This document shows, one piece after another, positions 1-64,000 of a DNA stretch of 64,000 nucleotides. Each line of letters opens with the position of its first letter. Position 1 is the stretch's first letter. The stretch lies in NCBI GenBank assembly GCA_965243855.1, contig CBDEWE010000003.1:1474610-1538609 (forward strand), read 5' to 3'. Source of the stretch: an uncultured Candidatus Binatia bacterium (lineage in GTDB: Bacteria > Desulfobacterota > Binatia > Bin18). The notes under the pieces are model-generated. The model did not search any database. It was given only the letters and a program-made list of their open reading frames with translations, and had not been told where the DNA came from. The position numbers and the translations under genes were made by a program.

Positions 1-120
1 CGAACCATCTTTGTCAATGACCACGCCTTCGGCCTGCAGAACGCCTTGTCCAAAAATTTCTACCTGGTCCAGAGAAAATGTCGTCACAGGTACGCTCCTT
101 TTGCTGTCCTCACGAGGCCG

Positions 121-537
121 TTACGGCGTCGTCAGACGCACCAGTTCCCCGTCCAGTTCAAGCGTAGTCTTGGAGTAGGTGAGTTTTTGAATGATCTTGC
201 CGTCTTTGAAGTGCAGGACATCGATGCCACGTCGGGCCTCGTGTTTTTTCTCCTGGCCCTTCTCAAACGAAGGCGAGTCGAGCTGCCACCGGTAGAGCAT
301 TTTTTGGTCTACCTCGTCGATGAAGGTCTCTTCGTCCGTAAATTTAAACCCCCCATGATTGGCAAACCAGGGGGTCCAGGCCTGGCGCAGATTCTCCTTG
401 CCTCTGACCCAGCCTCCGGTCCAGTTCTCGAAGTAAATTTCGTCGTGAAATAAATCCATCACGCCGTCGAGGTCGTGCTCGTTCCAGGCAACCCCCCATT
501 TGGCGAACGCGCTAGACATCTCGTCTCGTGTCAGCAT
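121..537 (-). CDS. SnoaL-like / NTF2-fold protein (ketosteroid-isomerase-like)
   Basis: 138-aa ORF of the size and hydrophobic-pocket pattern of NTF2/SnoaL proteins (WGVAWNEHDLDGVMDLF... start). It is tightly followed by an LLM oxidoreductase gene on the same strand. Confidence 0.5.
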   Translation of the reverse strand: MLTRDEMSSAFAKWGVAWNEHDLDGVMDLFHDEIYFENWTGGWVRGKENLRQAWTPWFANHGGFKFTDEETFIDEVDQKMLYRWQLDSPSFEKGQEKKHEARRGIDVLHFKDGKIIQKLTYSKTTLELDGELVRLTTP

Positions 538-590
538 GGTCTTCTCCTCCTTTCGGATGGTAGGAGCAATTCATGAATTGCCCCTACGTA

Positions 591-1475
591 TTACGATACA
601 TCTTGGACTTGCTTGGCAAACGATCGGACTTCCTGAGCAATACTATCCGGGTCGCGGCTGAGCGGAACGGTGTATAAGACTTTCACCCCAAGGTCGCGGT
701 AGGTTTTGATATCGTCCAGCGTGGTCCGGGTCGGGTCGGTCATGGCCGTCAGTTCGAGGTCGTCATAATTCCGTCCGGCCTCGTCCATGAGCCGTTTCAG
801 TTGCTCTAACATAGGCCGAATCTGGTTAAAGGTCAGCAGGGCAATATGCCATCCGTCACCGAACCGGGCCACCCGTTTCAGGGCGTACACCGACTCCCCT
901 CCAACCCAGATAGGGGGGTGGGGTTTCTGGAGGGGGCGCGGGAGCACATTGACATCTTCTTCCAGCTTGACGAACTCCCCCGCATAGCGCGGGCTGTCTT
1001 CGGTCCACAGCGCTTTCATCATCTCAATATATTCACGCGTGCGTTTGCCGCGGCGCTGAAAGGGAATGTCCAGCAGGTTGAACTCTTCTTCAAGCCAGCC
1101 TACTCCGGTGCCGAGAATGAAGCGCCCACCGGACAAGACATCGATGGTGGCGACCCGTCGCGCCACATCAAAAGGGTGGCGATAGGGGACAATCAGGACG
1201 CTCAGGCCGAGCCGGACCTTTTCGGTAATCCCTGCGAGAAAAGCTATGGTATCGAACGGGTCCAGCCATTCCATACTGGTGTAAATATCGTAATTCGGTT
1301 TTCCGTCGTTATACTCCTCATACGGCCACGGCGAGGCAATGGTTTTGGGCAGGACAATATGATCGCCAATGAGGAGCGAGTCGCAGCCTTCCTCCTCGGC
1401 AATACGGGCAACGTCCATGAGGACCTTCCGGTCACACACCGAAGCGCCGCCGGCTAAGTGTAAGCCGTATTTCAT
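591..1475 (-). CDS. LLM-class (luciferase-like) flavin/F420-dependent oxidoreductase
   Basis: 294 aa with LLM hallmarks (LGLSVLIVPYRHP, GRFILGTGVGW, EEEGCDSLLIGDH) of the TIM-barrel luciferase-like family. Confidence 0.75.
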   Translation of the reverse strand: MKYGLHLAGGASVCDRKVLMDVARIAEEEGCDSLLIGDHIVLPKTIASPWPYEEYNDGKPNYDIYTSMEWLDPFDTIAFLAGITEKVRLGLSVLIVPYRHPFDVARRVATIDVLSGGRFILGTGVGWLEEEFNLLDIPFQRRGKRTREYIEMMKALWTEDSPRYAGEFVKLEEDVNVLPRPLQKPHPPIWVGGESVYALKRVARFGDGWHIALLTFNQIRPMLEQLKRLMDEAGRNYDDLELTAMTDPTRTTLDDIKTYRDLGVKVLYTVPLSRDPDSIAQEVRSFAKQVQDVS

Positions 1476-1670
1476 GAATCCCCTCCTTTAGGCATCAATA
1501 GAGAATAAAACTGCCCACGTCGTAGCGAAAAGATCGGTCTCACGCAAGGGAGAATGCCCGGAGACGGTGACGGCCTTGCCTCTCTGTACGCCTTCCACGG
1601 TGTGGTCTTGCTTGACAGCCCGAAAGAGTTACTTCACAGTGATTTTATTGTGAATGCACAGCACAAGGTG

Positions 1671-2402
1671 ATGAGACGGATGGCAAGAACAGCCGCGCAC
1701 CGACGGAGCTCGTGGCTCTGGAACTGTTGCCTGCTGCTCGCTACGTGCTGTGCCTTTCTCCTCTCGGCCTGCTCGTCTAGTACTCCGCTTGACCGTCTGA
1801 AATCCCAACTCGCCTCCGCGCCGGAATACGCTATTATTCTCAGCGATATGCGCGAAGAGGGAACGTTCTTCTCTTCGTATTTCCATCAATACCAAGTGGT
1901 CCAAGGGGAAAACTCCTGGACCACTGACTGGTTGCAGGTCCCGGAATCCGTTTATCGCGCTAATGAGAATTTTCTCGGTATGACGCTCGCCTCCAAAACC
2001 CCTGACGGCGAGAATAATGTCCCCCATCCGCCCGGTTATGATTACGTTGGCAATCCGCGCTACGGCTCGTGGCAGACGAATAGCAGCGGTATGTCGTTCT
2101 GGGCGTTTTACGGCCAGTATGCGCTCATGCGCGACCTTCTCGGTATGGGACGGGGATCCATCTTCCGGAACGACTACGATTCCTATCAACGCTCGCGCTC
2201 GGAGCGACGGCCGTACTACGGCCGGACAGGAAGAGAATACGGGACGCGGGGCACGGTCACACAGCAACAGAAACCGTCTTTTTTCGCCCGCCGCCGCGCC
2301 CGGGATGCCGCGCAACGACAACGTTTCCAGCAAAAATTCAACAACCGCTTTGGGCGGAGCAGCGTTCCGACACGCTCGCGTGGCTTTGGCTTTGGCAAAT
2401 AA
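1671..2402 (+). CDS. hypothetical lipoprotein with an Arg-rich C-terminal tail
   Basis: Signal peptide with lipobox (LLSAC) after the Met at 1671. The mature part is Trp/Tyr-rich and the C-terminal region is RR/RG-rich. No recognisable domain. Confidence 0.45.
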   Translation: MRRMARTAAHRRSSWLWNCCLLLATCCAFLLSACSSSTPLDRLKSQLASAPEYAIILSDMREEGTFFSSYFHQYQVVQGENSWTTDWLQVPESVYRANENFLGMTLASKTPDGENNVPHPPGYDYVGNPRYGSWQTNSSGMSFWAFYGQYALMRDLLGMGRGSIFRNDYDSYQRSRSERRPYYGRTGREYGTRGTVTQQQKPSFFARRRARDAAQRQRFQQKFNNRFGRSSVPTRSRGFGFGK

Positions 2403-2418
2403 GCCGAAGAGGTAGGTC

Positions 2419-3264
2419 ATGACTCTGGACACTGTGATTCTGGCCAGTATCTATCTCCTGTCTGCCTATATCTTGTTCTGGTTGGGGAAGCGCGTATTTG
2501 ATTTTTTGCACCGCGATTTTCGCGTCCGCGAGGAATTGGTTGAGCGGAAAAATTCGGCCCTGGCTCTGGCTCTTGTGGGCTATTATCTCGGAGTCGTGTT
2601 TGCCATTGGCGGAGCTATTGTCGGTCCGTCGAGCGGCCTGGTTGACGATGTGCTCGATCTGTTTCTGTACGGTATATTGGCCATCATTCTGCTGAATATC
2701 TCCACGCTGGTCAGCGACCGCTTGATTCTCTTCCAGTTCAGCAACACCAAGGAGATCATTCAAGATCAAAACGCGGGAACGGGTGTCACCGCTGGGGGCG
2801 TGTACGCAGCTACCGGCCTGATTCTGTTCGGCGCTATTTCAGGGGAGGGCGGCACGGTCTGGACGGCGGTCGGCTTTTGGGGGTTGGGTCAATTGGCCCT
2901 GATTCTGACCGGGCTCGTGTACGAGTGGATCACACCGTACAGTATTCATGACGAGATCGAAAAGGATAATGTTGCCGTTGGGGTCAGCTTTGCCGGCGCG
3001 CTGCTGAGCATGGGCAATATCCTGCGCCATGCGCTGAGTGGCGATTTTTATTCCTGGCAGGCAAATCTGCTGACCTTCTGCTCCCTGGCCGTGATCGGCC
3101 TGGTGGCGCTGCCGATTATCCGCTGGGCTACGGACAAAGTGCTCTTACCCGGAACGACGATTACGGCCGAACTGGTGGAGCACGAACAGCCGAATCTCGG
3201 GGCTGCCTATATCGAGATGTTCTCCTATATTAGTGCGTCCTTTCTCATCACTTGGTGTCTCTAG
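2419..3264 (+). CDS. DUF350-type membrane protein (duplicated 4-TM module)
   Basis: 281 aa, multi-TM. Two similar halves with Gly-rich TM helices typical of DUF350. It overlaps the downstream spermidine-synthase-like gene. Confidence 0.55.
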   Translation: MTLDTVILASIYLLSAYILFWLGKRVFDFLHRDFRVREELVERKNSALALALVGYYLGVVFAIGGAIVGPSSGLVDDVLDLFLYGILAIILLNISTLVSDRLILFQFSNTKEIIQDQNAGTGVTAGGVYAATGLILFGAISGEGGTVWTAVGFWGLGQLALILTGLVYEWITPYSIHDEIEKDNVAVGVSFAGALLSMGNILRHALSGDFYSWQANLLTFCSLAVIGLVALPIIRWATDKVLLPGTTITAELVEHEQPNLGAAYIEMFSYISASFLITWCL

Positions 3265-4786
3265 TCTGCTGAAGCTGTGTCTGTTTGCCACAGGCTTGGC
3301 CGGCATAGTCGCCGAGTTTGTGCTGTGCACGCTTGCGACTTATTTCCTCGGCAACGCGGTGTTGCAGTGGACGCTGATGATGTCCTTCATGCTGTTTGCC
3401 ATGGGCCTGGGCAGCCATCTGAGCCGCTATTGCAGCGCCCATCTGCTGGATACCTTTACCATTCTCGAGTTCGCGCTGTCCCTACTGTGTGCCAGCGCCG
3501 CGGTTGCAGCCTATGTTCTATCTCCTTTTCTCAATAATGTGGGCGTGGTGATTTACCCGCTCGGCATCGCCATCGGCCTGTTAATCGGTATGGAGATTCC
3601 GCTTATTACGCGGGTCAACGCCACCTATGAAGAACTCCGGGTCAACATCTCTTCGGTGATGGAGAAGGATTATTACGGAGCGCTTATTGGGGGGCTGTTC
3701 TTTGCCTTTGTGGCCCTGCCGTATTTCGGATTGACCTATACTCCGATAGCGCTGGGTGCGGTGAACTTCGGGGTTGCCTCGCTCCTGTTGTTTCGCTTTC
3801 GGTCTTTGCTGAGCGCCCCGCGACTGCTGAGCGGCCTCTGGGCCGGGGTTGGCGCCGGGCTTATCGGACTGTTTGTCCTGGCGGAACCCATTCTCCTGTT
3901 TGGCGAGCAGGCCCTATATAAGGACACCGTTATCCTGGCCAAACAAACGCCCTATCAGCGGCTGGTGGTGACGCGCTGGCGGAATGATTACTGGCTCTAT
4001 ATTAACGGCAACCAGCAGTTCAGCAGCTACGATGAAGAGCGCTACCACGAACCGCTCGTCCATCCGGCTATGGTTTTGGCCGGCAATCGCGCAGAGGTGC
4101 TCATTCTCGGCGGGGGTGATGGGTTGGCGTTACGGGAAGTGCTCAAATACTCCCAAGTCCAAGCCGTGACTCTGGTTGATCTTGACCCGGAGATGACGAG
4201 CCTGGCCGCCACCCATCCGGTCTTCTTGCAACTCAACTCACACGCCTTCGCCGACCCTCGGGTGTCGGTTGTTAATGCCGATGCCTTTGCCTTTCTCCAG
4301 GACTCGCTGCAGTTATTCGACGTGATTATTATTGACTTGCCCGACCCGAACTCCGCGGAACTGGCCCGGCTGTATTCGCTCAACTTCTACCGACTGGGCA
4401 AGAAGCATCTCAAACGGGGCGGCACCCTGGTCACGCAGGCGACCAGCCCGTTTTTCAGCCGTCAGGCTTTTGTGTGTATCCAGAAAACGATAGCGGAAGC
4501 CGGCTTCAGCGTTTTGCCCTACCACAACCATATCCCGACGTTAGGCGAGTGGGGCTTCGTGCTAGGGGTGGATGCCGAACTGCTTGAATCTGCGACCCTG
4601 AAGAAAACCGTACAAGGGTTGTCTTTCCAAGAGGTTGAGACGCGCTTTCTCAACCAGGAGGCGATGATTGCCATGGTGCATTTTGGGAAGGATGTCTTTC
4701 GGGACGCGGGCGAGATTGAGGTGAATCGGGAGAGCCGGCCTGTTTTACCGTCGTATTATCAGCAGGGCCGGTGGGAGGTGTATTAG
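3233..4786 (+). CDS. membrane-anchored spermidine/spermine synthase-like protein (polyamine aminopropyltransferase family)
   Basis: N-terminal ~7 TM helices followed by a spermidine-synthase fold (GGGDG AdoMet-binding motif VLILGGGDGLALREVLKY, DVIIIDLPDP motif). Confidence 0.75.
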   Translation: MRPFSSLGVSSLLKLCLFATGLAGIVAEFVLCTLATYFLGNAVLQWTLMMSFMLFAMGLGSHLSRYCSAHLLDTFTILEFALSLLCASAAVAAYVLSPFLNNVGVVIYPLGIAIGLLIGMEIPLITRVNATYEELRVNISSVMEKDYYGALIGGLFFAFVALPYFGLTYTPIALGAVNFGVASLLLFRFRSLLSAPRLLSGLWAGVGAGLIGLFVLAEPILLFGEQALYKDTVILAKQTPYQRLVVTRWRNDYWLYINGNQQFSSYDEERYHEPLVHPAMVLAGNRAEVLILGGGDGLALREVLKYSQVQAVTLVDLDPEMTSLAATHPVFLQLNSHAFADPRVSVVNADAFAFLQDSLQLFDVIIIDLPDPNSAELARLYSLNFYRLGKKHLKRGGTLVTQATSPFFSRQAFVCIQKTIAEAGFSVLPYHNHIPTLGEWGFVLGVDAELLESATLKKTVQGLSFQEVETRFLNQEAMIAMVHFGKDVFRDAGEIEVNRESRPVLPSYYQQGRWEVY

Positions 4787-4794
4787 GGCGTAAT

Positions 4795-5346
4795 CTACGA
4801 TTGTTCCCGTGGCAGAATATGGGAGAACTCGTACTCGTTGACGTATTTGCCGACGGAGGCTTCAAATTCGTCTTCGTCCCACTGTTCGATGGTCAGGGTG
4901 TGGTCTTCCGACGCGTCCATATAATCCCAATAGATCATCTCATCGCCGGCAACCCGGCCGTTGGGATGATAATAGCCGGCCCCACTTTCGGCTAACCGAA
5001 AACGTATGCCTTGATATTCGATTTCCTCAGGCGGATCGTCATGCTGCTTAATATGCGCCCGAACACCTTGACCCAGGGCTGAAAAATCTATTTTGCGAGA
5101 GATATTCCATTCGACGCCATCGTCCTCTTCGCGCTCGAGGAAGAGCGCATCGTCCCCGGCGTCGAGTTCCCACTCCTGCGTCTTGGTGTCGTCAAAGGTA
5201 TAGTTATTCTGACTTTTGACCTGCCAGGTCTTGAGGTCATAGTCGACCAGATAGCCGACTTTCAGGTTTGAGAGGGTGAGATCACTGAGCGGGTCGATAT
5301 CCACTTGCTCGTCTTTTTTGCCAAAGAGTTTCTTCCAGAGAGACAT
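4795..5346 (-). CDS. DUF4178 domain protein
   Basis: Acidic, Trp-rich soluble protein starting MSLWKKLFGKK. Length and motif pattern are typical of DUF4178 proteins that accompany DUF350/SpeE-like and PspA genes. Start chosen at the internal Met. Confidence 0.5.
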   Translation of the reverse strand: MSLWKKLFGKKDEQVDIDPLSDLTLSNLKVGYLVDYDLKTWQVKSQNNYTFDDTKTQEWELDAGDDALFLEREEDDGVEWNISRKIDFSALGQGVRAHIKQHDDPPEEIEYQGIRFRLAESGAGYYHPNGRVAGDEMIYWDYMDASEDHTLTIEQWDEDEFEASVGKYVNEYEFSHILPREQS

Positions 5347-5447
5347 ATGTTCACCCGAAAAATCCCTTCCCCTTCCCAGGAACCAGCGCTCGCCGGACGT
5401 GGGGGACGGCCGGGCCGAGGATAACCCACCCCGCCGCTGACGCGGCA

Positions 5448-5503
5448 CAAAGAGGAAACGTGTCCCGCATTGAGGGCTGTTTGGAGGACACGTTTCCTCT
5501 TTC
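5448..5503. repeat. family-A palindromic intergenic element, copy 1
   Basis: AGAGGAAACGTGTCC ... GGACACGTTTCCTCT arms (15 bp) around a ~21-bp loop. Lies between the DUF4178 gene and pspA. Confidence 0.9.
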
Positions 5504-5627
5504 CCTCCGAGGAGGGGATAAAAAAAGCTCCACTCTTGGGAGGGGTGGTCCTGAGCTTGTCGAAGGACCGGTGTGGGTGCCTTTTCGCATTACACGTCCG
5601 AGGAGGGGAAAGCGTTTCAACACAGGG

Positions 5628-6335
5628 CTATGCCGAAATCCCCATCTTAGCCTTGAGCGCGGTCAGGGAATCATTCGCCGTGGCGTTGCTTTGGCTCAGG
5701 GCCGCATCAATCTCGTTGTCCACGCTTTTATCGATATCGGCGACCTGGCCGTACGCCTGGGCCAAGGACTCGTCTTCCTCGACCTTGTCGCGCATCTTTT
5801 CCAGCATGGCAATCGTGCTGGAGGAGTCGATCTTGGCAAGCTGCTGGTTGATCTTCTTGGTCGAGGCTGCCGTGCGTGCCCGGGCCTTGAGGGTAATGAG
5901 ATCGTTCTCATATTTGGTAATCGTGGATTTCAGCTTCTCGATCTTACCCTGCAACTGGTTGGCCATATTGTCTTGATTTTCCCAGTCTTTCAGCGCCTGG
6001 GCAGCTTTCTGGCTGGATTCTTCTTTCTTTTTCAGAGCCTCTGTCGCCAAGCGCTCGGCTTCGGCCTGATCCATCTCACCACCCTGCATCTTTTGCAGCA
6101 GCAGCATGGCCTTGCGCTCATACTCGGCGGCCAGAGATTTGCTGCTATCCCCATCCTTTTTCAGGCGAATAGCGACGCTTTTGACCTCGGCCAAACTGGT
6201 CATGCTGGCTTGGAGATCGTTCTTGAGGTCGCGGATACCCTGCTCGGTCATACGGATAGGGTCCTCCATATTGTCAAGAACGGCGTGGGCTTCGGATTGT
6301 CCAATTTTAAATAAGCGTTGAAAAAAACCTGCCAT
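5628..6335 (-). CDS. pspA: PspA/IM30 family protein (phage-shock protein A-like)
   Basis: 235 aa, all-helical coiled coil. The N-terminus MAGFFQRLFKIGQSEAHAVLDNMEDPIRMTEQGIRDLK matches the conserved PspA/Vipp1 N-terminal amphipathic helix and first coiled coil. Confidence 0.85.
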   Translation of the reverse strand: MAGFFQRLFKIGQSEAHAVLDNMEDPIRMTEQGIRDLKNDLQASMTSLAEVKSVAIRLKKDGDSSKSLAAEYERKAMLLLQKMQGGEMDQAEAERLATEALKKKEESSQKAAQALKDWENQDNMANQLQGKIEKLKSTITKYENDLITLKARARTAASTKKINQQLAKIDSSSTIAMLEKMRDKVEEDESLAQAYGQVADIDKSVDNEIDAALSQSNATANDSLTALKAKMGISA

Positions 6336-6365
6336 AGTCTGTTCCTCCAGATTGATTAGTGCTTG

Positions 6366-6420
6366 AAAGAGTAAACGTGCCCAGCATCTGCATATTTATT
6401 GGAGGACACGTTTACTCTTT
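6366..6420. repeat. family-A palindromic element, copy 2
   Basis: AAAGAGTAAACGTGCCCAGCATCTGCATATTTATTGGAGGACACGTTTACTCTTT. Lies between pspA and the ybjN-like gene. Confidence 0.9.
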
Positions 6421-6809
6421 GTATAGGAGAGTAATTCTCCCGCATTCTCGGCCAAAGCCAAACTCAGTGCTTCAATCGAGCCTTCCAACTCATTGCTGTC
6501 CAGATTCTCGATGCGTAGCGTGTCACGAAAAAGGATGGTCTGCGTCTCTTCGTCCACCACAAAGGCGCCATGCACCAGAAGCCGGTTCATCTGCAGCAGG
6601 CGCCGGAATAAATTCCCCGGCTCCTGCGGAATGGGCATAATGACCTGCTCCAACACGAGCAGGGGGTCTTCGCAGTCAACGATGAGGTTGTTGATGCCGC
6701 TGTCTTCGTCATCGACGATAAACAACTCCTGGCCTTCGTCCTCTTGCGAAATCGCATAACCTAAATCAATCAGCAGCGATTTTACTTTCCCAAAATACTC
6801 TGACGGCAT
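6396..6809 (-). CDS. YbjN-domain protein (putative sensory transduction regulator fold)
   Basis: About 137 aa, acidic, with a YbjN-like pattern (GYAISQEDEGQELFIVDDEDS...LLVLEQVIMP). A GGAGGA ribosome-binding site sits 8 nt upstream of the Met at 6809. Confidence 0.55.
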   Translation of the reverse strand: MPSEYFGKVKSLLIDLGYAISQEDEGQELFIVDDEDSGINNLIVDCEDPLLVLEQVIMPIPQEPGNLFRRLLQMNRLLVHGAFVVDEETQTILFRDTLRIENLDSNELEGSIEALSLALAENAGELLSYTKSKRVLQ

Positions 6810-6827
6810 ACGTCGCTTCCTCCACAT

Positions 6828-7856
6828 TTATCCCTGGTTGGGGCGTTCCTGTCCGATAACGATGAGTTGATCTTCAGCCTGAATTATATAGTCGCTCGGC
6901 GGGTTTGCAAGAAACCTCGCCTGTGCCTGGCTTTCTACGGCTACAAGCAGGAGATTCTGTGCTCTTTTCAGTTCGGTCAGGGCGTCCATAAAAGAATGGC
7001 CAACGCAGGATTGCGGCACGGAAATGGTGTACAGGGCGCTCCCGAAGCGGTTGCTGACGAGTTCGTTGACCAGCAGGGGCACGCCACGGTTCAAGGCGGC
7101 CTGGACAAGCAAGTTGGTGCTCAATGCGCCGGTGACGATAACCTCATCCGCCTTTGCCCGCTTGCCGTGAGAAATATTTTTCTGGTCAAGCAGTTCGATG
7201 CAAATATACAGGCTCGGATAGGTGGTCTTGATGGTGAGCGTATCCAGGATTGTCGTGGCGTCCCGTGTATGGACCTCACCCTGTTCATCCGCCAGCACAA
7301 TGGCGACTTCCGCCTTTTGGGCATTGGCCCGTGCCAAGGTTTCCGGGCTGACGACTCCGCTGACAAATTGGACCTGTTCACCGTCCAAAGGATTCTCCGG
7401 TAAGTCGGCGATCAGCACAATCGAACGGTTCCGGGCTTTTTCGTCGGCTCTGACCTCTTCAATAATTTCCTTGGCCTTATAATTCCAGCCGCACAGGACA
7501 ATATGTCCCGTATTTGAGAGCGGTTTCATCCCTTTTCCCTCCTGCCGCCGGTTTTCAACAAAGGTGCTGGCTAAGGTGGCCGTCAGCATACCCAGAAACC
7601 CGATGCCGAACAGCATCAGAAAGATGCCGACGATCCGGCCTCCCAGCGAGGTCGGGTAGATATCGCCATAGCCGACCGTGGTAATGGTCACGAGCGTCCA
7701 CCATACCGCGTCCACCACAGATAACTGCGGCTCAAAAAACGAGATGCCCATCACCCCGCTGACGGCGATGACAACCAGCACCAAGAGGACTACGTCCAAA
7801 TGGTCTTTCCGTAGCTGGTGGGCGAAGCGTCTCAAAAGGACCAGGATAGTGGGCAT
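6828..7856 (-). CDS. K+ channel with RCK/TrkA-N domain (MthK-like)
   Basis: Two TM helices plus a pore helix with the canonical selectivity filter TVGYGD, then a Rossmann RCK domain (HIVLCGWNYKAKEIIEEV). Confidence 0.85.
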   Translation of the reverse strand: MPTILVLLRRFAHQLRKDHLDVVLLVLVVIAVSGVMGISFFEPQLSVVDAVWWTLVTITTVGYGDIYPTSLGGRIVGIFLMLFGIGFLGMLTATLASTFVENRRQEGKGMKPLSNTGHIVLCGWNYKAKEIIEEVRADEKARNRSIVLIADLPENPLDGEQVQFVSGVVSPETLARANAQKAEVAIVLADEQGEVHTRDATTILDTLTIKTTYPSLYICIELLDQKNISHGKRAKADEVIVTGALSTNLLVQAALNRGVPLLVNELVSNRFGSALYTISVPQSCVGHSFMDALTELKRAQNLLLVAVESQAQARFLANPPSDYIIQAEDQLIVIGQERPNQG

Positions 7857-7865
7857 GAGGACAGA

Positions 7866-8267
7866 TTATGATTTGTCCGGCTTTTCCACGGGAAGCCCGG
7901 CCTCGGCCCAGCCGTTAAAACCGGCTTCCAGATGCGCAATATTGGGAAAACCCATATCTTGTAAAGCATCGGCAGCCAGCGCCGACCGACCACCTGCGGC
8001 ACAGTACACGACAATACGTTTTTCGGGATCAACTTTTCCGGTACAATACTGAGAAGACGGGTCGAGCCAGAATTCCAGCATTCCACGCGGCACATGCATG
8101 GCGCTAGGAATCCAGCCCAGCTTCTGCCGTTCACGCACGTCTCGAATGTCAAGAAGCTGCGTCTCTCCGGACTCTAATTCCTGTTGTAACTGTCCCACGG
8201 ACAGGTTCTCAATACGCGTCTTTGCCTCCTCAACTATCTGCTCCGCGGTCTTCTTGAGTTTGAACAT
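7866..8267 (-). CDS. rhodanese-domain sulfurtransferase
   Basis: 133 aa with a rhodanese active-site loop (VVYCAAGGRSA) containing the catalytic Cys. Confidence 0.8.
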   Translation of the reverse strand: MFKLKKTAEQIVEEAKTRIENLSVGQLQQELESGETQLLDIRDVRERQKLGWIPSAMHVPRGMLEFWLDPSSQYCTGKVDPEKRIVVYCAAGGRSALAADALQDMGFPNIAHLEAGFNGWAEAGLPVEKPDKS

Positions 8268-8372
8268 ACCAGTCCTTTCTGCTGCATCTCCGCTGCAATG
8301 CTAGAAGGTTTCCTCAAGCACGGCTACTCCCTGTCTATGGATCGGAGCCTACATCTGTCTCCACATGTCTGC

Positions 8373-8642
8373 TTACTCCGGACGACAGGTCAGGCTATCC
8401 CGGGGAGCGTTCTGACAGGCAATGGTGTCGGTGACACCCGAGGCGAGCAGGGCGCAGGCATTGGTAATCGCCGCCATCTGGGCCTCATGCTCTGTCGCTC
8501 CGTCCACCTCGCGGCAGACCTGACGGCCGTGGAAGGTGATACAGACCTCACACCGCACCCCGCCTATCTGAAACGTCGAGTACACGACGATAGCCATCAC
8601 CGCCAGAATAATGCCAAGTGCCACCCAACTCGTCCGCTTCAT
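8373..8642 (-). CDS. hypothetical small membrane-anchored Cys-rich protein
   Basis: 89 aa with an N-terminal TM helix and six Cys including a CxxC (RCEVC). No recognisable family. Confidence 0.3.
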   Translation of the reverse strand: MKRTSWVALGIILAVMAIVVYSTFQIGGVRCEVCITFHGRQVCREVDGATEHEAQMAAITNACALLASGVTDTIACQNAPRDSLTCRPE

Positions 8643-8693
8643 AGTCAGGTCATATTCCTTTGTTTGTGAGACTGCTATATTTCCGCACGAACA

Positions 8694-8748
8694 AAAGAGT
8701 AAACGTATCCAGCATCTGTATGTCTATTGGAGGACACGTTTCCTCTTC
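8694..8748. repeat. family-A palindromic element, copy 3
   Basis: AGAGTAAACGTATCCAGCATCTGTATGTCTATTGGAGGACACGTTTCCTCT. Confidence 0.9.
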
Positions 8749-8796
8749 GGTGTGTAGCATAGCTCAAAATGCTCCGCAGCCGCTCCCACATCACCT

Positions 8797-10098
8797 ATGA
8801 ACTGGATTTGGTTCGGCCTTATTGTCGGTTCTGTTGTGACCGCCGCTTTTACCGGCAAGATGGCTGAGGTTACGGCTGCCTCAATAGACTCGGCAAAGTC
8901 CGCGGTGACACTGGCCATCGGTCTGGTCGGGGTGATGGCCTTTTGGTTGGGTATGCTGCGCATTGTGCAAGTTGGCGGTTTTCTGCACACCCTGGCGCGC
9001 TGGCTGCGTCCCCTCATGGTGCGATTGTTTCCTGACGTTCCGGCTGATCACCCGGCTCTGAGCGCCATGATTATGAATATCGCATCCAATATGCTGGGTC
9101 TGGGCAACGCGGCTACTCCCTTCGGTATCAAGGCTATGCAGGAGCTTGATAGCCTCAATCCTCATAAAGGCACGGCGACCAACGCTATGGCCTTATTCCT
9201 GGCTATCAATACCTCGAATGTTGCCTTGGCTCCCCTTGGTGTGATTGCGCTAAGGGCGTCGATAGGGTCAGAAAACGCGGCGGGTATTTGGCTGCCCACG
9301 CTGCTGGCCACCTCATTCTCGACCTGCGTTGGTATTCTCGCGGCCAAGCTCTTGCAGGGACTCCCCGTATTCAGCGCGGGCGACCGAGCCGCTGAGCAGG
9401 AAGAAAATACCTCTGAGATCGACTTGCCGGAAGAGGAAACACTGGGTGCTGAGCAGCCGACTTCCCGACCGGGCTGTCTGCTGGCCCTCTTGTCTGTTGG
9501 AGCGATTGGGGTCGCCTTTCTCTTGTTCCTGCAATCCGGCTTGAGCGACGGTCAGCCGATTGGTCCGCTGCTACGTAACGCCGTATCGGGCTGGCTTTTG
9601 CCAGTGCTGATCGTGGTGATGCTCGGCTACGGCATTGCCAAAAGAGTGGCTATGTACGATGCCATGATCGAAGGAGCAAAAGAGGGCTTCCAGGTGGCTA
9701 TTAGGATTATTCCGTTTCTTGTCGCCATTCTTGTTGCCGCTGGCATGTTTCGGGCTTCGGGTTTATTAGATGTGATGATCGCTGGCGTGCAGCCTGTTCT
9801 GGGCCTTATCGGATTTCCCGCCGAGGCATTGCCGATGGCCATCCTGCGGCCCTTATCCGGCTCTGGCGCCTACGCTATTATGGCCGAGATCCTGCAAGCC
9901 GAAGGGCCGGACAGTCTGGTTGGCTATCTCGTTTCCACACTCCAGGGCAGCACAGAAACGACTTTCTACGTTTTGGCCGTGTATTTTGGTGCGGTTGGCG
10001 TGGTCCGCATTCGACACGCCTTGGTCGCCGGATTGACCGCAGATATCGCTGGGGTTATCGGAGCAGTTATCGCCGTCCAGTGGCTATTAATAGGATGA
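8797..10098 (+). CDS. nucleoside-recognition (Gate) domain membrane protein, SpmA/SpmB-like fusion
   Basis: 433 aa polytopic membrane protein with two Gate-type halves. The Gly-rich motifs resemble spore-maturation A/B and FeoB-gate family proteins. Confidence 0.55.
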   Translation: MNWIWFGLIVGSVVTAAFTGKMAEVTAASIDSAKSAVTLAIGLVGVMAFWLGMLRIVQVGGFLHTLARWLRPLMVRLFPDVPADHPALSAMIMNIASNMLGLGNAATPFGIKAMQELDSLNPHKGTATNAMALFLAINTSNVALAPLGVIALRASIGSENAAGIWLPTLLATSFSTCVGILAAKLLQGLPVFSAGDRAAEQEENTSEIDLPEEETLGAEQPTSRPGCLLALLSVGAIGVAFLLFLQSGLSDGQPIGPLLRNAVSGWLLPVLIVVMLGYGIAKRVAMYDAMIEGAKEGFQVAIRIIPFLVAILVAAGMFRASGLLDVMIAGVQPVLGLIGFPAEALPMAILRPLSGSGAYAIMAEILQAEGPDSLVGYLVSTLQGSTETTFYVLAVYFGAVGVVRIRHALVAGLTADIAGVIGAVIAVQWLLIG

Positions 10099-10142
10099 CA
10101 GCCACTGGACGATATTCGTATCACGATTTTTTCAGACAGAGA

Positions 10143-11627
10143 TTACTCAGGAGATGGGGCCGTTTGGGCGCCAGTGCGTAATTCTTCCACATCGTCCGGG
10201 TCGGGCATGACAACAAACTCCGGATAGGCTTCGATGCCGAGCTCCATGGCATCCTGGCCGACCTCTTCGACGCTGCGCGAAACTCGGACCCCAAGGGTCT
10301 TTTCCAGTGCCAGCCAGACTCCCCACGAAGTCACGAAGACGAACACGCCCACGGCCACCACTCCGAGGATCTGTACGCCGATATTGCCGCCCGCCGCGAT
10401 GCAGACTGCCAGCGTTCCCCAAGCACCGGCGAACATATGGGCTGGAATCGCACCGACTACATCGTCCAGCTTCATATTCTCCAGCAGCCTCATGCCGCCC
10501 AGACATACCACCCCGCCAATCGCTCCGATGATGACCGCCCAATACGTCTCCACAATATCCGGTCCTGCGGTAATAGAGACGAGGCCGGCAATCGCCCCGT
10601 TGAGAACGGCAAGCAGGTCGATTCGCCCGAGTAAGGGGCGTGAGACGCATAAGGCAGCCACAACCCCCGCGGCCGCCGCAAGGTTCGTGTTGGCAAGTAC
10701 ATTACTCATGGCCACAGCGTCAGTCACGCCACCCAGGGCGAGTTGTGAGCCACCGTTAAAGCCAAGCCAGCCAAACCACAGAATGAGCACGCCTAATGTC
10801 ACGAACGGGACGTTCGAGGGAGGGGTGGGTTTGACGCTGCCGTCAGGTCGGAATTTACCCATTCGTGGACCCACGACTATGGCACCGGCCAGCGCCGCCC
10901 AGCCGCCGGTCGAATGGACGATAGTGGAGCCGGCAAAGTCCTGAAACCCCATTTCATTCAGCCAGCCTCCACCCCAAGTCCAGGCTCCAATAATGGGATA
11001 GATGATTGCCGTCAAAACGGTTGTGAAGGCAAGAAACGACCACAGCCTGACCCGTTCGGCCAGGGTGCCGGATACAATCGAGGCAGCCGTCGCGACAAAG
11101 ACCATCTGGAAGAACCAGTCCGACATGACGGCGTAGCCGTTGGCGATGACAGCGGCCAGAGCCTCTGTCTGGTCGGACAACAGGGCCAGTTCATCGGCCG
11201 AAGGGCCGTACAGAAGGGTCACCGAGCCGACCCAGGACCCGACATCGACGTACATCAGATTGTAGCCGATGAAGTAGTAGGCCAGTCCTGCAACCGAGTA
11301 CAGCCCGATATTCTTGAGACAGATCACAGAAGCATTCTTCGTGCGCACCGAGCCCGACTCCAGCATGGTAAAGCCCGCACACATCCACATCACCAGCGCT
11401 CCCCAGATGAGAAACGAGAAGGTGTTCAGAACAAACTGTGACTCTTCATCCACGGCCGCCTGTGCAGCATCAGCCTGTAACAGGATGCTGAAAGCCACTA
11501 GCAACGCTCCTGTTCTCACGACACTCCGACCGGCGCTCCCTCGTCCATCTCTGCCTCTGTTCATGCTCGCCTCCAATCCTGTTTCGACTAACTGGCTGCC
11601 ACAAGAACTACGAACAAGCGGGTGCAT
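10143..11627 (-). CDS. amt: ammonium transporter (Amt family)
   Basis: 11 TM helices with Amt signature regions (DFAGSTIVHSTGGWAALAGAIVVGPRMGKF; the twin-His region VLNGAIAGLVSITAG). Signal-peptide-like N-terminus. The true start may be the internal Met at ~11561. Confidence 0.9.
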   Translation of the reverse strand: MHPLVRSSCGSQLVETGLEASMNRGRDGRGSAGRSVVRTGALLVAFSILLQADAAQAAVDEESQFVLNTFSFLIWGALVMWMCAGFTMLESGSVRTKNASVICLKNIGLYSVAGLAYYFIGYNLMYVDVGSWVGSVTLLYGPSADELALLSDQTEALAAVIANGYAVMSDWFFQMVFVATAASIVSGTLAERVRLWSFLAFTTVLTAIIYPIIGAWTWGGGWLNEMGFQDFAGSTIVHSTGGWAALAGAIVVGPRMGKFRPDGSVKPTPPSNVPFVTLGVLILWFGWLGFNGGSQLALGGVTDAVAMSNVLANTNLAAAAGVVAALCVSRPLLGRIDLLAVLNGAIAGLVSITAGPDIVETYWAVIIGAIGGVVCLGGMRLLENMKLDDVVGAIPAHMFAGAWGTLAVCIAAGGNIGVQILGVVAVGVFVFVTSWGVWLALEKTLGVRVSRSVEEVGQDAMELGIEAYPEFVVMPDPDDVEELRTGAQTAPSPE

Positions 11628-11678
11628 GCAGTCTCAGGCAAGGCCAGACTCATGCATTTATTCTAGGGAGGGAAGTCC

Positions 11679-11990
11679 TCAGACCGACAAGGTTTCGGAC
11701 TTCTCTACCGTATATTTCTTTGCATCCAGGGCTCCCGCCAGCAGGCTAGGGGCTTCTTTGAGAAAATTTTGCAGATGCTCGGTCTGAAAGTGGGCGGCAA
11801 GCGCCTCTTCCGACTCCCATTCCTCGAAGAGGAAGAAGGTATGTTCGGTGGTTGCCGCAGTGTGGAATTGATAACTGATGCAGCCCGGCTCTTTGAGCGT
11901 CTCCTCCACCATGTTCGCAGCAAGTGCCTTGGCGTCATTCCAGCGTTCGGCCTTGACCGGGATTGTCCCCGCAATAACGATCATGCGCAT
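11679..11990 (-). CDS. ABM (antibiotic-biosynthesis-monooxygenase-like) domain protein
   Basis: 103 aa with a ferredoxin-like ABM pattern (ISYQFH...FFLFEEWESEEALAAHFQTEH). Confidence 0.65.
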   Translation of the reverse strand: MRMIVIAGTIPVKAERWNDAKALAANMVEETLKEPGCISYQFHTAATTEHTFFLFEEWESEEALAAHFQTEHLQNFLKEAPSLLAGALDAKKYTVEKSETLSV

Positions 11991-12180
11991 CCTCCTTATC
12001 CGTTGAAAGATCGGTCGGCTAAGATCACGGTAGACTTGAACTCAGGAGAGAAGAAGAAAGCGGGAAATAATACAAGGGGATGTAACCGGAGTCAGACTTT
12101 ATGCATAGAACTACCGGTAACGTCTGTCAAACAAATAATTTTTTGAAACCGTCTGAGGAATGAATTACAAAAATAAATAT

Positions 12181-12194
12181 TAGACTATAGTCAG
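12181..12194. promoter_or_regulatory. TAGACTATAGTCAG palindrome upstream of the enoyl-CoA hydratase gene
   Basis: Same GACTATAGTC core, about 145 bp upstream of the 12329 start codon, in an AT-rich promoter region. Confidence 0.4.
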
Positions 12195-12328
12195 AAACGA
12201 ACATTCCAGAATTTTGGGGTTATCCATTCAGTTAAAAATGGACACTTTCCGACATGCCTGCTTTGTGAACTTCACGAGAAAAGCAGGGAAAGATGCAGTG
12301 AGGGTCATATCACCAGAAGGAGGGCGCG

Positions 12329-13198
12329 ATGTCGGATTTTGAATCTATTATGTATGAGACCCCTGTGGAGCATATAGCTCGCATTGTATTGAACCGGCCA
12401 GAAACTCGAAACGCACAGGATACCAAGCTGCTGTATGAATTGAATGCGGCCTTTGACCGTGCGGCACAAGATGATGCCATCAAGGTCATTATCCTGGCTG
12501 CAAACGGACCTCATTTTTCGTCCGGCCATGATCTGCGAGAGCCTAAAGTGTACGAGAAAATGTCTGAATTCGAGACGGTGGGAACCTGGTGCGGGTTTAC
12601 CTGTGCGGGTGCCGAGAGGCAGATGGCGCGCGAGAAAGAAATCTACGTTGGCTTTTGTGAACGCTGGCGTAATATTCCCAAGCCAACGCTGGCCGCAGTA
12701 CAAGGCAAGGTTATTGCCGGAGGACTGATGCTGATCTGGCCCTGCGATATCATTATCGCCAGCGGCGATGCGCAATTCTGCGACCCGGTGGTGAACTTTG
12801 GTATTGGCGAGGTAGAGTTTTTCGCTCACCCCTGGGAAGTCGGCGCGCGGAAGGCCAAAGAGATGCTCTTCACCTCAGACTGGATATCGGTCGAAGAGGC
12901 GAAGCAACTCGGCATGGTAAATCAAATCGTCCCTCGGGAGAAACTCGACGAAACCGTATTAGCCATGGCCCAAAAGATTGCAAAAAAATCCCTGTTTGCC
13001 CTGAAGCTGACCAAAGAGGCGGTCAACGTGGCGGAAGATGCGCAGGGTCGAGTCCAATCCATGCAAACGTCTTTTGCCTTGCATCAACTTGCCCACACCC
13101 ACTGGCTGGAGCAGTATGGCGTACTCTTGGACCCAACCGGCTTACCGCCTGAAACGGCCAAAGCCATCGGCGCAAAACTCAAGCAGAAAGAGACCTGA
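12329..13198 (+). CDS. enoyl-CoA hydratase/isomerase (crotonase) family protein
   Basis: 289 aa with crotonase-fold oxyanion-hole motifs (VIILAANGPHFSSGHDL; AAVQGKVIAGGLMLIWPCDIIIAS). Confidence 0.8.
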   Translation: MSDFESIMYETPVEHIARIVLNRPETRNAQDTKLLYELNAAFDRAAQDDAIKVIILAANGPHFSSGHDLREPKVYEKMSEFETVGTWCGFTCAGAERQMAREKEIYVGFCERWRNIPKPTLAAVQGKVIAGGLMLIWPCDIIIASGDAQFCDPVVNFGIGEVEFFAHPWEVGARKAKEMLFTSDWISVEEAKQLGMVNQIVPREKLDETVLAMAQKIAKKSLFALKLTKEAVNVAEDAQGRVQSMQTSFALHQLAHTHWLEQYGVLLDPTGLPPETAKAIGAKLKQKET

Positions 13199-13205
13199 GG
13201 ACGAG

Positions 13206-13260
13206 CAAAGAGGAAACGTGTCCAGCATCTCAACGCTATTGGAGGACTCGTTTCCTCTTC
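13206..13260. repeat. family-A palindromic element, copy 4
   Basis: AGAGGAAACGTGTCCAGCATCTCAACGCTATTGGAGGACTCGTTTCCTCT. Lies between the convergent enoyl-CoA hydratase and LLM genes. Confidence 0.9.
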
Positions 13261-13263
13261 GAG

Positions 13264-14289
13264 TCAGGGGACTGTTTTCCAGCCTCCCTGGGGCTGGATG
13301 TTTTTGGCTTCAGGGATCACGCTGGTGCTAAACTGCTGCATCTGGTCTTCAAGCTCGGACAGTTGTCCGGACGGGCAGTCAAAGAAACATACCATCAGTC
13401 CATAGCCTTCTTTGGCAAAACCGTGGAGGTCTTCGAGGATTTGTTCTGCCGTGCCCGTACAGATGCGGCGTGGTTGCTCCTGACTGAGAGGATCGGACGG
13501 TGAGGTGAGGCGGGCCGAACTCACGCCCATCATGATAAACTCATCGTGCGGACGACCGATTGCATCCAGCTCTTTTCGGATCAACGCTTGTTCTTTGGTG
13601 TAACGGTCCGGCCGTGCAAAGGGGTCGAGGAAAATCGGATAAAAGCCGTCGCATAAGCGTGCTGCCCGTCGGGCGCCGCCAGGGGTGACGCCGCCATAGA
13701 TAATCGGGGGTGGCTGTTGCAGCGGCTTGGGGTCCATGGACAGCGAGGCAAACTGATAAAAACGGCCTTGGTAGCTGACGACATCGTCCGTCCACGAGCG
13801 CTTGTAGACCTCTATACATTCGTCGGTCCGCGGGCCACGCTCGGCATAGGGAATACCGATTGCGCCGAACTCCTCCTGCATCCAGCCGGCCCCGACTCCG
13901 AACAGCAGCCGCCCTTTTGAGAGCTGATCGATGGTCGCAAACTGGCGGGCGTCGCTGAGCGGATTGCGATAAGGAGAAATGAGGACACTCGTGCCGAGCT
14001 TGAGGCTGGTCGTCGTATGGGCAACGGCGCCCATCACCACGGCGGCATCGAACATGGTATGGCGCGGCTCGTAGGCTCGGCTGCCTGAGGCGTTAGCGAC
14101 ATGCTCGCTTTCCGAGGCCATAGGCATACACACATGGTCCGGAAACCACATGGAGTGAAAGCCAAGGTGTTCAGCGAGCTGGGCGGTTTCTATTGGCTGG
14201 AGCTGATCCGCAGGAAGGGAACGGGCCAGTACGTTCTGGTCATCCCGATAGGCCAGACCGTGCGTAGTCGCATATATACCAATTTCCAT
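13264..14289 (-). CDS. LLM-class F420/flavin-dependent oxidoreductase
   Basis: Luciferase-like motifs (MEIGIYATTHG start, LKLGTSVLISPYRNP, GRLLFGVGAGW). Start chosen at the internal Met; the ORF is open to 14325. Confidence 0.7.
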   Translation of the reverse strand: MEIGIYATTHGLAYRDDQNVLARSLPADQLQPIETAQLAEHLGFHSMWFPDHVCMPMASESEHVANASGSRAYEPRHTMFDAAVVMGAVAHTTTSLKLGTSVLISPYRNPLSDARQFATIDQLSKGRLLFGVGAGWMQEEFGAIGIPYAERGPRTDECIEVYKRSWTDDVVSYQGRFYQFASLSMDPKPLQQPPPIIYGGVTPGGARRAARLCDGFYPIFLDPFARPDRYTKEQALIRKELDAIGRPHDEFIMMGVSSARLTSPSDPLSQEQPRRICTGTAEQILEDLHGFAKEGYGLMVCFFDCPSGQLSELEDQMQQFSTSVIPEAKNIQPQGGWKTVP

Positions 14290-14492
14290 ATGTCTCCCCG
14301 TGTGCAATAGCTTCATGCTGCGCAATATTCAATTTGGATATCCATACTGCCTCCTGCCTGCGATCTTTACCACACTCGGGAATCGGGCTCAACGAAACGA
14401 GCGGTGCGAAACAGGCTGACTTTGCTTTCTTGACCCGTGTGGTCTATGCTCCGGCCAAAGAAGCGTACATTCCCTGTGTTGAGGAGAGGATT

Positions 14493-15800
14493 ATGAATTG
14501 GCGTGATCAATGTGGTGACAAACTGGTCTCTGCTCAAGAGGCGGTCGGGTGCGTGCGGAACGGCGACTCCGTACAGTTCAACTGGCTGCACGCAACTCCG
14601 CTCTCGCTGTGCGAGGCTCTTCTTGGGCGCAAAGAAGAGCTGCGCGAGGTAAAAATTGGAACCATCGGTCCGCTCTTCGATTGGGACCAACTTGGTGCAG
14701 ACCAAGCCTTCACCATTCAGACTCCTTATCTGGGTACGACCACCCGTCCGCTCATGGGAAGAAAGAATATGGACTTCATTCCGGTGATGTATTACCGCCG
14801 GGGTGAACTCCCTCCAGGCATAGTCTGCGACGTGTATATGACTCCGGTTTCCGCGCCCGACAAGCACGGCTATTGCAGTTTTGGACATAGCTTATTCATG
14901 TCCAAAACGATGGCTGCCGCGGCTCGGACAGTCGTAGCCGAGGTCCAGGAAGACTTTATCCGAACCGGCGGAGAGAATTATATTCATGTGTCTGAGATCG
15001 ATTATTTTGTAGAGTCCACGCGGCCTGCGGCCGAACTCCCGGCCACTCAACGTAGCGAAGAAGAAACTGCTATGACCGAGGTCATCTGCACCCTGGTTGC
15101 CAACGAACTCATTCACGACGGTGATACTATCCAAATCGGTTTGGGCAGCGTTTCCTCCCCGCTCGGTATGTATTTAGGCAATAAGAATGACCTGGGTATT
15201 CACACCGAGGTCATTCCCGGCGGCATTGCCCGCCTGGTGAAGGAAGGCGTTATTACCGGGAAATACAAGACGGTGAACCCCGGTAAGGTCGTTGCCAGTG
15301 CCGGGATTGGGGTGTTCCCGGATGAGCTGTCGATTATCGACGGAAACCCGAAGTTTGAGTTTTACGACTTCACCTACACGGATGATTTACGGCTGTTGGT
15401 CAATCAAGAGCACTATGTTGCCGTCAATAACGCCCTCGCCGTAGACCTGGGCGGGCAGGCTTGCTCCGAGTCGTTCGGTCCGTTTATGTATACCGGAACG
15501 GGTGGCCAGACCATTTTTACTATCACCGCGGCCTACTGTAACCCCGGTCGGTCGGTGATTGTCACGCCGTCGAGCGCCGAGGTCAACGGCCGCCGGGTCT
15601 CGCGGATTGTGCCTATGCTTGAGCCTGGCAGTGTGGTGACCGCGCAGCGGACCTTTGTTGACTATGTGGTGACCGAATTCGGGATCGCCGAACTCAAGGG
15701 CAAGTCCCTCAAGCAGCGTGCGGCTGCGCTCCTGGAGGTTGCCCATCCCGATTTCCAGCCGGACCTCAGACGTGAAGCCGAGCGCATTTATCACATATAG
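14493..15800 (+). CDS. acetyl-CoA hydrolase/transferase family protein (4-hydroxybutyrate CoA-transferase-like)
   Basis: About 435 aa. Two-domain CoA-transferase pattern with C-terminal motifs ([10 protein letters not shown]; [10 protein letters not shown]; [18 protein letters not shown]). Confidence 0.7.
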
Positions 15801-15823
15801 AGAGTTCTCATCAGCAGGTCGGC

Positions 15824-17893
15824 ATGTCGGAAAAATTCACTAACCGTTTGGCGACGGAGACGAGCCCCTATTTACTCCAACATGCCCACAACCCGGTGGA
15901 CTGGTACCCGTGGGGCGCAGAGGCTTTTGCCAAAGCCCAGGCTGAAGACAAACCGATTCTGCTGAGCGTTGGCTATTCGGCGTGCCACTGGTGCCACGTT
16001 ATGGCGCACGAGTCCTTTGAGAACGAACACATTGCCGCGCTAATGAATAAGCTGTTCGTCAATGTCAAGGTTGACCGGGAAGAACGGCCGGATGTTGATG
16101 AAATCTATATGAATGCGGTGCAGATGCTGATCGGTCGCGGCGGCTGGCCGATGACGGTGTTTCTCACTCCAGATGGCAAGCCGTTCTATGGCGGAACCTA
16201 TTTCCCACCTGAGGACCGCCATAACATCCCCGCGTTCCCACGAGTCCTGGCAGGCATCGCCCAAGCCTATCGGGAAAAACCCGCGGATGTCACCAAATCG
16301 ACCGCCGAGATTTTGGACCGGCTTGAACAACTTGCCCGGCGTGAGCCAACGACGCGGCCGCTTGATGTGTCGGTGTTGGAGAAAGCGGTTGAAGGGTTGG
16401 CCCAACACTATGATGAGACCCACGGCGGAATAGGGCAAGCTCCCAAATTCCCGAATACTTCCGTTTTTTCGCTGTTTTTGCGCTATGCCCACGCAACCGG
16501 CAATCAGCGCTATCTGGACATGACCACGCATACGCTCCGCAAAATGGCTCAAGGTGGCATGTACGACCATCTCGGGGGAGGCTTTCACCGTTATTCGGTC
16601 GATGAGCGTTGGCTGGTGCCCCATTTTGAGAAGATGCTGTACGACAACGCGCTTCTGGCCCGGCTCTACCTTGAAGGCTACCAGGCCAGCGGAGACTCCT
16701 TCTTTCGGCAGGTTGTGGAGGACATTCTCGCCTATGTCGAGCGGGAGATGGTCGGCCAGGAGGGAGGATTTTATTCAACCCAGGACGCCGACTCGGAAGG
16801 TGCGGAAGGTAAGTTCTTTGTCTGGGGCCAAGATGAAGTGATGCAAATCTTGGGCGACGAGGCGGGGGAGATATTCTGTCGTTATTATGACGTCACGGAT
16901 GTCGGAAATTTCGAGCAGAAGAACATCCTGCATCCCACGCTGGAACTGGACCAATTGGCGCGGCTCTTCCGACGTGAGGTGGACGAGGTAAAGCAGTTGA
17001 TCGGCCAGGCCAAAGACTCCCTCTTCGCGATCCGTGAACAGCGAGTGAAACCGGGCCGGGATGAGAAAATTCTGACCAGCTGGAACGGCCTCATGATTTC
17101 GGCATTTGCCGAGGCGTATAAGGTGTTGGGTAATCCCGACTATCTTGAAGTCGCACGGCGCGGTATCCGCTTTATTCAAACTGCGTTGTCTCGTGAGGGC
17201 CGCTTGCTGCGTAGTTATAAGGACGGGCAAGCTAAATTCAACGCCTATCTCGACGACTACGCCTGTTTCAGCGCGGCCTTACTCGACGTGTATGAAGCGA
17301 CCTTTGAGCCAGAATATCTGGACGAGGCAGTAGCCTTGACCGATGTGCTGCTGGACCGTTTTTGGGACACACAGGAGGGAGGGTTCTTTTTCACCAGCTC
17401 AGACCATGAAGCGCTGATCAGCCGGTCAAAGTCCGCCTTTGATGGGTCTGTTCCGTCGGGGAATTCCGTAGCCGCTTCCGTTCTGCTGCGCCTCTATTAT
17501 GCCACTGAGCGGCAAGACTATCTGACTAAAGCGGAAACGATCTTTCGGCTATTCTACGATGCCCTGGAGCAAAATCCCTTCGGCTTTAGCAATATGCTGT
17601 GCGGGCTGGATTTGTACCTGCGCCGGCCCAAGGAAATCGTGCTCTTGGGAGACCCGGCCGCTCCTGCAACCACGGCGCTGCTGCGCAAGATTCATAGGAA
17701 CTTTATTCCGAATAAGACGCTGTTGTGTTTCGATCCTGCACGGCCACCCCAGCAGGGTGTCCCGAGTTTGCTCGAAGGCAAGACGCGGATCGATGACCAG
17801 CTGACTGCCTATGTCTGTCATAATTTTGCCTGTTCCTTGCCGGTTACAAGTTGGGAAGAGTTGCAAGCATTGGTAACTCCGACACGGCACTGA
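15824..17893 (+). CDS. thioredoxin-domain protein of the DUF255/YyaL family (Trx fold + six-hairpin glycosidase-like domain)
   Basis: N-terminal Trx-like fold with CHWC ([18 protein letters not shown]). The 689-aa length is typical of YyaL/SSP411. Confidence 0.8.
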
Positions 17894-17938
17894 GGACGGC
17901 ACTATCCGTCCTCAACGGGGTCGAAGGAGGAGAGGATT

Positions 17939-18535
17939 ATGCGATTTATGAGCGGGCTCTTGCAGGTTGTTTTTTTTCTGGCTGTGGTGTTTGCGTCTCT
18001 CCTGGCCGCCGGACTTATTTCCAATGACCTGCCGTGGAGTGACCCCCCAGGGATGGGAACTCGGCTGGTGACCTATCTGTCGACGAATGTTGCGGAAACC
18101 ACGTCAGACTCGGCCTTTCCCGAACTCCGGCCACGTACCTATGCGGCACCGGCTGCTTTGATGTTTGATGTTGCTCGTCGGGCAGCCGAGGCACTCCACT
18201 GGGAGTTAGGTACGGTTGAGCCTGAAGCGTGGAAAATAGAAGCCGTAGCGACGACGAGAGTCATTAAATTCAAGGATGATGTCACCATCTGGGTCGAGGC
18301 TGATGGGGAGGAGCGGAGTACGCTCTTCGCGCGTTCAGCCTCGCGTGTCGGCGTGGTCGATTTAGGGGCAAATACTCGCCACATCATGGACTTGTTTGAA
18401 ACCGTGGATATCATTGCGCCGGTAACGGCCATTGTGGATGAAGAGGAGGCGGCTGAAGAGTCCCAAGCCTCTCCCGAGGCAACACCCATGACAGGTGATA
18501 GCCCGTCTGCAACGGAAGATCAGTCACGGGAATAA
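17939..18535 (+). CDS. DUF1499-like membrane-anchored protein
   Basis: N-terminal TM helix followed by a soluble domain with an acidic tail. Pattern is consistent with DUF1499. Confidence 0.4.
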   Translation: MRFMSGLLQVVFFLAVVFASLLAAGLISNDLPWSDPPGMGTRLVTYLSTNVAETTSDSAFPELRPRTYAAPAALMFDVARRAAEALHWELGTVEPEAWKIEAVATTRVIKFKDDVTIWVEADGEERSTLFARSASRVGVVDLGANTRHIMDLFETVDIIAPVTAIVDEEEAAEESQASPEATPMTGDSPSATEDQSRE

Positions 18536-18545
18536 CACAGGAACG

Positions 18546-18824
18546 ATGCCTCAGCAGCCGCGTGTCGAGATCGTCTATTGTACGCAATGTCGCTGGCTCT
18601 TGCGGGCGAGCTGGATGGCGCAAGAGTTGCTCACCACTTTTCCTGATGAATTGGGGGAAGTGGCGTTGATTCCGGGCGGAAGCGGCATTTTTGAAATACG
18701 GCTGAATAATGAACTGATCTGGTCACGCCATGAACAGGGCAGCTTTCCTGAAATGAAAGTTCTCAAACAATCCATACGAGATACCATTGCCCCGCACAGA
18801 AACCTGGGCCACATTGATCGCTAA
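18546..18824 (+). CDS. SelT/SelW/Rdx family protein (Cys homologue of selenoprotein W)
   Basis: 92 aa with the Rdx motif VEIVYCTQCRW (CxxC where selenoproteins carry CxxU) at the N-terminus. Confidence 0.75.
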   Translation: MPQQPRVEIVYCTQCRWLLRASWMAQELLTTFPDELGEVALIPGGSGIFEIRLNNELIWSRHEQGSFPEMKVLKQSIRDTIAPHRNLGHIDR

Positions 18825-18836
18825 TGGCATCCCACT

Positions 18837-19748
18837 GTGACCTGGGTTGAGATTTCCATTGCCGCCGGCGTCTTCCTGACTCTGCGGAACGCGCTGGCAC
18901 GGACCCTGTCCGGCCGAGTGTCTCCCGTCCTTATCAGTTGGGCACGCTTTGCGTTTAATTTGCCGTTCTCAGGCCCCGCGGTGCTCATGCTGATGGCCGC
19001 GAGTGGCGTACCGCAGTTGTCGTTCGCATTCTATGGGTATTGCTTTTTGACAGGGGTTACCCAGATTCTTGCCAATATCGCCCTGGTCTCCGCCTTTCAG
19101 CATACCAATTTTGCGCAGGCTATTGTCTTGCACAAGCTGGAAGTGCTCTTCACCGCTTTGTGTGGCCTTATGTTTTTTGCAGAATACCCGTCAGCCTTCG
19201 GTTGGGTCGGTATTACCGCTTCCAGCCTGGGTGTGATGCTGATGAATCTCGGCAAAGAGGGGGGGCCTGCTGGCTGGCGTCGAGCCCTACATTTTGACCT
19301 GGGAACCTTACTCGCAGGTGCATGTGCCATCTTTCTTGTGTTCGCGAGTTTTCTGTTGAAGGAGGCTACCATGGAGTTTGCCGCCTTAAACCCTCACTTT
19401 GGAACAAGTCGCTTCGAGGCTGCTGTTCACGCCGTATTTCATACCACCTGGATGGAGGTTGTGATGCTGACGGCCTACCTGTGGTGGCTGAAGCGCGAGG
19501 AATTGCAGGATATTACAACCCACTGGCGTCGGATGGCGCTTATTGGGGCGACGAGCTTCGGCGGTAGCATCTGTGCCTTTTGGTCATACTCGCTGACCCT
19601 GGTGGTGTACGCCAAGGCGGTTGCTCAGATTGAAGCCGTAGTGGCGATTGTGCTGGCGCTCGTTCTGTGGCGTGAAAAAGAAGTCTGGCGTCAGTTCCCC
19701 GGTACTGTCCTCGTCATTATCGGAATAGGGATTATTCTGCTGGGATGA
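18837..19748 (+). CDS. polytopic membrane protein, probable EamA/DMT-type transporter
   Basis: About 10 predicted TM helices arranged as two 5-TM halves. Confidence 0.35.
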   Translation: MTWVEISIAAGVFLTLRNALARTLSGRVSPVLISWARFAFNLPFSGPAVLMLMAASGVPQLSFAFYGYCFLTGVTQILANIALVSAFQHTNFAQAIVLHKLEVLFTALCGLMFFAEYPSAFGWVGITASSLGVMLMNLGKEGGPAGWRRALHFDLGTLLAGACAIFLVFASFLLKEATMEFAALNPHFGTSRFEAAVHAVFHTTWMEVVMLTAYLWWLKREELQDITTHWRRMALIGATSFGGSICAFWSYSLTLVVYAKAVAQIEAVVAIVLALVLWREKEVWRQFPGTVLVIIGIGIILLG

Positions 19749-19910
19749 ATATGTACACCGCTCCAGGATGTACTACTGTGGGTCTTCAACGTTTTCTGGC
19801 TCATACTCTCTCGAATATTTCGTCCGGAATATTTTTCTGGACGGCTGCCACATTGTAGCATACGATTGAATTTGCCAACTCTTTCAAGCAGTCTATGAGG
19901 AGGCTTTGCC

Positions 19911-20930
19911 ATGAGCCTACCACAATCGAGTCGTTTGCAATTTACCCAGGATCTCACCATCTGTCGTATTCTTAACGGCTTGTGGCAGGTGTCTGGAGGA
20001 CACGGGCGCATTAATCCCCAAGCCGCAGTCCGGGAGATGTTCGACTATCATGAGACTGGCTTCACCTCGTGGGATCTTGCTGATCACTATGGTCCGGCTG
20101 AGGATTTTATCGGCGATTTCCGGCGTCAGCTCGCGAAGTCGCGCAGCACTGAAGCACCCCCTAGCATCCAGGCCTTTACCAAATGGGTCCCGCGCCCTGG
20201 CCGCATGACACGCGAGGTGGTAGAGCACAATATCGACATCTCTTTACGCCGCATGGATGTCGAGACGCTTGATCTCTTGCAGTTTCACTGGTGGGACTAT
20301 GGTGATAAACGCTATTTGGATGCACTCAAACACCTCTCCGATCTCAAAGAAGAAGGCAAGCTTCGCCATCTTGCCTTGACCAACTTCGATACTGAGCATC
20401 TCAGAATCATTACCGAGCACGGCATCACAATCGTTTCCAATCAAGTCCAGTTCTCCCTGATTGACCGTCGACCAGAGATCGAGATGATCCCGTTTTGCCA
20501 AGCGCATGACATCCAGTTGCTGACCTACGGGACAGTGTGCGGCGGGCTGCTGTCTGAACAGTTTCTTGGCCGGCGTGAGCCAGGTCAGTGGTCGCTGAAG
20601 ACAGCCAGCCTTCAGAAATATAAACAGATGATCGATGCCTGGGGTGGGTGGCAACTCTTCCAAGAACTGTTGGGCTGTCTCAAGGATATTGCCGAGAAGC
20701 ATGCAGTGAGCATCGCTAATATCGCCACCCATTACATCCTCGCCAAACCTCGCGTGGCTGGCGTTATTCTTGGCACCCGGCTGGGTGTTTCTGAGCACCG
20801 GGCCGACAACGTACGCGTTTTTGATATGACGCTCGACGCAGGGGAGCTTGATCAGGTGCATAGCCTCCTGAGCCACTCGAACAACCTCTTTCAGTCCATT
20901 GGCGATTGTGGAGATGAGTACCGGAATTAG
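19911..20930 (+). CDS. aldo/keto reductase
   Basis: 339 aa AKR TIM-barrel (DLADHYG; LKEEGKLRHLALTNF; SNQVQFSLIDRRPE). Confidence 0.85.
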   Translation: MSLPQSSRLQFTQDLTICRILNGLWQVSGGHGRINPQAAVREMFDYHETGFTSWDLADHYGPAEDFIGDFRRQLAKSRSTEAPPSIQAFTKWVPRPGRMTREVVEHNIDISLRRMDVETLDLLQFHWWDYGDKRYLDALKHLSDLKEEGKLRHLALTNFDTEHLRIITEHGITIVSNQVQFSLIDRRPEIEMIPFCQAHDIQLLTYGTVCGGLLSEQFLGRREPGQWSLKTASLQKYKQMIDAWGGWQLFQELLGCLKDIAEKHAVSIANIATHYILAKPRVAGVILGTRLGVSEHRADNVRVFDMTLDAGELDQVHSLLSHSNNLFQSIGDCGDEYRN

Positions 20931-20984
20931 ACTGAGCATGGCAATCAGTTGTAGCGGACGAGGACAGAAACGGAGTGTCTGGCG

Positions 20985-23429
20985 ATGAACCTTCCTTCGC
21001 ACGCGCAGGTTGTCATTATTGGCGGTGGAATCATTGGGTGCAGTGTAGCCTACCACCTCTGTAAACTTGGCCTGACCGATGTGGTCTTGCTCGAACGTAA
21101 AAGCCTCACCAGCGGCACGACCTGGCATGCGGCTGGCCTGGTGGGACAATTACGGGCAACCCAGAATCTGACCAGACTCGCCCAATATACGACGACACTC
21201 TTGCAGGAACTTGAAGCCGAAACCGGACAAGCAACCGGCTTTAAGCAAACCGGCTCCCTGGCCATTGCTAATAATGCCGAGCGTTTTGAGGAACTGAGGC
21301 GCGGCGCGTCTATGGCAAAATGCTTTGGTCTTGAGGTGGAAGTGATCGGCCCGCGGGAGGCGGCCGAGCTGTGGCCGCTCATGAATGCAAAAGACCTGGT
21401 GGGGGGAGTGTATTTACCGGGTGATGGGCAGACGAACCCAACCGATACCACCCAGGCCTACGCTAAGGGGGCCAAAATGCACGGCGCCCAGATATTCGAG
21501 AACGTGAAGGTAACAGACATTCACCAAAAAGATGGCAGAGCCAGCGGAGTTGCCACCGAATACGGCGATATCCACTCGGAATATGTCGTCAACTGTGCCG
21601 GCATGTGGGCGCGGCAGGTCGGTCTCATGGCCGGGGTCAGCATTCCCCTTCACGCGGCGGAACATTTCTACGTTGTGACCGAGCCGATTGCCGGTCTTGC
21701 CTCTGGTTTGCCGACGCTGCGCGATCCTGGGAGTGCGACGTATTTCAAGGAGGAAGTCGGCTGTGTTCTGGCCGGTTTCTTTGAACTCCAGGCCAAGCCG
21801 TGGGGAAGGGGAGGCGAGGCCGTTCCTGAAGACTTTGCATTTGGCACTTTTGGTGAAGACTGGGATCATCTTGAGGATGTGTTCAACAAGGCGATGCACC
21901 GTCTGCCGGCACTGGAGACCGCGGGAATCAAGCTCTTCCTCAACGGGCCCGAAAGTTTCACCCCGGACGACCGCTACCATTTGGGCGAAGCGCCCGAGCT
22001 CAAGAATTTCTACGTTGCCGCGGGCTTTAACTCTATTGGCATTCAGTCTTCCGGTGGGGCAGGGAAGGTTTTGGCCGAATGGATTGCGCACGGCCATCCG
22101 CCCGTCGATCTGTGGGACGTTGATATTCGACGTAACAGGCCCTTCCAGAACAACCGCCGTTATTTAGAAAAGCGGGTCTCGGAAACCCTGGGGCTCCTAT
22201 ACGATATGCACTGGCCGTTCCGGCAGTATGAAACAAGCCGTAACGTGCGTATGTCGCCGCTGCATGACCGGTTGGTCGCCCAGGGAGCGTGTTTCGGGGA
22301 GGCCGCTGGCTGGGAGCGGGCAAACTGGTTTGCTCCTCCGGGTGTGGAGCCCAGGTATCAATATTCGTACGGCAAACAGAACTGGTTTGCCCATTCGGCG
22401 GCCGAGCACCGAGCCGTCCGCGAGAATGTCGGTCTGTTCGACCAGACCTCTTTCAGCAAGTTTCTCCTCCAGGGGCGGGATGCGCTAAGCGTGCTGAATC
22501 GCCTGTGCGGGAACCAGATCGACGTTGTGCCGGGGAAGGTGGTCTATACCCAAATGTTGAATGAGCGGGGTGGAACCGAGGCTGACGTGACCGTCACCCG
22601 CGTTGCTCCAGACTGTTTCTATATTGTGGATGCCGCGGCCACACAGACAAAAACCTTTTCCTATATACAGACGCATATTGCTGCGGACGAATACGCCTTT
22701 CTCACCGACGTGACCTCAGCCTACGCCGTACTGGGCGTGATGGGTCCGAATGCTCGGGCGCTCCTAAGCGGCTTGACCGATGCGGACCTCTCCAATCAAG
22801 CCTTCCCGTTTGCAAGCGCGCAAGAGATCGACTTTGCCGATGCCAGGCTGCGTGCCATCCGTATTACCTATGTGGGGGAGTTGGGCTGGGAGCTGCACAT
22901 CCCGACTGAATTTACTCTTTCAGTCTATGACGCGCTGACGCAGGCCGGTCAAGCTCTGTCGCTCCAACACTGCGGTTATCACGCGCTCAATTCTTTGCGC
23001 ATAGAAAAAGGCTATCGCCACTGGGGACATGACGTGACCGATGAGGAAACACCGCTCGAAGCCGGGCTGGGATTTGCCGTCCGGCTGAATAAAGACCATT
23101 TCCTGGGCCGAGAAATCCTGCTGGAGCAAAAACACAACGGTGTCAAAAAACGGCTGGTCCAGTTTGTGTTAGAAGACCCGGAAGCGTTGCTCTATCACAA
23201 CGAACCCATCTGGCGGGACAATGAAATTGTCGGCTTTATTACCTCCGGGATGTTCGGCCATACCCTGGGCGCGGCCATTGGCCTGGGGTATGTCAATCAT
23301 GCGGATGGCGTCACACCCGAATATGTTCAGTCCGGCCGCTATGAAATCGAAGTCGCGGGCAGGCGTATTCCGGCTCGGGCTTCGCTGCGTCCTTTCTACG
23401 ACCCGGAGCACGAACGGATAAAAATGTAG
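20985..23429 (+). CDS. FAD-dependent oxidoreductase fused to a GcvT-like aminomethyltransferase domain (dimethylglycine oxidase / sarcosine dehydrogenase family)
   Basis: N-terminal DAO Rossmann motif VVIIGGGIIGCSVAYHL. The C-terminal folate-binding GcvT domain and the 814-aa length are typical of DMGO. Confidence 0.8.
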   Translation: MNLPSHAQVVIIGGGIIGCSVAYHLCKLGLTDVVLLERKSLTSGTTWHAAGLVGQLRATQNLTRLAQYTTTLLQELEAETGQATGFKQTGSLAIANNAERFEELRRGASMAKCFGLEVEVIGPREAAELWPLMNAKDLVGGVYLPGDGQTNPTDTTQAYAKGAKMHGAQIFENVKVTDIHQKDGRASGVATEYGDIHSEYVVNCAGMWARQVGLMAGVSIPLHAAEHFYVVTEPIAGLASGLPTLRDPGSATYFKEEVGCVLAGFFELQAKPWGRGGEAVPEDFAFGTFGEDWDHLEDVFNKAMHRLPALETAGIKLFLNGPESFTPDDRYHLGEAPELKNFYVAAGFNSIGIQSSGGAGKVLAEWIAHGHPPVDLWDVDIRRNRPFQNNRRYLEKRVSETLGLLYDMHWPFRQYETSRNVRMSPLHDRLVAQGACFGEAAGWERANWFAPPGVEPRYQYSYGKQNWFAHSAAEHRAVRENVGLFDQTSFSKFLLQGRDALSVLNRLCGNQIDVVPGKVVYTQMLNERGGTEADVTVTRVAPDCFYIVDAAATQTKTFSYIQTHIAADEYAFLTDVTSAYAVLGVMGPNARALLSGLTDADLSNQAFPFASAQEIDFADARLRAIRITYVGELGWELHIPTEFTLSVYDALTQAGQALSLQHCGYHALNSLRIEKGYRHWGHDVTDEETPLEAGLGFAVRLNKDHFLGREILLEQKHNGVKKRLVQFVLEDPEALLYHNEPIWRDNEIVGFITSGMFGHTLGAAIGLGYVNHADGVTPEYVQSGRYEIEVAGRRIPARASLRPFYDPEHERIKM

Positions 23430-23474
23430 GAATGTTTTTTCCCTCCTCCAGGGGAGAGGGGGCTCCCTACGCCG

Positions 23475-23530
23475 AAAAGAGTAAACGTGTCCTCCAATAG
23501 ACAGGCAGATGCTGGACACGTCTACTCTTT
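23475..23530. repeat. family-A palindromic element, copy 5 (inverted loop orientation)
   Basis: AGAGTAAACGTGTCCTCCAATAGACAGGCAGATGCTGGACACGTCTACTCT. Lies between the DMGO-like gene and coxG. Confidence 0.9.
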
Positions 23531-23971
23531 GAAATGTTTTGCAACGTTCCGGGCGAACTCGGCCACGATTTTGTCTGCCTTTTTCCGAATCACGGGCTGG
23601 CCGAACTCGCCCAGTTTGCCCATAAGCCGGGCTTCGGTCTGGATGGACAATTGGGTTTGCGCCTCTTCTTGTTCAACTAAAGTCAGCTCGGCACTGATAT
23701 GGACGCCGCCGCCAACGCGGCGGTCGTTTGCTTCCGCTCTGCCGACCGCACGCCAATTTGTTTGATCGAGTTCCTGTATGCTCAACTCGCCCTGTAAGGT
23801 GAGTCGAATAGGGCCGAATGTCACTTTCATCCGACCCGCGTATTGATCCTCACCGGCGGCGACAACCTCACTTACCCCAGGCACACAGGTCGCCATTTGA
23901 GGAACATCCATAAGAAAGTCCCACAGGGTTTCGCGCGCAACCGGGACGGTACAGCTATGCTCGAAGTTCAT
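23522..23971 (-). CDS. coxG: CoxG-like SRPBCC protein (carbon-monoxide-dehydrogenase subunit G family)
   Basis: 149 aa. It lies directly downstream of coxM in the operon. SRPBCC-like pattern. Confidence 0.65.
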   Translation of the reverse strand: MNFEHSCTVPVARETLWDFLMDVPQMATCVPGVSEVVAAGEDQYAGRMKVTFGPIRLTLQGELSIQELDQTNWRAVGRAEANDRRVGGGVHISAELTLVEQEEAQTQLSIQTEARLMGKLGEFGQPVIRKKADKIVAEFARNVAKHFKE

Positions 23972-24852
23972 TCGTTCCCCCTCCTTTCTTGAGCGCGTGT
24001 GACTGCCTGTTCGATGGCCCGCTGGGTAAAGACGACGGCCATGTCGCGCTTGTATTCTGCTGAGCCGCGAAAGTCCGCGAGAGGATCAATCTCTTCCGTC
24101 ACAAGAGCGGCCGCGTCACGAATAACCCGAGGGGTCAACGACTGGCCTTGGAGGGCCGTTTCAACTGCTCGTGTCCGGAGTGGGGTTGTCGCGGCGGCAC
24201 CCAGGGCGACACGGGCCTGAGCAATAGTGTCGCCGTCTAAGGAGATTCGTGCGGCGACGGCAATAGTTGCGTAATCGTCATGCGTTTGGGGCAGGAATTT
24301 CAGGAAAGAAGTCCCCGCGCCGGTAGGTTGGGGTGGGATGATAACGGTGGTGATGAGTTCTTCGGGTTCGAGAACGGTTTCATAATAATCGACAAAAAAG
24401 TCACTCAGCTCGATTTCCCGCTCGCCGTGGCGCGATTGGATTCGAATCCGCGCGTCCAGGACGAGCAGCGCAGGGGGTGGATCCTGGTTTGGGTCGGCAT
24501 GCGCCAACGAACCGCCAATGGTTGCGGCCGTCCGAATACGAACACTGGCCACATGCTGAAAGGTCGTAGCCAAAAGGGGAAGGCGGTGTTGAATCAGGGC
24601 TGAGGTTTCTATGGTACGGTGCGAACACAACGCCCCGATCGTGAGGTCGCCGTTGGTCCGAATCTCAGCGAGTTCCGGGCGGCGGGCCAGTTGGCGGAGA
24701 CCGATCAGATACGCGGGCTGAACCAGCCGCTGCTTCATCAGGTTGACCAGCCCGGTTCCGCCGGCAAGGACCTTGGCGTCCTCGCCGTGCTGTTCAAGCA
24801 GGGCTAAAGCCTCTTCGAGGCTTTCCGGTTCGACATATTCAAAGGCAATCAT
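23968..24852 (-). CDS. coxM: molybdenum hydroxylase FAD-binding subunit (CoxM-like)
   Basis: Begins MIAFEYVEPESLEEALALLEQHG...AGGTGLVNLMK, the classic FAD_binding_5 N-terminus. The start overlaps the coxS stop (ATGA). Confidence 0.8.
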   Translation of the reverse strand: MIAFEYVEPESLEEALALLEQHGEDAKVLAGGTGLVNLMKQRLVQPAYLIGLRQLARRPELAEIRTNGDLTIGALCSHRTIETSALIQHRLPLLATTFQHVASVRIRTAATIGGSLAHADPNQDPPPALLVLDARIRIQSRHGEREIELSDFFVDYYETVLEPEELITTVIIPPQPTGAGTSFLKFLPQTHDDYATIAVAARISLDGDTIAQARVALGAAATTPLRTRAVETALQGQSLTPRVIRDAAALVTEEIDPLADFRGSAEYKRDMAVVFTQRAIEQAVTRAQERRGNE

Positions 24853-25319
24853 GTGGTGACCTTTCCGTCCGCCACCGCCTGGATCGATGCGATGATTTTG
24901 TAATAGCCGGTACAGCGGCACAGATTGCCCATCATCCAGCTTTGAATCTCGTCTTTTGACGGATGCGGGTTTTCGTCCAACAGGGCTTTGGCCGACATGA
25001 TCTGACCCGGCGTACAGATGCCGCACTGAAAGCCGCCATAGTCGATAAACGCTTTTTGGAGCGGGTGCAGTCTGTCGCCTTCAGCCAGTCCTTCGATGGT
25101 GGTGACTTCGCCGCCGTCTGCCGTGACCGCGAGAGTCAAACAGGAACTGACGGGCTTACCGTCAAGCAGGACGGTACATGCTCCGCACACGCCCACGCTA
25201 CAGCCTTCTTTGGTCCCCGTGAGATCAAGCCCATTGCGTAACAAGTCAATGAGCAGGATGTTATCTGAAATATCCCGCTCAACCGCTTGGCCGTTTACCC
25301 GGAGTTGAATAGATTTCAT
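24849..25319 (-). CDS. coxS: molybdenum hydroxylase [2Fe-2S] subunit (CoxS-like)
   Basis: 156 aa with a plant-type ferredoxin cluster CSVGVCGACTV and a second cluster QCGICTPG...CRCTGY. Confidence 0.9.
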   Translation of the reverse strand: MKSIQLRVNGQAVERDISDNILLIDLLRNGLDLTGTKEGCSVGVCGACTVLLDGKPVSSCLTLAVTADGGEVTTIEGLAEGDRLHPLQKAFIDYGGFQCGICTPGQIMSAKALLDENPHPSKDEIQSWMMGNLCRCTGYYKIIASIQAVADGKVTT

Positions 25320-25334
25320 ATCTGGCTGCCTCCT

Positions 25335-27632
25335 CTACCCATCGCTCTTGACGGTGAGATTCTTTTCTCGGAGGGCCGCATATACTTTTTCTGCGGTCAC
25401 GGGTAAATCCATCAGACGAACCCCTACTGCATCAAAGACGGCGTTTGCCACCGCCGCCGGTACGGCCACATTGCTGTGTTCGCCAATGGCCTTGCCTGCG
25501 TACGGTGCCGGGCCGGCGTCGCTTTCGACCAGAACGGTTTTCAGCTCCGGAATATCCATACTGGTTGGTAGTTTGTAGTCACCCAAATGAACATTCGTCA
25601 CGGCGCCGTCCTGCACTATCAGATGTTCGGTCAGCGCGTGGCCGACCCCTTGGATAGCTCCGCCTTCAACTTGTCCCTGGTGGGTGAGCGGATTGAGAAT
25701 TGTGCCGACATCGTGCGCGGTTATGAGTTTCCTCAGGGTCACCTGGCCGGTTGTTGGATCAACTTCGACTTCGGCTATTTGGGCACAGAACGAGGTCACA
25801 TCCACAGGGTCTTCGGCCACATACTCTCCGGTATAGCGTAAAGGCAGCTCTTCCCGGCCGGCGAGTGCGGCCATCAGCGTGGGAAGGGCAAGGCGCTGTC
25901 CGTTCGTATTCACAAAGTCACCCGCCCGATATGCAACCTGTTCCTGCGGACTTTCCATATGCCGGGCAGCAAAGGCGGTCAGCCCTTCCTTTAATTTGCG
26001 GACAGCGGCAAGGGCTGCCTGACCGGCCATATGCGTCAGGCGGCTTCCTCCAGCGCCTACTTCCCAAGAAGCGGAATCGGTACTGCCCTGCACGACTCTG
26101 ACGGATTCTAAGGGGACCTGTAATTCTTCGGCCACAACTTGCTGCAGAACCGTATACGAGCCGGTACCTGTATCAGCCGCGCCCGTCATGAGGGTCAGCG
26201 TAGCGTCGGCAGTGATGCTTAAGGTGGCACTCGATGGCCCAAACGCACCCGGCTCGCGGTCATACATGCCTATGCCGCGCCCAACATGAGGCGGCTTTTC
26301 GGTGTTCCACCGAGCTTCCTTAGCTGCAGCCTCCAGCGTCTCCTTGCAGCGAATTTTTTTCCATTTTTCACCCAGCGGGGCGGCATCGCCTTCGACTAAC
26401 GTGTTGCGAAGCCGAAACTCCAAGGGATCAAGCCCCAGTTCCTGGGCAACGAGGTCCATATGGCTCTCAACCCCAAAAACGATCTGGGGTGCACCTGGCG
26501 CGCGCATATGCCCGGCAGGAACGGTGTTGGTATAGACCCGGAAGACTTCGATCTCGACATTGGGCATCCGATACGGACCGGCGGCGTGGACACTGCCGTG
26601 CACGGTGTGCAGGGGCGTGAATGCGCTGTAGGCCCCACAGCTAAAAACTAGCTTGGCCTTGCGGGCAACAATCCGGCCGTTGGCATCTACGCCGGTCCGG
26701 AGCGTAATGACCGCCGGATGACGTGGATTACCGGCTAACAGCTCTTCGGTATAGGTCATGACCATTTTTACCGGCCGACCTGCGGCCGCGGCCAGGTGAT
26801 AGCACACAACGCTATCCATTAATGAACCTTTACCGCCAAAATCACCCCCAATGGGCGCGGTGTTGACGCACACCCGGTCCTCGGTCACACCGAGCGCAGC
26901 AGCAAACTGGCCCCGAGCCACAAAGGGGGTCTTATTGGAAATCCACAGATTGACTTTGCCGCCCGGCTCAATCTGGACGACGCTGGCATGCGGCTCAATA
27001 TAGCCCTGATGAACCGGGGGAATGGTAAACGTATGGGTGAACTCGCGGGTGGCGTGGGCAAAGCCGGCTTCAATATCACCGTGAGTGTAGAACACTTGTG
27101 ACACCACGTTGGGAATGTCGGGGTACAGACGGTCGTCACCCGGATGAACAAAATCGGGCACCGGAGGATGGGTGTATGTGCTGGTGTCGGCATGGACGCG
27201 CGGTGCATCTTCCTGCATGGCCTCGGCCGGATCAAAGACCGCGGGCAGGGCTTCATACTCGACCGCTATGCGCGTGAGCGCTTCCTCGGCAATGTCCATG
27301 GACTCGGCCGCAACCGCAACGACCTTCTCGCCCACAAAACGAACCACATCACGCGCGAGGACGGGCTTGTCCAAAAAGAAGCGGCCAATACGGCGGTCCG
27401 GCAGCTCGGCTCCGGTAATGACCGCGTGGACGCCGGCCAGCGCTTTTGCTTGTGAAGTATCAATCGAGACAATTCGCGCGTGGGGAAACGGGCTGCGCAG
27501 GCATTTGCCGTACAGCAAACCGGGCAGCCGAATATCCGCGGTATAGCGGGCCTGTCCGGTTACTTTTGACGGCCCCTCCACATGGCCCGCCGGTTGCCCA
27601 ACGCTGGCTAAGTTCGCCATAGTGACCTCCAC
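25335..27632 (-). CDS. coxL: xanthine dehydrogenase family molybdopterin-binding subunit (CoxL-like, not a form-I CO dehydrogenase)
   Basis: 765 aa with the Mo-hydroxylase motif PIGGDFGGKG. No VAYRCSFR form-I CODH active-site loop is seen. Confidence 0.8.
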   Translation of the reverse strand: MEVTMANLASVGQPAGHVEGPSKVTGQARYTADIRLPGLLYGKCLRSPFPHARIVSIDTSQAKALAGVHAVITGAELPDRRIGRFFLDKPVLARDVVRFVGEKVVAVAAESMDIAEEALTRIAVEYEALPAVFDPAEAMQEDAPRVHADTSTYTHPPVPDFVHPGDDRLYPDIPNVVSQVFYTHGDIEAGFAHATREFTHTFTIPPVHQGYIEPHASVVQIEPGGKVNLWISNKTPFVARGQFAAALGVTEDRVCVNTAPIGGDFGGKGSLMDSVVCYHLAAAAGRPVKMVMTYTEELLAGNPRHPAVITLRTGVDANGRIVARKAKLVFSCGAYSAFTPLHTVHGSVHAAGPYRMPNVEIEVFRVYTNTVPAGHMRAPGAPQIVFGVESHMDLVAQELGLDPLEFRLRNTLVEGDAAPLGEKWKKIRCKETLEAAAKEARWNTEKPPHVGRGIGMYDREPGAFGPSSATLSITADATLTLMTGAADTGTGSYTVLQQVVAEELQVPLESVRVVQGSTDSASWEVGAGGSRLTHMAGQAALAAVRKLKEGLTAFAARHMESPQEQVAYRAGDFVNTNGQRLALPTLMAALAGREELPLRYTGEYVAEDPVDVTSFCAQIAEVEVDPTTGQVTLRKLITAHDVGTILNPLTHQGQVEGGAIQGVGHALTEHLIVQDGAVTNVHLGDYKLPTSMDIPELKTVLVESDAGPAPYAGKAIGEHSNVAVPAAVANAVFDAVGVRLMDLPVTAEKVYAALREKNLTVKSDG

Positions 27633-27699
27633 AGTCAGACGCTACCTAAAGTACGGATATCGTCATGAATCCTTTTCGCAGTCAAGCGCCGTGGGTGTT

Positions 27700-27786
27700 T
27701 GTTGAGTCGGTTGAGTCTTGACCCAAAAGACTCAAAAGACTCAAAAGACTCAATAGACTCAATAGACCCAATAGACCCAAAAGACT
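27700..27786. repeat. family-B tandem-9-mer palindromic element, copy 1
   Basis: GTTGAGTCG GTTGAGTCT TGACCCAAAA then GACTCAAAA x3, GACTCAATA x2, GACCCAATA, GACCCAAAA. The left 9-mers are the reverse complement of the right 9-mers. Lies upstream of coxL. Confidence 0.9.
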
Positions 27787-27815
27787 TCCTTTGCCTATGG
27801 GAGCGAGTGAGTGGG

Positions 27816-28118
27816 ATGCCGAGTTTCGATATTGGGGTTGGACATGGCTCCGCCTATCACCTGGTTGAAGAAAATATCGCGCGCTATGTGGTCAAGGCGT
27901 ATCGCGGCCGGCCCGAGCGCGCGCTGACGGCTGGCAGCATTGTTCGGCATATTCTACAGGAGCTGGGCGTCTCCGGGTTCTCCTTACAACCGGAGCATAT
28001 TGTGAAGTGGGTCTTGGTGTTTGAAGAACGGACGGGCCGAAAGATTCTTGAAGCAGAGCCGGAAACGTTTCCGGCACGTTATAGGTGCGTATACTACAAA
28101 GATATTCGGATTCTCTGA
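27816..28118 (+). CDS. hypothetical small protein
   Basis: 100-aa ORF directly downstream of a family-B repeat copy. No recognisable domain. The longer 27699 ORF reads through the repeat and is probably an artefact. Confidence 0.3.
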   Translation: MPSFDIGVGHGSAYHLVEENIARYVVKAYRGRPERALTAGSIVRHILQELGVSGFSLQPEHIVKWVLVFEERTGRKILEAEPETFPARYRCVYYKDIRIL

Positions 28119-28213
28119 GTAGGTGGCCGCAGAGCGGGGCTGCCTGCTCCAGCCAAAACGGCCAAGGGCGTATGCCCTTGGCCGTTCTATTTTGAGAGCA
28201 AGACGCTAGAATT

Positions 28214-29392
28214 TTATGCGTTCAGCTTGGCTTCGTCCGCTGCGGTCGGACCTTCGACTCTGTACAGTTTTTGTCCGTTGTCCCACAGGATTTTACGCCG
28301 AACCTCTTCGTCACAATCGTCCAGGCCGTTCTTGATCCGATCATGAACCTCGTCGCCGTAAAGCGAAGTCGGGTGGGGAAAGTCGGTTTCAAACATGATC
28401 CGGTCAGCTCCGACCTTGTCGATCAGACGCCGTGGGGCAATCTGCTCGAACCAGTAGCAGGCGTAGATATTACGCGCAAAATACTCGGACGGCAGCATAT
28501 CGAGATCGGGCCGTTCTTCCGGGACTCGATTACCGAGGAATTGGTAGTCCAGAGCTTCGAGGGCAAACGGAATCCAACCGATACCGCTCTCAACCGAGAC
28601 AAATTTAATGCTGGGATAACGGGCCAGGACACCCGAAATGATGAGGTCACTCAACTGAATGCCGTTGCGCATGAAGATATCAACCGAAAGCTCGGCAAAC
28701 GCCGCCATTTTACCGTAGGTTTTCACCTTGTCGCGCCGCAGGCCGCCATCCATATTGCCAGAGCCAATATGAAAGCTGATTGGCTGGTCAAGCTCGCAGG
28801 CAACTTCCCACAACGGATTCCAGTGCGGGTCGCCCAGCAGGGGTTGGCCGAGCGATTGCGGGTCTCCGGTGAAGAGAATGCCCTTATGGCCCATGGCGTG
28901 ACAGCGTCGGATTTCTTCAACCGAGGCGTCGACATCCCAGAACGGCGTTGAGGTGATCGGGAGCAGGCGGCGGGAATCGGCTGACGCCCACTCGGTCTGC
29001 CAATCGTTATACACTTTGACACAGGTGAGCTTGAGCCCGGAGTCTTCGAGGCGGAGAAACTCCTGGCTGCCAAATCCCCCGACGTTGGGATACATGACCA
29101 TCGCCCAGATGCCCATTTCATCCATGTATTTGAGACGCTCCGTGGCGTCGAATGCCCCTGGGTGCATCTCGTCATACGACTTGGGCCAGTTGGTCATATC
29201 GCCCACGCCCGCGGTGGCGGTCAGCCCTGGATTGGCTATGCGCCGGTCGCCGAGGAACCACCACTGGCGTCCCTTGGCGTCGAAGTCAACGCGGGGGACC
29301 GAGTCTTTCAACTTATCAGGGACCCGACTGGTCCATAGGTCCGGCGTTTCCGTTACGTGTGTGTCAACGTCAATGATTGTATAGCCGCTCAT
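28214..29392 (-). CDS. amidohydrolase-2 family metal-dependent hydrolase (ACMSD-like TIM barrel)
   Basis: Begins MSGYTIIDVDTHVTE (an H-x-H metal-binding start) and has a later GIWAMVMYPN pattern. A GGAGG ribosome-binding site precedes the Met at 29392. Confidence 0.7.
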   Translation of the reverse strand: MSGYTIIDVDTHVTETPDLWTSRVPDKLKDSVPRVDFDAKGRQWWFLGDRRIANPGLTATAGVGDMTNWPKSYDEMHPGAFDATERLKYMDEMGIWAMVMYPNVGGFGSQEFLRLEDSGLKLTCVKVYNDWQTEWASADSRRLLPITSTPFWDVDASVEEIRRCHAMGHKGILFTGDPQSLGQPLLGDPHWNPLWEVACELDQPISFHIGSGNMDGGLRRDKVKTYGKMAAFAELSVDIFMRNGIQLSDLIISGVLARYPSIKFVSVESGIGWIPFALEALDYQFLGNRVPEERPDLDMLPSEYFARNIYACYWFEQIAPRRLIDKVGADRIMFETDFPHPTSLYGDEVHDRIKNGLDDCDEEVRRKILWDNGQKLYRVEGPTAADEAKLNA

Positions 29393-29565
29393 ATATGTGC
29401 CTCCTTCAGCCGCCATTCTGGAGTCCTAGCGTATCTGAGGACTCGACAATTGCCAAGTCGGACGGAGGAGGGCAGGGGCTTCATGACGGGGGTGGTCGTT
29501 GTCATCGACCTGTCCGTATATGATACACTGGAATCAGCCGAACCAACGAGGCATGGGAGGACTGT

Positions 29566-29817
29566 ATGGCAACAAAAAAAGATATCGCCCTGGTAAGAGA
29601 ATTACGGCCCAGTAACCCAACGGAAGAACAGGTACCAGCCAAGGAGCCCTCCCTCATAGAAGAATTTCGGCTCACGAGCCTGGCAGCGGAATTTGAGCAG
29701 CATAGCCAAGCAGAAATCGAACGTTTGGGTGGTGAGAATCCTGATTTTGACGAGCAACTCTACCACGAAGCCGTTTCCCTCGTCCTGCGGAAACTCAGCC
29801 GATATCGAAAAGAGTAA
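29566..29817 (+). CDS. hypothetical small acidic protein
   Basis: 83 aa with no recognisable domain. Its 3' end runs into a family-A palindromic repeat. Confidence 0.3.
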   Translation: MATKKDIALVRELRPSNPTEEQVPAKEPSLIEEFRLTSLAAEFEQHSQAEIERLGGENPDFDEQLYHEAVSLVLRKLSRYRKE

Positions 29818-29858
29818 ACGTAGCCTCCAATTGAGATGCTGGATACCTTCACTCTTTT
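29809..29858. repeat. family-A palindromic element, copy 6 (degenerate, inverted)
   Basis: AGAGTAAACGTAGCCTCCAATTGAGATGCTGGATACCTTCACTCTTTT. Immediately upstream of the SMC-like ATPase gene. Confidence 0.75.
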
Positions 29859-29879
29859 AATCAAGTCAAGGAAGCTTTC

Positions 29880-32144
29880 ATGATCATCACGAGTGTCCAC
29901 GCGAAAAATGTGCTGCGTTATGCGGAATTGAAGCTGACGAATCTCCCCCGGCAGGGAGTGATTGGCATAAGCGGTGCCAATGAATCCGGCAAAACGACCA
30001 TTGCCGAGATTCTGTGTCTGGCATTGTTTGGCCGGACGTTCTCTCACGCTGAGAGCGATTTCCAAAAAAACATCAAGTGGGGCGAGTTTGGCGCTTCAAT
30101 CTCTGTTGGCTTTCTTGCCAAGGATAAACACAGCTATTTGGTGACTCGCTCTTTTGATGCGGACGGGAATCACTTGGCTCAGCTTCGCAGGGACAGGGAA
30201 GACGAGCCCTTTGTCCGTGGAGCCGCTGCGGTGAACGAGAATGTGGCCCAACTATGTGGTTTTACCTATCAACGTTTTATTGATTCCTTTTATTTAGCCC
30301 AGCGCAATATCGCATCTCCGTCCATTCTCCTCCAGACCGCCAAGGCGTTGGCAGGGGTTGAAACCTTTGAGCAGGTAGCGACTGAATGTGAGTCCGATAT
30401 CCACGCCCTCCAGGAAGAACTCGCCCCTCTGCACAGCGGTCTTGCCGAGGCTCGCCGGCAGCGCAGTGAACTCAATATCCAGGCTGATGCGTTGCCCAAT
30501 TTGAAGACCGAACAGAACGCACAAACCACCGCCATGGCTGAGCGAAAAAAAGAGAATACGGTCCGTCAGCTGACGCTCGACCGTCTGCGCGCTGCAACCA
30601 CAGAGATGGCTGAGCAAGTGAAAAAGACGATGCAGGCCACTCTCGATGTCAGCTTGAAGCAGTGGCTCCATTATGCGGAGAATATCGATACGGTCACACA
30701 AAACGTCGACGCGGCGAGCGAAGGGGCAGAATCCGGTTCGGGTCAACGGCTGACTGGGGCGCTCCAGTCTTGGCGTGACGATTTGCGCAAGCGCCTTGAA
30801 GCTTTTACCCCGGTGCGTAACGCGACAGCCACGTATCGCCAACGTTTGGCCTGGCTCATTGGCCAGGGAGAGCGGCCGGCCGAGGTCGACACTCATGCGC
30901 GCTCTTTACCCGACCAGAGAGCATTTCTCCTCAGTCAGGGGGAAGAAATACGCGGGAAGCGGACCGGCCCTATTATCGGCTTTTTTGGCGCGTTTCTGTT
31001 GATGATTATGAGTTGGAGCGCACTCTGGTTTCTGAACTATATGCCAGACCACGCCATTGGACAGTGGCTCAGCAACGGCTTGCAACTACAGGTGACGCAT
31101 ACCACTGTGCTTCTCCTGGTCGCCGCAGTCTCCAGCGGACTGAGCCTGGTGTTGCTTGTTATGGTTTTCCTTCTGACGGAGCGGATTCTGACTGCGCGGC
31201 AGAGGGCCGCCCGCCTCCAGTCCGACCAAGAAGAAACCAAAGTCCAACTCCAAAGTTTAGATGACCTTCCTCAGCAGTCCCTGGCAACGGAGGTGGCGAA
31301 GCTTGATGCCTATGCTGATCCGCAATTGAAAGAGGCTCTGACCCAGTTTGTCAGTGGTCCCGGTGTGTCGCTGCTTGATGCAGAATCGCTCGCAGCGTTT
31401 CTTGCTCCGCTGGAGGCCGCGAGCCTCACCTGCCAGGAGGACGCTGACGCTATCACCAGACGGATAACTGGAGAAATCCGGTCTGTTGAGACGAATTTGG
31501 TTGCCATACAACAAGACCTGGAGCGTCTGGATCAGGCCATTACGGAAGAAGATCGTCGCCTCAATAAAGCGGCGCAACTGGACCAGGAGATCGCTGCGTT
31601 CGAAAAGGATATTGATGGTAAAACTCACAGTATTGAAGTACGGCGAATCGCACAAAATCTCCTCACTGGCTCACACCGTCGTTTACTGAGCCGGTTTAAC
31701 CTGGAGATGCGGCACGTTGTGAGTAAAATCATGCCGCAACTCACTGAGGGGCGCTACGAGACCATGCAGATCGATAACGACCTCAACGTCCGGGTATGGT
31801 CTAGTGAAAAGGGTCATTTTGTTGATCTGAACGAAATTTCGGGAGGCACCTATAATCAGGTCATGCTGGCGATCCGTCTCGCCTTGTCGCAAGCCCTGAT
31901 TACCTCGTCGCTGTGTGGCGTTGAGTGCCTAATTCTCGATGAGCCGTTCGCCTTTTTTGACGCCCAGCGTACCCAAAAGACTCTGGAAATTTTGCCTCAG
32001 GTTAGTCCTGAAATCGAACAGATGTGGATTATTGCTCAGCGGTTTGATGACAACAGCCCTTTCGCCATGCACCTGAGTTGCTCACGGGACTCGGAGGTTT
32101 TGATCGCCCCAGTGGGTGAATATGAGGCGTTGGAGGAGGGATAA
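29880..32144 (+). CDS. membrane-anchored SMC/Rad50/SbcC-family ATPase (YhaN/SbcE-like)
   Basis: N-terminal Walker A GISGANESGKTT. C-terminal ABC signature ISGGTYNQ and Walker B CLILDEP. Long coiled-coil arms are interrupted by two hydrophobic TM helices (aa ~365-385 and ~405-430). Confidence 0.7.
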   Translation: MIITSVHAKNVLRYAELKLTNLPRQGVIGISGANESGKTTIAEILCLALFGRTFSHAESDFQKNIKWGEFGASISVGFLAKDKHSYLVTRSFDADGNHLAQLRRDREDEPFVRGAAAVNENVAQLCGFTYQRFIDSFYLAQRNIASPSILLQTAKALAGVETFEQVATECESDIHALQEELAPLHSGLAEARRQRSELNIQADALPNLKTEQNAQTTAMAERKKENTVRQLTLDRLRAATTEMAEQVKKTMQATLDVSLKQWLHYAENIDTVTQNVDAASEGAESGSGQRLTGALQSWRDDLRKRLEAFTPVRNATATYRQRLAWLIGQGERPAEVDTHARSLPDQRAFLLSQGEEIRGKRTGPIIGFFGAFLLMIMSWSALWFLNYMPDHAIGQWLSNGLQLQVTHTTVLLLVAAVSSGLSLVLLVMVFLLTERILTARQRAARLQSDQEETKVQLQSLDDLPQQSLATEVAKLDAYADPQLKEALTQFVSGPGVSLLDAESLAAFLAPLEAASLTCQEDADAITRRITGEIRSVETNLVAIQQDLERLDQAITEEDRRLNKAAQLDQEIAAFEKDIDGKTHSIEVRRIAQNLLTGSHRRLLSRFNLEMRHVVSKIMPQLTEGRYETMQIDNDLNVRVWSSEKGHFVDLNEISGGTYNQVMLAIRLALSQALITSSLCGVECLILDEPFAFFDAQRTQKTLEILPQVSPEIEQMWIIAQRFDDNSPFAMHLSCSRDSEVLIAPVGEYEALEEG

Positions 32145-32150
32145 GGGTCC

Positions 32151-32225
32151 TTTGAGTCGATTGAGTCCATTGAGTCCATGAGGCTCAACAGACCCAACAG
32201 ACCCAACAAACTCAATAGGCCCATA
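32151..32225. repeat. family-B element, copy 2
   Basis: TTGAGTCGA TTGAGTCCA TTGAGTCCA TGAGGCTCAACA GACCCAACA GACCCAACA AACTCAATA GGCCCAT. Lies between the SMC-like ATPase and acyl-CoA dehydrogenase genes. Confidence 0.9.
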
Positions 32226-32239
32226 ACCAAGGAGATCGT

Positions 32240-33391
32240 ATGGATTTCGCTCTCACTAAAGAACAAGAAGCGTTTCGCGCGGAAATCCGGGAGTTCTTGT
32301 CGAGCGAGGTGCCGGCTGGGGCACGAGTTGAAGACGGCTGGATTAGCGGCTATTCGCGCGAATTTTCTCAGAAACTTGGCCAGCAAGGCTGGATCGGATT
32401 GACTTGGCCCAAGCAATACGGCGGGCAAGAAAAGTCGTATCTTGACCGCTTGATCCTGACCGAAGAACTGCTGCGTGCCGGAGCCCCGGTTGCGGCGCAC
32501 TGGCTGGGGGATCGTCAGGTTGGTCCGGCGCTTCTGGCGTATGGAAGTGAAGAGCAAAAACAAGAAATCCTCCCGCAAGTCTGTAAAGGTGAGATCGTCT
32601 TTTGTCTGGGTATGAGTGAGCCCGGGTCCGGCTCAGACCTGGCTTCGCTCCAGACCAGGGCGGAAGAGGAGGGAGATTACTATACCCTGAACGGCCAAAA
32701 AATCTGGACCAGCTTTGCCCATGTTGCAGATTATGCCTATCTGGTCGCTCGTACGGACCCGGATGCTCCGAAGCACAGGGGGATCAGTGAGTTCCTGGTT
32801 GCGATGGATACTCCGGGTGTCGATGTGCGACCCCTTATCGATGCCACGGGGGAGCATCACTTTAACGAGGTCTTTTTTGATAATGCTGAGGTACCGAAAA
32901 ACCGGCTGATTGGTGAGAAAAATCGAGGCTGGTACCAGATTGCCTCCCAGCTTGACTATGAGCGCAGCGGTATTGAGCGGCTGCTGAGTAATTATCCCCT
33001 GTTTCAGGATGCCGTTCGGTACGCAAAGGAACAGGGGCTGACGAAAGATCCGCTTGTCCGGGACACACTGTCTCAGCTTCAGATCGAGCTCGATTTGGGC
33101 CGTTCCATGGTTTACAAGGTGGCTTGGTATCTGACTCAGAAGATGGTGCCGAACTACGAGGCCGCCATGGCAAAGTGTTTTTGTACCGAAGTGGAACAGC
33201 GTATTGCCAAAGCGGTGAGTGAACTGCTGGGTGATTATGCGGTCCTCCTGCCAGGCTCGCCTCATGCTCGCTTAGCCGGCCGTGCAGCTCGAGAATATCT
33301 GTACGCTCCGGCCTATACGATCCAGGGCGGAACGAGCAATATTCTGCGCAATATCGTCGCGATCCGCGGCCTTGGTTTGCAGCCAGGGTAG
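32240..33391 (+). CDS. acyl-CoA dehydrogenase
   Basis: 383 aa ACAD (GMSEPGSGSDLASL; IWTSFAHVADY; catalytic C-terminal YTIQGGTSNILRN). Confidence 0.85.
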   Translation: MDFALTKEQEAFRAEIREFLSSEVPAGARVEDGWISGYSREFSQKLGQQGWIGLTWPKQYGGQEKSYLDRLILTEELLRAGAPVAAHWLGDRQVGPALLAYGSEEQKQEILPQVCKGEIVFCLGMSEPGSGSDLASLQTRAEEEGDYYTLNGQKIWTSFAHVADYAYLVARTDPDAPKHRGISEFLVAMDTPGVDVRPLIDATGEHHFNEVFFDNAEVPKNRLIGEKNRGWYQIASQLDYERSGIERLLSNYPLFQDAVRYAKEQGLTKDPLVRDTLSQLQIELDLGRSMVYKVAWYLTQKMVPNYEAAMAKCFCTEVEQRIAKAVSELLGDYAVLLPGSPHARLAGRAAREYLYAPAYTIQGGTSNILRNIVAIRGLGLQPG

Positions 33392-33392
33392 A

Positions 33393-33443
33393 ATGAGTAA
33401 ACGTATCCAGCATCTGCATGTTTATTGGAGGACACGTTTACTT
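33393..33443. repeat. family-A palindromic element, copy 7
   Basis: GAGTAAACGTATCCAGCATCTGCATGTTTATTGGAGGACACGTTTACT. Lies between the acyl-CoA dehydrogenase and SDR genes. Confidence 0.9.
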
Positions 33444-33526
33444 ATCGGGACAGCATAAGAGTGAGCGGTTGCTCTTATGCTGCTCGGTCTTTGAGGGGCC
33501 AGTCGGCCCTGACTGAAGGAGGGCCC

Positions 33527-34279
33527 ATGCTTTTGGAAAATAAAGTTGCGCTTATTACCGGATCCGTCCGAGGGACCGGAGCTGGCATCGCTCGTGTTTT
33601 CGCCGGCGAAGGAGCGAAGGTTGTCATTAACCAAGTCAAAGAAGAAGGTAATCCTCAACAGGTGCTTGAAGAAATCGAATCAGCTGGCGGGCAAGCCCTA
33701 TTTGTCAAGGCAGACATTACGGATGAAGCTCAAGTTACTGATATAATTTGCCAAACCGAAGAACGGTTTGGTCAGATTGATATCCTCGTTAACAATTATG
33801 CTGGCAGTATTCCACAGAAACTGTTTCAGGACACAACCTGGGCGGACTGGCAGTATCAGCTCGATACGACGGTCAAAGCCGCCTTTTTGTGTGCGCAGGC
33901 GGTTTTGCCTGGAATGAAAACGCGACAGTGGGGACGGATCATCAGCATCAACACGATTGGCATTCATCAACCAAGACCGCACTATCATGCTTATATCGCA
34001 GCAAAAACAGCTATGTTGGGTTTCTCTCGGAATTTAGCGGTTGAATGTGGTCAGTATAGTATCACCGTCAATATTGTCTCTCCCGGCTTGACCTTAACTC
34101 AGGAAGTCAAAGACATGTTGACGGAGGAAACCCAGGCAAGGCATGAGAGCAAAGTGCCGTTGCGCAGAACAGGGACGGTTGAGGATACGGCAAACGCAGC
34201 GCTGTTTTTTGCGTCTGAGTTGAGCAGCTTCGTTACCGGCCACTACATGCCGGTGTGTGGTGGGCAGGTGTTAGAGTAG
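33527..34279 (+). CDS. SDR family oxidoreductase
   Basis: Begins MLLENKVALITGSVRGTGAGIA (TGxxxGxG). Catalytic YxxxK (YIAAK) present. Confidence 0.85.
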   Translation: MLLENKVALITGSVRGTGAGIARVFAGEGAKVVINQVKEEGNPQQVLEEIESAGGQALFVKADITDEAQVTDIICQTEERFGQIDILVNNYAGSIPQKLFQDTTWADWQYQLDTTVKAAFLCAQAVLPGMKTRQWGRIISINTIGIHQPRPHYHAYIAAKTAMLGFSRNLAVECGQYSITVNIVSPGLTLTQEVKDMLTEETQARHESKVPLRRTGTVEDTANAALFFASELSSFVTGHYMPVCGGQVLE

Positions 34280-34348
34280 GCTGAAAGATTGCTCGTTTGA
34301 TAAATATAAGACTGATAATTTTTCTTTTGTAAAATTTTAGGAGGATGT

Positions 34349-35362
34349 ATGCAGCGATATGGTATCGCTCTTTTTACACCGACGATCCGCGACATGATGG
34401 AAATCGCTCAACTCGCCGATGAGGCCGGTTTTGACTCTCTTTGGAACGGCGAGTTTTTTAATCGCAATAGCCTTGTCACCTTAGCCGCGGTTGCCACGTG
34501 TACCCAGCGCTCCAAAATTGCTACCGGCATCGCCTATGCGTATATGCGGAACCCGGTACTGAATGCGACCGGGGCAATGGATATTGACGAACTCTCGAAC
34601 GGCCGTCTGATTCTTGGCTTAGGGAGTGGGACCCGTTCCATGAACGAAATGTGGTACGGAGAAAAGTTCGAGCCCCGCTCGGCGTTGAAAATGAAAGAGT
34701 GTGTCACACTGATCAGGAAAATATGGTCATCGCACGCGGGCGGTGGGATGAAGTTTGAGGGCGACTATTACACATTGAACATTCCTGCGTACACGCGTCC
34801 GTATATCGTCCGTAATCGTATTCCTCTCTATCTGGCTGCGGTGCAAAAGGGCATGTTGCGGACGACTGGCGAGATTGCCGACGGCTTAGTCGGCCACCCG
34901 CTCTACAGCCGTAAATATATCGCGGAATTCATTCGACCGAATATAGAGGTCGGAGCGAAGCGGGCGGGTCGGAAACCCAAAGACGTTGACATGACGACGC
35001 TGCTGATCACCGCGATCAGCCATGATCGTGAGCAAGCCATACGCGACGCGAAAAATCAGATCGCCTTTTATGCCTCGGTAAAATCCTACGAGGGTATTCT
35101 GAATCTGCATGGTTGGGAGGAACAAAAACGGACGATATGGGAACATTTCAGAACCTTTAACCTGCCGAAGATGGCGGCTGCCGTGACCGACGATATGGTC
35201 GAACAAATCGCGATCGCAGGTACTCCGGAAGAATGTCGTGAGCAGATTGAGAAATGGAGAGACATCGTGGACCTGCCTATTCTGTATACACCAACGGCTG
35301 GGGTCAAAGCTGACCGCGTACGAGAGAATCACCGACTCATTGTTGAGACGTTTGGTCAGTGA
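34349..35362 (+). CDS. LLM-class F420-dependent oxidoreductase
   Basis: 337 aa luciferase-like TIM barrel (GRLILGLGSGT; FDSLWNGEFF). Confidence 0.75.
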   Translation: MQRYGIALFTPTIRDMMEIAQLADEAGFDSLWNGEFFNRNSLVTLAAVATCTQRSKIATGIAYAYMRNPVLNATGAMDIDELSNGRLILGLGSGTRSMNEMWYGEKFEPRSALKMKECVTLIRKIWSSHAGGGMKFEGDYYTLNIPAYTRPYIVRNRIPLYLAAVQKGMLRTTGEIADGLVGHPLYSRKYIAEFIRPNIEVGAKRAGRKPKDVDMTTLLITAISHDREQAIRDAKNQIAFYASVKSYEGILNLHGWEEQKRTIWEHFRTFNLPKMAAAVTDDMVEQIAIAGTPEECREQIEKWRDIVDLPILYTPTAGVKADRVRENHRLIVETFGQ

Positions 35363-35661
35363 CATAATCCAAAAGAGAGATGGGTGTCGTTAGAGAAAAA
35401 TGTTTCGTGTGAAACAGGTAAGGTATTGGATGAGGTAATTCATCTTTTTCAGGATTTTCTCTGACTGTTAAGACTGAAAAAATATCAAACAGTTAGATGG
35501 TAAGGTGGGGAATATTCTCAGGTAGAACATCACTTTTTGATATATGGCAATGTCGAGTCTGGAACGATTTTCTAGTGTCCTCTGTTCTCTCCATTGGAGG
35601 GGTACGGGAAGACTGAAGTCCAGCTATACCCAACCAGTGTTGATAAGCTAAAACTATCAAG

Positions 35662-36468
35662 GTGAATGGTGTGAGTGGAGATGCAGCCATCGGAATTTTT
35701 GACTCCGGTATAGGTGGACTTACCGTCTATCAGCAAATTGCGACTCTCTTACCTGCTGAAAACCTGATATATCTCGGAGATACTGCGCGCTGCCCTTATG
35801 GGACAAAGTCACACGATGTTGTGACGCAGTATGCGTGTGAGAATAGTGATTTTCTCACTGAACGGAATATCAAGATGCTGGTGGTGGCGTGTAATACTGC
35901 CTCGGCAGTGGCACTCATGGCTTTACAAGAACGTTACTCTATACCCGTTATCGGTGTAATACAGCCTGGTGCTTCGGCGGCCGTCCGGTCGAGTCGAAAT
36001 AAAAAAATAGGAGTGATAGGGACCGAGGCAACTATTGTGAGTGGAGCGTATACAAAAGCACTGCGGGCCTTAGACCCGTCTCTTGAGATTTATACGCGCG
36101 CGTGCCCACTCCTTGTTCCGTTAGTGGAGGAGGGCTGGGTGGAGAACGAGGTGGCCCACTCAACCGTAGCGACATATCTCAGTAGCCTCAAACAGAGTGG
36201 TATAGATACGTTGATTTTAGGTTGCACACATTATCCTTTATTAAAAAAGACGATTGCGGCATGTCTGGGAGAGCACGTACAGCTCATTGATTCTGCTGAG
36301 GAAACGGCCAAGGTGGTGAGCGCAACCTTATCCGATGACCACCGGACCCAGTTGAATGGACCGGGACGGGGCAGCTTTTTCGTCACAGACAGCCCGGATC
36401 AATTCATTAAAGTTGGTGCTCGCTTTCTCGGCGATGTGGTTGAATCAGCAGTGCGTCTGGAACGTTAA
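35662..36468 (+). CDS. murI: glutamate racemase
   Basis: [15 protein letters not shown]-terminus. Catalytic Cys motifs VVACNTAS and [10 protein letters not shown]. Confidence 0.9.
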
Positions 36469-36488
36469 TATCTAAAGGTAACACGATC

Positions 36489-39400
36489 ATGTTAGCACGT
36501 TTGGCACAGAAAATTTTTGGGAGCAAAAACGAACGCGAGCTCAAGCGCATGCGCCCGTTAGTGGCAGAGATCGGGCAGCTTGAACCTGAACTGCAACCGC
36601 TCAGCATGGATGAGCTGCGAGCGAAAACGGATATATTCCGCAGCCGAATCCAAGATGCCACTGCAGCGACACGTGTACAGTTGGATGAGATTGCACAGCA
36701 GGCGGCCGAGATTGCTCCAGAAGGTGTCCCTGACGCAGATGAGCTGGAGAAGTTGGACTACTTCCAAGAGGAACGAACCAGCCTGGAAAAAGAACTTCGC
36801 GCGGCGGAAGCTGATGTGCTTGACGATATTCTGCCCGAAGCCTATGCGACCGTCCGCGAAGTCTCGCGTCGGGTCACCAGCATGCGCCATTTTGATAGCC
36901 AACTCCTTGGCGGCATTGTCCTCCATCAGGGCCGTATTGCCGAGATGAAAACGGGCGAGGGAAAGACGCTGGTTGCAACCCTGCCGCTCTATCTCAACGC
37001 CCTACTCGGTCGTGGCTCACATCTGGTAACGGTCAACGACTATCTGGCCCGCCGTGATGTGCAGTGGATGGGGCCTATTTATCATGCCCTTGGGCTATCC
37101 GTTGCTTCTATCGTACACGACGCGAGTTTTATCTTTGACCCGACTCATGTGGTCAAAGATTATCGGTATATGAATCTTCGTCCGGTCAGCCGCAAAGAGG
37201 CATATGCGGCCGATATCACCTATGGAACGAATAACGAATACGGCTTCGACTACTTACGCGATAATATGAAGTTCAACCTTGAAGATTATGTTCAGCGTGA
37301 ATTGCATTTTGCCATTGTTGATGAAGTGGATAACATCCTGATTGACGAAGCTCGGACGCCACTGATTATTTCCGGTCCGGCAGAAGAATCCACACAGAAG
37401 TATTACTCGCTCAATCGGGTCATTCCGCGTCTCCAGCGTGAGGTCGATTACGCTATTGACGAAAAACTCAGAACCGCAACGCTCACCGAAGAGGGGGTCG
37501 CGAAAGTTGAGCGTATTCTCGGCGTGCGCAACCTGTACGACCCGTCTGAGATCGGGACCTTGCACCATGTCAACCAGGCGCTGAAAGCGCATGCCATTTT
37601 TAAGCGCGACGTTGATTATGTGATTAAGGATGGCGAAGTCGTCATCGTTGATGAATTTACCGGTCGTCTCATGCCCGGCCGACGCTGGTCGGATGGGCTG
37701 CATCAAGCCGTCGAAGCCAAGGAGGGCGTCCGGATTCGTGAGGAAAATCAAACTCTTGCGAGCATAACGATTCAGAATTACTTCCGCATGTACGATAAAT
37801 TGGGAGGCATGACTGGGACGGCGGATACGGAGGCGGTTGAATTCAAGAAGATCTACGATCTTGATGTGGTGGTGATTCCACCCAATCGTCCCATGGTCCG
37901 GATGGATCATCCTGACATGGTGTACAAGACCGAGCGCGAGAAATTCGAGGCAGTGATTGCCGATATCCTCGACTGCCACGAGCGGGGACAACCCGTATTG
38001 GTCGGTACAATTTCAGTCGAGAAGTCCGAATATCTCAGCAGACTCCTCAAGAGAAAAAAGGTCAAGCACAATGTCCTCAATGCGGTTAACCACGAAGCTG
38101 AGGCGAACATTATTGCCCAGGCGGGTCGTTTTGGTGCGGTGACTATTGCCACGAATATGGCTGGTCGGGGGACTGATATTTTGCTTGGTGGAAACCCGGA
38201 ATTCCTGGCCCGCTCCGATATTGAAAAAAAATGGGTCAATAAGGCCAGTGCCGCCCGGACCAAGAAAGGCGCAAAGACAGCGGCCACAACAGAAAAGAGT
38301 TACGAAGACCAACTAGAAGAAATCCGCGCAGAGTATAATGCTGCGACCGCCCAGGCCCAGGAAAAATATGAGCCTCAATGGACTCCTTTCGAGGAGGCCC
38401 GTAATGCGGCATTGAAACGGATGACGGAGACCTATCGCCCCTATCTCCACGCTACGCTGCAGAAAGCTCGGGTCGACTATGGGGAGGCTGCGCGTGTGTT
38501 CGTTGGGCCGGTTGAGTCCGTTGAGTCATCGAGTCGGTTGAGTCTTGACCCCAAAGACCCTAAAGACTCAACAGACCCAAAAGACCTCCCTATGGAGACG
38601 TATAGCCAAGCACGGGAAGCGTATGAGTCGGCATTGTCAGAATATGACAAGGTGGTCGGTCCAGCGCTGAATGAAGAGCAACAACAAGACTATGAGACTG
38701 CGCGTACCGATTTTATTGCGGTATTGACTGAAGATGGGATGGAGGAGGGAGAGGCGTCTGAACGCCTTAACCTCAACCGAAACCGCTACGAAGATTGGCT
38801 AGAAGATTACTGTCAGTCCATTATTCAGATGGCTGGCTTAGCTCTGAGTGAAAACGACCGGGTACAAGAGGTATATGAAGCCGCCCGCCAGGCGTATGAA
38901 GAAAACCAACAAGCCTACCAGGATGCTGATCAACGCTATGAGGAGGCGCGTAAGCCGTATGAAGCCGCTGTCGCTGAGGCAGAGCGTGTGTACGAGCAAC
39001 AGCGCAAGGATCATGTCCAGGTCATAGAAGAGGTCAGGGAACAGCTTGAGAAAGCACCTGACGCGTATAGCCAGGATTTCAACGAAATTCTTGAGAAGTA
39101 CGAGAAAACGTGCGGCGAGGAGCGAGAAAAGGTTGTTGCTGCCGGTGGTGTACACATTTTGGGCACTGAGCGTCACGAGTCTCGAAGAATTGATAACCAA
39201 CTCCGCGGGCGCGCGGGACGCCAGGGAGACCCTGGTTCATCCAGATTTTTCCTCTCCCTGGAAGATGACCTCCTGCGTATTTTTGGCGCAGAGCGCGTAC
39301 AGAAAATAATGGACCGGCTGGGCATGGAAGAGGGGGAACCCATAGAAGCCGGACTCGTCACCCGGGCTATCGAAAATGCCCAGGGGCGAGTCGAGGGCCA

Positions 39401-40226
39401 TAACTTCGATATCCGAAAACATCTGCTGGAATATGATGATGTGATTAACAAACAGCGTGAAGTCATCTATGAGCAGCGCCGGGGATTCCTGGCCGGTGAA
39501 AATTTGAAAGGTCAGGTACTGGAAATTGTTGAAGAGATGGCTGAAGAAAGTGTGCTGAACTATGCGGATAAAGGAATCGACCCGGCGGAGTGGGACTGGA
39601 AAGGGCTTGATGACACGGTGTTTCGCCAATTCAATATGCGTCTTGGCTTGAGTGAGGAACAGCAAGAAGAGCTGATAACGGAAGATCTCCAGGACCTTGT
39701 GCGAGACCGGGCGCTCCAACACTATGAAGAACGAGAACAGGCTTTTACACCACCTGTTATGCGGTATCTCGAAAAGGTGATCATGCTACAAACCATGGAC
39801 AGTCTGTGGAAAGACCACCTGTTTGCCATGGACCACCTTAAAGAGGGGATTGGTCTGCGCGGCTACGGTCAGAAAAACCCCCTGCAAGAGTACAAGAAAG
39901 AGGCATTCAGTCTGTTCGACGACCTCTCCCGTCGGATGCAGGAAGATATTGTTGAAAAGCTCTATAGCGTCCAGGTGGCCCGCCAGGAAGATGTCCAGCG
40001 GATGGAGGAAGGGCAGGCTGCACAACGGCCTATGCAGATGATGCACGGCGGACAGGCAACGCTCCAACAACCACAGTCGGCAACACGACCTATGCAGGGG
40101 GGACCGAATGGACAGCCACAGACGGAACGACCTGTCCAAGCCGTACGGGATACGCCCAAGGTTGGTCGGAACGCACCCTGTCCGTGTGGTAGCGGCAAGA
40201 AATACAAGAAGTGTCACGGCGCATGA
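36489..40226 (+). CDS. secA: preprotein translocase ATPase SecA, with a ~300-aa insertion in NBD2 and a C-terminal zinc finger
   Basis: [21 protein letters not shown] start. DEAD-motor motifs ([13 protein letters not shown]; DEVD; [10 protein letters not shown]; [27 protein letters not shown]). C-terminal [14 protein letters not shown]. 1245 aa versus about 900 aa for typical SecA. Confidence 0.95.
38511..38586. repeat. family-B element, copy 3, inside the secA coding sequence and in frame
   Basis: GTTGAGTCC GTTGAGTCA TCGAGTCG GTTGAGTCT TGACCCCAAAGACCCTAAAGACTCAACAGACCCAAAAGAC, translated as [25 protein letters not shown] within SecA. Confidence 0.9.
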
Positions 40227-40244
40227 TAGAATCAGAGCCAAGCT

Positions 40245-41453
40245 ATGAAAATTACAGTCAAAAAATCTCCGATTATTGTTCCTGGATTTCGATTCTCCGG
40301 GGTAGCCTGCGGGCTCAAGCCCAGTGGTAAAAAAGATCTGTCATTGCTGGTATCGGACGTACCGGCGACGGCGGCTGCCGCATTCACGACGAACCAGGTG
40401 AAGGCCGCGCCGGTCGCCATAGGTGAAGAGCGCCTCCGGACTGGACATCTGCAAGCTATTGTCGTCAACAGCGGAAATGCTAACGCTTCGACTGCTCAAC
40501 CCGGACTCAAGCTGGCCCGGGACACCTGCTCGCTGGTCGGCCGCGAACTTGCCATTGATGCGCAACTGGTACTGCCATCATCTACGGGGGTGATAGGCGT
40601 GCTGCCCGACTGGAAGAAAATGCGGACCGGTATTCCCTCTGCCGTTGCATCCCTGTCGCCACGCGGCTTCTGGAATGCCGTGGCCGGCATCATGACGACC
40701 GATGTCTTTCCCAAGGTCGCGACTCGACAGGTGAAACTGAACGGACGGACGCTGACCATCGCTGGTATGGCCAAGGGAGCCGGTATGATTAACCCGAATA
40801 TGGCGACCATGTTGTGTTATGTGTGCACGGATGCCGCTGTGAGCCGGGCTGCGCTCCAGCAGGTGCTCGACCAGACCTTGCCCGATTCTTTCAACGCGAT
40901 CTCCGTGGATGGTGATACCAGTACGAACGACACCCTGGTTCTACTCGCCAACGGGCAGGCCGGCAACCGAGAGATTACGCCGCGCAACCGTGGATATGCG
41001 GCCTTTCGAGACGCAGTCCGGGAAGTCTTGTGCAGCTTGGCCCGGATGTGTGTCAAAGATGGGGAGGGGGCGACCAAGGTTGTCGATATTTATGTCAACG
41101 GCGCAAAGAATAGGGCGGACGCGGAAAAAGTCGCCCGTAGTATCGCCTATTCACCCTTGGTTAAAACGGCCTTTTTCGGAGGCGACCCGAACTGGGGCCG
41201 TATTGCCTGCGCGGTGGGCTATGCGGGCGCGCAATTGAAGCAGGACCGGCTGGCCATCAGCGTCGGCGATGTTCCCATTGGCCGCAACGGCATGAGTACT
41301 GGGTCACGCAATGCGCAACGGGCCGCCCGGATTATGCAACAGGACGAGTTCTCCATAGACGTCCATTTACATATGGGCCGCGGCCGTGCCCACGTCGTTA
41401 CCTCCGACCTGTCCACCGGCTACGTCCACTTTAACTCGGCGTATACGACCTAG
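40245..41453 (+). CDS. argJ: bifunctional glutamate N-acetyltransferase / amino-acid acetyltransferase ArgJ
   Basis: 402 aa. Autoproteolytic ATML site (NPNMATMLCYVCTDA) characteristic of ArgJ. Confidence 0.9.
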   Translation: MKITVKKSPIIVPGFRFSGVACGLKPSGKKDLSLLVSDVPATAAAAFTTNQVKAAPVAIGEERLRTGHLQAIVVNSGNANASTAQPGLKLARDTCSLVGRELAIDAQLVLPSSTGVIGVLPDWKKMRTGIPSAVASLSPRGFWNAVAGIMTTDVFPKVATRQVKLNGRTLTIAGMAKGAGMINPNMATMLCYVCTDAAVSRAALQQVLDQTLPDSFNAISVDGDTSTNDTLVLLANGQAGNREITPRNRGYAAFRDAVREVLCSLARMCVKDGEGATKVVDIYVNGAKNRADAEKVARSIAYSPLVKTAFFGGDPNWGRIACAVGYAGAQLKQDRLAISVGDVPIGRNGMSTGSRNAQRAARIMQQDEFSIDVHLHMGRGRAHVVTSDLSTGYVHFNSAYTT

Positions 41454-42635
41454 TTAGCGGCCCTTGGGTAGTTGGAGTACGCGTTCGGCGATGATGTTGC
41501 GCAGGATTTCGGACGTGCCGCCCTCAATAGTATTGGCCCGGGCGCGGAGAAAACCGTACTGCCAATAATGTTCCGCTTCGGCTTCACCATAGAGTTGTCC
41601 GGCTGTCCCCTGCATCTCGACAGCGAGATCTTGCATGCGCTGGTTGGTTTCGGCCCAATGTAGCTTGGCAATCGAGCCTTCCGGTCCTGCCGGGTTGCCG
41701 CGCAGCAACCGCGTCAAGGCGCGATAATTATTCAGCTTCAAGACTTCGCAATCGATATATGCCTGGGCCATTTTCTGGCGGAGCCGACGATCAGTCCGGT
41801 CTGAGGCCGAACTGGAGTCGCACAGCCAGGCACGCAGGTCATCGTACGTCCGTTTTTGGGCGAAGGTAAAATAAAAGCCCAGCCCCTGCCGCTCAAACAT
41901 GAGCGAGGTGATAATGACCTTCCAGCCCTGGTTCACCTCCCCCAGAAGATTAGCCTTTGGGACCTGGACGTTCTCGAAAAAGACCTCGTTAAACTCGCTC
42001 TCTCCTGTCATAGTACGTAGCGGCTTAATCGTGATACCCGGACTCTTCATATTAACCAGGAGGGCCGATAGGCCATTATGCTTTGGCGCGTCCGGGTCGG
42101 TCCGCACCAGGAGCAAGCACCAGTTGGCATAGCGGGCTAAACTCGTCCACACCTTCTGGCCATTGACCAAAAAATAATCGCCCTGGTCAACCGCGCGGGT
42201 CTGGAGTGAACCCAGGTCCGAGCCCGAGTTCGGCTCGGAATAGCCCTGGCTCCAAATATCCGCACCACTCAGAATAGCGGCGAGATGTTTTTTTTTCTGC
42301 TCCTCTGTTCCATAGACGATAATCGTCGGCCCGACGATCTCCAAACCCAGGACATTGAGCAAACCGGGCGCTTGATGGTTAGCCATTTCTTCATCAAAGA
42401 TCATCCGTTCGATCAGAGAAGCACCGCGACCGCCGTACTCTTTAGGCCAGGAAATCCCGGCCCAGCCACCTTCGTACACCGTGCGTTGCCAGTCTTTCAG
42501 AAAGGCGAGGTCCGCGGCTGAGGCCTGCGGCTGAAGGTGACGTAGCGGGCCATTGTTTTGTGGAACGTTGACCGCGAGCCAGGTGCGGAGTTCCTGCCGA
42601 AAGGCCTTCTGCGCTGAGGTAAAATGAAAATCCAT
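41454..42635 (-). CDS. acyl-CoA dehydrogenase
   Basis: ACAD motifs (YSEPNSGSDLGSL; C-terminal IEGGTSEILRN). Start chosen at MDFHFTSAQKAF to avoid overlap with gatB. Confidence 0.8.
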   Translation of the reverse strand: MDFHFTSAQKAFRQELRTWLAVNVPQNNGPLRHLQPQASAADLAFLKDWQRTVYEGGWAGISWPKEYGGRGASLIERMIFDEEMANHQAPGLLNVLGLEIVGPTIIVYGTEEQKKKHLAAILSGADIWSQGYSEPNSGSDLGSLQTRAVDQGDYFLVNGQKVWTSLARYANWCLLLVRTDPDAPKHNGLSALLVNMKSPGITIKPLRTMTGESEFNEVFFENVQVPKANLLGEVNQGWKVIITSLMFERQGLGFYFTFAQKRTYDDLRAWLCDSSSASDRTDRRLRQKMAQAYIDCEVLKLNNYRALTRLLRGNPAGPEGSIAKLHWAETNQRMQDLAVEMQGTAGQLYGEAEAEHYWQYGFLRARANTIEGGTSEILRNIIAERVLQLPKGR

Positions 42636-42675
42636 GCTGGGCTCCTGTACCGGAACAGTCGAATCGCTGGTAACG

Positions 42676-44121
42676 CTATTGGGAGAGCTTTTGCCGTAAG
42701 AGGGTATTGACCATCTGGGGATTGGCTTTGCCCTGGGTGGCACGCATAACCTGCCCGACAAAGAAGCCGATTAGCTTTTCTTTGCCGCTACGATAGGCCT
42801 CCACTTTGTCCGGGTTGGCCGTCAAGACCTTGGCAATAGCAGCCTGCAGAGTGTCGGTGTCGCTGACCTGGCGCAGTCCCTTGGCCTCAATGATCTCTTC
42901 TGGGGGCTGAGCGGTTTGGCGCATTTCCTCGTAGACGGTCTTGGCGATGGTCGTGCTGATGGTGTTGTCTTGTATCAATCCGATTAATTCGCCCAAGTGC
43001 TCGGGCGGGCAGGGCCAGGTCTCGATTTTCAGCGCCGCGTCCAGTTTTTCTTCCTTGATGAAGCGCAATACGCTGTCCATGACCCAGTTGCTGACGACTT
43101 TGGGTGCTGCGGGGCAGGCGCGCACGCTGGCCTCGAAATAATCCGCCACATCTTTGCGGGCCGTCAGCACCTCGGCATCATAGGCCGGCAGGTCGTAGTC
43201 GTGCATGAAGCGGGCTCTCCGTGTGGCTGGTAGCTCGGGCAGGACGGCTCGAATGTTTTCGACCCAAGTCTGGTCCACGACCAGTGGTAACAAATCCGGA
43301 TCGGGAAAATAGCGGTAATCGTGGGCGAACTCCTTGCTGCGCATGGGTCGGGTCACCTCTCGATCCGCATCCCATAGACGGGTTTCCTGGACGACCCGCC
43401 CGCCGGCTTCGACAACCTCGGTCTGGCGCTGAATTTCATGCTCGATCGCCTTTTCGACGGCGCGAAACGAATTGAGGTTCTTAGTCTCAGTTCTAGTGCC
43501 AAACTCGGTCTGCCCCTGCGGACGTATGGAGACGTTGGCGTCGCAGCGGAGACTGCCTTCTTCCATATTGCCATCACAGACCTCAATATATTGAAGCAGC
43601 GCCCGCAGGCTGCGCAGATAATTACCCGCTTCCGCGGCAGACCGGATATCCGGTTCGCTGACAATCTCTAATAGGGGAACACCGGTACGATTCAGGTCAA
43701 CAAGACTCGCGCCCGCTTCAGCATCATGGATGCTCTTGCCGGCGTCTTCCTCCATATGAATTCGGGTTAAGCGCACCTTCTTTGCTTGGCCTTGGTCGGC
43801 GACCTCAACATAACCGTGTTCGGCAATGGGCAGCTCGTACATGCTGATCTGGTAGCCCTTGGGCAGGTCGGGATAAAAATAGTTTTTCCGCGCCCAACGG
43901 CTGGTGGATGCAACCGCGCAGTGCGTGGCCAGTGCGGCGCGGAGGGCGAAATCAACGACCTTCTTATTGAGCACGGGCAAAACCCCAGGCAAACCCAGGC
44001 AGACCGGGCAGGTATGCTGGTTGGGCATTGCACCGAAGCGGGTGGAACAGCCACAAAAAATTTTTGACTCGGTCAGTAATTGCGCATGCACTTCCAGGCC
44101 AATGACGGATTCGTAGGACAT
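42676..44121 (-). CDS. gatB: Asp-tRNA(Asn)/Glu-tRNA(Gln) amidotransferase subunit B
   Basis: Begins [27 protein letters not shown]. 481 aa with a C-terminal GatB/YqeY domain. Confidence 0.95.
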
Positions 44122-44148
44122 ACTGTTACTCTGTCTATATTGCTGCTG

Positions 44149-45609
44149 TTAGAGAGGCGGCTTACGGGTCCGCCAGTCATGATCCTGTTCGTACGCGTAA
44201 CCAGTCTGGAGCAGGGCTTCTTCATCAAAGGGGCGCCCTATCAACTGGAGTCCAATCGGCAACCCGTGATGATCAAATCCGCACGGGACAGACAACCCTG
44301 GTAAGCCGGCCAAATTGACCGCTATCGTAAAAATATCCGAAAGATACATCGTAAGTGGGTCCGCCAGCTTCTCTCCCAGCCGAAACGCGGTTGTCGGAGC
44401 GACCGGAGTCGTAATGATATCACAGGCTTCAAAGGCATCCAGGAAATCCTGCCGAATCAGAGTTCGTACCTTCTGCGCCTTTACATAATAGGCGTCATAA
44501 TACCCAGCGGATAAAACATAGGTGCCGAGTGCAATGCGCCGTTTAACCTCGCTGCCAAATCCCTGGGCACGGGTCGTCTGATACAGCTCTCCCAGGTCTT
44601 CAACCTCAGCTGCCCGGTAGCCATAGCGGACACCATCGTAGCGAGCCAAATTTGAGCTCGCCTCAGCCATGGCAATAATATAATAGCTTGCCACTGCATA
44701 TTCGGTATGAGGGAGAGAGATCGGGACAATCTCTGCTCCCAATGTGCCCAGGTGGGCGATCGCGTCCCTGACTGCTGTCTCTACCTCCGGCTGCATTCCC
44801 TCAATAAAGTATTCTTGCGGTATACCGATACGCAGGCCGCTGACGCCTCGCTCCAGATGGGCAGTGTAGCTCGATGTGGGTCTGTTGACGGAAGTCGAAT
44901 CGCGAGGATCATAGCCGGCAATCACCTCCAGCAGGAGGGCGCAGTCCCGGACATCTTTGGTACACGGACCGACCTGATCTAAGGACGACGCATAGGCCAC
45001 AACCCCAAACCGACTCACCCGCCCGTAAGTTGGTTTCAGGCCCACAATGCCACAGAATGCGGCCGGCAGGCGAATGGAACCGCCCGTATCTGTTCCCAAG
45101 GCCGCATAGGCTTGATCAGCCGCAACGGATGCCGCCGACCCGCCGGATGAGCCGCCCGGTACCCGGTCCGTATCCCACGGATTCCGGCAGGGGTTGAACG
45201 CCGAATTTTCATTGGACGAGCCCATCGCAAATTCGTCACAGTTGACTTTGCCGATAACCACCGCCCCGGCCTCCTTGAGGCGCTGTGTCACGGTTGCGTC
45301 ATACGGCGAAATAAAACGTTCGAGAATTTTTGAGCCCGCGGTTGAACGCACTCCCTGGGCAAGGATAACGTCCTTGAGCGCAATCGGAATCCCGCACAGC
45401 GGAGGTGGGGTCGCCCCGCTTGATAGGGTTCGGTCTGCGGCTTCTGCCTGGACGAGCGCTTCCTCGGCACACACGGTCAGGTATGAATGCAGGTGCCCAT
45501 CTGTGGCTTGAATCCGACTCAGCATCGACTGTGCTAACTCAACCGCACTGACTTCTCGGCTGCGCAGTTTTTCCCGGGCCTGATGAATGGTCAGGGCATG
45601 GTGTGACAT
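44149..45609 (-). CDS. gatA: Asp-tRNA(Asn)/Glu-tRNA(Gln) amidotransferase subunit A (amidase signature family)
   Basis: Amidase signature [13 protein letters not shown]. 486 aa. Sits between gatC and gatB. Confidence 0.95.
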
Positions 45610-45611
45610 GG

Positions 45612-45908
45612 TTACTCAATGATTTTTGGAACGCGAAAGAAATGGGTTTTCCGACTCGGTGCATTCGCCAGCAGGGCGTCGGTTTGGGCGGCACTTAGCG
45701 TATTGGTGACAACATCGTCCCGGAGCGGAGCGGACACCGCTACTGCATGGGCGGTCGGCTCGACACTGTCGGTCTGCAATTCGCCAAGTTTATCGACATA
45801 GGTTAAGATCGTATCAAAGTGTTGAGTCAGCTCCGCCAATTCTTCCTCTGTAAACGACAGGCGGGCCAATACAGCAACCTGTCGAACTTCATCCGGTGTA
45901 ATACGCAT
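45612..45908 (-). CDS. gatC: Asp-tRNA(Asn)/Glu-tRNA(Gln) amidotransferase subunit C
   Basis: 98 aa beginning [27 protein letters not shown], the canonical GatC N-terminus. The longer ORF-track version reads through a family-B repeat. Confidence 0.9.
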
Positions 45909-45963
45909 AATTGCTCTTCTTTCTGCGGGTGTCAGTGTGTCACACCACCCCTTGCAATTCAAC

Positions 45964-46017
45964 AAAGAGTAAACGTGTCCAGCATCTGCCTGTCTATGGG
46001 AGGATACGTTTACTCTT
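45964..46017. repeat. family-A palindromic element, copy 8
   Basis: AAAGAGTAAACGTGTCCAGCATCTGCCTGTCTATGGGAGGATACGTTTACTCTT. Lies between gatC and yraN, 70 bp from a family-B copy. Confidence 0.9.
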
Positions 46018-46085
46018 CGCGGTAGGCCGGTCGTCGGAGGACGCTCTTGATCCACGCAAGCCGTGTCAGCTACCCTGTATGTGTT

Positions 46086-46178
46086 CGTTGAGTCCGTTGA
46101 GTCTTTAGGGTCTTTGGGGTCAAGACTCAACAGACCCAATGACTCAACAGACCCAATGACTCAACAGACCCGAAAGAC
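46086..46178. repeat. family-B element, copy 4
   Basis: GTTGAGTCC GTTGAGTCT TTAGGGTCTTTGGGGTCAAGACTCAACAGACCCAAT GACTCAACAGACCCAAT GACTCAACAGACCCGAAAGAC. Lies between gatC and yraN. Confidence 0.9.
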
Positions 46179-46184
46179 ATCGTT

Positions 46185-46565
46185 ATGGTGAGAGGCGACC
46201 GGCGACGCCTGTTCGGCCAACACGGCGAGCAACGCGCCGCACAGTTTTTACAGAGCCTCGGCTATAGGATAGTGAACCGAAATTATCGATGCCCTCGCGG
46301 AGAAATTGATCTCGTTGCGCAGGATAAAGGAACCATTGTCTTCGTGGAGGTTCGGACGCACCGCTCTCAGGAGTTCGGAAACCCTCTCGCCTCAGTAAAC
46401 AAGCGGAAGCAACGCCAAATCGCCATGACTGCCCTCCATTATCTTTCACGTTTTCACCTCCATGACCACGCTGCACGATTTGACGTCATTGGAATTATAG
46501 GGGAAGGAGAGGCTGCGCAGCTGACCCATATCAAAGAGGCTTTTGAATTCCCAATCTCACGATAA
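46185..46565 (+). CDS. yraN: YraN family (UPF0102) endonuclease-like protein
   Basis: About 126 aa with a PD-(D/E)xK-like core (GEIDLVAQDKGTIVFVEVRTHR). Confidence 0.8.
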   Translation: MVRGDRRRLFGQHGEQRAAQFLQSLGYRIVNRNYRCPRGEIDLVAQDKGTIVFVEVRTHRSQEFGNPLASVNKRKQRQIAMTALHYLSRFHLHDHAARFDVIGIIGEGEAAQLTHIKEAFEFPISR

Positions 46566-46575
46566 AGAGCGAGGT

Positions 46576-47856
46576 ATGCTTGATATTAAACTGATCCGAG
46601 ACAACCCGGAAGAAGTGAAAGCACGGCTGGCAACGGTCGGTGTTCCAGGTACTGACGTTGATGCCCTGCTTAATAGCGATCGAGTTCGACGCGCGCGCAT
46701 AAGCGAAGTCGAGGCACTGCGCGCCGAACGCACGAAACGTTCAAAAGAAATTCGCAAAATTTCCGATCCCACCGAGCGAGACACCGCCGTCCGATCTATG
46801 CGAGCGCTCGGAGAGCGAGTGAGCCAGCTGGAGAAACAACTCGCTCAGGAGGAAGAAGACTTCCAGCAGCGGCTCTTGGATTTGCCAAACCTGCCCCACC
46901 CAGACGTCCCGGTTGGGCAAGACGAGGACGAAAATGTGGTCATCCGAACGGAAGGAAAACCGCCGACCTTTGCTTTTTCTCCTCGTCCGCACTGGGAACT
47001 GGGCGAAGCCTTGGGTATCATTGATTTTGAGCGCGGGGTAAAAATTTCAGGCAGCCGTTTTTATATCCTCAAAGGACTCGGCGCCCGACTCCAGCGCACG
47101 CTGATTAGCTGGATGCTGGATCTGCATGTCAATGAACACGGCTATACCGAAATCTACCCACCTGCCATGGTGAAACAGGATTGTTTAGTTGGGACGGGTA
47201 ACCTGCCAAAATTTGGGGATAATCTCTACCGGGATATTGAAGAAGACTTTTGGTTTATTCCTACGGCAGAAGTGCCCGTGACCAATCTCTATAGAGAAGA
47301 AGTGATCGAATCTGGACATCTCCCATTGTATCATGTGGCGTATACGCCGTGCTTCCGCCGCGAGAAAATGTCGGCGGGTCGCGATGTTCGTGGCATTAAA
47401 CGTGGCCATCAGTTCGACAAGGTCGAAATGGTAAAATTTGTTGAGCCGTCGCAGTCAGATGCGGAGTTACTCGCTCTGGTCGACAATGCGGAAGATGTGT
47501 GCCGCAAACTCAACATCCCGTATCGGGTCGTTCAGATGTGTACTGGAGATTTAAGCTTTGTTGCTGCCTGCAAATATGACGTGGAAATGTGGGCACCGGG
47601 CTGCGCCGAATGGCTCGAAGTGAGTTCCTGCTCCAATTTCCGTGATTTCCAGGCCCGTCGGGCGAAAATACGATACCGACCCACGCCTGGCGCAAAACCT
47701 GAGTTGGTGCACACCCTGAACGGCTCTGGACTCGCCCTCCCGCGGGTTGTCATCGCTATTCTTGAGAACTACCAACAAGAAGATGGGAGTGTTGTGATAC
47801 CCAATGTCCTTCGCCCTTATATGGGGGGGCGGGAGAAAATCGCTATGGCTCAATGA
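46576..47856 (+). CDS. serS: serine--tRNA ligase
   Basis: Begins MLDIKLIRDNPEEVKARL, with an N-terminal coiled coil. Class II aaRS motifs (FRRE; GLALPRVVIAILENYQ). Confidence 0.95.
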   Translation: MLDIKLIRDNPEEVKARLATVGVPGTDVDALLNSDRVRRARISEVEALRAERTKRSKEIRKISDPTERDTAVRSMRALGERVSQLEKQLAQEEEDFQQRLLDLPNLPHPDVPVGQDEDENVVIRTEGKPPTFAFSPRPHWELGEALGIIDFERGVKISGSRFYILKGLGARLQRTLISWMLDLHVNEHGYTEIYPPAMVKQDCLVGTGNLPKFGDNLYRDIEEDFWFIPTAEVPVTNLYREEVIESGHLPLYHVAYTPCFRREKMSAGRDVRGIKRGHQFDKVEMVKFVEPSQSDAELLALVDNAEDVCRKLNIPYRVVQMCTGDLSFVAACKYDVEMWAPGCAEWLEVSSCSNFRDFQARRAKIRYRPTPGAKPELVHTLNGSGLALPRVVIAILENYQQEDGSVVIPNVLRPYMGGREKIAMAQ

Positions 47857-47938
47857 TTCGTTCCTTGAGAGGGGTAGGGGGAGTTGACGACTGAGGGGCA
47901 GCCCGTTACTAAATTGCCCAAGAAAACGGCGAAACTCT

Positions 47939-48298
47939 GTGGCAGAAGACGCGCACAAACCAGCGCCCGGTCAGGATGTCGAAAATACCATCGAGGACCT
48001 GACGCAAGAGCTGTCTCGCTTAATCAACGAAGCTGGGACGGACGGACGCGAAGAATTGCGTGACTATGCGGTAAGCCTGCTACAGGGTGAAACGGAAACA
48101 ACACAAACGGAAGAGCCTGCGAGGGAAGATTCGGCTCAGCCTTCTACCCCTTTTAGCCCAGTTGCTTTGAGCATTCCATTTCTGCTTATTGGTATTATTC
48201 TCCTACCGCTTTTTGCCCCAATAGGGCTGCTGATGTTGTTATTGGCGACAATCATGGGGGTAGGCGGCTGGCTGGCTCTCATGTTCAGAAGAAAATAA
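47939..48298 (+). CDS. hypothetical membrane protein (acidic N-terminus, C-terminal TM hairpin)
   Basis: 119 aa. It lies immediately upstream of the Rieske gene and could be an accessory subunit. No recognisable domain. Confidence 0.3.
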   Translation: MAEDAHKPAPGQDVENTIEDLTQELSRLINEAGTDGREELRDYAVSLLQGETETTQTEEPAREDSAQPSTPFSPVALSIPFLLIGIILLPLFAPIGLLMLLLATIMGVGGWLALMFRRK

Positions 48299-48338
48299 GA
48301 GAACCAGGTATAATCACTATCACTAAGGAGTAGGCTCC

Positions 48339-48941
48339 ATGGCAAAAAAACCAACTTCTCCTGAAGAAGTCCAGGAATATGAGGAGCGTCGCCGTGTTGA
48401 GCAACGGGCTGAGCGTGAGAAACGACTCCGTGAACGCGTGCAAAGAGGCGGCCTGTGGTCACGGCGTGATTTTTTCGGCCGGCTCAGCTGGGGCGGTTTT
48501 GGACTGGTTTCGCTTGTGAGTCTGCTCGCCTTTGTCCGTTCTGCCTTTCCTCGGGTGCTCTTCGTTCCGCCGTCAACCTTCAAGGCTGGCTTTCCCGGGG
48601 ACTACCCGGTTGGCGAGGTGAGCGAGAAATACCGCTCAGACCAACGCACCTGGATTGTCCGAGAACCGCAGGGCTTCTACGCGATCTTTGCCAATTGTAC
48701 ACACCTCGGCTGTACCCCGCGCTGGTCGTCGTCGGAGAATAAATACAAATGTCCCTGTCATGGCAGTGGGTACTACCGGACTGGATACAATTTTGAAGGG
48801 CCGGCGCCCAGACCAATGGATCGCTTTCAATTGTCGTTGGCTGACGATGGGCAGTTGCTAGTTGATAAGAGCAAAATTTTCAAAATGCAGCCCGGCGTTG
48901 ACCCCAATAAGCAACATCCGGACAGCATTTTACGCATTTAG
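48339..48941 (+). CDS. petC: Rieske [2Fe-2S] protein with Tat signal
   Basis: RRDFFGRL twin-arginine motif followed by a TM anchor. Rieske boxes CTHLGC and CPCHGS. Confidence 0.9.
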   Translation: MAKKPTSPEEVQEYEERRRVEQRAEREKRLRERVQRGGLWSRRDFFGRLSWGGFGLVSLVSLLAFVRSAFPRVLFVPPSTFKAGFPGDYPVGEVSEKYRSDQRTWIVREPQGFYAIFANCTHLGCTPRWSSSENKYKCPCHGSGYYRTGYNFEGPAPRPMDRFQLSLADDGQLLVDKSKIFKMQPGVDPNKQHPDSILRI

Positions 48942-48980
48942 CTGCCAGTGGAAGAGCGAGTGTAAAGGCAAGGAAACAGT

Positions 48981-49754
48981 ATGAGCAGCCAGTTTGATGA
49001 ACTCAAACGCCAGGTCATGGAGTCGCAGGCCTGGCAGTCCATTTTTCGCCACGGCTACGAAGATACGCCGCGCAACCGCATCCTGATGGTCTCGGGCAAT
49101 GTCTGGCTCCATCTCCACCCTTCGAAAGTTCGTAAGCATGCCACGCGCTTACGCTTCACTTGGTGCATGGGCGGTATTACCTTTCTGATGTATTTGGTCA
49201 CCGTGGTCACTGGTGTGTATCTTATGTTCTACTACCGCCCTGTGGCGGAATATGCCTACGCCGACATTAAATATCTCGAATTTGATATGCCGTTTGGCAT
49301 GCTGATGCGGAATATGCATCGCTGGGCCGCCCATGGCATGGTGATTGCCGTCTGGCTGCACATGTTTCGCGTCTTTATGACGGGTTCGTATAAGCCCCCG
49401 CGTGAGTTTAATTGGGTCGTGGGGGTTCTGCTCTTAGTGTTGACCTTGCTTCTTTCGTTTACCGGATACCTCCTGCCGTGGGACCAGCTTGCCATCTGGG
49501 CCGTTTCTGTCGGGTCGAACATGGGCCGGGCAACCCCGTTGTTGGGATATGAAGGGCCTTTCAATGAAGTGCTCGGGGTGAACCCGATTTACGACGCCCG
49601 CGCTTTTCTCTTTGGCGGTGGGGAGATTGGGGCACATACCTTACTCCGTTTCTATATTCTGCACTGTATCTTTATTCCGCTGGTAACGAGTTTATTCCTG
49701 GCGGTTCATTTCTGGCGTATCCGACGTGACGGATTCTCGGGACCAGCCCTCTAG
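48981..49754 (+). CDS. petB: cytochrome b (N-terminal b6-like half, four-helix haem-binding domain)
   Basis: 257 aa with conserved haem-ligating His in helices B and D (FRHGYEDT...; AHGMVIAVWLHMFRVF; WAVSVGSNM). Confidence 0.85.
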   Translation: MSSQFDELKRQVMESQAWQSIFRHGYEDTPRNRILMVSGNVWLHLHPSKVRKHATRLRFTWCMGGITFLMYLVTVVTGVYLMFYYRPVAEYAYADIKYLEFDMPFGMLMRNMHRWAAHGMVIAVWLHMFRVFMTGSYKPPREFNWVVGVLLLVLTLLLSFTGYLLPWDQLAIWAVSVGSNMGRATPLLGYEGPFNEVLGVNPIYDARAFLFGGGEIGAHTLLRFYILHCIFIPLVTSLFLAVHFWRIRRDGFSGPAL

Positions 49755-49766
49755 TCGAGGTTTCTT

Positions 49767-49862
49767 ATGCGTGTACTCGCGATTCCCATCTTAGTCGGCG
49801 TTGTGTGCTGGCTGCTGTACGTAGTGGCGAAACCCAAAGCGTCTTCTCCGGAAGACCAGTAA
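49767..49862 (+). CDS. possible 31-aa single-TM micro-protein between the cytochrome b halves
   Basis: Unlisted short ORF (MRVLAIPILVGVVCWLLYVVAKPKASSPEDQ) that exactly fills the gap between petB and the subunit-IV-like gene. Hydrophobic helix plus charged tail, like small subunits of b6f/bc complexes. Speculative. Confidence 0.25.
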   Translation: MRVLAIPILVGVVCWLLYVVAKPKASSPEDQ

Positions 49863-49877
49863 GAAAAGGAAGCTGTT

Positions 49878-50675
49878 ATGGCGGAAATGGCCTCAGCTGC
49901 CACGCGAGTCGAGGTGACGCTCAAGAAGGCGACCGGCCCAGGCGATGATAAGGTCCATACCTGGCCGAATCTGGTTCGAGCAGAATTCCTCTGCACCCTG
50001 TTTACGATTATCTTCCTGCTTTTATGGTCACTGCTGGTCGATGCGCCGCTTGAAGAGCCGGCCGACCCTGGGCGCACGCCCAACCCGTCCAAAGCGCCCT
50101 GGTATTTCCTTGGACTGCAAGAAATATTGGTCTTTTTCGATCCCTGGCATGCCGGAGTGGTTGCGCCCACCTTTATAATCATGGGACTGATGGTCATTCC
50201 CTACATCGATATCAATCCCAAGGGAAACGGCTATTACACTTTTAAGGAACGGAAATACGAAATCATAACCTTTATCTTTGGTTTCCATGTCCTATGGATT
50301 TCAACCATTATTATTGGCACCTTTGTCAGGGGGCCGGGCTGGAACTGGTTTTGGCCTTGGGAGGTGTGGGATGCGCACCTGGTTGAAGCCTTGACCAACC
50401 AGGATCTGCCTTATTTGGTTGGTATCCGAGATTACTGGACTGCGGCGGTTTTCGGCCTGTCGCTCATTATTGGTTTCTTTGTGCTGGGTACCGCTGCCAT
50501 GTATTGGTGGGTGGTGTGGCTCAAGGGGCGTGAATTCATGCAGCGCTGGGGTGCGGCTCGGTTTTTCTTAACGTCATTTCTCACGCTGAACATGATTGCC
50601 GTAGTGATTAAGATGCTCCTACGTCATATACTGAATGTAAAATATATTTTAGTTACGCCGTGGATTAATGTCTGA
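49878..50675 (+). CDS. petD: cytochrome b C-terminal domain protein (subunit IV / PetD-like)
   Basis: PNPSKAPWYFLGLQEIL, the PEWY-type Qo-site motif, followed by additional TM helices. Confidence 0.8.
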   Translation: MAEMASAATRVEVTLKKATGPGDDKVHTWPNLVRAEFLCTLFTIIFLLLWSLLVDAPLEEPADPGRTPNPSKAPWYFLGLQEILVFFDPWHAGVVAPTFIIMGLMVIPYIDINPKGNGYYTFKERKYEIITFIFGFHVLWISTIIIGTFVRGPGWNWFWPWEVWDAHLVEALTNQDLPYLVGIRDYWTAAVFGLSLIIGFFVLGTAAMYWWVVWLKGREFMQRWGAARFFLTSFLTLNMIAVVIKMLLRHILNVKYILVTPWINV

Positions 50676-50729
50676 AAAGGGTAAACGTATCCAGCATCTC
50701 ATATCTATAGGAGGACACGTTTACTCTTT
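50676..50729. repeat. family-A palindromic element, copy 9
   Basis: AAGGGTAAACGTATCCAGCATCTCATATCTATAGGAGGACACGTTTACTCTTT. Directly after the petD-like stop. Confidence 0.9.
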
Positions 50730-50915
50730 ATGACGTTTTATCTGGCAAAAATTCTTCAGGCACTTGGGATTGCAGATGTTGGGTACGCTTTATTCGTTGG
50801 TCTGACTGAAGAAAAGAGCATGGGTAAGGAATTATGGCTCCTTGGGATTGGGGTTGTAGTGTTTTATCTCGGTCGCTTCCTTGAGACGCGAGCAACCGGT
50901 TCGTAGTGGATTATT

Positions 50916-53615
50916 ATGGCACGTAGAGAAGTTGACGACGAAAAGAAATCGTATAGTGGAGTATTTCTCTTCGCAGTAGGGCTGCTGTTGATCGGGTCGG
51001 TTTGGTCGGTCTGGGACGATGCGATTTCGCGGCGGCCCTGGAAGAAATACCAGGCTGAATTCTCGATGCTCGCCTACAACCAAACTATGGCGGAAATTCA
51101 GGCTGAAGAAGAGCGCCTGGCCGCAGACTCGGCCTACCAAGAGGCTATGGCGGCATTAGAATCGGCCCAGACCGATATTGTGGGTGGGGAAGGGGGGCAG
51201 CGCCTCGCCACGCTGCAAACCGAACTAGCGGCCGCTGAAATGCGGACGAGCGATGCGGAGAATGCTTTACGTATCGTCCGGAGCGAAATTGAGGCCGCTT
51301 GGTACGAATACGACCACGCTATTCAGTTGGAACACTCGACAAAAGACGAGAAAGCCCATCTTGATGCGCTCCTGGCCGAGGCGGACGAGCGTGAGAAAGT
51401 CTTTCTGGCCGAGCAATCGGAACGGGACCGGATTGAAAACGAGATCAATGAGATCAACGCGCGTGTTATTGAATCCCAAGATACGCTGCGCAAAATGCAC
51501 CAGCAAAAGGATTTCCTGACTCAACGGCTCGACAATTATGTCATGCAGCCGCTCCCAGGGCTTGTCCTGCCCGCAATTCCCGCCATTACGCAGGTGGTCG
51601 TGCCGGAATTCGACCAGGGCAATTTTGATACCCCCTTGGCGCGCGTTGACCGCTGCCAGTCCTGCCATGTCGGTATCGATAAGCGAGGCTTTGAAGACCA
51701 GCCGAATCCACACAAAACCCATCCGCAGTATGACCTCTTGATGGCGAATCATCCTCCGGAATCGTTCGGTTGCACCTCGTGTCATAATGGCCAAGGGGTT
51801 GCAACCAGTAGTGTGGATATTGCCCACGGCTATGTGCAATTCTGGGAGCATCCGCTGCTGCTCGGTCCCAAAATGGACGCCAACTGTCTGAGCTGTCATA
51901 CCGATATGCAGACGGTGGCCACGAAGAATACCACCGTTGGCCAGCATATAGCCCGCGGCGAAAAGCTCTTTATGCAGCTCGGCTGTACCGGTTGTCATTT
52001 GGTCGAAGGGTATGGCGAGGCCAAGAAAATAGGCCCCTACCTACGGCGGGTCGCCGCCAAGTCCGACCCGGCCTGGATGGTTGAATGGGTCACCAACCCT
52101 CATGAATTTCGGCCGCATACCCGGATGCCGCACTTCTTCTTTACCGAGGATCAGGGCCGGGCGGTGACGGCCTACCTGATGAAGACCAGCATGGAGGAGG
52201 GGCAGGCTTGGTTGGAATCTCATCCTGAGCCTGAAGGGATTGATTCGACGAATGCCGAACTCGTCCAAAAAGGCGAACATCTCGTCAACTCCCTTGGCTG
52301 CCGAGCCTGCCATGGATTCAGCCCGGAACAGACGGCGACCATGGTCGGACAGAACAAAAATCATGCCCCGAATTTAGCCCGGGTTGCAGAGAAGACGAAC
52401 GCGCGCTGGCTCTATCACTGGATTAAAAATCCGCGTGACTATTCACCAGATACGGCCATGCCGGACCTGCGTCTGAGTGATGAGGAAGCGCGAGCTATCG
52501 TGTCCTATCTTTTGACTCTCAAGACAGAAATTGAGCGGCCAGATATTCGAGCCGAACTGGAGGACCCAGACTTGGTTCTTGAAGGGGAGGGCCTGGTCCG
52601 AAAATATGGCTGCCACGGTTGCCACGACATCTCCGGTATGGAAAGAGAGGCTCGGATTGGGGTCGAGTTGACTTCGTTCGGGGAGAAGAGTCTGGAAGAA
52701 CTCTTCTTTGGGAACCGGACTGACGTTCCGCATACCTGGGAAGACTGGACGTATGAAAAGGTCAATGCCCCGCGGGGTTATGCCACGGAACGCATTGAGC
52801 AGCTCATGCCGGGGTTCAGTCTCTCAGACGAGGATATTCTCTCCGTCCGTGTCTTTTTGAAGAGCCAGACCGGACATCATGTGCCTGAGCGATTCACTGC
52901 CCACAGTGACTGGACTGACGCCATTGTCAAAGGTCAGCGGCTGGTCCAGTACTACAATTGTACCGGTTGTCATGTCATCGAAGGCGGCGGCGGAGATATT
53001 CGCTCGCTCTATTTGGATAATCCTTCCTTTGCCCCGCCTATTCTGACCGGCCAGGGGAAAAAGGTGCAGCCCGACTGGTTCTACGGCTTTCTCAAACAGC
53101 CGATTCCCATCCGTCCCTGGCTTGAACTGCGGATGCCGACCTTTCATTTCGCCAATGACGAGGCCAGCGGTATCGTGGATTATTTTAACGCCTTGAATAA
53201 GCTGGAGATTCCATACAACTATTTTGACCGCTCTCGCACCTCGCCGGAAATGGTTCATGCGGGCGAGGTCCTCATGTCAGAGGATTATTTTGCGTGTTTT
53301 TCCTGCCATCAGCAGGGCGACCGCAAGCCTGAGGGACCGCCGGCCGGCTGGGCGCCGGACTTAGCCTTGGCCAAGGAGCGCCTGAACCCAGAGTGGATTG
53401 TCGAGTGGATTCAGGATCCCCAGGCTCTCATGCCGGGGACGAATATGCCTACCTTTTACCCCGGTGGACCGGATGATATTTTTGACGGCGACGAGGACAA
53501 ACAAATTGTAGCTATGCGGGATTATATCATGCTGCTTGGCATCGGCGATCCGTTTGCTAGTATGAATGGGAATGGGTCGAGTGGAACGGAAGCAATGGAT
53601 GAATTTCAATTCTGA
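50916..53615 (+). CDS. octahaem c-type cytochrome with N-terminal TM anchor and coiled-coil region
   Basis: Eight CxxCH motifs (CQSCH, CTSCH, CLSCH, CTGCH, CRACH, CHGCH, CTGCH, CFSCH). One TM helix at aa ~15-35, then about 180 aa of coiled coil. Confidence 0.85.
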   Translation: MARREVDDEKKSYSGVFLFAVGLLLIGSVWSVWDDAISRRPWKKYQAEFSMLAYNQTMAEIQAEEERLAADSAYQEAMAALESAQTDIVGGEGGQRLATLQTELAAAEMRTSDAENALRIVRSEIEAAWYEYDHAIQLEHSTKDEKAHLDALLAEADEREKVFLAEQSERDRIENEINEINARVIESQDTLRKMHQQKDFLTQRLDNYVMQPLPGLVLPAIPAITQVVVPEFDQGNFDTPLARVDRCQSCHVGIDKRGFEDQPNPHKTHPQYDLLMANHPPESFGCTSCHNGQGVATSSVDIAHGYVQFWEHPLLLGPKMDANCLSCHTDMQTVATKNTTVGQHIARGEKLFMQLGCTGCHLVEGYGEAKKIGPYLRRVAAKSDPAWMVEWVTNPHEFRPHTRMPHFFFTEDQGRAVTAYLMKTSMEEGQAWLESHPEPEGIDSTNAELVQKGEHLVNSLGCRACHGFSPEQTATMVGQNKNHAPNLARVAEKTNARWLYHWIKNPRDYSPDTAMPDLRLSDEEARAIVSYLLTLKTEIERPDIRAELEDPDLVLEGEGLVRKYGCHGCHDISGMEREARIGVELTSFGEKSLEELFFGNRTDVPHTWEDWTYEKVNAPRGYATERIEQLMPGFSLSDEDILSVRVFLKSQTGHHVPERFTAHSDWTDAIVKGQRLVQYYNCTGCHVIEGGGGDIRSLYLDNPSFAPPILTGQGKKVQPDWFYGFLKQPIPIRPWLELRMPTFHFANDEASGIVDYFNALNKLEIPYNYFDRSRTSPEMVHAGEVLMSEDYFACFSCHQQGDRKPEGPPAGWAPDLALAKERLNPEWIVEWIQDPQALMPGTNMPTFYPGGPDDIFDGDEDKQIVAMRDYIMLLGIGDPFASMNGNGSSGTEAMDEFQF

Positions 53616-53627
53616 AGAGGAGGAAAC

Positions 53628-54350
53628 ATGCGTATTATGAATAGTAAGACGGTTATTTCCCTGGCTGTAGGAGCAAGTCTCTCGCTCGCTTCTGTGGCCC
53701 TTGGGTACGACGCGGGTGCAGTGAGCAACGGCGGGAGTATTAGCGGAACCATTACGTTTATCGGCGACGCGCCTGAAGTCAAACCTGTTGAAGTAACCAA
53801 AGATACAAAGGTTTGCGCACAGACACAAAAATATGATGAGAGTCTTGTAGTTGGCGAGAACAAAGGTATAAAAAACGCGGTCGTCTCAATTTCGAATATT
53901 TCCAATGGGAAAGATTTTGGCGAGGCAATGGTCTTAGATCAAAAAGAATGTGTCTACACGCCGCATATCGTGCTCACGCCAACTGGGTCGGAACTCGAGA
54001 TTCTCAATAACGACGGTATTCTGCACAACATTCATACCTATAGCGAGGCGAACCCGGCCTTTAATCAGGCGCAGCCGAAGTTCAAGAAAAAACTGAAAAA
54101 GAAGTTCGACCAGCCTGAGGTCGTTCGGGTAGAGTGTGATGCCCATGGCTGGATGAAGGGCTGGATCGTTGTCATGGAACATCCTTATTATGCGGTGACC
54201 GACGGGGAGGGGAAGTTTAGCTTGAGTGACGTGCCGGCTGGCGAGTATGAAGTAAAGATCTGGCATGAGACCTTAGGCGAAACCATGCAGAAGGTCACAG
54301 TGGAAGCTGGTGGCGATGCGAGTCTCGCGGTAGAGTTATCGCAGTCGTAA
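53628..54350 (+). CDS. secreted cupredoxin-domain (type-1 copper) protein with an extra C-terminal beta-sandwich
   Basis: Signal peptide. The plastocyanin-like north-His region LEILNNDGILHNIH and the C-x2-H-x2-M ligand loop VRVECDAHGWMKGW follow the amicyanin pattern. The C-terminal VTDGEGKFSLSDVPAGEYEV resembles a carboxypeptidase-regulatory-like domain. Confidence 0.55.
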   Translation: MRIMNSKTVISLAVGASLSLASVALGYDAGAVSNGGSISGTITFIGDAPEVKPVEVTKDTKVCAQTQKYDESLVVGENKGIKNAVVSISNISNGKDFGEAMVLDQKECVYTPHIVLTPTGSELEILNNDGILHNIHTYSEANPAFNQAQPKFKKKLKKKFDQPEVVRVECDAHGWMKGWIVVMEHPYYAVTDGEGKFSLSDVPAGEYEVKIWHETLGETMQKVTVEAGGDASLAVELSQS

Positions 54351-54380
54351 GTTTTAGCGTTTAGAAGGATAAAAAAGGAG

Positions 54381-54416
54381 CCCTTTAAGGGGCTCCTTTT
54401 TTGTTGTGTGCCTTCT
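54381..54416. terminator. Rho-independent (bidirectional) terminator
   Basis: AAAAAAGGAGCCC-TTTAAG-GGGCTCC-TTTTTT: a 7-bp GC-rich stem flanked by an A-tract and a T-tract, 30 nt after the stop of the cupredoxin gene. Confidence 0.85.
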
Positions 54417-54430
54417 CCCGATACAGAAAT

Positions 54431-54454
54431 AGATATTGACTATAGTCAATATCT
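54431..54454. promoter_or_regulatory. perfect 24-bp palindrome AGATATTGACTATAGTCAATATCT (operator-like)
   Basis: Read directly in an AT-rich convergent intergenic region. Core TTGACTATAGTCAA. Confidence 0.5.
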
Positions 54455-54544
54455 ATTATTCCAACATATTTACCTCTTCCTTACCCGGAACAATAGTGCA
54501 AATTTTTAGAGGTGGGGTGGAATTTTTACCTGGAATTAAAGATT

Positions 54545-54558
54545 TTGACTATAGTCAA
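54545..54558. promoter_or_regulatory. second TTGACTATAGTCAA palindrome
   Basis: Identical 14-bp core, 109 bp downstream of the first. Confidence 0.5.
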
Positions 54559-55063
54559 TTATATTTTGTAAATCAAAGACTATTTCAATTGGGGGAGGAC
54601 CCTGGAAACCACTAAGGAGAAGACAGCCCATTCGGCTCCGTCTACATAGGATCGCAACAACGCTAACACTGTCTTGGCTTTCATTCAGTGCAGGTCTTTC
54701 ATAATCCACTCGCGCAGCGGATTATCATTATTGCACGCCTCCACCTAGAGCAAGTGACGATTCTGCGTAGCTGCTGGTCATTTCGCTGGAATGACCAGGT
54801 ATCCAGACCTCTAGCCCCCGGCCTCTGGATGGCCGGATCATGTCCGATATGACGTGAGGGTAGCGACATGGCTAGAACTTATCGTACAACGTGCGAGTGT
54901 CCCTCAGGCGCTGGTTTCGGATGTAGAGCCTTACAACGTGCATTCTGACAGAGGATGGGCTGGCAGTTGCCCTTGAATACTTCTTATTTACACCAGGATA
55001 TCTTCAGACCGACTATAATTTTACAAAATATATATTATCAGACATAATGTATAATATAAAAAC

Positions 55064-55720
55064 TCACTTGTCCGTCTTGGTGCGAACTACCTCAGCCAAT
55101 GGAGAGTCGGGGAATTGCTCTAACAAATCAACATACGCTTGCGGCACTGTAGCCTCCCCCTGTCGCTCTAAGACTTCTCCCAGGGCCAGGAATGCTTCAC
55201 TCTTGCCTGGTCCATCCAGCCGAGAAGCTTCTTCGTACCACTGGGCCGCGGCAGCGAACTCCTCAGCTTCTTCCGCCCCTTGACCCAAACGTAAGAGCGC
55301 AATCTGTTTCAAATACGGTCCAGCATCATGAAACGCGGCGACTCGCTCGTAGGCAGCCATCGCCTCGGCTGGCTGATTGCTCTTCTCAAATACTTCCCCT
55401 AAGTGCAAGGCGGCGACTCCCCTACTCTCGCGGTCAAGCACCGCTTCTGCCTGGGCGAGTTCGGCAATCGCCACATCGTACTCTTCCGATTCAATGGCAA
55501 GGAGTCCAGCACGGAAATATGCCAGCCCCTGACTATGACGATACTGTGTCCAGGTGGCCCAGGAAATACCGGATATGGCGCATACCACAACAACAACGCC
55601 CCCAAGGACAATCTGCCGTTTGTAATGCATGATAAGGCCCGACCGCTGCCGGAACCATTCAATCAAACGTGCCGAGGGGTATGAAGATGGAGACAGCTCT
55701 TGCTTACGACTGCGCGCCAT
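55064..55720 (-). CDS. TPR-repeat membrane-anchored protein
   Basis: N-terminal TM helix, then several 34-aa TPR-like repeats (AYFRAGLLAIESEEYDVAIAELAQAEAV...). Confidence 0.6.
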   Translation of the reverse strand: MARSRKQELSPSSYPSARLIEWFRQRSGLIMHYKRQIVLGGVVVVVCAISGISWATWTQYRHSQGLAYFRAGLLAIESEEYDVAIAELAQAEAVLDRESRGVAALHLGEVFEKSNQPAEAMAAYERVAAFHDAGPYLKQIALLRLGQGAEEAEEFAAAAQWYEEASRLDGPGKSEAFLALGEVLERQGEATVPQAYVDLLEQFPDSPLAEVVRTKTDK

Positions 55721-55749
55721 GGACCGTACCGAGTTGTCGCTGAAAGAGA

Positions 55750-56268
55750 CTACATCTTGTACTTAAAGTCGTCTGGAGACATCTTCTCCAGGATCTCTGC
55801 CCATTTATCCCGAGAGACACTCGACAAATCAGCCTCTTCCTCACTGTCTTCCGTCTGCTCGAGTACGCTCGATGACTCAAGCACCTGGGTTGCCACAAAG
55901 ATGGGACATTTTGTTCGCAGCGCAAGCGAGATCGCATCACTCGGCCGAGAGTCAATCGAAATGTCTCGTTCCCCGACCTTGAGGCGAATGGCGGCATAAT
56001 ACGTGTTGTCCTGGAGACTCGTCACCTCAATGGCCTCGACCCTGCCCCCAACCTCTTTGATCATATTGTGGAGCAAGTCATGGGTCATGGGACGCGCCAT
56101 TTTGATCCCCTCCAGCTCAGTCGCCATTGAGGTCGCTTCCATCAAACCAATCCAAATCGGCAGGTTGAGCTTGTTCTCTGCATCTTTCAGGATGACGATT
56201 GGGGTCTTGGTCACCGGGTCGAGCGTCAACCCGCCGACTTTCATTTCGATAAAACCCTCGCGGTCCAT
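55750..56268 (-). CDS. bifunctional nuclease family protein (BFN/DUF151 domain)
   Basis: MDREGFIEMKVGGLTLDPVTKTPIVILKDAENKLNLPIWIG is the conserved BFN-domain N-terminus. Acidic C-terminal tail. Confidence 0.7.
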   Translation of the reverse strand: MDREGFIEMKVGGLTLDPVTKTPIVILKDAENKLNLPIWIGLMEATSMATELEGIKMARPMTHDLLHNMIKEVGGRVEAIEVTSLQDNTYYAAIRLKVGERDISIDSRPSDAISLALRTKCPIFVATQVLESSSVLEQTEDSEEEADLSSVSRDKWAEILEKMSPDDFKYKM

Positions 56269-56330
56269 TCCTCCTCCATTTGCGTGAGATCACAAAAAGG
56301 ATAGCACCTTCAAGAGAACATGCCTACCGC

Positions 56331-56370
56331 AAAGCGCAAACGTGTCCAGCATATTATGTCTAGGCGGTCA
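56331..56370. repeat. family-A element, truncated half-copy 10
   Basis: CAAAGCGCAAACGTGTCCAGCATATTATGTCTAGGCGG. Left arm plus loop only, between the BFN nuclease and coxE. Confidence 0.6.
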
Positions 56371-57772
56371 CTAGGTGATCAATAACCCGGTAGAGCTGAT
56401 TAAGGTTGCGGCACTCTTCAACCAGATCACAGTACGGCGCATAGCGGTCCATCTCGCTATCGCCAAATCCCCACGTCAGCCGGCTTTCAGGGTTCAGCCA
56501 AATCACCTGCTTAGCTTTTTGTTGCAGGTCTCGAATAACCCAGTCGTGGGGGAGATTATAATTATTGCGCGCATCGCCCAGCACCAGCACCGTAGTCCGC
56601 TTATTGATGATAGAGAGATAATCCCGATGAAAAGTCTTGAAAGCCCGGCCAAAGTCTGAGTGCGCGTAGATATTAATAAAATTTCCCCGTAAGGCTAAAT
56701 CAATGGCTTGATGGACGTCATTGTCCTCGAACAGCTTGGTCACATCACCAATGTCAGCCACGAAAATAAAGCTGCGCACCTTGGAATAGAGGTCCTGCAC
56801 GGAATAGACAAACTGCAACATAAAGCGCGAGACGTTCCGCACCGAGTCAGATACGTCACACAGAATAACAACTTGCGGTTTTTCTTTCTTTTTCACATCA
56901 AGAATGATGTTGAACGGCACGCCACCGTATTGCAGGTTTTTTCGCAGCGTGCGTTGCAAATCCAGCCGTCCCCGTTTGGCCCGTTTCCGCCGAATCGCAA
57001 TGATATGTTTGAGCCGCTGGGCTAGCTTGGTGACCGCCTCCTTCATCTTTCGGATTTCGTCCTCGGAGAGGTAATAGAAACTCTTATCCGCCAAGCTCCG
57101 CATCTTTTGCTGATCGCGCAGCTCCGAGTCTTTTTTCTCCAACTCAGCCCGGACATAACTGCGGATCATATGCGCCAAGTCTTGGAGGCGCTGGTCAATA
57201 TATTGGGACAATTGTTCGATTTGTTCCGGGCTTAAGCCGGCCTGTTGCAAGGCATCCTTAAGGGTCTGTAATTCCTGCTGGATATTGCCAAAACCCATCA
57301 TCTGAGCGAGCGCATTCGCAAACTGTCCTTCCTGGAAAGAGCGCTGAATCTCCTGAAGGTTCGCCTGCTGGGCGGCCTCCTGGAGCATTTTTTCGAGTTG
57401 CCCGGTATTATTCGTCAGTAAGGCGCGCGCCAAGTCTGACAACTCTTGGTCCATATTCTGCAAGGCGTCTTCGAGCTGTTCGAGGAATTCTTGAAACTCT
57501 TCCTCGGTCATGTCCATCGCCTGCATGGTGGACGCGGCCGCAGCCTTGATCACTTCGCCGAGGCCGGTGAAGAACATGTCGAAGAGTTCGTCATAAATCG
57601 AGATGTCTACCTGACGTTTGACAAAGGTCGCACGCAACGTATCTTTCAGTAATTGTTTATCTCGGATGCCCACCAACCCTAGAGCGGCGAAGGTATCCAT
57701 GTTCTCCGCCACCGAGACTTTCAGGCCGTTCTCTCGCAGCAAGTAGCCAAATTCAATAATCTTGTCGTCCAT
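56360..57772 (-). CDS. coxE: VWA-domain protein of the CoxE family
   Basis: Long helical N-terminal region, then a VWA domain with MIDAS-like DxSxS (VVILCDVSDSVRNVSRF). It lies immediately downstream of a MoxR ATPase. Confidence 0.75.
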   Translation of the reverse strand: MDDKIIEFGYLLRENGLKVSVAENMDTFAALGLVGIRDKQLLKDTLRATFVKRQVDISIYDELFDMFFTGLGEVIKAAAASTMQAMDMTEEEFQEFLEQLEDALQNMDQELSDLARALLTNNTGQLEKMLQEAAQQANLQEIQRSFQEGQFANALAQMMGFGNIQQELQTLKDALQQAGLSPEQIEQLSQYIDQRLQDLAHMIRSYVRAELEKKDSELRDQQKMRSLADKSFYYLSEDEIRKMKEAVTKLAQRLKHIIAIRRKRAKRGRLDLQRTLRKNLQYGGVPFNIILDVKKKEKPQVVILCDVSDSVRNVSRFMLQFVYSVQDLYSKVRSFIFVADIGDVTKLFEDNDVHQAIDLALRGNFINIYAHSDFGRAFKTFHRDYLSIINKRTTVLVLGDARNNYNLPHDWVIRDLQQKAKQVIWLNPESRLTWGFGDSEMDRYAPYCDLVEECRNLNQLYRVIDHLVTA

Positions 57773-57795
57773 ACAACCTCACCGCTGCCCAAAGC

Positions 57796-58767
57796 TTAGT
57801 GGAGGAGGTCTTTGTCGTCTTGTTCCTGACTCGGGGTCTGCGCCTCGACCTTGGCCTTCTGGCGGCTGATATATTCTTTTAACTCGGCCTCGGCCTTGCG
57901 CACGTCCCCTTCATATTTCAGGATCGTGTTCAGGGTCTCATTCACCTGCGCTTCCTCAAGCCGATGCACATTGAGCAAGGTGAGCGCTTTTGCCCAGTCC
58001 AGGGTCTCGCTAATACTGGGGAGTTTTTTCAGGTCAAGTTTGCGGATCGACTGGACGACTTCTACCACCTGATTAGCCAACTGCGCCGCGATCCCCGGCA
58101 CCTTGAGCTTCACAATCTCAAGTTCTTGCTCCTGGCTCGGAAAATCGATGAAGAGATGGAGACAGCGCCGTTTGAGCGCGTCTGACATCTCACGCGCATT
58201 ATTACTGGTTAGGACTACTACCGGAAGCTGTTGGGCCTGAATCGTTCCCAGCTCGGGCACACTCACCTGAAAGTCACTCAGGACCTCAAGCAAAAAGGCT
58301 TCGAACTCACTGTCCGATTTATCAATCTCGTCGATGAGTAAGACCAGCGGATGGTCAGCCGATATGGCCTGCAACAAGGGTCGGGGCAGAATAAAGCGTT
58401 CCGAAAAGAAGACGCTATCCTGCCTGCCGATACGCTCGACCGCCTCCTTCAGGGTTGCCGCGCCTTCGAGCACTTCACTGATTTTGTCTTTGAGGATCTG
58501 AGTATAGAGCAGCTGTTTGGCATACTCCCATTCATACAGAGCTTTCGCCTCATCAAGACCTTCGTAACACTGCAGGCGTAACAATTCACAGTCCATCGCC
58601 CCGGCCACCACCTTGGCGAGCTCCGTTTTTCCGACACCAGCGGGCCCTTCGACAAGGATAGGTTTGCGGAGTTGGCTGGCTAAATAGACGACGGTCGCGA
58701 TTTGGCGGCTACAAATATATTTCTGCTCTGAGAGTCTTGAAACAACGTCATCAACAGATTCGAACAT
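57796..58767 (-). CDS. coxD: MoxR-family AAA+ ATPase (CoxD-like)
   Basis: Walker A VEGPAGVGKT, Walker B LLIDEIDK. About 320 aa, typical of MoxR/AAA_5. Confidence 0.85.
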   Translation of the reverse strand: MFESVDDVVSRLSEQKYICSRQIATVVYLASQLRKPILVEGPAGVGKTELAKVVAGAMDCELLRLQCYEGLDEAKALYEWEYAKQLLYTQILKDKISEVLEGAATLKEAVERIGRQDSVFFSERFILPRPLLQAISADHPLVLLIDEIDKSDSEFEAFLLEVLSDFQVSVPELGTIQAQQLPVVVLTSNNAREMSDALKRRCLHLFIDFPSQEQELEIVKLKVPGIAAQLANQVVEVVQSIRKLDLKKLPSISETLDWAKALTLLNVHRLEEAQVNETLNTILKYEGDVRKAEAELKEYISRQKAKVEAQTPSQEQDDKDLLH

Positions 58768-58890
58768 TCTTCCTCCTCAGCGAATACATGTCGGCAGACC
58801 CTATCACAGGGGTAGCTGAAACACAACGTGAACCCCCTTCCTTCTTGCCTCTTGCGACGACTCGTTCCCCATCTTATACTGCCGCGCGCT

Positions 58891-59667
58891 ATGTGTACGC
58901 TCGCCTTGTACTTCCAAACTTTTCCAGACTATCCCCTCGTGGTAGCGGCAAACCGGGACGAATTTTTGAGTCGTCCCTCCACCGCACCGGTCGTGCTCCA
59001 GCACACTCCCTGGATTTTTGGCGGGAAGGATCTTGTGGCCGGAGGAACCTGGCTGGGTGTCAACCAGCATGGGCTTGTGGCCGGCATGTTGAACCGGCAC
59101 ACACCGCAACCAACTGACCCACGCCGGCGTTCGCGTGGCTTGTTAAGCCTGGATGCCCTTCAGGCGACATCCGCCCGCCAGGCTGCCACGTCCGTGCAGC
59201 GCCAACCTGCCGATCGCTACAACCCCTTCAATCTTCTCCTGGTTGATAGCCAAGCTGCCTATGTTGTCTACCCGGCTGAGCAGACCATCCATGTTCAGCC
59301 GCTCGAGCCTGGGGTCCATCTGTTGACCAATATGAATCTCAACGATCCCGAATGTCCCAAGATCGCGCACTCGTTTCAGCATTTTCAGGCCGTAGCAGAA
59401 AAAGTGACTGCGGCCCCCGAATTGTCTTTTTCCGTCGTGGAGCTTTTTCGCCTCCTCCATGAGCGACTTGCAGACCATGCCACACCGCTTGACCCACGGG
59501 CGGAGGATCCGCGTAACGGCCTGTGTATCCACCTCGACGGCTACGGCACCTGCTCTTCGACATTACTTGCGTATTCCGCTCGACAGCGCCAATTTATCTA
59601 TCACTTTGCCCCTGGCGCCCCGTGCCAGACCGATTATAGCGAGGTCTCGGTGCCGTCGTGCCCCTGA
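58891..59667 (+). CDS. NRDE family protein (TANGO2/DUF833 homologue)
   Basis: Begins MCTLALYFQ, with the eponymous motif VVAANRDEF. Confidence 0.85.
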   Translation: MCTLALYFQTFPDYPLVVAANRDEFLSRPSTAPVVLQHTPWIFGGKDLVAGGTWLGVNQHGLVAGMLNRHTPQPTDPRRRSRGLLSLDALQATSARQAATSVQRQPADRYNPFNLLLVDSQAAYVVYPAEQTIHVQPLEPGVHLLTNMNLNDPECPKIAHSFQHFQAVAEKVTAAPELSFSVVELFRLLHERLADHATPLDPRAEDPRNGLCIHLDGYGTCSSTLLAYSARQRQFIYHFAPGAPCQTDYSEVSVPSCP

Positions 59668-60383
59668 GCCAGCCAACCGCCATCAACCACGTAGCTGGCC
59701 CCTGTCACAAAATCCCCTGATTCGACAAGAAAGCGGACCGTACGCGCAATGTCGTACGGGCTCCCAAAGCGTTGCAGCGGCGTACGGATACGCAGCTCTT
59801 CTTGCTGGTCAGGGCCATAGTCTTCGGGGAGTAAGACCGGGCCGGGCGCGATTTCGTTGACCTGGACATGCGGGGCAAATGCCTTTGCTAATGCTTGCGT
59901 CAGCGCAGAGACCCCCGCCTTGGATACACAATAGGGGAGAAAGTTTCGACTTGGTCGCCGACCGCTCCAATCGCCAAGAAAAATGATTTTACCCCTCCCC
60001 TGTTGATACATCTGTCTTCCGATGAGCATCGAGAGGAAGAAGGGGGCTGATATATTCGTCTGACGGAAGGTGTGCCATTCCTGTGCGGTGAGGGCGGTGA
60101 TGGGCGTCGGAAAGAACACAGCGGCATTATTGATGAGAATGTCGATTTTTCCTGTTTTTTCCAGCGCTTCACGGGCGATACGCTGTATGTTGCGGCGATT
60201 TGTCAAATCGCCCCGTATAACCCAGGCGCGGCGGCCATGTTGTTGCACAGCTCGTCTCGTCTCGTCTCCTGACGACGTATGGGCGTGCAGGACCACATCC
60301 GCTCCTCCTTGCGCTAAAGTAATGGCAATCTCTCGTCCTATACGGCGGCCTGCACCGGTCACCAGTGCACTCCGTAACTGCAT
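59634..60383 (-). CDS. SDR family oxidoreductase
   Basis: Begins MQLRSALVTGAGRRIGREIA (TGxxxxIG). YxxxK as YCVSK. Confidence 0.85.
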   Translation of the reverse strand: MQLRSALVTGAGRRIGREIAITLAQGGADVVLHAHTSSGDETRRAVQQHGRRAWVIRGDLTNRRNIQRIAREALEKTGKIDILINNAAVFFPTPITALTAQEWHTFRQTNISAPFFLSMLIGRQMYQQGRGKIIFLGDWSGRRPSRNFLPYCVSKAGVSALTQALAKAFAPHVQVNEIAPGPVLLPEDYGPDQQEELRIRTPLQRFGSPYDIARTVRFLVESGDFVTGASYVVDGGWLAQGHDGTETSL

Positions 60384-60391
60384 ACGCTTTG

Positions 60392-61921
60392 CTACCCTTT
60401 TTGTTCTGGCACGGTGAGTGGAATGGTCAAGGTAAAGGTCGCGCCGCCATCTCTATTATTATGTGCGGAGACCGTCCCATTATGGAGTTCGATAATTTTT
60501 TGCGTGAAGGCGAGGCCTAAACCGGAACCGGTTTTCTTGGTAGAAACAAAGGGGGCAAAGACCTGTTCAGCCACTCCCTCCGGAATACCCGTGCCCGTGT
60601 CTCGGACTGTAACCTGCATCTGATCCTGTACCTGTCGTGCCCCAATCGTAATCTGTCCATCTTCAGATGAGGCTTCCAGCGCGTTCGCTAAGAGATTCAA
60701 GATGGCCTGCTTGAGCTTGATATGATCAAAGGGCATGAGAGGTCCCTCACCCTGCATTGCCAACTCATAGCGGAGCGTCACCCCTCGTGCCCGAGCGGCT
60801 TCATGAATTTCTCGTCCCGCCTCTTGCAGGAGTTTGCTCAATAACCCAGGCTCACGATGAACGGCAAAGTCACGGGAAAAGACCAGCAGATCGGACAGCG
60901 TGGTGTTCAAGTCTGTAATGGCCGCATCGAGTTGTTCGACTCGTTGGGAGGCCTCTTCCAGTGTCTCGTGGGTGGGTGGCTGCGTTTCGTCCAGCGTATC
61001 TCGCAACAGGTCGCACTGAAGACCTAAGAGGCCGATTTTCTGGAGGATTTGGTGTGAGATCGTCGACGACATATGTCCAATTGCCGCCATGCGTTCGCTT
61101 CTTGCCATATCGACATTCATCAATTGAAGTTGCGTATTTTGACGCTCAATTTCCTTTTTGCGAAGCGTGAGCGTCCGCATGAGCACATGGGCCGCCCCAA
61201 CCGGAATAGCGCTCAAGTAGAGTCCTGCCCCCCCAAAGGTATTGACCCCAAGGATCATGATCGCACTATACGGCGTGACCAGCAGCAGCCCGGTAATCAT
61301 CAATGTCGGGAAATTACCTGCAAAATCGAGCCCGGACGTATAGAGTGTCCCATACCGCGCACGGTGCTGTAATCCATAACCCAGGGTAAAAACAGCCCAC
61401 CCGCCTGCTTCACTCAGTATGAATCGTGCCAGTTCTTCAAATTCTCCAATATGAATAGGAATGTGCCCACCGCTCGAACGATAAACGATATAGCGGGCAA
61501 AGAGTGCCATTTGCAGCAGCGCGCATAATTCAAGAATCCGTCGGACCGGGTGGGCGTCCTCTCGTACGGTTTGGGGCACCGTATCTACGCCCCACCATCT
61601 TACTACCAAGGAGAGAGGGAGACTGAGGAATATTGATCCGAGGAGTAAGGGTAAGGCAAACAGCCCAACCGTGTACAGCAGTGAACTCGTCACCGCAAAG
61701 AGTAAGAGAGACAGGAACCAGTCTTGTCCCACCTCAACCCGCAACAACACTCCAATACACAGCAGAGGCACAAACGCCTGGTAGAGATCAAGATAGCCAA
61801 GATTAAACGCGACAAAACCACTCGCCGCCAACAGAAGACCGAACAATCCGCCAGCAGTTCCAGCTTGCAGAGGGCTGAGCACTCTCTCGTCGCTCATCAC
61901 TCCCGGCCCGTCAGAAACCAA
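60392..61921 (-). CDS. sensor histidine kinase with polytopic membrane N-terminal domain
   Basis: About 6 TM helices, then a DHp H-box (IGHMSSTISHQI) and a HATPase_c domain (GTGIPEG; GSGLGLA). Confidence 0.85.
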   Translation of the reverse strand: MVSDGPGVMSDERVLSPLQAGTAGGLFGLLLAASGFVAFNLGYLDLYQAFVPLLCIGVLLRVEVGQDWFLSLLLFAVTSSLLYTVGLFALPLLLGSIFLSLPLSLVVRWWGVDTVPQTVREDAHPVRRILELCALLQMALFARYIVYRSSGGHIPIHIGEFEELARFILSEAGGWAVFTLGYGLQHRARYGTLYTSGLDFAGNFPTLMITGLLLVTPYSAIMILGVNTFGGAGLYLSAIPVGAAHVLMRTLTLRKKEIERQNTQLQLMNVDMARSERMAAIGHMSSTISHQILQKIGLLGLQCDLLRDTLDETQPPTHETLEEASQRVEQLDAAITDLNTTLSDLLVFSRDFAVHREPGLLSKLLQEAGREIHEAARARGVTLRYELAMQGEGPLMPFDHIKLKQAILNLLANALEASSEDGQITIGARQVQDQMQVTVRDTGTGIPEGVAEQVFAPFVSTKKTGSGLGLAFTQKIIELHNGTVSAHNNRDGGATFTLTIPLTVPEQKG

Positions 61922-63351
61922 TCAAGCCACGGGACACGCCGGAATAAGAGGAAACCATATTCGAGGTTTGTGGAGTTAAAGTCATATTCGTTCAGCGAGA
62001 CGTTGAAACGCAGATCCTGAAATCCGTAGCGTATATCCAGCTGATTGTTCCAATCGTAGGCTTCTTGTTTGACCGGTACGCGATAGACGATGTCCCAGTG
62101 CAATACAATCCGATAATAGGGATGGGTCCGCCATTGAGTATTCGGGAAGACAAATTCCAAAACATAGCAGGGGCGGCCGTCATGTTCCTGAATGCCACGA
62201 AATTGCACCTCCAGCTCGCTCTGTAGCCACCCTTGTAAGAGTTGCGTCTGTAGCTGTTCGACAACCTGACCAAATCCAAACTCATTAAGAGAATAGTGCA
62301 ATTCTCGTTGCACCCAGGGACCGTCCGGTATCAAGTCACCAATGACCGGGACACCGAACAACGACGTCCGGACCCGGACCCGTCCTCTATTCCAGCCCGT
62401 CCGGAACAGCGCCTCCTTGAGTCCACCGCTCTCTTGTTCCCACGCTATATAGACATCGAACGGTTTCCGAAACTTGAATCTCGCCGTCCGACGGCTCAAT
62501 TGGCCCTCACGACGCGCTTCAGTCACCCATACCCCGGTATAGTCTTGTATTTCACCAGCACGGCGCAACCAATTCTGGGTGAATCCACGGACATCCAGAT
62601 CGGTTCCCGGTCGAAACAGACTCGGATCCCCAGACGCCGGAGATTCACGCTCAAAGACCTGTTGTGAAATCCCAATATTGACCTGTAGGTCTGTATACGA
62701 CAAGCGTTGGCGGACTTCTCCGGATGCCCCTCGAAGGATGAGTTCGAGGGGCATCCCTGTTCCCCGCTCGATCACGAACTCATACGTCGCAACCATATTA
62801 TCACGAAATGGAATGAGAAAAGCCGGCACTGACAGAATCACTCGCCCTTCGGCCAATTGTGGGTCTCCCGGCTGAAGGGCGACAAGCTGGAGGCTACGGT
62901 CGGCGCTAGACCGCTGAGAGAGGGCTCTGAGTGCATATAACCACGCGTTCACATCTTTGAGGGCTGGAGCGAAAGGGTCGCTAATTTCCGTGGAGGGAAT
63001 ACTGACCCGGACGTAATCAAACCAGCCGCCGAGTCTGATGAAAACTGTTCCCAGAGCCCGGGTTGGCCTGGTGAGCAGGGTGGTACCGCGGTATAAACCC
63101 GATTGCCACTGCATGAGCAGAGAAGATGGCTTACGAAAGGTTACTGCAATTTCGTGCTGCCTCTGGGCGCCGCCCTTTTCCCATATCTCATGCCGTAATG
63201 TACCGCGATAGTCGACAAGCCGGTGATACGCGGCTTGACACTCGGCCAAGAGTTCCTGCACTCTCGTCTCCACGGCTTCGGCACCTGCGCCTCTTGGTAT
63301 AAACAACACCAGAGAGAGCGTGTACAGCATCATCGGGACCAGCCGCGTCAT
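61897..63351 (-). CDS. exported hypothetical protein embedded in the two-component operon
   Basis: Signal peptide (LVLFIPRGAGAEA). 484 aa, Trp/Arg-rich with an internally duplicated domain. No recognisable family. Its ends overlap the response-regulator gene by 4 bp and the kinase gene by 25 bp. Confidence 0.5.
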   Translation of the reverse strand: MTRLVPMMLYTLSLVLFIPRGAGAEAVETRVQELLAECQAAYHRLVDYRGTLRHEIWEKGGAQRQHEIAVTFRKPSSLLMQWQSGLYRGTTLLTRPTRALGTVFIRLGGWFDYVRVSIPSTEISDPFAPALKDVNAWLYALRALSQRSSADRSLQLVALQPGDPQLAEGRVILSVPAFLIPFRDNMVATYEFVIERGTGMPLELILRGASGEVRQRLSYTDLQVNIGISQQVFERESPASGDPSLFRPGTDLDVRGFTQNWLRRAGEIQDYTGVWVTEARREGQLSRRTARFKFRKPFDVYIAWEQESGGLKEALFRTGWNRGRVRVRTSLFGVPVIGDLIPDGPWVQRELHYSLNEFGFGQVVEQLQTQLLQGWLQSELEVQFRGIQEHDGRPCYVLEFVFPNTQWRTHPYYRIVLHWDIVYRVPVKQEAYDWNNQLDIRYGFQDLRFNVSLNEYDFNSTNLEYGFLLFRRVPWLDWFLTGRE

Positions 63352-64000
63352 TCGTCCCCCAAACCGGCTTTCAGCGCCAGCACCGCTGCTTTCGTCCGAT
63401 CGTTCACCTGCAACTTTCGAAAAATGCTCGCAAGGTGCATCTTGACTGTGAGTTCACTGATAAAGAGTTGCTGACTGATTTCTTTATTCGAGGCGCCGGT
63501 TGCCACCGAACGTAATACTTCTTCCTCTCGATTCGTGAGTGTCTGGACCAAGCGCCTCAGTTCTTCAACTTCTTGATCACGCTGAAACTCATGTAAGAAC
63601 TTACTGGCTAAGTCAGGATTCAAAAACACTTCTCCGTCTGCGACTTTACGGAGTGTTTCAAGAATCTCTTTAGAGCGGGTATTTTTGAGCAGGTATCCGA
63701 CGGCTCCAACTTTCAAGGCACGGAAGATAAGAGGCGGGTTGTCATAGCCGGTGAGCATCACAACCTTCGTTTCCGGTGACTGCTTACGAACAAAAGCAGT
63801 CGCACCAATCCCATCTCCCTCGGGCAACTCGAAATCCATGAGAATGACCTGAGGTTTTTTCTTTTCGAGTAGCTTCTTCAGATCAGCCACACTCTCGGCT
63901 ACGCCAAGGAGTTCAAAGTCAGGCTGTTTTCGAAATAACTCCTGGAGGCCGGACAGAAAAATCGGGTGATCATCGACAAGAATAATAGAGATTTTTCCAC
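63348..64000 (-). CDS. response regulator, REC + LuxR-type HTH (NarL/FixJ family); start lies beyond the window edge
   Basis: The reading frame continues past 63890 to the window end (…ISIILVDDHPIFLSGL… is the REC N-terminus with DD). Phospho-acceptor LMDFELPEGDG. C-terminal LuxR HTH LTNREEEVLRSVATGASNKEISQQLFISELTVKMH. Confidence 0.85.
   Translation of the reverse strand, partial: GKISIILVDDHPIFLSGLQELFRKQPDFELLGVAESVADLKKLLEKKKPQVILMDFELPEGDGIGATAFVRKQSPETKVVMLTGYDNPPLIFRALKVGAVGYLLKNTRSKEILETLRKVADGEVFLNPDLASKFLHEFQRDQEVEELRRLVQTLTNREEEVLRSVATGASNKEISQQLFISELTVKMHLASIFRKLQVNDRTKAAVLALKAGLGDE

Follow-up and report, generated by a model that had tools for sequence, protein, structure and literature searches.

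Operons that pair a CesT/Tir-like gene with a PspA gene have been described in several types, and the "second group" has its archetype in the SO_3765 region of Shewanella oneidensis (Ravi et al. 2024, mSystems, PMC11237479). Its genes follow the order LipoSIG+Ctha_1186, YjfL-TM, TM+Spermine_synth, CesT_Tir, PspA and DUF4178; a terminal RHH transcription factor is optional ("in some cases"), and the Shewanella archetype has no K+ channel (PMC11237479). Among the operon types of that survey, only a sister type, the "third group", is reported to include a K+ channel; a CesT/Tir-PspA polyamine operon containing such a channel with a ligand-sensing domain has therefore been described before (PMC11237479). 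In P. aeruginosa, the CesT-fold protein BacA exerts negative control over its PspA-type operon, and the PspA-like BacB rises on osmotic shock (PMC10948618). This Bac system is the only experimental handle on CesT-PspA dyads.

Here we analysed a window of 64,000 nt of Binatia DNA, in which the original prediction had singled out seven genes at 2419-8267 as a PspA neighbourhood. The seven genes are indeed contiguous, but an eighth, encoding a lipoprotein 16 nt upstream of DUF350, had been missed. HMM searches with Pfam and NCBIfam, which took in ten proteins from 1554-10098, confirmed all seven family assignments, including DUF350 and DUF4178. The features of the block are as follows.

1554..2402, plus strand: lipoprotein, first gene of the plus-strand unit; signal peptide and lipobox LLSAC (Cys73)
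2419-3264, plus strand: double DUF350 (YjfL-family) multi-pass membrane protein; Pfam PF03994, E 1.1e-53, two stretches in 281 aa
3233-4786, plus strand: multi-pass membrane domain with polyamine aminopropyltransferase (SpeE-like); Spermine_synth, E 8.7e-40
4795-5448 (ORF; 4795..5346 by homologues), minus strand: DUF4178, soluble beta-rich protein; PF13785, E 1.8e-27
5449..5501, no strand: REP-like hairpin in the pspA-DUF4178 spacer; dG -29.8
5628-6335, minus strand: PspA/IM30 (ESCRT-III superfamily); PF04012 PspA_IM30, E 3.1e-40, 138.6 bits, residues 4-230
6366..6422, no strand: REP-like hairpin between the CesT-like gene and pspA
6396-6827 (ORF; 6396..6809 with the likely start), minus strand: CesT/Tir-like (YbjN-fold) protein; PF22550 CesT_Tir_1, E 1.8e-46
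6828-7856, minus strand: MthK-like K+ channel, 2TM pore and full RCK; Ion_trans_2, E 2.1e-17, plus RCK domains
7866-8267, minus strand: single-domain cytoplasmic rhodanese; PF00581, E 1e-19; 9 nt upstream of the channel gene
8373..8642, minus strand: small TM and Cys-rich ORF, upstream on this strand and conserved in Binatia only; context only

On the plus strand, the lipoprotein gene is followed by double DUF350 and the 7TM-aminopropyltransferase; the minus-strand series begins with the rhodanese and continues with the K+ channel, the CesT/YbjN-like protein, PspA and DUF4178. Because the minus strand is read towards lower coordinates, pspA is preceded, and not followed as had been stated, by the rhodanese, channel and YbjN-like genes, and DUF4178 is the final gene of the minus-strand unit. 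DUF4178 is convergent with SpeE only, their stop codons being 8 nt apart, and not with the pspA unit. The DUF350 and SpeE-like genes overlap, as previously noted, by about 32 nt. Gaps on the minus strand measure 9 nt (rhodanese-channel), 0-18 nt (channel-CesT-like), 60 nt (CesT-like-pspA) and 281 nt (pspA-DUF4178). This spacing is operon-like, and the minus-strand genes are predicted to form one transcription unit; a sigma-70-like match within the 3' end of the channel gene and the hairpin between the CesT-like gene and pspA make their co-transcription in this genome less certain. The 8373..8642 ORF matched no family in the Pfam and NCBIfam searches and was found by tblastn in Binatia-type loci only.

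PspA together with DUF4178, DUF350 and a membrane SpeE-like protein is an arrangement already described as an operon type (Ravi et al. 2024), and the window matches it. Shared with the second group are, besides a probable counterpart of its lipoprotein with a low-complexity tail, the double DUF350 protein, the multi-TM-spermine/spermidine synthase fusion, a CesT/Tir-like gene directly upstream of the PspA gene on the same strand, and DUF4178 downstream of PspA, again on the same strand. However, the window holds two convergent units where the archetype is one operon, its CesT-like protein matches PF22550 whereas the Shewanella protein is labelled DUF2170, and two genes are extra: a rhodanese and an MthK-like channel directly ahead of the CesT-like gene. 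The ORF list and HMM searches showed no RHH gene, either between positions 4786 and 4795 or in the flanking DNA. The third group (yjfIJKLMC-type) resembles the window in its CesT/Tir-PspA dyad, its polyamine link and its DUF350 protein, and its Alteromonas version includes a ligand-gated K+ channel as well. In Alteromonas, though, the channel lies downstream of PspA rather than upstream of the CesT-like gene, and the window block gave no Pfam match to the third-group ATP-grasp peptide-spermidine ligase, DUF2491, DUF1190 or the DUF2170 YjfI-type partner. The Bac system likewise places a CesT-fold gene directly upstream of a PspA-family gene, but BacA is of the DUF2170 family, its partners are of the first-group type, and it has no channel, SpeE or DUF4178. 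With a probability of roughly 75%, we read the block as a Binatia version of the polyamine-linked second-group module, split into two convergent units, in which cation balance would be coupled to membrane repair.

The lipoprotein, which had no Pfam or NCBIfam match, likely starts at M40/M43 (about 1671-1680), has one hydrophobic segment in a hydropathy scan and ends in a basic, conserved tail (RSRGFGFGK). In Binatia, Scalindua, KSB1 and Vicinamibacteria, DUF350 is adjoined by homologues that share the signal peptide, a Cys and this tail. By its lipobox, conserved domain, basic tail and conserved position, it is probably the counterpart of the "LipoSIG+Ctha_1186+Low-comp" gene of Ravi et al. 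The double DUF350 protein, conserved beside the SpeE fusion in related loci, showed five segments above threshold in a crude hydropathy scan, versus the 8TM of the YjfL family. In the SpeE-like protein, at least six hydrophobic segments form a multi-pass N-terminal part, and the Spermine_synth match spans residues 268-446. It scored 586 bits against NCBIfam PRK03612 (polyamine aminopropyltransferase; cut-off 472), among solved structures it is closest to T. thermophilus SpeE (3ANX/1UIR, E 2e-35), and the catalytic motifs GGGDG and DLPDP are retained.

PspA belongs to the PspA/IM30/Vipp1 (bacterial ESCRT-III) superfamily, with a full-length coiled-coil domain and an N-terminal amphipathic helix. 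Residues 3-231 align over their full length to Vipp1/PspA structures (E 5.6e-13), the amphipathic segment MAGFFQRLFKIG can be read directly from the sequence, and GGAGG stands 8 nt upstream of the ATG. The protein shares 26% identity with E. coli PspA and falls short of the PspA equivalog threshold (TIGR02977, 48.7 bits versus 242.95). Its likeness to YjfJ is confined to the N-terminus, and YjfJ is not nearer to it than PspA is. The CesT-like protein also matched YbjN (E 2.9e-6) and CesT (E 1.1e-4) in Pfam. Its likely start is M7 at 6809, behind GGAGGA; database homologues measure 131-137 aa, and a comparison with E. coli YjfI gave no similarity (E 0.16). By analogy, it may act as a chaperone-type partner of PspA. 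DUF4178, whose homologues begin at MSLWKK (5346), comes after PspA in 54 loci. Its AF2 model (pLDDT 91) consists of two tandem five-strand units, with no fold match among PDB structures.

The channel has the architecture of MthK, the Ca2+-gated K+ channel of Methanothermobacter, with a 2TM pore, a C-terminal RCK and the selectivity filter TVGYGD, which is invariant in 13 relatives. Its profile matches MthK from end to end (E 3.5e-37). We checked the MthK Ca2+ ligand positions D184, E210, E212, E248, E266 and D305 in the 63 channels linked to the module. E210 aligns with E221 and is retained, while D184 is ambiguous (LAD[ED] motif); at the other positions, the linked channels have L/V/M (E212), I/V (E248), K/T (E266) and N (D305). 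Only one or two of the six acidic ligands are kept, and the ligand of the channel is probably not Ca2+ bound in the MthK manner.

Among 77 full-length channel relatives, 63 adjoin module genes, and in 60 the genes Kch, CesT and PspA follow one another on one strand with the channel directly upstream. The linked channels come from six phyla (Binatia, Nitrospirota, Planctomycetota, Desulfobacterales, KSB1 and Acidobacteriota), and the same order and orientation across these is more than chance. In Vicinamibacteria and KSB1, the channel gene is part of one same-strand operon, flanked by SpeE or DUF350 on one side and by CesT on the other. Pairwise distances of channel and PspA correlate (Pearson 0.93), and both trees split Nitrospirota at the same two places, an agreement that could stem partly from shared species history. 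Across six phyla, the channel has been inherited as one cassette together with CesT-PspA-DUF4178. It is, however, an accessory of one large module subclade and not universal: it was absent from five of seven modules sampled through DUF4178, whereas the CesT-PspA-DUF4178 triad was the invariant core in all seven. The polyamine half is dispensable as a neighbour and, in many genomes, lies apart from the channel-PspA half. Synteny with pspA in related genomes, as foreseen in the original prediction, therefore holds for the channel; for the rhodanese it is limited to the nearest Binatia. The view that coupling an ion channel to PspA is unusual was overstated, given the third-group K+ channel.

K+ channels are common, and the 14 relatives without module genes nearby, mostly from cyanobacteria and Desulfobulbales, would suit an unrelated housekeeping channel that happens to adjoin pspA. 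We consider this very improbable, because 60 loci from six phyla preserve the gene order and strand while genes beyond the module vary, because other genomes have the channel gene inside same-strand operons, because the channel and PspA trees agree, and because the spacing to the CesT-like gene in the window is so tight. Matters differ for the rhodanese. E. coli pspABCDE ends with a rhodanese, the periplasmic PspE, and thus likewise combines a PspA-family effector and a rhodanese in one transcription unit. The window rhodanese is predicted to be active, with a catalytic Cys loop (VYCAAGGRS, containing CAAGGRS) within the PF00581 match, and its close position on the channel's strand would fit a working module member in the role of PspE. 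Yet such a role is improbable. No TM or signal segment was found by hydropathy scan, the protein scored 16.6 bits against PspE models in NCBIfam (cut-offs 102 and 126.3), and it is no PspE orthologue. Moreover, it is confined to a terminal clade of Binatia, the nearest relatives, and occurs neither in L008 and L009 nor in any other locus examined; the L015 rhodanese at the same site is only 35% identical and the L004 copy is a truncated remnant. The rhodanese is a recent lineage-specific addition in the nearest Binatia, not a conserved member. Least credible of all is a classical phage-shock system (PspF/sigma-54, PspB/C sensing) or an anti-phage abortive-infection module. A PspA-family protein is present, and killing or arrest of the cell by an ion channel is conceivable in principle, but PspA falls far short of its equivalog cut-off and, unlike in E. 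coli, PspB, PspC, PspD, PspF and a sigma-54 promoter are absent. PspB, PspC and PspF families gave no match among the ten proteins searched with Pfam and NCBIfam, sigma-54 pattern matches in the window were not above chance, being in fact fewer, and none lay in the relevant intergenic regions, and PADLOC returned no meaningful matches.

The module is real and conserved; how it works we infer. PspA, as an ESCRT-III-type polymer, would bind a strained or leaky membrane on its inner face and seal it. The CesT-like dimer may keep PspA unassembled or restrain the system, by analogy with negative control by BacA. The RCK domain of the channel would sense a cytoplasmic ligand and tune K+ flux, and thereby membrane potential and turgor. 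Lipoprotein, DUF350 and the membrane aminopropyltransferase might stabilise the membrane with a polyamine that they synthesise or transfer there. The two chief cations of the cytoplasm are K+ and polyamines, and the module therefore probably couples cation balance to membrane repair. The membrane-potential or envelope-stress module of the original prediction is a reasonable hypothesis. The same cations would also suit a unit that serves mainly cation and osmotic homeostasis, in which the aminopropyltransferase would set membrane-proximal polyamine, the channel would balance charge and turgor, and PspA would only protect the membrane during fluxes, with repair secondary. Polyamine genes do recur near the module (SpeE; amine oxidase in L069, L082 and L083), and the osmotic-shock accumulation of BacB (PMC10948618) points the same way. 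This emphasis is possible but rather unlikely, as CesT-PspA-DUF4178 is invariant while the channel and an adjacent polyamine half are dispensable; it also overlaps with the membrane-repair explanation rather than excluding it. Within the repair reading, we regard it as doubtful that the channel is itself the sensor or trigger of bacterial ESCRT-III repair, gated by a damage-caused ion or ligand change or by the polyamine product, with K+ flux or direct RCK contact controlling the release of PspA from its CesT-like partner. If true, this would parallel the ion-triggered ESCRT-III membrane repair of eukaryotes and the polyamine block of Kir channels.

Palindromic repeats of about 55 nt lie on either side of pspA, at 5449-5501 and 6366-6422. 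Their location had been correctly noted, but they are not specific to pspA, as the family is genome-wide with nine copies in the window. Of the close relatives, only some (L001, L010) carry the repeat at 5449..5501; the site at 6366..6422 is occupied in L004, L010 and L047 and empty in most relatives. The CesT-like ORF takes its final seven codons and its stop from the latter hairpin, and in relatives with an empty site the CesT-like protein measures 132 aa versus 137 aa. The repeats are mobile hairpins with polymorphic insertion sites and not part of the module.

HMM scans with Pfam and NCBIfam confirmed all seven family assignments of the original prediction, DUF350 and DUF4178 included. It had overlooked an eighth gene, which encodes a lipoprotein. 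The block reads as follows:

1554-2402, plus strand: lipoprotein with signal peptide, lipobox LLSAC and a conserved basic tail
2419-3264, plus strand: double DUF350 protein (Pfam DUF350 in two stretches, E 1.1e-53)
3233-4786, plus strand: multi-pass membrane domain fused to a polyamine aminopropyltransferase domain (SpeE-like; Spermine_synth E 8.7e-40; PRK03612 586 bits, NCBIfam cut-off 472 bits)
4795-5346, minus strand: DUF4178 protein (E 1.8e-27)
5628-6335, minus strand: PspA (PspA_IM30 E 3.1e-40)
6396-6809, minus strand: CesT-like protein (CesT_Tir_1, PF22550, E 1.8e-46; YbjN and CesT also match)
6828-7856, minus strand: 2TM K+ channel with RCK domain (HMM scans)
7866-8267, minus strand: rhodanese (E 1e-19)

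The ORF listing gives the minus-strand order rhodanese, channel, CesT-like, PspA, DUF4178. Because transcription on this strand runs towards lower coordinates, the channel and rhodanese genes lie upstream of pspA and not downstream, as had been stated. DUF4178 is the last gene of the unit and is convergent with the SpeE-like gene only. The rhodanese and channel genes are 9 nt apart, and the channel stop abuts the first ATG of the CesT-like gene (0 nt), whose likelier start, after GGAGGA, is 18 nt off. Gaps of 60 nt and 281 nt precede pspA and DUF4178, respectively. On the plus strand, the lipoprotein gene ends 16 nt before DUF350. Its product matched no family in the Pfam and NCBIfam scans. 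Its Arg-rich C-terminal tail (...YGTNGTVTQ..PSFF.RRQAR...RSRGFGFGK) is kept across phyla in homologues from the relatives' loci L009-L078; judged by this sequence conservation, the tail is not random low complexity.

To place the channel, 13 channel relatives were aligned, the alignment was used to retrieve 80 genome loci, and the window's proteins were mapped there by tblastn. The nearest genomes were Candidatus Binatia MAGs. Module genes adjoined the channel in 63 of the 77 full-length channel relatives, and channel, CesT-like and PspA genes followed each other on one strand in 60 loci, 54 of which also had DUF4178. Linked loci came from Binatia, Nitrospirota, Planctomycetota (Scalindua), Desulfobacterales, KSB1 and Acidobacteriota (Vicinamibacteria), while genes beyond the module varied. 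In Vicinamibacteria and KSB1 the channel gene lies inside the operon, with the one-strand order DUF4178, lipoprotein, DUF350, (SpeE), channel, CesT, PspA. Pairwise distances of channel and PspA were correlated (Pearson 0.93), and Nitrospirota took the same two separate positions in both neighbour-joining trees, which agrees with inheritance as a cassette. Channels without a module link fell into one clade of cyanobacteria and Desulfobulbales, apart from three on short contigs. An independent sample of seven contexts was collected around DUF4178 homologues sharing 38-50% identity; here CesT_Tir_1, PspA and DUF4178 were kept in this order in all seven and the channel was present in two. Accordingly, the channel is an accessory, conserved in a large subclade but not common to all modules. 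The observation is real and far beyond chance, and our results show that a predicted ligand-gated K+ channel is an inherited module component in six phyla.

The interpretation in the original prediction was right in part: the module and its link to the channel hold, whereas the rhodanese and the repeats are not members. Synteny with pspA, claimed for both channel and rhodanese, extends for the latter no further than the terminal Binatia clade, where it lies upstream of the channel (tblastn and phmmer, all 88 loci). Nine orthologues were present, locus L004 retained a shortened remnant, and L015 carried a rhodanese at the same site that was only 35% identical; the same searches found none in L008, L009 and all more distant loci. 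The rhodanese is a recent lineage-specific addition. It carries a catalytic Cys loop (CAAGGRS) and lacks a signal peptide. Against the PspE models it scores 16.6 bits (cut-offs 102 and 126), and its likeness to pspE of the E. coli pspABCDE operon does not reflect homology. Directly upstream of it, an 89-aa ORF (8373-8642, minus strand) that combines a single TM segment with a Cys-rich domain had no family match; it is kept directly upstream of rhodanese or channel in Binatia-type genomes only.

Family-A repeats had been noted on both sides of pspA. They are REP/MITE-like palindromic hairpins, about 50-57 nt long and with stems of 17-18 bp, in nine copies within the 64-kb window (5451-5500, 6368-6418, 8696-8746, 13209-13258, 23478-23528, 29811-29855, 33394-33444, 45966-46016 and 50678-50727). 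Of these, two flank pspA; both sites are filled in some close Binatia relatives and empty in others, which marks the element as mobile and spread through the genome rather than tied to this locus. One copy (about 6366-6422) contributes the seven codons at the end of the CesT-like ORF. Because it rewrites the C-terminus, the protein has 137 aa here versus 132 aa in many relatives.

The channel-PspA coupling had been taken as unusual, and yet it has a precedent. Ravi et al. 2024 (PMC11237479) described a "second major group" of CesT/Tir-PspA operons with Shewanella SO_3765 as archetype (LipoSIG+Ctha_1186+Low-comp, YjfL-TM, TM+Spermine_synth, CesT_Tir, PspA, DUF4178, RHH), and already recorded a channel-PspA link for its sister operon type. 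The window shares the gene set of the second group, its lipoprotein being the probable counterpart of the LipoSIG+Ctha_1186+Low-comp gene, but is split into two convergent units, lacks the RHH gene and adds the conserved MthK-like channel. The locus is a variant of a published operon type. In the searchable literature, only Ravi et al. linked a K+ channel to PspA; the word "channel" is absent from Popp et al. 2022. HMM scans did not find PspB, PspC or PspF among the ten proteins scanned from 1554-10098, a sigma-54 promoter pattern gave no signal, PADLOC returned generic domain matches and no defence-system signal, and Rfam had nothing relevant in window 1-12000. No terminator was detected at the transcription-unit ends, and a sigma-70 scan did not exceed chance (3 found, 3.6 expected). 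One sigma-70-like match (6883-6910, minus strand; TTGCAA, 16 nt spacer, TATAAT; 10/12) lies within the channel gene 3' end, some 75 nt ahead of the CesT-like start, and might act as an internal promoter of CesT-PspA-DUF4178.

At the protein level, the channel family profile matched MthK from end to end (E 3.5e-37), and the filter TVGYGD was invariant in the 13 relatives. Among the six MthK Ca2+ ligands, E210 alone is clearly kept (E221 here); the D184 equivalent is ambiguous and the other four positions are non-acidic. PspA aligned full-length with Vipp1/PspA structures; at 26% identity to E. coli PspA it is not the orthologue. Placement in the YjfJ family was rejected, the likeness being confined to the N-terminal 78 residues, and the CesT-like protein had no similarity to YjfI. 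The putative CesT-like fold was assigned from Pfam only; an AF2 model (pLDDT 51, shallow alignment) was unusable. PDB sequence searches with this protein and DUF4178 gave no match. The DUF4178 model (pLDDT 91) consists of two tandem five-strand beta units, for which Foldseek found no solved relative. The SpeE domain most closely resembles T. thermophilus SpeE and thermospermine synthases and keeps the GGGDG and DLPDP motifs.

PspA, Vipp1 and ESCRT-III are conserved cellular membrane-repair machinery. We infer that PspA would polymerise on strained or leaky membrane, and that a CesT-like dimer may chaperone or restrain it, by analogy with BacA/BacB of P. aeruginosa. There, loss of CesT-fold BacA raises other Bac proteins, and PspA-like BacB rises on osmotic shock (PMC10948618); this is the only experimental precedent for a CesT-like/PspA pairing. 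A close rival, overlapping with repair and rather improbable in our estimate, gives priority to cation and osmotic homeostasis, with membrane repair as a secondary role. In the repair reading, the RCK channel would adjust K+ flux upon a cytoplasmic ligand, and lipoprotein, DUF350 and membrane aminopropyltransferase may act on polyamines at the membrane. The locus bears on how PspA systems of bacteria other than E. coli and Bacillus sense damage, in an operon type so far described by comparative genomics. The channel provides a concrete, testable link among ion flux, polyamines and PspA; it is amenable to electrophysiology, and the CesT-like/PspA dyad and the CesT_Tir_1-PspA-DUF4178 triad are small soluble proteins fit for binding studies. 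This is an incremental gain, the sister type having already been reported with this link.

Some relatives carry companion genes. A flavin amine oxidase adjoins the module in L069 (12714-16150), L082 (14544-16082) and L083 (4943-6475); so does a second SpeE-like gene in Vicinamibacteria. Both add to the polyamine link. A small J-domain protein gene, absent from the window, immediately precedes the CesT-like gene and, in loci with a channel, separates it from the channel gene (L059 7396-7764, L087 6453-6884, L088 5033-5440, L083 3324-3686; also L053, L054, L069, L075 and L080). Its carriers are KSB1, some Vicinamibacteria and channel-less modules, and the N-terminus of the protein (MSxFSRxxxxLRAxL) is similar to the amphipathic helix of PspA. 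The arrangement recalls chloroplasts, where Hsp70/CDJ2 remodel VIPP1.

Elsewhere in the window, G+C, otherwise about 0.55, falls to 0.43 at 12001-12500, immediately upstream of the gene for an enoyl-CoA hydratase (12329-13198). A second repeat family combines 9-nt tandem units (GACTCAAAA / GACCCAAAA) with an adjacent TTGAGTC...GACTCAA palindrome (27720-27786, 32147-32223, 38547-38586 and 46123-46171; inverted arms 38512-38580 / 46088-46156). One copy lies in frame, and is translated, within an unusually long SecA ORF (36489-40226, 1245 aa), in which an insertion splits the P-loop domain.

Follow-up and report, generated by a model that had tools for sequence, protein, structure and literature searches.

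REPs leave no target duplication, and in the plastid hairpin-loop flip-flop and quasipalindrome template switch a short loop inverts repeatedly in place while the arms are mutually corrected. REPs measure 20-40 bp, with stems of 8-9 bp (CGTC families), loops of 4-5 nt and an unpaired GTAG/CGTC tag (Di Nocera et al. 2013, PMC3733652). MITEs combine terminal inverted repeats, target-site duplications and a related IS (PMC10969869). The Rickettsia palindromic elements (RPEs; Ogata et al. 2000, reviewed in PMC10969869 and PMC3733652) include RPE-1, of about 100-150 bp. The present analysis concerns a hairpin repeat found in a window of 64,000 nt, which is the whole stretch of DNA analysed, and in related assemblies of Candidatus Binatia. 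With a probability of roughly 0.7, its copies belong to a family of selfish palindromic DNA elements, small, non-autonomous and specific to this lineage ('Binatia palindromic elements'). We read this family as undescribed: it behaves like the REPs and the Rickettsia RPEs and falls outside the definitions of REPs, MITEs and terminators.

The earlier note had described a family of hairpin-forming repeats of about 55 bp in the window, and the search confirmed it. An HMM trained on 8 copies of the element revealed exactly 10 loci (10 per 64 kb), made up of eight full copies, one degenerate copy and one half copy. The arm AGAGTAAACGTGTCC matched 18 times in the window with up to two mismatches, against 0.06 matches expected from shuffles, and the loop motif 5 times against 0.01. 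The unit, usually of 54 nt, consists, in order, of AAAGAGKAAACGTRTCC, a loop of about 20 nt and GGAYACGTTTMCTCTTT. The inverted arms reported earlier are present, but the stem that they form is of 17 bp (AAAGAG...CTCTTT) and not of 15 bp. The copies of the window are the following.

5449..5502, + strand: full copy of 54 nt, 3' of pspA, embedded in a composite that other palindromic repeats make up; arms of the stop-free G-C variant, 17 nt long and 100% complementary, 20 nt apart, with the loop CGCATTGAGGGCTGTTTGGA; orthologous filled site in locus L054.
6366..6420, + strand: full copy of 55 nt, between a YbjN-like ORF and pspA; it encodes the final 7 codons and the stop (KSKRVLQ*) of the YbjN-like ORF 6396..6827(-); orthologous site cleanly empty in L083.
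8694..8748, + strand: full copy of 55 nt, flanked by same-strand genes; orthologues in L056 (loop in the same orientation) and L083 (loop flipped).
13207..13260, + strand: full copy of 54 nt, where the genes 12329..13198(+) and 13264..14325(-) converge.
23476..23530, - strand: full copy of 55 nt with reversed loop, between convergent genes; it provides the KE* ending of the CoxG-like ORF 23522..23971(-).
29809..29857, - strand: degenerate copy, 49 nt long, its loop of 15 nt and its arms mismatched at several positions (HMM 37.6 bits), just upstream of an SbcC/Rad50-like gene at 29880.
33392..33446, + strand: full copy of 55 nt, arm ends altered to AATGAG / CTTAT, 1 nt past the stop of an acyl-CoA dehydrogenase (ORF end 33391; 15-nt arm core at 33394, 3 nt away).
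45964..46018, + strand: full copy of 55 nt, upstream of gatC in the spacer between divergent genes.
50676..50729, + strand: full copy of 54 nt, directly after the stop of ORF 49878..50675, with 3 nt from the ORF end to the 15-nt arm core at 50678; orthologue in L084.
56331..56362, + strand: half copy (left arm and a loop-like stretch only; HMM 20.4 bits, HMM positions 3-37), adjoining the stop of the VWA/CoxE-like gene 56360..57772(-).

The occurrence of both orientations held, the loop being reversed in 2 of the 10 copies (23476 and 29809), and pspA is indeed bracketed by two copies. The statement that copies are always intergenic had to be amended, as two of them, 6366-6420 and 23476-23530, each provide an ORF with its final codons and stop. 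A 9-mer palindromic array lies about 55 nt from the copy at 45964..46018.

An exact-pattern scan of species-representative genomes gave at least 110 matches, and those listed all come from 18 Candidatus Binatia assemblies. This refutes a local duplication, the possibility left open when the repeat was first noticed, and supports a dispersed, lineage-wide hairpin repeat family. In the window and the sampled loci, most of which were picked by the exact arm pattern, the element HMM detected 174-186 copies. Three 22-kb regions syntenic in more distant relatives, whose MnmG is 74-77% identical, contained no copy, and viral contigs gave no match to the element pattern and no sign of phage carriage. 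Rfam produced no gathering-score match in the window and none on the copies at E <= 1; the literature searched held no description of a hairpin element, and reported no repeat family, for Binatia. A possible association of the element-bearing Binatia with sponges is suggested; the assembly accession numbers had no match in papers. A perfect hairpin recovered from many long-read MAGs could suggest an artefact of sequencing or assembly, for instance adapter hairpins or chimeric joins, an idea for which nothing specific speaks. The copies are present in independent assemblies made by different pipelines (chromosome-level records, k141 short-read contigs, Logan and ENA), those at orthologous sites have common flanks and have diverged in step with them, and coding copies retain the reading frame, so that the artefact is effectively refuted.

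Flank-BLAST between loci provided 159 filled/filled and 80 filled/empty comparisons. Among these, 38 clean presence/absence indels were observed at orthologous sites, the commonest size being 54 nt (17 cases), which is the palindrome alone; gain or loss is firmly polarised for the mnmG sites only and many of the other differences could be precise losses. These clean differences, including a gain in mnmG limited to the closest relatives, bear out the earlier proposal of a mobile element. The 38 indels contain no target-site duplication, since 24 of them have no homology at the junctions, 11 have 1 nt and 3 have 2 nt. Furthermore, in the flanks of 141 copies with distinct flanks, tested at all offsets for k = 1-4, no duplication signal appeared at k >= 2, and the sole signal was a weak 1-nt identity (53 against 35 expected). 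The flanks do not hold a longer palindrome either, the positions just outside the stem being less complementary than chance. New copies arise by insertion of the exact palindrome, without target-site duplication, at many unrelated sequences.

These data bear on the MITE identity that the earlier note had considered. As classical MITEs, the copies would have arisen by deletion from an IS that shares their terminal inverted repeats and whose DDE transposase moves them. The arms do resemble 17-bp terminal inverted repeats and the size falls at the low end of the MITE range, but target-site duplications are lacking from both the 38 clean comparisons and the flank statistics. In addition, no IS with element ends was seen because 324 of the 328 arm matches lie in hairpins; the 4 others do not bound a transposase. 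The gene families with multiple members in the sample, namely CoA-transferases, enoyl-CoA hydratases and FKBPs, represent metabolic paralogues, and no transposases are among them. Classical MITEs are therefore a highly improbable explanation.

For selfish elements of this kind, a trans-acting enzyme would move the element via hairpin or cruciform DNA. The best guess, a tentative one, is a single-strand-DNA transposase of the HUH/Y1 type (RAYT/IS200 kind), because such systems leave no duplication. A tblastn search with IS200 TnpA and E. coli RayT gave no match in the approximately 0.94 Mb sampled, the approximate queries and the limited sample making it a weak test. The short genes bracketed by copies were considered as transposases and proved to be LOG-like, LeuD-like and PspA (L009, L047 and the window pspA), not RAYTs. 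It is rather unlikely, in our estimate, that the element is instead the minimal substrate of an undescribed transposition or insertion pathway relying on a non-RAYT, non-IS200 enzyme. In such a pathway the 54-nt hairpin would be excised and reinserted at nearly any sequence without target duplication, by a structure-specific nuclease/ligase acting on extruded cruciforms or by a new HUH enzyme, and the same chemistry would yield loop inversions in place. If so, the element would be a steady source of 18-residue inserts and new C-termini in the core proteins of one Binatia clade.

Such inserts are best seen in MnmG, whose orthologues are of 657, 639 and 620 aa and differ by two 18-aa inserts, both confirmed by comparison with E. 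coli MnmG. In the DNA, both correspond to clean insertions of 54 nt (AAAGAGG...CCTCTTY), and the second is confined to proteins that are 98-100% identical. In a structure model of the 657-aa protein, of mediocre quality (pLDDT 64.5, pTM 0.51), both inserts (residues 130-141 and 548-561) fall in low-confidence coil; this hints only weakly at a placement in surface loops, because many other MnmG segments are also of low confidence. Genes were called by a codon-usage-scored caller. An open frame, with coding potential on either side, was present in 20 of 182 copies (about 11%), the hosts of in-frame copies being MnmG (twice), MnmE, MrpA, a UvrD-like and an AddB-like protein. These copies are read as an 18-residue insert, for example RGNVSSNRHEMLDTFPL, and the stop-free G-C arm variant is enriched in coding copies (15/20 versus 38/160). 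Other copies supply a stop or a C-terminal tail, as in the MnmG of L049/L111 and the two window ORFs, and insertions also occupy the 3-12 nt spacers of the conserved operon yidC-jag-mnmE-mnmG-rsmG. The copies persist at sites of low harm, namely post-stop spacers, stop overlaps, operon spacers and, for about one in ten, in-frame positions.

High stability is predicted for the RNA hairpin (-26 to -29 kcal/mol, z about -7). Most window copies are positioned 0-30 nt past a stop codon and, for the copies as a whole, 58% of the stop-facing distances overlap the stop or are within 20 nt of it. Relative to the neighbouring genes the loop is in sense in 34 copies and antisense in 67 (p = 0.001, an optimistic value, as for the other p-values, because orthologous copies are not independent). 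All this would agree with RNA elements selected by the host, whose 3'-end hairpins would, as proposed for REP/BIME, terminate transcription, shield the upstream mRNA from exonucleases or mark processing sites, and whose benefit would drive their spread. The genomic distribution argues otherwise: copies reside in the 3-12 nt operon spacers and in frame within essential genes, close species differ freely in which copies they have, and the proportions in co-directional, convergent and divergent spacers (96/17/27) are similar to the background (525/116/123). Intrinsic, Rho-independent terminators have a G+C-rich stem and a loop of 3-8 nt followed by a U-tract. A simple terminator scan of positions 5000-14000 flagged no copy; the loop is of 20 nt, the only T run (CTCTTT) belongs to the stem and a genuine U-tract is lacking. 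The data do not point to a terminator role, and copies are also found inside operons and ORFs. Host-selected RNA elements are thus an unlikely account of the family, with which a secondary, acquired RNA role is compatible.

If, as we favour, the elements are selfish DNA, their hairpin probably affects mRNA 3' ends as a by-product. The bias of the loop orientation relative to transcription shows some selection at the RNA or translation level, so that the element does not behave as purely neutral DNA. The 2:1 excess may reflect the avoidance of GGAGG in the sense strand. The loop orientation has no link to GC skew, which speaks against a replication-linked orientation.

The conservation of the loop had been taken earlier as the sign of a protein-binding site. 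The loop is in fact much less conserved than the arms and splits into subfamilies. It is inverted in 27 of 73 orthologous pairs (37%), even where the flanks are 96-99% identical; its identity at orthologous sites is 91%, against 92% for the flanks, and drops to 71% between non-orthologous copies. Because the loop flips in this way, diverges at the rate of the flanks and is so dissimilar between non-orthologues, its similarity is for the most part due to common descent within subfamilies and does not reflect a fixed binding site. A role as DNA binding sites for a host protein (nucleoid protein, gyrase, IHF as at BIMEs, or a recombinase), with the loop as the recognition site, would agree with the loop ends AGC...TTGGA, which recur across all subfamilies, and with arms that are nearly invariant across the 18 assemblies, but this arm conservation is inflated because most loci were picked by the exact arm pattern. 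Added to the behaviour of the loop, the ORF-internal copies and the rapid turnover make binding sites quite improbable.

Across copies, the stem cells comprise 2840 Watson-Crick pairs, 74 G-T pairs and 146 mismatches, the pairing percentages being inflated by the same choice of loci. A T-A <-> G-C swap in the arms was observed in 9 orthologous pairs, and GA/TC intermediates in 10. After insertion, then, the two arms change in concert and the loop orientation flips often; template switching or arm-to-arm correction within the palindrome would explain both.

Binatia are an uncultured lineage, known from metagenomes only. The many dated gains, losses, loop inversions and compensatory arm changes in at least 18 related assemblies constitute a comparative system for the movement and upkeep of hairpin elements that make no target duplications. 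They also reveal that RPE-like in-frame colonisation of essential genes takes place in a lineage with free-standing genomes of 4-5 Mb. For annotation, the copies cause false ORF extensions, new stops and length variants of marker proteins (MnmG of 620, 639 and 657 aa), and they could serve as strain-typing markers for Binatia.

Among the known systems, REPs and REPINs resemble the Binatia element in their high copy number, in their mainly extragenic location near ORF 3' ends, in sometimes supplying stops, in sometimes lying inside genes, notably repair genes of the UvrD and RecB types, and in the lack of target duplication, seen here for the Binatia element. The REP identity suggested at the outset nevertheless fails by definition: the element is of 54 nt, its stem (17 bp) and its loop (usually 20 nt) differ from the 8-9 bp and 4-5 nt of REPs, and it lacks the GTAG/CGTC tag. 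It terminates in the paired AAAGAG/CTCTTT, beyond which the flanks contain no conserved tag. The bacterial MITEs (Correia/CREE, ERIC, Chunjie and QMITE) are likewise short, non-coding and inverted at their ends (17-bp arms here), insert into operons and ORFs and vary in presence among strains and species, whereas the Binatia element makes no duplication and has no parent IS in the sample. The RPEs, likened here by description and not by sequence, are also palindromic repeats dispersed in one bacterial lineage, with no known transposase, which lie between genes and in frame within unrelated housekeeping genes, to which they add a conserved peptide. The hosts are unrelated, and the Binatia element is of 54 bp against about 100-150 bp for RPE-1, with a single 17-bp stem, a flipping 20-nt loop and about 11% of intragenic copies. 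Finally, repeated loop inversion and arm-to-arm correction are shared with the plastid flip-flop and quasipalindromes, which are fixed hairpins, whereas in Binatia they affect a mobile, multi-copy family.

A match to the 15-nt arm with at most two mismatches was found 18 times in the window (0.06 expected from shuffles) and the loop motif five times (0.01 expected). Site reading and a search of the window with an HMM built from eight of the ten window copies gave exactly ten loci, in agreement with the earlier note, which had claimed a hairpin repeat family of at least ten copies:

Window, eight sites: full copies (HMM and site reading)
Window 29809-29857: degenerate copy with a 15-nt loop
Window 56331-56362: half copy

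HMM scores differ widely between the two orientations, at about 60-70 and about 20 bits, which allows a direction to be assigned to the asymmetric loop; eight window copies are 'forward' and two 'reverse'. The palindrome comprises 17 bp per arm and not the 15 bp first described. The two bases beyond the 15-mer are A (84%) and A (98%) at the left end of the unit and T (100%) and T (84%) at its right end, and the 17-nt arms are 100% complementary; the unit is thus AAAGAGKAAACGTRTCC + loop + GGAYACGTTTMCTCTTT. Of 169 copies, 98 have a loop of 20 nt and 47 one of 21 nt, giving unit lengths of 54 or 55 nt. Its folding energy is -26 to -29 kcal/mol as RNA (z about -7) and about -17.5 kcal/mol as DNA.

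When GTDB representative genomes, one for each species, were scanned for the exact pattern, at least 110 blocks of 8 kb matched, and those listed all came from 18 Candidatus Binatia assemblies, one of them labelled Thermodesulfobacteriota. A local duplication, which the first reading had considered, is contradicted by the presence of copies in 18 assemblies among the matches listed. The same type of scan detected no element in IMG/VR viral contigs, and no matching Rfam family was found for the whole window at gathering thresholds or for three copies at E <= 1. In the window and loci the HMM identified 174 non-overlapping copies, and 186 when later loci were added. The density is 10 copies in 64 kb in the window, an unselected sample, and about 54 copies besides the seeding ones in 0.88 Mb of loci; from these densities, and not from a count, each genome of 4-5 Mb can reasonably be estimated to contain a few hundred copies. 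The family is confined to one subclade: relatives with MnmG identity of at least 89% carry 2-3 copies per 12 kb, and no copy was detected, even at E <= 10, in the syntenic 22-kb mnmG regions of relatives whose MnmG is 74-77% identical. Literature searches on Binatia/Binatota repeats and on the arm sequence yielded no earlier description.

The 200-nt flanks of each copy were compared with all other loci, yielding 159 filled/filled and 80 filled/empty orthologous comparisons. Among the latter, 38 were single clean indels, most frequently of 54 nt (17 cases), the inserted block spanning AAAGAG to CTCTTT. Of these indels, 24 show 0 nt of homology between insert and junction, 11 show 1 nt and 3 show 2 nt, which indicates that no target site is duplicated. 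A duplication test on 141 copies with distinct flanks (all offsets, k = 1-4) revealed only weak single-base identity, and the empty sites have no obvious consensus in common. Window copy 6366-6420 is missing from the orthologous site of locus L083; conversely, the window is empty at 42555-42566 and 11610-11621, where L098 and L083, respectively, carry copies. Partial deletions also occur, such as a 51-nt loss in L112 that removed most of the element and 9 nt of mnmG. The element is therefore mobile, without target duplication. The proposal of a mobile REP/MITE-like family is correct as to kind, mobility being borne out by these presence/absence differences, and incorrect in its details.

Gene-context classification placed some copies deep within long ORFs, all conserved, which encode MnmG, an MrpA-like antiporter subunit, a UvrD-like helicase and an AddB-like nuclease. 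Aligned with E. coli MnmG, the MnmG of locus L049 displays two additional segments, RGNVSSNRHEMPDTFPLQ and KRGDVSSNRHEMLDTFPL, precisely at the positions of two copies. Close orthologues retrieved by protein search fall into three lengths. In the alignment, the first insert is common to proteins 89-100% identical to the query and the second is limited to the 98-100% identity group; both are missing in other relatives, for example a 620-aa orthologue at 89% identity, and in E. coli. Both inserts are clean blocks of 54 nt in the DNA (AAAGAGG...CCTCTTY), and in empty alleles their flanks adjoin directly. Both insertion points coincide with unrelated indels in other orthologues, and the structure model of MnmG was too poor to say much about them. 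The more distant orthologues P0030 and P0054 have unrelated insertions of 8-18 aa at both points (alignment A1, columns 128-150 and 547-565); the 18-aa insertion of P0054 at the second site may represent either a degraded copy or some other element. Additional differences among species were found along the operon rnpA-yidC-jag-mnmE-mnmG-rsmG:

yidC-jag spacer: copy
jag-mnmE spacer: copy
within mnmE: copy (465 versus 483 aa)
MnmG C-terminus: replaced by a copy that provides the stop codon

Copies were counted as coding when their frame stayed open from end to end and codon usage scored positive on either side; on this basis, 20 of 182 copies, at about 12 independent sites, were in-frame coding insertions, usually with the peptide (R)GNVSS-x6-DTFPL. 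The stop-free arm variant AAAGAGGAAACG occurs in 15 of these 20 and in 38 of the other 160 copies, as would be expected from selective filtering of insertions. Elsewhere the element supplies gene ends: tail and stop codon are element-encoded in a YbjN-like (...KSKRVLQ*) and a CoxG-like ORF (...KE*) of the window, and the MnmG C-terminal tails are KRKRVLQ* in L111 and RRRVLQ* in L049. The statement that copies are always intergenic thus holds only loosely for the window and is wrong for the family.

The flanking genes are co-directional for 96 copies, convergent for 17 and divergent for 27, against a background of 525, 116 and 123 in the same loci, so promoter-side spacers are not avoided. Of the distances to the facing stop codon, 58% are at most 20 nt, which is also where these compact genomes have most free space. 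A simple terminator scan flagged none of the copies in window 5000-14000. A hairpin resembling a canonical terminator and bearing a T run, TCCAGCCTCCCTGGGGCTGGA TGTTTTTGG, was observed at 13278-13298 (+), within the start of the called ORF 13264..14325(-) and 18 nt downstream of copy 13207-13260. Loop orientation showed no relation to local GC skew (36 versus 30). Relative to neighbouring genes, the AGCATCT...TTGGA strand is sense in 34 cases and antisense in 67 (p = 0.001, orthology ignored), a bias possibly due to the Shine-Dalgarno-like GGAGG that the forward orientation would create in the transcript.

After insertion, copies continue to change. In 27 of 73 orthologous filled pairs the loop is reversed with the arms in place, even between pairs with 96-99% identical flanks; in MnmG such a flip turns the peptide NRHEML into ISCLLE. 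At arm position 7, 112 copies pair T-A, 53 pair G-C and only 11 are mismatched, and the same orthologous site carries T-A versus G-C in 9 pairs and GA and TC intermediates in 10. By analogy with quasipalindromes, template switching inside the palindrome would account for both loop flips and paired arm changes. Watson-Crick pairs fill 2840 of 3060 stem cells, a figure inflated because most loci were chosen by the exact arm pattern. Arm position 14 is a symmetric transition hotspot across all copies: 24 have T in place of the C of GGACAC and 19 have A in place of the matching G on the opposite arm, with G-T and A-C pairs far above other stem positions except the terminal pair, position 1 (24 G-T, 23 A-C). 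Deamination of a methylated C is a possible cause of the position-14 hotspot.

Orthologous copies are 94% identical in the arms, 91% in the loop and 92% in the flanks; random non-orthologous copies share 90% of the arms and only 71% of the loop. Since the loop follows the flanks in orthologues and is so much less similar in non-orthologues, its similarity points to descent and not to exceptional constraint. The loop evolves at an ordinary rate, and its similarity reflects a few source sequences and vertical inheritance. With such divergence and the frequent flips, the idea of a protein-binding loop is not supported.

A second repeat family, unrelated to the hairpin element, consists of 9-bp units (GRGTCNNTT)n followed by their inverse (AANNGACYC)n in palindromic arrays:

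Window 27695-27798, 32144-32215, 38495-38598 and 46071-46191: 9-mer arrays
L068 56-110 and 7127-7263; L070 7461-7506: 9-mer arrays
L089 2081-2136 and 5203-5239; L104 4559-4609: 9-mer arrays

Three of the four window arrays stop directly ahead of the ATG-containing TATGG, and for the UPF0102 gene at 46185 this ATG is the called start. The array at 38495-38598 lies in frame within SecA (36489-40226, 1245 aa), in a large insertion of about 296 aa between residues 569 and 866 relative to E. coli SecA; about 50 additional residues are found near the N-terminus. Other palindromic modules adjoin some hairpin copies as mosaic blocks (window 5400-5620; L018 1460-5100 and 6050-7600), namely CCCTCCGAGGAGGG, GGGTGGGTT...AACCCACCCC and a terminator-like GCGGGC...GCCCGC with T and A runs. 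L018 contains a mostly non-coding block dense with such modules.

No mobilising enzyme was found in the sampled sequence. Genes bracketed by two copies are ordinary ones, and the protein families with several members there consist of metabolic paralogues. No IS bounded by element arms occurs in the sample, nearly all arm matches lying within hairpins, and tblastn of the sampled sequence (about 0.94 Mb) with IS200 TnpA and RayT queries gave no match. A DDE_Tnp_1 transposase gene between parB and the atp operon (L115 14499-15380) belongs to a Binatia-like lineage devoid of the hairpin element and is unassociated with the family. By analogy, and with considerable doubt, the closest resemblance may be to the single-strand, hairpin-guided systems IS200/IS605 and REP-RAYT, since no target is duplicated and the palindrome is excised precisely at the stem foot.

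On the features tested, the element falls outside the definitions of REPs, MITEs and intrinsic terminators. The element differs from REPs, which measure 20-40 bp, have stems of 8-9 bp and loops of 4-5 nt, and bear an unpaired tag, GTAG or CGTC; MITEs require the target-site duplications that it lacks, and intrinsic terminators a short loop and a U-tract. In its behaviour, on the other hand, it resembles REPs and Rickettsia palindromic elements. REPs adjoin the 3' ends of ORFs, provide stop codons and occur within genes, often those of UvrD- and RecB-type repair proteins, and the CGTC type is without known transposase (Di Nocera et al., PMC3733652); in-frame insertions of Rickettsia palindromic elements are summarised in Minnick's review (PMC10969869). 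Hairpin repeats colonising gene ends and ORFs are thus already known in other bacteria, and the present family, which lends itself well to comparative work, represents a new variant, confined to its lineage, of such small palindromic selfish elements.

Follow-up and report, generated by a model that had tools for sequence, protein, structure and literature searches.

Mirrored heptamer arrays dispersed in Candidatus Binatia genomes and in frame within secA: an apparently undescribed repeat

What kind of element is a repeat, made of short tandem units, that fills the gaps between genes and also lies in frame inside secA? The question is raised by a 64,000-nt stretch of DNA from an uncultured Candidatus Binatia bacterium (the window), in which a sequence-only reading had picked out four copies, three of them intergenic and one in the secA coding sequence (Table 1). 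Motif counts, a composite pattern, Tandem Repeats Finder and direct inspection of the sequences confirmed the four copies at these places, and the secA copy lies in an intact ORF. The window contains 13 occurrences of the motif GTTGAGTC, compared with an expectation of 1.9; the four elements account for 11 of them. The two-unit pattern GACYCAANAGACYCAA, with up to two mismatches, gave 24 matches in the window against 0.44 expected, all within the elements, and the composite pattern TTGAGTC-N1-30-GACYCAANAGACYCAA matched all four copies and no shuffled sequence. Tandem Repeats Finder reported period-9 arrays at every site; however, the 9-bp periodicity that had been claimed is not strict, as a unit of 8 nt and another of 10 nt occur in the secA copy and a 17-nt repeat is present in copy 4.

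Table 1. Repeat copies and associated genes in the window (L and R, left and right units).
Feature	Coordinates	Strand	Description
Molybdopterin dehydrogenase ORF	25335-27632	minus	Neighbor of copy 1, divergent
Copy 1	27695-27789		2 L units (TTGAGTC), center TTGACCC, 7 R units (GACYCAA); left end GTGTTTG, right end AAGACTTCC
Small ORF	27816-28118	plus	Neighbor of copy 1, divergent
TAA stop codon, AAA_23/SMC-like ORF	32142-32144		Upstream of copy 2
Copy 2	32145-32226		3-4 L units and 4-5 R units
Acyl-CoA dehydrogenase gene	ATG at 32240		Downstream of copy 2
secA	36489-40226	+	Host gene of copy 3; intact ORF, 1245 aa
Copy 3	38495-38589	+	Inside secA, in frame; left end TGTGTTCG, 5 L units (one of 8 nt), center TTGACCCCAAAGACCCTAAA, R units, AAGACCTCC
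Copy 4	46080-46182		Left end TGTGTTCG, L units, right end AAGACATCG
UPF0102/YraN gene	ATG at 46185		Downstream of copy 4

Copies 1 and 4 are located between divergent genes; the gene divergent from copy 4 is gatC, and on the other side the copy ends 2 nt 5' of the UPF0102/YraN start codon. Copy 2 begins immediately 3' of a stop codon and ends 3 nt 5' of the AAGGAG ribosome-binding site of the acyl-CoA dehydrogenase gene, occupying the whole gap between the two. The center of copy 4, TTTAGGGTCTTTGGGGTCAA, is the inverted form of the idiosyncratic center of copy 3, and its right part is composed of three 17-nt double units (GACTCAACAGACCCAAT), a 9+8 higher-order repeat. Folded as single-stranded DNA, the four copies are just moderately better than shuffled sequences (z from −2.3 to −3.8); therefore, they are imperfect palindromes, as first described.

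A pattern fitting all four copies was found in at least 104 further stretches, where we estimate that about 8 would be expected by chance. Nearly all are from about 16 Candidatus Binatia genomes (MAGs), so the element is not confined to the window but belongs to a dispersed family, with roughly 200-300 copies per genome by extrapolation. A tailed-phage contig carries three copies, between tail genes. Rfam contains no family matching the element, and a literature search for the motif gave no match. Apparently, this is a high-copy repeat of uncultured Binatia that has so far not been described.

The family was characterized from 146 arrays at 59 independent sites. Its layout is a left array of NNTTGRGTC units opposite a right array of GACYCAANN units, in which each unit combines the conserved heptamer TTGRGTC with a free spacer of 1-3 bases. 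The polarity is strictly L..LR..R in 122 of the 146 arrays, while two have R units before L units and ten have units in a single orientation. Among 943 unit intervals, 769 (82%) are 9 nt and 120 (13%) are 8 nt. Each arm is a tandem array of 1-16 heptamer units with free spacers; the mode is four in both arms, and the left and right counts are weakly correlated (r = 0.20). Heptamers standing alone outside the arrays are not enriched.

The copy in secA encodes approximately residues 672-698 of a protein that contains all five SecA Pfam domains: SecA_DEAD, SecA_PP_bind, P-loop_SecA (split), SecA_SW and SEC-C. Alignment and a structure model place it within an insertion of about 340 aa that is entirely helical, is specific to the clade and lies in the second nucleotide-binding domain. 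The location in such a lineage-specific, low-complexity insertion could suggest that SecA has had the segment since ancient times as an ordinary coding repeat and that the intergenic copies are unrelated look-alikes. However, the secA nucleotides have the exact center and ends of intergenic copies 1 and 4. Six related genomes have the segment at the same codon position, and the copy is in place in L018, L050, L096, L099 and L101, where 9-mer arrays are recognizable although their unit structure differs. Close relatives differ there by whole 9-mer units and by inversion of the center (window and L099 versus L018 and L096); the site varies between 80 and 116 nt, by whole codons. In distant Binatia SecA proteins (39-58% identity), the surrounding helical insertion is present, whereas the VES...DPK segment is absent. 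Because the relatives carry 9-mer arrays and not the same peptide in unrelated nucleotides, and the distant proteins lack the segment, the view of it as an insertion held, and an ancient coding repeat is refuted, with practically no chance left to it. In the AlphaFold model, the segment is a low-pLDDT loop between two long helices and is predicted to be disordered. The secA copy would then be a tolerated, lineage-specific loop insertion rather than a working part of SecA.

Where copies lie between genes, they mostly occupy spacers of co-directional pairs (81 copies, with a median of 7 nt past the stop codon and 17 nt ahead of the next start), while 15 are between divergent and five between convergent genes. 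The anticipated in-frame copies in other coding sequences were also found: 39 of the 146 copies, representing 14-18 of the 59 independent sites (about a quarter), are inside ORFs, with hosts including SecA, ClpB, DnaX, CysN-CysC and a histidine kinase. Units within coding sequences are in the VES/DPK frame in 255 of 326 cases, and this frame predominates at 16 of 18 sites, giving almost always (V/I/L)(E/G)S...D(P/S)(K/T). The favored frame is stop-free and hydrophilic; L units are read as V/I/L-E/G-S and R units as D-P/S-K/T. Such copies are located in linkers, loops and C-terminal tails. Eight hosts have a Pfam domain, and in seven of these the copy falls outside the domain envelopes. The sequence-only reading had proposed that the three-codon period lets the element sit in coding DNA. 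The period does help, but it does not guarantee the frame, and since 13% of the unit intervals are 8 nt, the intact frames reflect selection. The element survives in two niches: the short gap between a stop codon and a ribosome-binding site, and coding DNA in the one stop-free hydrophilic frame.

The origin of the copies can be judged from their centers and ends. A 27-nt idiosyncratic center, TTGACCCCAAAGACCCTAAAGACTCAA, recurs at no fewer than four sites that are not orthologous, among them window copies 1, 3 and 4; these sites also have common ends, TGTGTTYG and AAAGACCTCC, which are asymmetric and non-repetitive. A center and asymmetric ends common to unrelated sites indicate that the copies were derived from a common source and did not arise in situ. 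If each array had grown in place like a microsatellite, starting from a GRGTC..GACYC proto-site present by chance and enlarging through slippage and inverted duplication, the family would be convergent simple sequence without mobility. The rapid change in unit number would suit such an origin, as would a minimal 1+1 "proto-element" in L059 where L061 has 2+5 units, and dispersed tandem heptamer arrays without a known mobility mechanism occur in other phyla (PMC4679880, PMC4692102). Besides the shared center and ends, however, the same heptamer and polarity recur at all 59 sites and in the phage, and there is no enrichment of single heptamers that could seed arrays; we regard local growth as very improbable.

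Gain or loss of copies was observed at orthologous sites. The spacer downstream of secA is filled in L018 and L050 and empty in the window and L101; where L067 has an in-coding copy, four other genomes have an empty site, and one further site is empty in L044. The clean filled/empty pair of L027 and L044 shows no target-site duplication. The L067 site has a direct repeat matching at 8 of 9 nt, accompanied by extra changes or rearrangement, and the other pairs are too diverged to judge. The filled/empty pairs thus reveal no consistent target-site duplication, and nothing in them points to a particular transposition chemistry. At most sites, all genomes that cover the site have a copy, so mobility is slow or past, and copies persist for a long time at the same site.

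Once in place, the element continues to change. As predicted for a VNTR, unit numbers differ between genomes at nearly every orthologous site, including those of copy 1 (L002, L033, L045 and L062). The orthologues of copy 2 (L033, L038, L062, L085 and L099) are 48-95 nt long, those of copy 4 are in L014, L065 and L073, and at one orthologous site the length varies between 71 and 205 nt. Orthologous elements are on average 64% identical, compared with 91% for their flanks, chiefly because of changes in unit number; in a few pairs, the element is closer than the flanks (100% versus 87% for L018/L050). Each arm grows and shrinks independently, which is consistent with replication slippage, and the center between the inverted arms is able to flip.

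The heptamer itself is conserved. In orthologues of the same length, differences were found at 27 of 651 core positions and 19 of 145 spacer positions (Fisher p = 2e-4; p = 0.0035 in a stricter set). In this comparison, which covers just 13 orthologous pairs, the rate of change at core positions is 3-5 times lower than in spacers. The fold was no weaker when the unit order in one arm was permuted (mean z +0.57, n = 32). Spacers in register are complementary in 20 of 269 cases, which is rarer than the 31.8 ± 5.1 expected by chance, and the two arms show no co-variation. A slowly evolving core in arms that do not co-vary lends indirect support to the likeness to binding-site arrays that had been noted from the sequence alone. 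The conserved core is probably a recognition site for a protein, and the hairpin itself would not be the selected feature; gene conversion between copies or a function at the host level could also account for the slow evolution of the core.

These data bear on a role in RNA, in which a hairpin between cistrons, comparable to the REP elements of E. coli operons, shields the upstream mRNA from 3' exonucleases or modulates downstream translation. Every copy can fold into a hairpin. Most copies fill co-directional gaps, with the next start codon a median of 17 nt beyond their end, and are therefore transcribed within operons. However, compensatory co-variation between the arms is lacking, and in the co-directional spacers the sense-strand fold is weaker than the antisense one (by a mean of 4.3 kcal/mol; weaker in 54 of 81 copies, many of which are orthologues of one another). 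Spacers between convergent genes are the usual place of stabilizers and terminators, yet the element is depleted there (5 of 70 spacers, compared with 81 of 505 co-directional ones). No T-run, terminator signature or Rfam match was found, and copies in coding sequences and in the phage do not suit such a role. We consider it improbable.

The slow evolution of the core, relative to spacers and nearby flanks, would also be expected if the heptamers were operators for a sequence-specific DNA-binding protein, perhaps nucleoid-associated or of the ribbon-helix-helix type, which coats tandem short repeats and organizes the chromosome or tunes neighboring genes. The copies would then be kept by selection for their benefit to the host and not by selfish spread. 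The absence of co-variation means that sequence matters and pairing does not, the convergent polarity is fixed, the mode of four units per arm is kept across sites, and the sites remain occupied across species diverged by 7-15%. Against this, unit number is highly unstable, single heptamers are not enriched outside arrays, the neighboring genes have no common functional theme, and none of the window copies coincides with a promoter-like site. It is difficult to see how copies in unrelated housekeeping ORFs and a phage tail module could be regulatory, and no candidate protein is known. Arrays maintained for the host are rather unlikely, in our judgment.

Our preferred reading, held with moderate confidence as a whole, is a non-autonomous palindromic element that spreads by copy-and-paste, like RPE (Rickettsia palindromic elements) or REPIN, and forms a dispersed family specific to Candidatus Binatia. 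A DNA-binding enzyme (a transposase, a recombinase or a RAYT-like protein) would recognize the heptamer core and copy the element in trans, and the two arms would act as arrays of recognition sites in inverted orientation, similar to the ends of some transposons, which hold several such sites. A survey of about 0.9 Mb of Binatia DNA (the window and 104 loci), which is roughly 1% of the genomes concerned, revealed no transposase, RAYT or other candidate enzyme. A tblastn search with a RAYT query gave weak matches, inside a TonB-dependent receptor. Where genes have a copy on both sides, they are ordinary housekeeping genes, and an apparent 2.1-kb insertion between two copies proved to be a tandem gene duplication.

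Several known systems share some of these features. An integron attC site is an imperfect palindrome with an inverse core, RYYYAAC, on the 5' side and a core, GTTRRRY, on the 3' side. GTTGAGT fits the latter and ACTCAAC the former, yet their order is reversed in 122 of 146 copies and both are tandemly repeated; the element does not fit the attC layout. MIRU-VNTR loci, the mycobacterial interspersed repetitive units that Supply et al. reportedly described in 1997 and 2000, resemble the Binatia element in being intercistronic in operons, in abutting stop and start codons, in unit lengths that are multiples of three and in a strain-variable unit number; in Binatia, too, tandem unit number differs between related genomes at the same locus. 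However, MIRU are direct repeats of 46-101 bp, not palindromic and not in unrelated ORFs.

Each arm, taken alone, is a dispersed array of short units (6-9 nt) whose number varies between orthologues. Cyanobacterial STRR, reportedly described by Mazel et al. in 1990, are likewise dispersed short-unit tandem arrays. Dispersed tandem TAACTGA heptamers occur in Beggiatoaceae, Cyanobacteria and Bacteroidetes (PMC4679880), and GGGNATC arrays, modal at four and reported to be under-represented in coding DNA, in Xanthomonas and Nostoc (PMC4692102). All form many dispersed arrays of 7-9-nt units with variable copy number and an unknown spreading mechanism, mostly between co-directional ORFs and near start codons. 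However, the units of these arrays are repeated directly, all in one orientation and every 7 nt, whereas the Binatia element is a mirrored pair of arrays (single-orientation in just ten cases), repeats mostly every 9 nt and is often found in ORFs.

Pneumococcal BOX, ERIC and Correia elements are MITEs with modular or coding capacity (PMC10969869, PMC2759123). Like them, the Binatia element is small and non-autonomous; BOX has a variable number of boxB, and some ERIC and BOX copies lie in genes and carry ORFs. MITEs differ in having terminal inverted repeats, target-site duplications and a related autonomous IS, none of which was clearly seen for the Binatia element: the whole element is an inverted repeat, but the ends of its best-defined subfamily are asymmetric, and no related IS or transposase was found in the sampled Binatia DNA. 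The REP/BIME/REPIN-RAYT systems have hundreds of copies with two inverted halves, mainly in co-directional spacers, without target-site duplications, vertically inherited and lasting at orthologous sites (PMC3116915, PMC3337134, PMC2817692); the Binatia element is alike in these respects, with no consistent target-site duplication in its filled/empty pairs. However, a REP is a single imperfect palindrome of 20-40 nt and a REPIN consists of two with a spacer (PMC3116915, PMC3337134, PMC2817692), whereas the Binatia arms are tandem heptamer arrays with no single REP-like stem-loop unit. In addition, REPs are essentially extragenic, while about a quarter of the Binatia sites are in ORFs, and RAYT, a Y1 HUH transposase with a single-copy gene that the repeats flank in these systems, was not found in the sampled DNA.

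The likeness to RPE, already drawn from the sequence alone, was upheld by the in-frame copies. RPE are dispersed palindromic non-coding repeats, many of them in frame in unrelated and often essential genes (Ogata et al. 2000, as summarized in PMC10969869). As in RPE (PMC10969869), in-frame Binatia copies, found in intact ORFs, add a peptide compatible with the host fold, and others are intergenic. RPE are 100-150 bp of unique sequence in Alphaproteobacteria, without tandem units or unit-number variation (PMC10969869), whereas the Binatia element consists solely of 8/9-nt units, is hypervariable in length, gives the same type of peptide in either orientation and belongs to an unrelated phylum. 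With Candidatus Binatia as the host and nothing but 9-mer units in the element, common descent is very unlikely. On this description, we treat the element as an analogue of RPE rather than a member of the RPE-1 to RPE-10 series.

All four repeats that the sequence-only reading had placed in the window were found again by direct reading of the sequence (positions in the table). The window holds 13 occurrences of GTTGAGTC (1.9 expected) and 24 of the double unit GACYCAANAGACYCAA with up to two mismatches (0.44 expected), the latter always inside the four elements. The composite pattern TTGAGTC-N1-30-GACYCAANAGACYCAA matched the four sites and had no match in shuffled sequences. On the left of each copy is an array of NNTTGRGTC units (L) and on the right an array of GACYCAANN units (R), the reverse complement of L; a short centre separates the two. 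The 9-bp periodicity claimed for the element holds as the period of the arrays at every site (Tandem Repeats Finder), but not as a strict unit length, because the secA copy contains one 8-nt and one 10-nt unit. Copy 4 contains 17-nt (9+8) double units. Its description as an imperfect palindrome agrees with folding of the single-stranded DNA, which was moderately better than that of shuffles (z −2.3 to −3.8). As proposed, copy 3 is read through in frame in an intact ORF, and copies 1, 2, and 4 lie between genes.

A scan with the composite pattern, covering one genome for each prokaryotic species, matched at least 104 further stretches. Nearly all of them come from about 16 Candidatus Binatia MAGs, which include many complete 4.7–6.0 Mb chromosomes; about 8 chance matches were expected in this collection by our estimate. 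The element is therefore not confined to the window. Several loci are orthologous to the window at 86–95% nucleotide identity, which places the window in Binatia; the nearest sampled relative among the matches listed is OZ242288.1 (about 92–95%). In the window and the 104 tiles of up to 8 kb, 146 arrays were identified with a simple array finder. Extrapolation from the density of unseeded arrays and that of the window (4 per 64 kb) gives roughly 200–300 copies per genome. The window had no match to Rfam families at the gathering threshold, a word-indexed, database-wide protein search returned no match for VES...DPK peptides, and no mention of the motif or of a Binatia repeat family was found in the literature searched.

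A few matches carry other labels. OZ219926.1 (L019, L060, L082, and L083), labelled "Thermodesulfobacteriota bacterium", is probably a misclassified member of Binatia, because its loci at orthologous element sites match those of Binatia at >90% identity. The weak or partial arrays in L015, L087, L088, and L094, from MAGs labelled Blastocatellia, NC10, and Balneolaceae, appear to be chance occurrences or unrelated simple repeats. The copy in L011, from an "Enterobacteriaceae" bin (55% GC), looks genuine, and this contig may be mis-binned. Three full copies lie between siphovirus-type tail genes of the IMG/VR contig IMGVR_UViG_3300010391_000153 (15.9 kb, 63% GC), which encodes a tail tube protein, a tape-measure-like protein, tail protein L, and NlpC/P60. 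All three begin with ...GTCTCTTGAGTC, and their density is about three times that of the chromosomes. The contig may represent a Binatia phage or prophage that acquired the element, or a possible vehicle for it.

The strict order L..LR..R was observed in 122 of the 146 arrays, and R-then-L in only two. Among 943 unit intervals, 769 are 9 nt and 120 are 8 nt long. Both arms most often contain four units (range 0–16), and the unit numbers of the two arms are weakly correlated (r = 0.20). In a 9-mer unit such as TTGAGTCNN, T-T-G-(A/G)-G-T-C is conserved; the fourth position is A or G about equally often, and the two spacer bases vary almost freely. Across the family, only a decaying partial unit is found outside the outermost unit. 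One subfamily, which includes window copies 1, 3, and 4, is distinguished by an idiosyncratic centre, TTGACCCCAAAGACCCTAAAGACTCAA, and by asymmetric defined ends (left, TGTGTTYG; right, AAAGACCTCC).

This centre occurs together with the subfamily ends at four or more unrelated sites: upstream of the small ORF at 27816, in secA, upstream of yraN, and in the group of locus L004. A purely local genesis of the arrays is a rival reading, but independent local growth would not give a common centre and common ends at unrelated sites. Sequence comparison thus argues firmly for dispersal by copying. Filled and empty sites were also found. The 20-nt spacer downstream of secA is empty in the window and in L101, and holds the 9-mer element in L018 and L050. 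An in-CDS copy in L067 is missing from four other genomes. One site is occupied in L027, L031, L059, and L061 and empty in L044. Where L061 has 2+5 units, the element of L059 is minimal (1+1 units). No target-site duplication was seen in the clean filled/empty pair L027/L044, the L067 site shows a direct repeat matching at 8 of 9 nt together with other changes, and the pairs compared had no consistent signature.

In L073 and L096, the spacer downstream of secA carries, instead of the 9-mer element, a copy of a second, unrelated palindromic family with a REP-like look (AAAGAGKAAACGTGYCC, about 20 nt, GGACACGTTTMCTCTTT). This family uses the same type of short intergenic site, and one of its copies lies about 60 nt from 9-mer copy 4. 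The window also contains a cluster of AT-rich palindromes based on ATTGACTATAGTCAAT (29-nt arms, 90% complementary, 67 nt apart), adjoined by a perfect terminator-like hairpin (AAAAAAGGAGCCCTTT/AAGGGGCTCCTTTTTT). The cluster is unrelated to the 9-mer family.

The genes found between two copies encode DnaB, a MetE-like protein, a dehydrogenase, and a PhoX-like protein. In L012/L104, two copies bracket an apparent 2.1-kb "insertion", which was rejected as a mobile gene because it is a duplicated PhoX-like gene. Two genomes carry the PhoX-like gene as a tandem pair with an element copy upstream of each paralogue; therefore, elements can also multiply passively by segmental duplication. A tblastn search of about 0.9 Mb of sampled DNA with an approximate E. 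coli YafM (RAYT) query gave only hits with E > 0.8, and two-piece hits were dismissed as RAYT because they fall within a TonB-dependent receptor. No mobilising enzyme was found in this sample, which is about 1% of the genomes concerned.

Once in place, the copies persist and change. The arrays were grouped into 59 orthologous sites, most of which are occupied in every genome that covers them; therefore, the copies are old. Orthologous elements are on average 64% identical, versus 91% for the 200-nt flanks. The gap is mostly due to gain or loss of whole units, which supports the earlier suggestion that unit number varies between genomes, and one site spans 71 to 205 nt. At the secA site, GTTGAGTC and GACTCAAC flank a 20-nt centre whose orientation is shared by the window and L099 and is inverted in L018 and L096. 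The difference is a flip-flop such as recombination or template switching between the inverted arms would produce. A few orthologous pairs have the reverse of the usual identities, with 98–100% in the element and only 83–87% in the 200-nt flanks. These pairs point to a recent event, either gene conversion or insertion of one master copy, or to exchange between lineages.

A hairpin as the selected feature was rejected. Permuting the order of R units did not weaken the fold (mean z +0.57, n = 32, p = 0.44), and in-register spacers are complementary in 20 of 269 cases, fewer than the 31.8 ± 5.1 expected by chance. The dimorphic positions of paired units are non-complementary in 89 cases and complementary in 56, counts that depend on the assumed pairing register. 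Among same-length orthologues, core positions differ at 27/651 versus 19/145 for spacers (p = 2e-4), and in a stricter set at 6/541 versus 7/119 (p = 0.0035); the six invariant core positions diverge 3–5 times more slowly than the spacers (13 orthologous pairs). Given this slow divergence and the lack of co-evolution between the arms, the core sequence appears to be constrained in these 13 pairs and the hairpin register does not. The slow core divergence could instead result from gene conversion among copies.

Two other roles for the motif were discarded. For GANTC restriction or methylation (GAGTC/GACTC), the pentamers are mildly under-represented outside the arrays (0.79–0.83 of expectation) and heptamer singletons are not enriched; a canonical G-quadruplex motif is present in only 30 of the 146 arrays. 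On the sense strand, 72% of L units read TTGAGTC and 60% of R units read GACCCAA (per-site p = 0.011 versus gene direction). This bias follows local GC skew about as well as gene direction (p = 0.001–0.013 for skew sign, fading under stricter skew thresholds), and either transcription or replication may be its cause. The DNA hairpin energy did not differ significantly between strands.

ORFs were called by a simple codon-usage caller trained on the same DNA, 90% of which is coding. The arrays lie between co-directional genes in 81 cases, divergent genes in 15, and convergent genes in 5, and inside ORFs in 39 (background spacers: 505, 78, and 70, respectively). In co-directional spacers, the element begins a median of 7 nt past the stop codon and ends a median of 17 nt ahead of the next start; it fills the gap and leaves room for the ribosome-binding site. 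This arrangement is seen in textbook form at window copy 2. An intercistronic hairpin acting at the RNA level is a rival explanation, but it is weakened by arms that do not co-vary, by a weaker sense-strand hairpin in co-directional spacers, and by the depletion of copies between convergent genes. A promoter or terminator role was rejected: consensus scans of the four window copies found no promoter-like site and one weak terminator-like hit, at the right end of the secA copy, and total hits were not above shuffles.

The expectation that other coding sequences hold in-frame copies was confirmed, with 14–18 of the 59 sites inside ORFs. The copy lies outside Pfam domain envelopes in seven of the eight hosts listed in the table; a BatA-like host had an N-terminal domain match only, and a large two-copy host protein had no Pfam match. 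Within coding sequences, 255 of 326 units read GTT-GRG-TCN (V/I/L/F-E/G-S) and GAC-YCA-ANN (D-P/S-K/T/N/I), a frame that predominates at 16 of 18 sites. The free spacer bases then occupy a synonymous third position and the initial position of the V/I/L/F codon. The frame that would give TGA is never used. Because the element is palindromic, either orientation yields the same peptide type. Orthologous in-CDS copies differ in length by multiples of three, whereas only 51% of intergenic differences are of this kind; since 13% of the intervals are 8 nt, frame preservation reflects selection and is not automatic.

Some predicted starts also lie within copies. In two genomes (L054 and L013), the N-terminus of a PhoX/DUF839-like, apparently secreted protein, MLKSLLSLLSLLSLAPNDARTQ..., is read from the element in its other open frame, TTG AGT CTN (L-S-L), and appears to replace the ordinary signal peptide of its orthologues. 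The candidate signal peptide in L054 is MLKSLLSLLSLLSLAPNDA. This N-terminus may be an element-derived signal peptide or a wrong start call. A CXXCH-motif (cytochrome-like) ORF in L012 starts inside a copy with a signal-peptide-like N-terminus, MKRLLVSLLSLWGPLGLLGLWGL..., and the overlap of predicted start and element recurs at orthologous loci (L054, L032, L043, L079, and L104).

The secA ORF contains all five SecA Pfam domains. In six related genomes, the copy occupies one position and is in frame in each, with a differing unit structure; the peptide is encoded there by 9-mer arrays and not by unrelated DNA. An E/A/Q/Y-rich helical insertion of ~340 residues splits P-loop_SecA (NBD2) in the SecA of this clade. 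Distant Binatia SecA proteins (39–58% identical over the region) share the insertion and have a short variable loop at the VES...DPK position. An AlphaFold2 model of residues 538–904 (mean pLDDT 78) shows the insertion as long antiparallel helices, and the element residues (136–161 of the fragment) form its only low-confidence internal loop, between helices 68–135 and 162–186. On this basis, the secA copy is a lineage-specific insertion that lies in a predicted surface loop of an already expendable subdomain.

Positions of the elements, host proteins and neighbouring features (L handles, loci matched by the composite pattern; L105 and L106, phage contig)
Feature	Location	Remark or basis
Window copies 1–4	27695-27789, 32145-32226, 38495-38589, 46080-46182	copy 3 in secA
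secA ORF	window 36489-40226	intact
SecA helical insertion	window 38100-39200, residues about 600-890	Pfam split, alignment, AlphaFold2 model
Terminator-like hit	window 38584-38599, minus strand	weak
Second palindromic family	window 5449-5502, 6366-6420, 13208-13259, 33393-33445, 45965-46017; also L073, L096	
AT-rich palindrome cluster	window 54428-54559	
Terminator-like hairpin	window 54371-54402	
Phage-contig copies	L105 1014-1090; L106 1335-1403; L106 2391-2450	intergenic
Pairs more alike in element than flanks	L018 2135-2203 vs L050 3274-3342; L091 4103-4170 vs L098 1670-1753	
PhoX/DUF839-like with element N-terminus	L054 3685-5259 (-); L013 3-854 (-)	
PhoX/DUF839-like orthologues compared	L043 4024-5652 (-); L032 4428-6038 (-); L012 5740-7305 (-)	
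PhoX-like duplication	L012 5740-7305 and 7554-8000; L104 5080-7144	
CXXCH-motif ORF	L012 4010-5728 (-)	
ClpB	between first lid domain and second AAA domain	Pfam scan
DnaX	after domain III	Pfam scan
CysN-CysC fusion	interdomain linker	Pfam scan
Aminotransferase / Mur-ligase fusion	linker	Pfam scan
TPR protein	after TPR region	Pfam scan
EamA transporter	C-terminal tail	Pfam scan
HlyD-type protein	C-terminal tail	Pfam scan
Histidine kinase	within HATPase_c	Pfam scan

Taken together, the comparisons show that the element is dispersed by copying and that a copy then resides at its site for a long time. There, the arms slip independently and the centre inverts; selection restricts the copies to intercistronic gaps and, within proteins, to loops, linkers, and tails read in a single frame. 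The copying agent would be a putative trans-acting DNA-binding enzyme that recognises the core. We propose it because of the conserved core, free spacers, fixed convergent polarity, independent unit numbers, and arms without co-variation. Such a pattern is typical of arrays of protein recognition sites, such as the multi-site ends of some transposons, and not of a hairpin selected for its structure. A binding array that benefits the host is a rival reading. In a more novel reading, which we consider unlikely, the arrays would be more than passengers and form a system maintained by selection, in which a putative Binatia protein binds the GRGTC-type core and the arrays are a REPIN-like resident of new architecture and a coding-compatible cassette for protein innovation. 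If it were true, one frame would supply essential proteins with flexible hydrophilic linkers, and the L-S-L frame a signal peptide.

To our knowledge, in-frame "selfish DNA" within essential genes has so far been regarded as near-unique to Rickettsia. The Binatia element adds an independent case with a different structure, from an uncultured phylum with large genomes and a free-living or sponge-associated lifestyle; therefore, the phenomenon may be more general. The rules of tolerance are explicit: one stop-free hydrophilic frame, alike in both orientations, with free bases at synonymous or conservative positions, and residence in ORFs only in linkers, loops, and tails. The hypervariable loci, about 200–300 per genome, could be used for strain typing of Binatia in metagenomes, and they provide a natural data set for slippage and palindrome flip-flop. 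Assemblers and gene callers should treat the arrays with caution because they lengthen ORFs at starts and ends. If the core is a protein recognition site, its protein would belong to a new mobilisation system or be a new chromosome-binding factor.

Rickettsia palindromic elements (RPEs) are the closest known system in behaviour (PMC10969869), because in-frame insertion into essential genes is frequent in both. REPINs are the closest in population biology, being vertically persistent, intercistronic, and without target-site duplications (PMC3116915, PMC3337134); however, the Binatia element has no REP-type unit, is not extragenic, and had no RAYT in the about 0.9 Mb sampled. The dispersed heptamer arrays of Beggiatoaceae, cyanobacteria, and Xanthomonas have a similar substructure (PMC4679880, PMC4692102), but they are direct, whereas the Binatia arrays are mirrored. 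MITE hallmarks were not seen in the Binatia element. Integron attC sites were rejected because, despite a resemblance in motif, the polarity is opposite. As it differs in defining features from these systems, we classify the Binatia element as a mirrored tandem-9-mer palindromic element with a coding-compatible frame.
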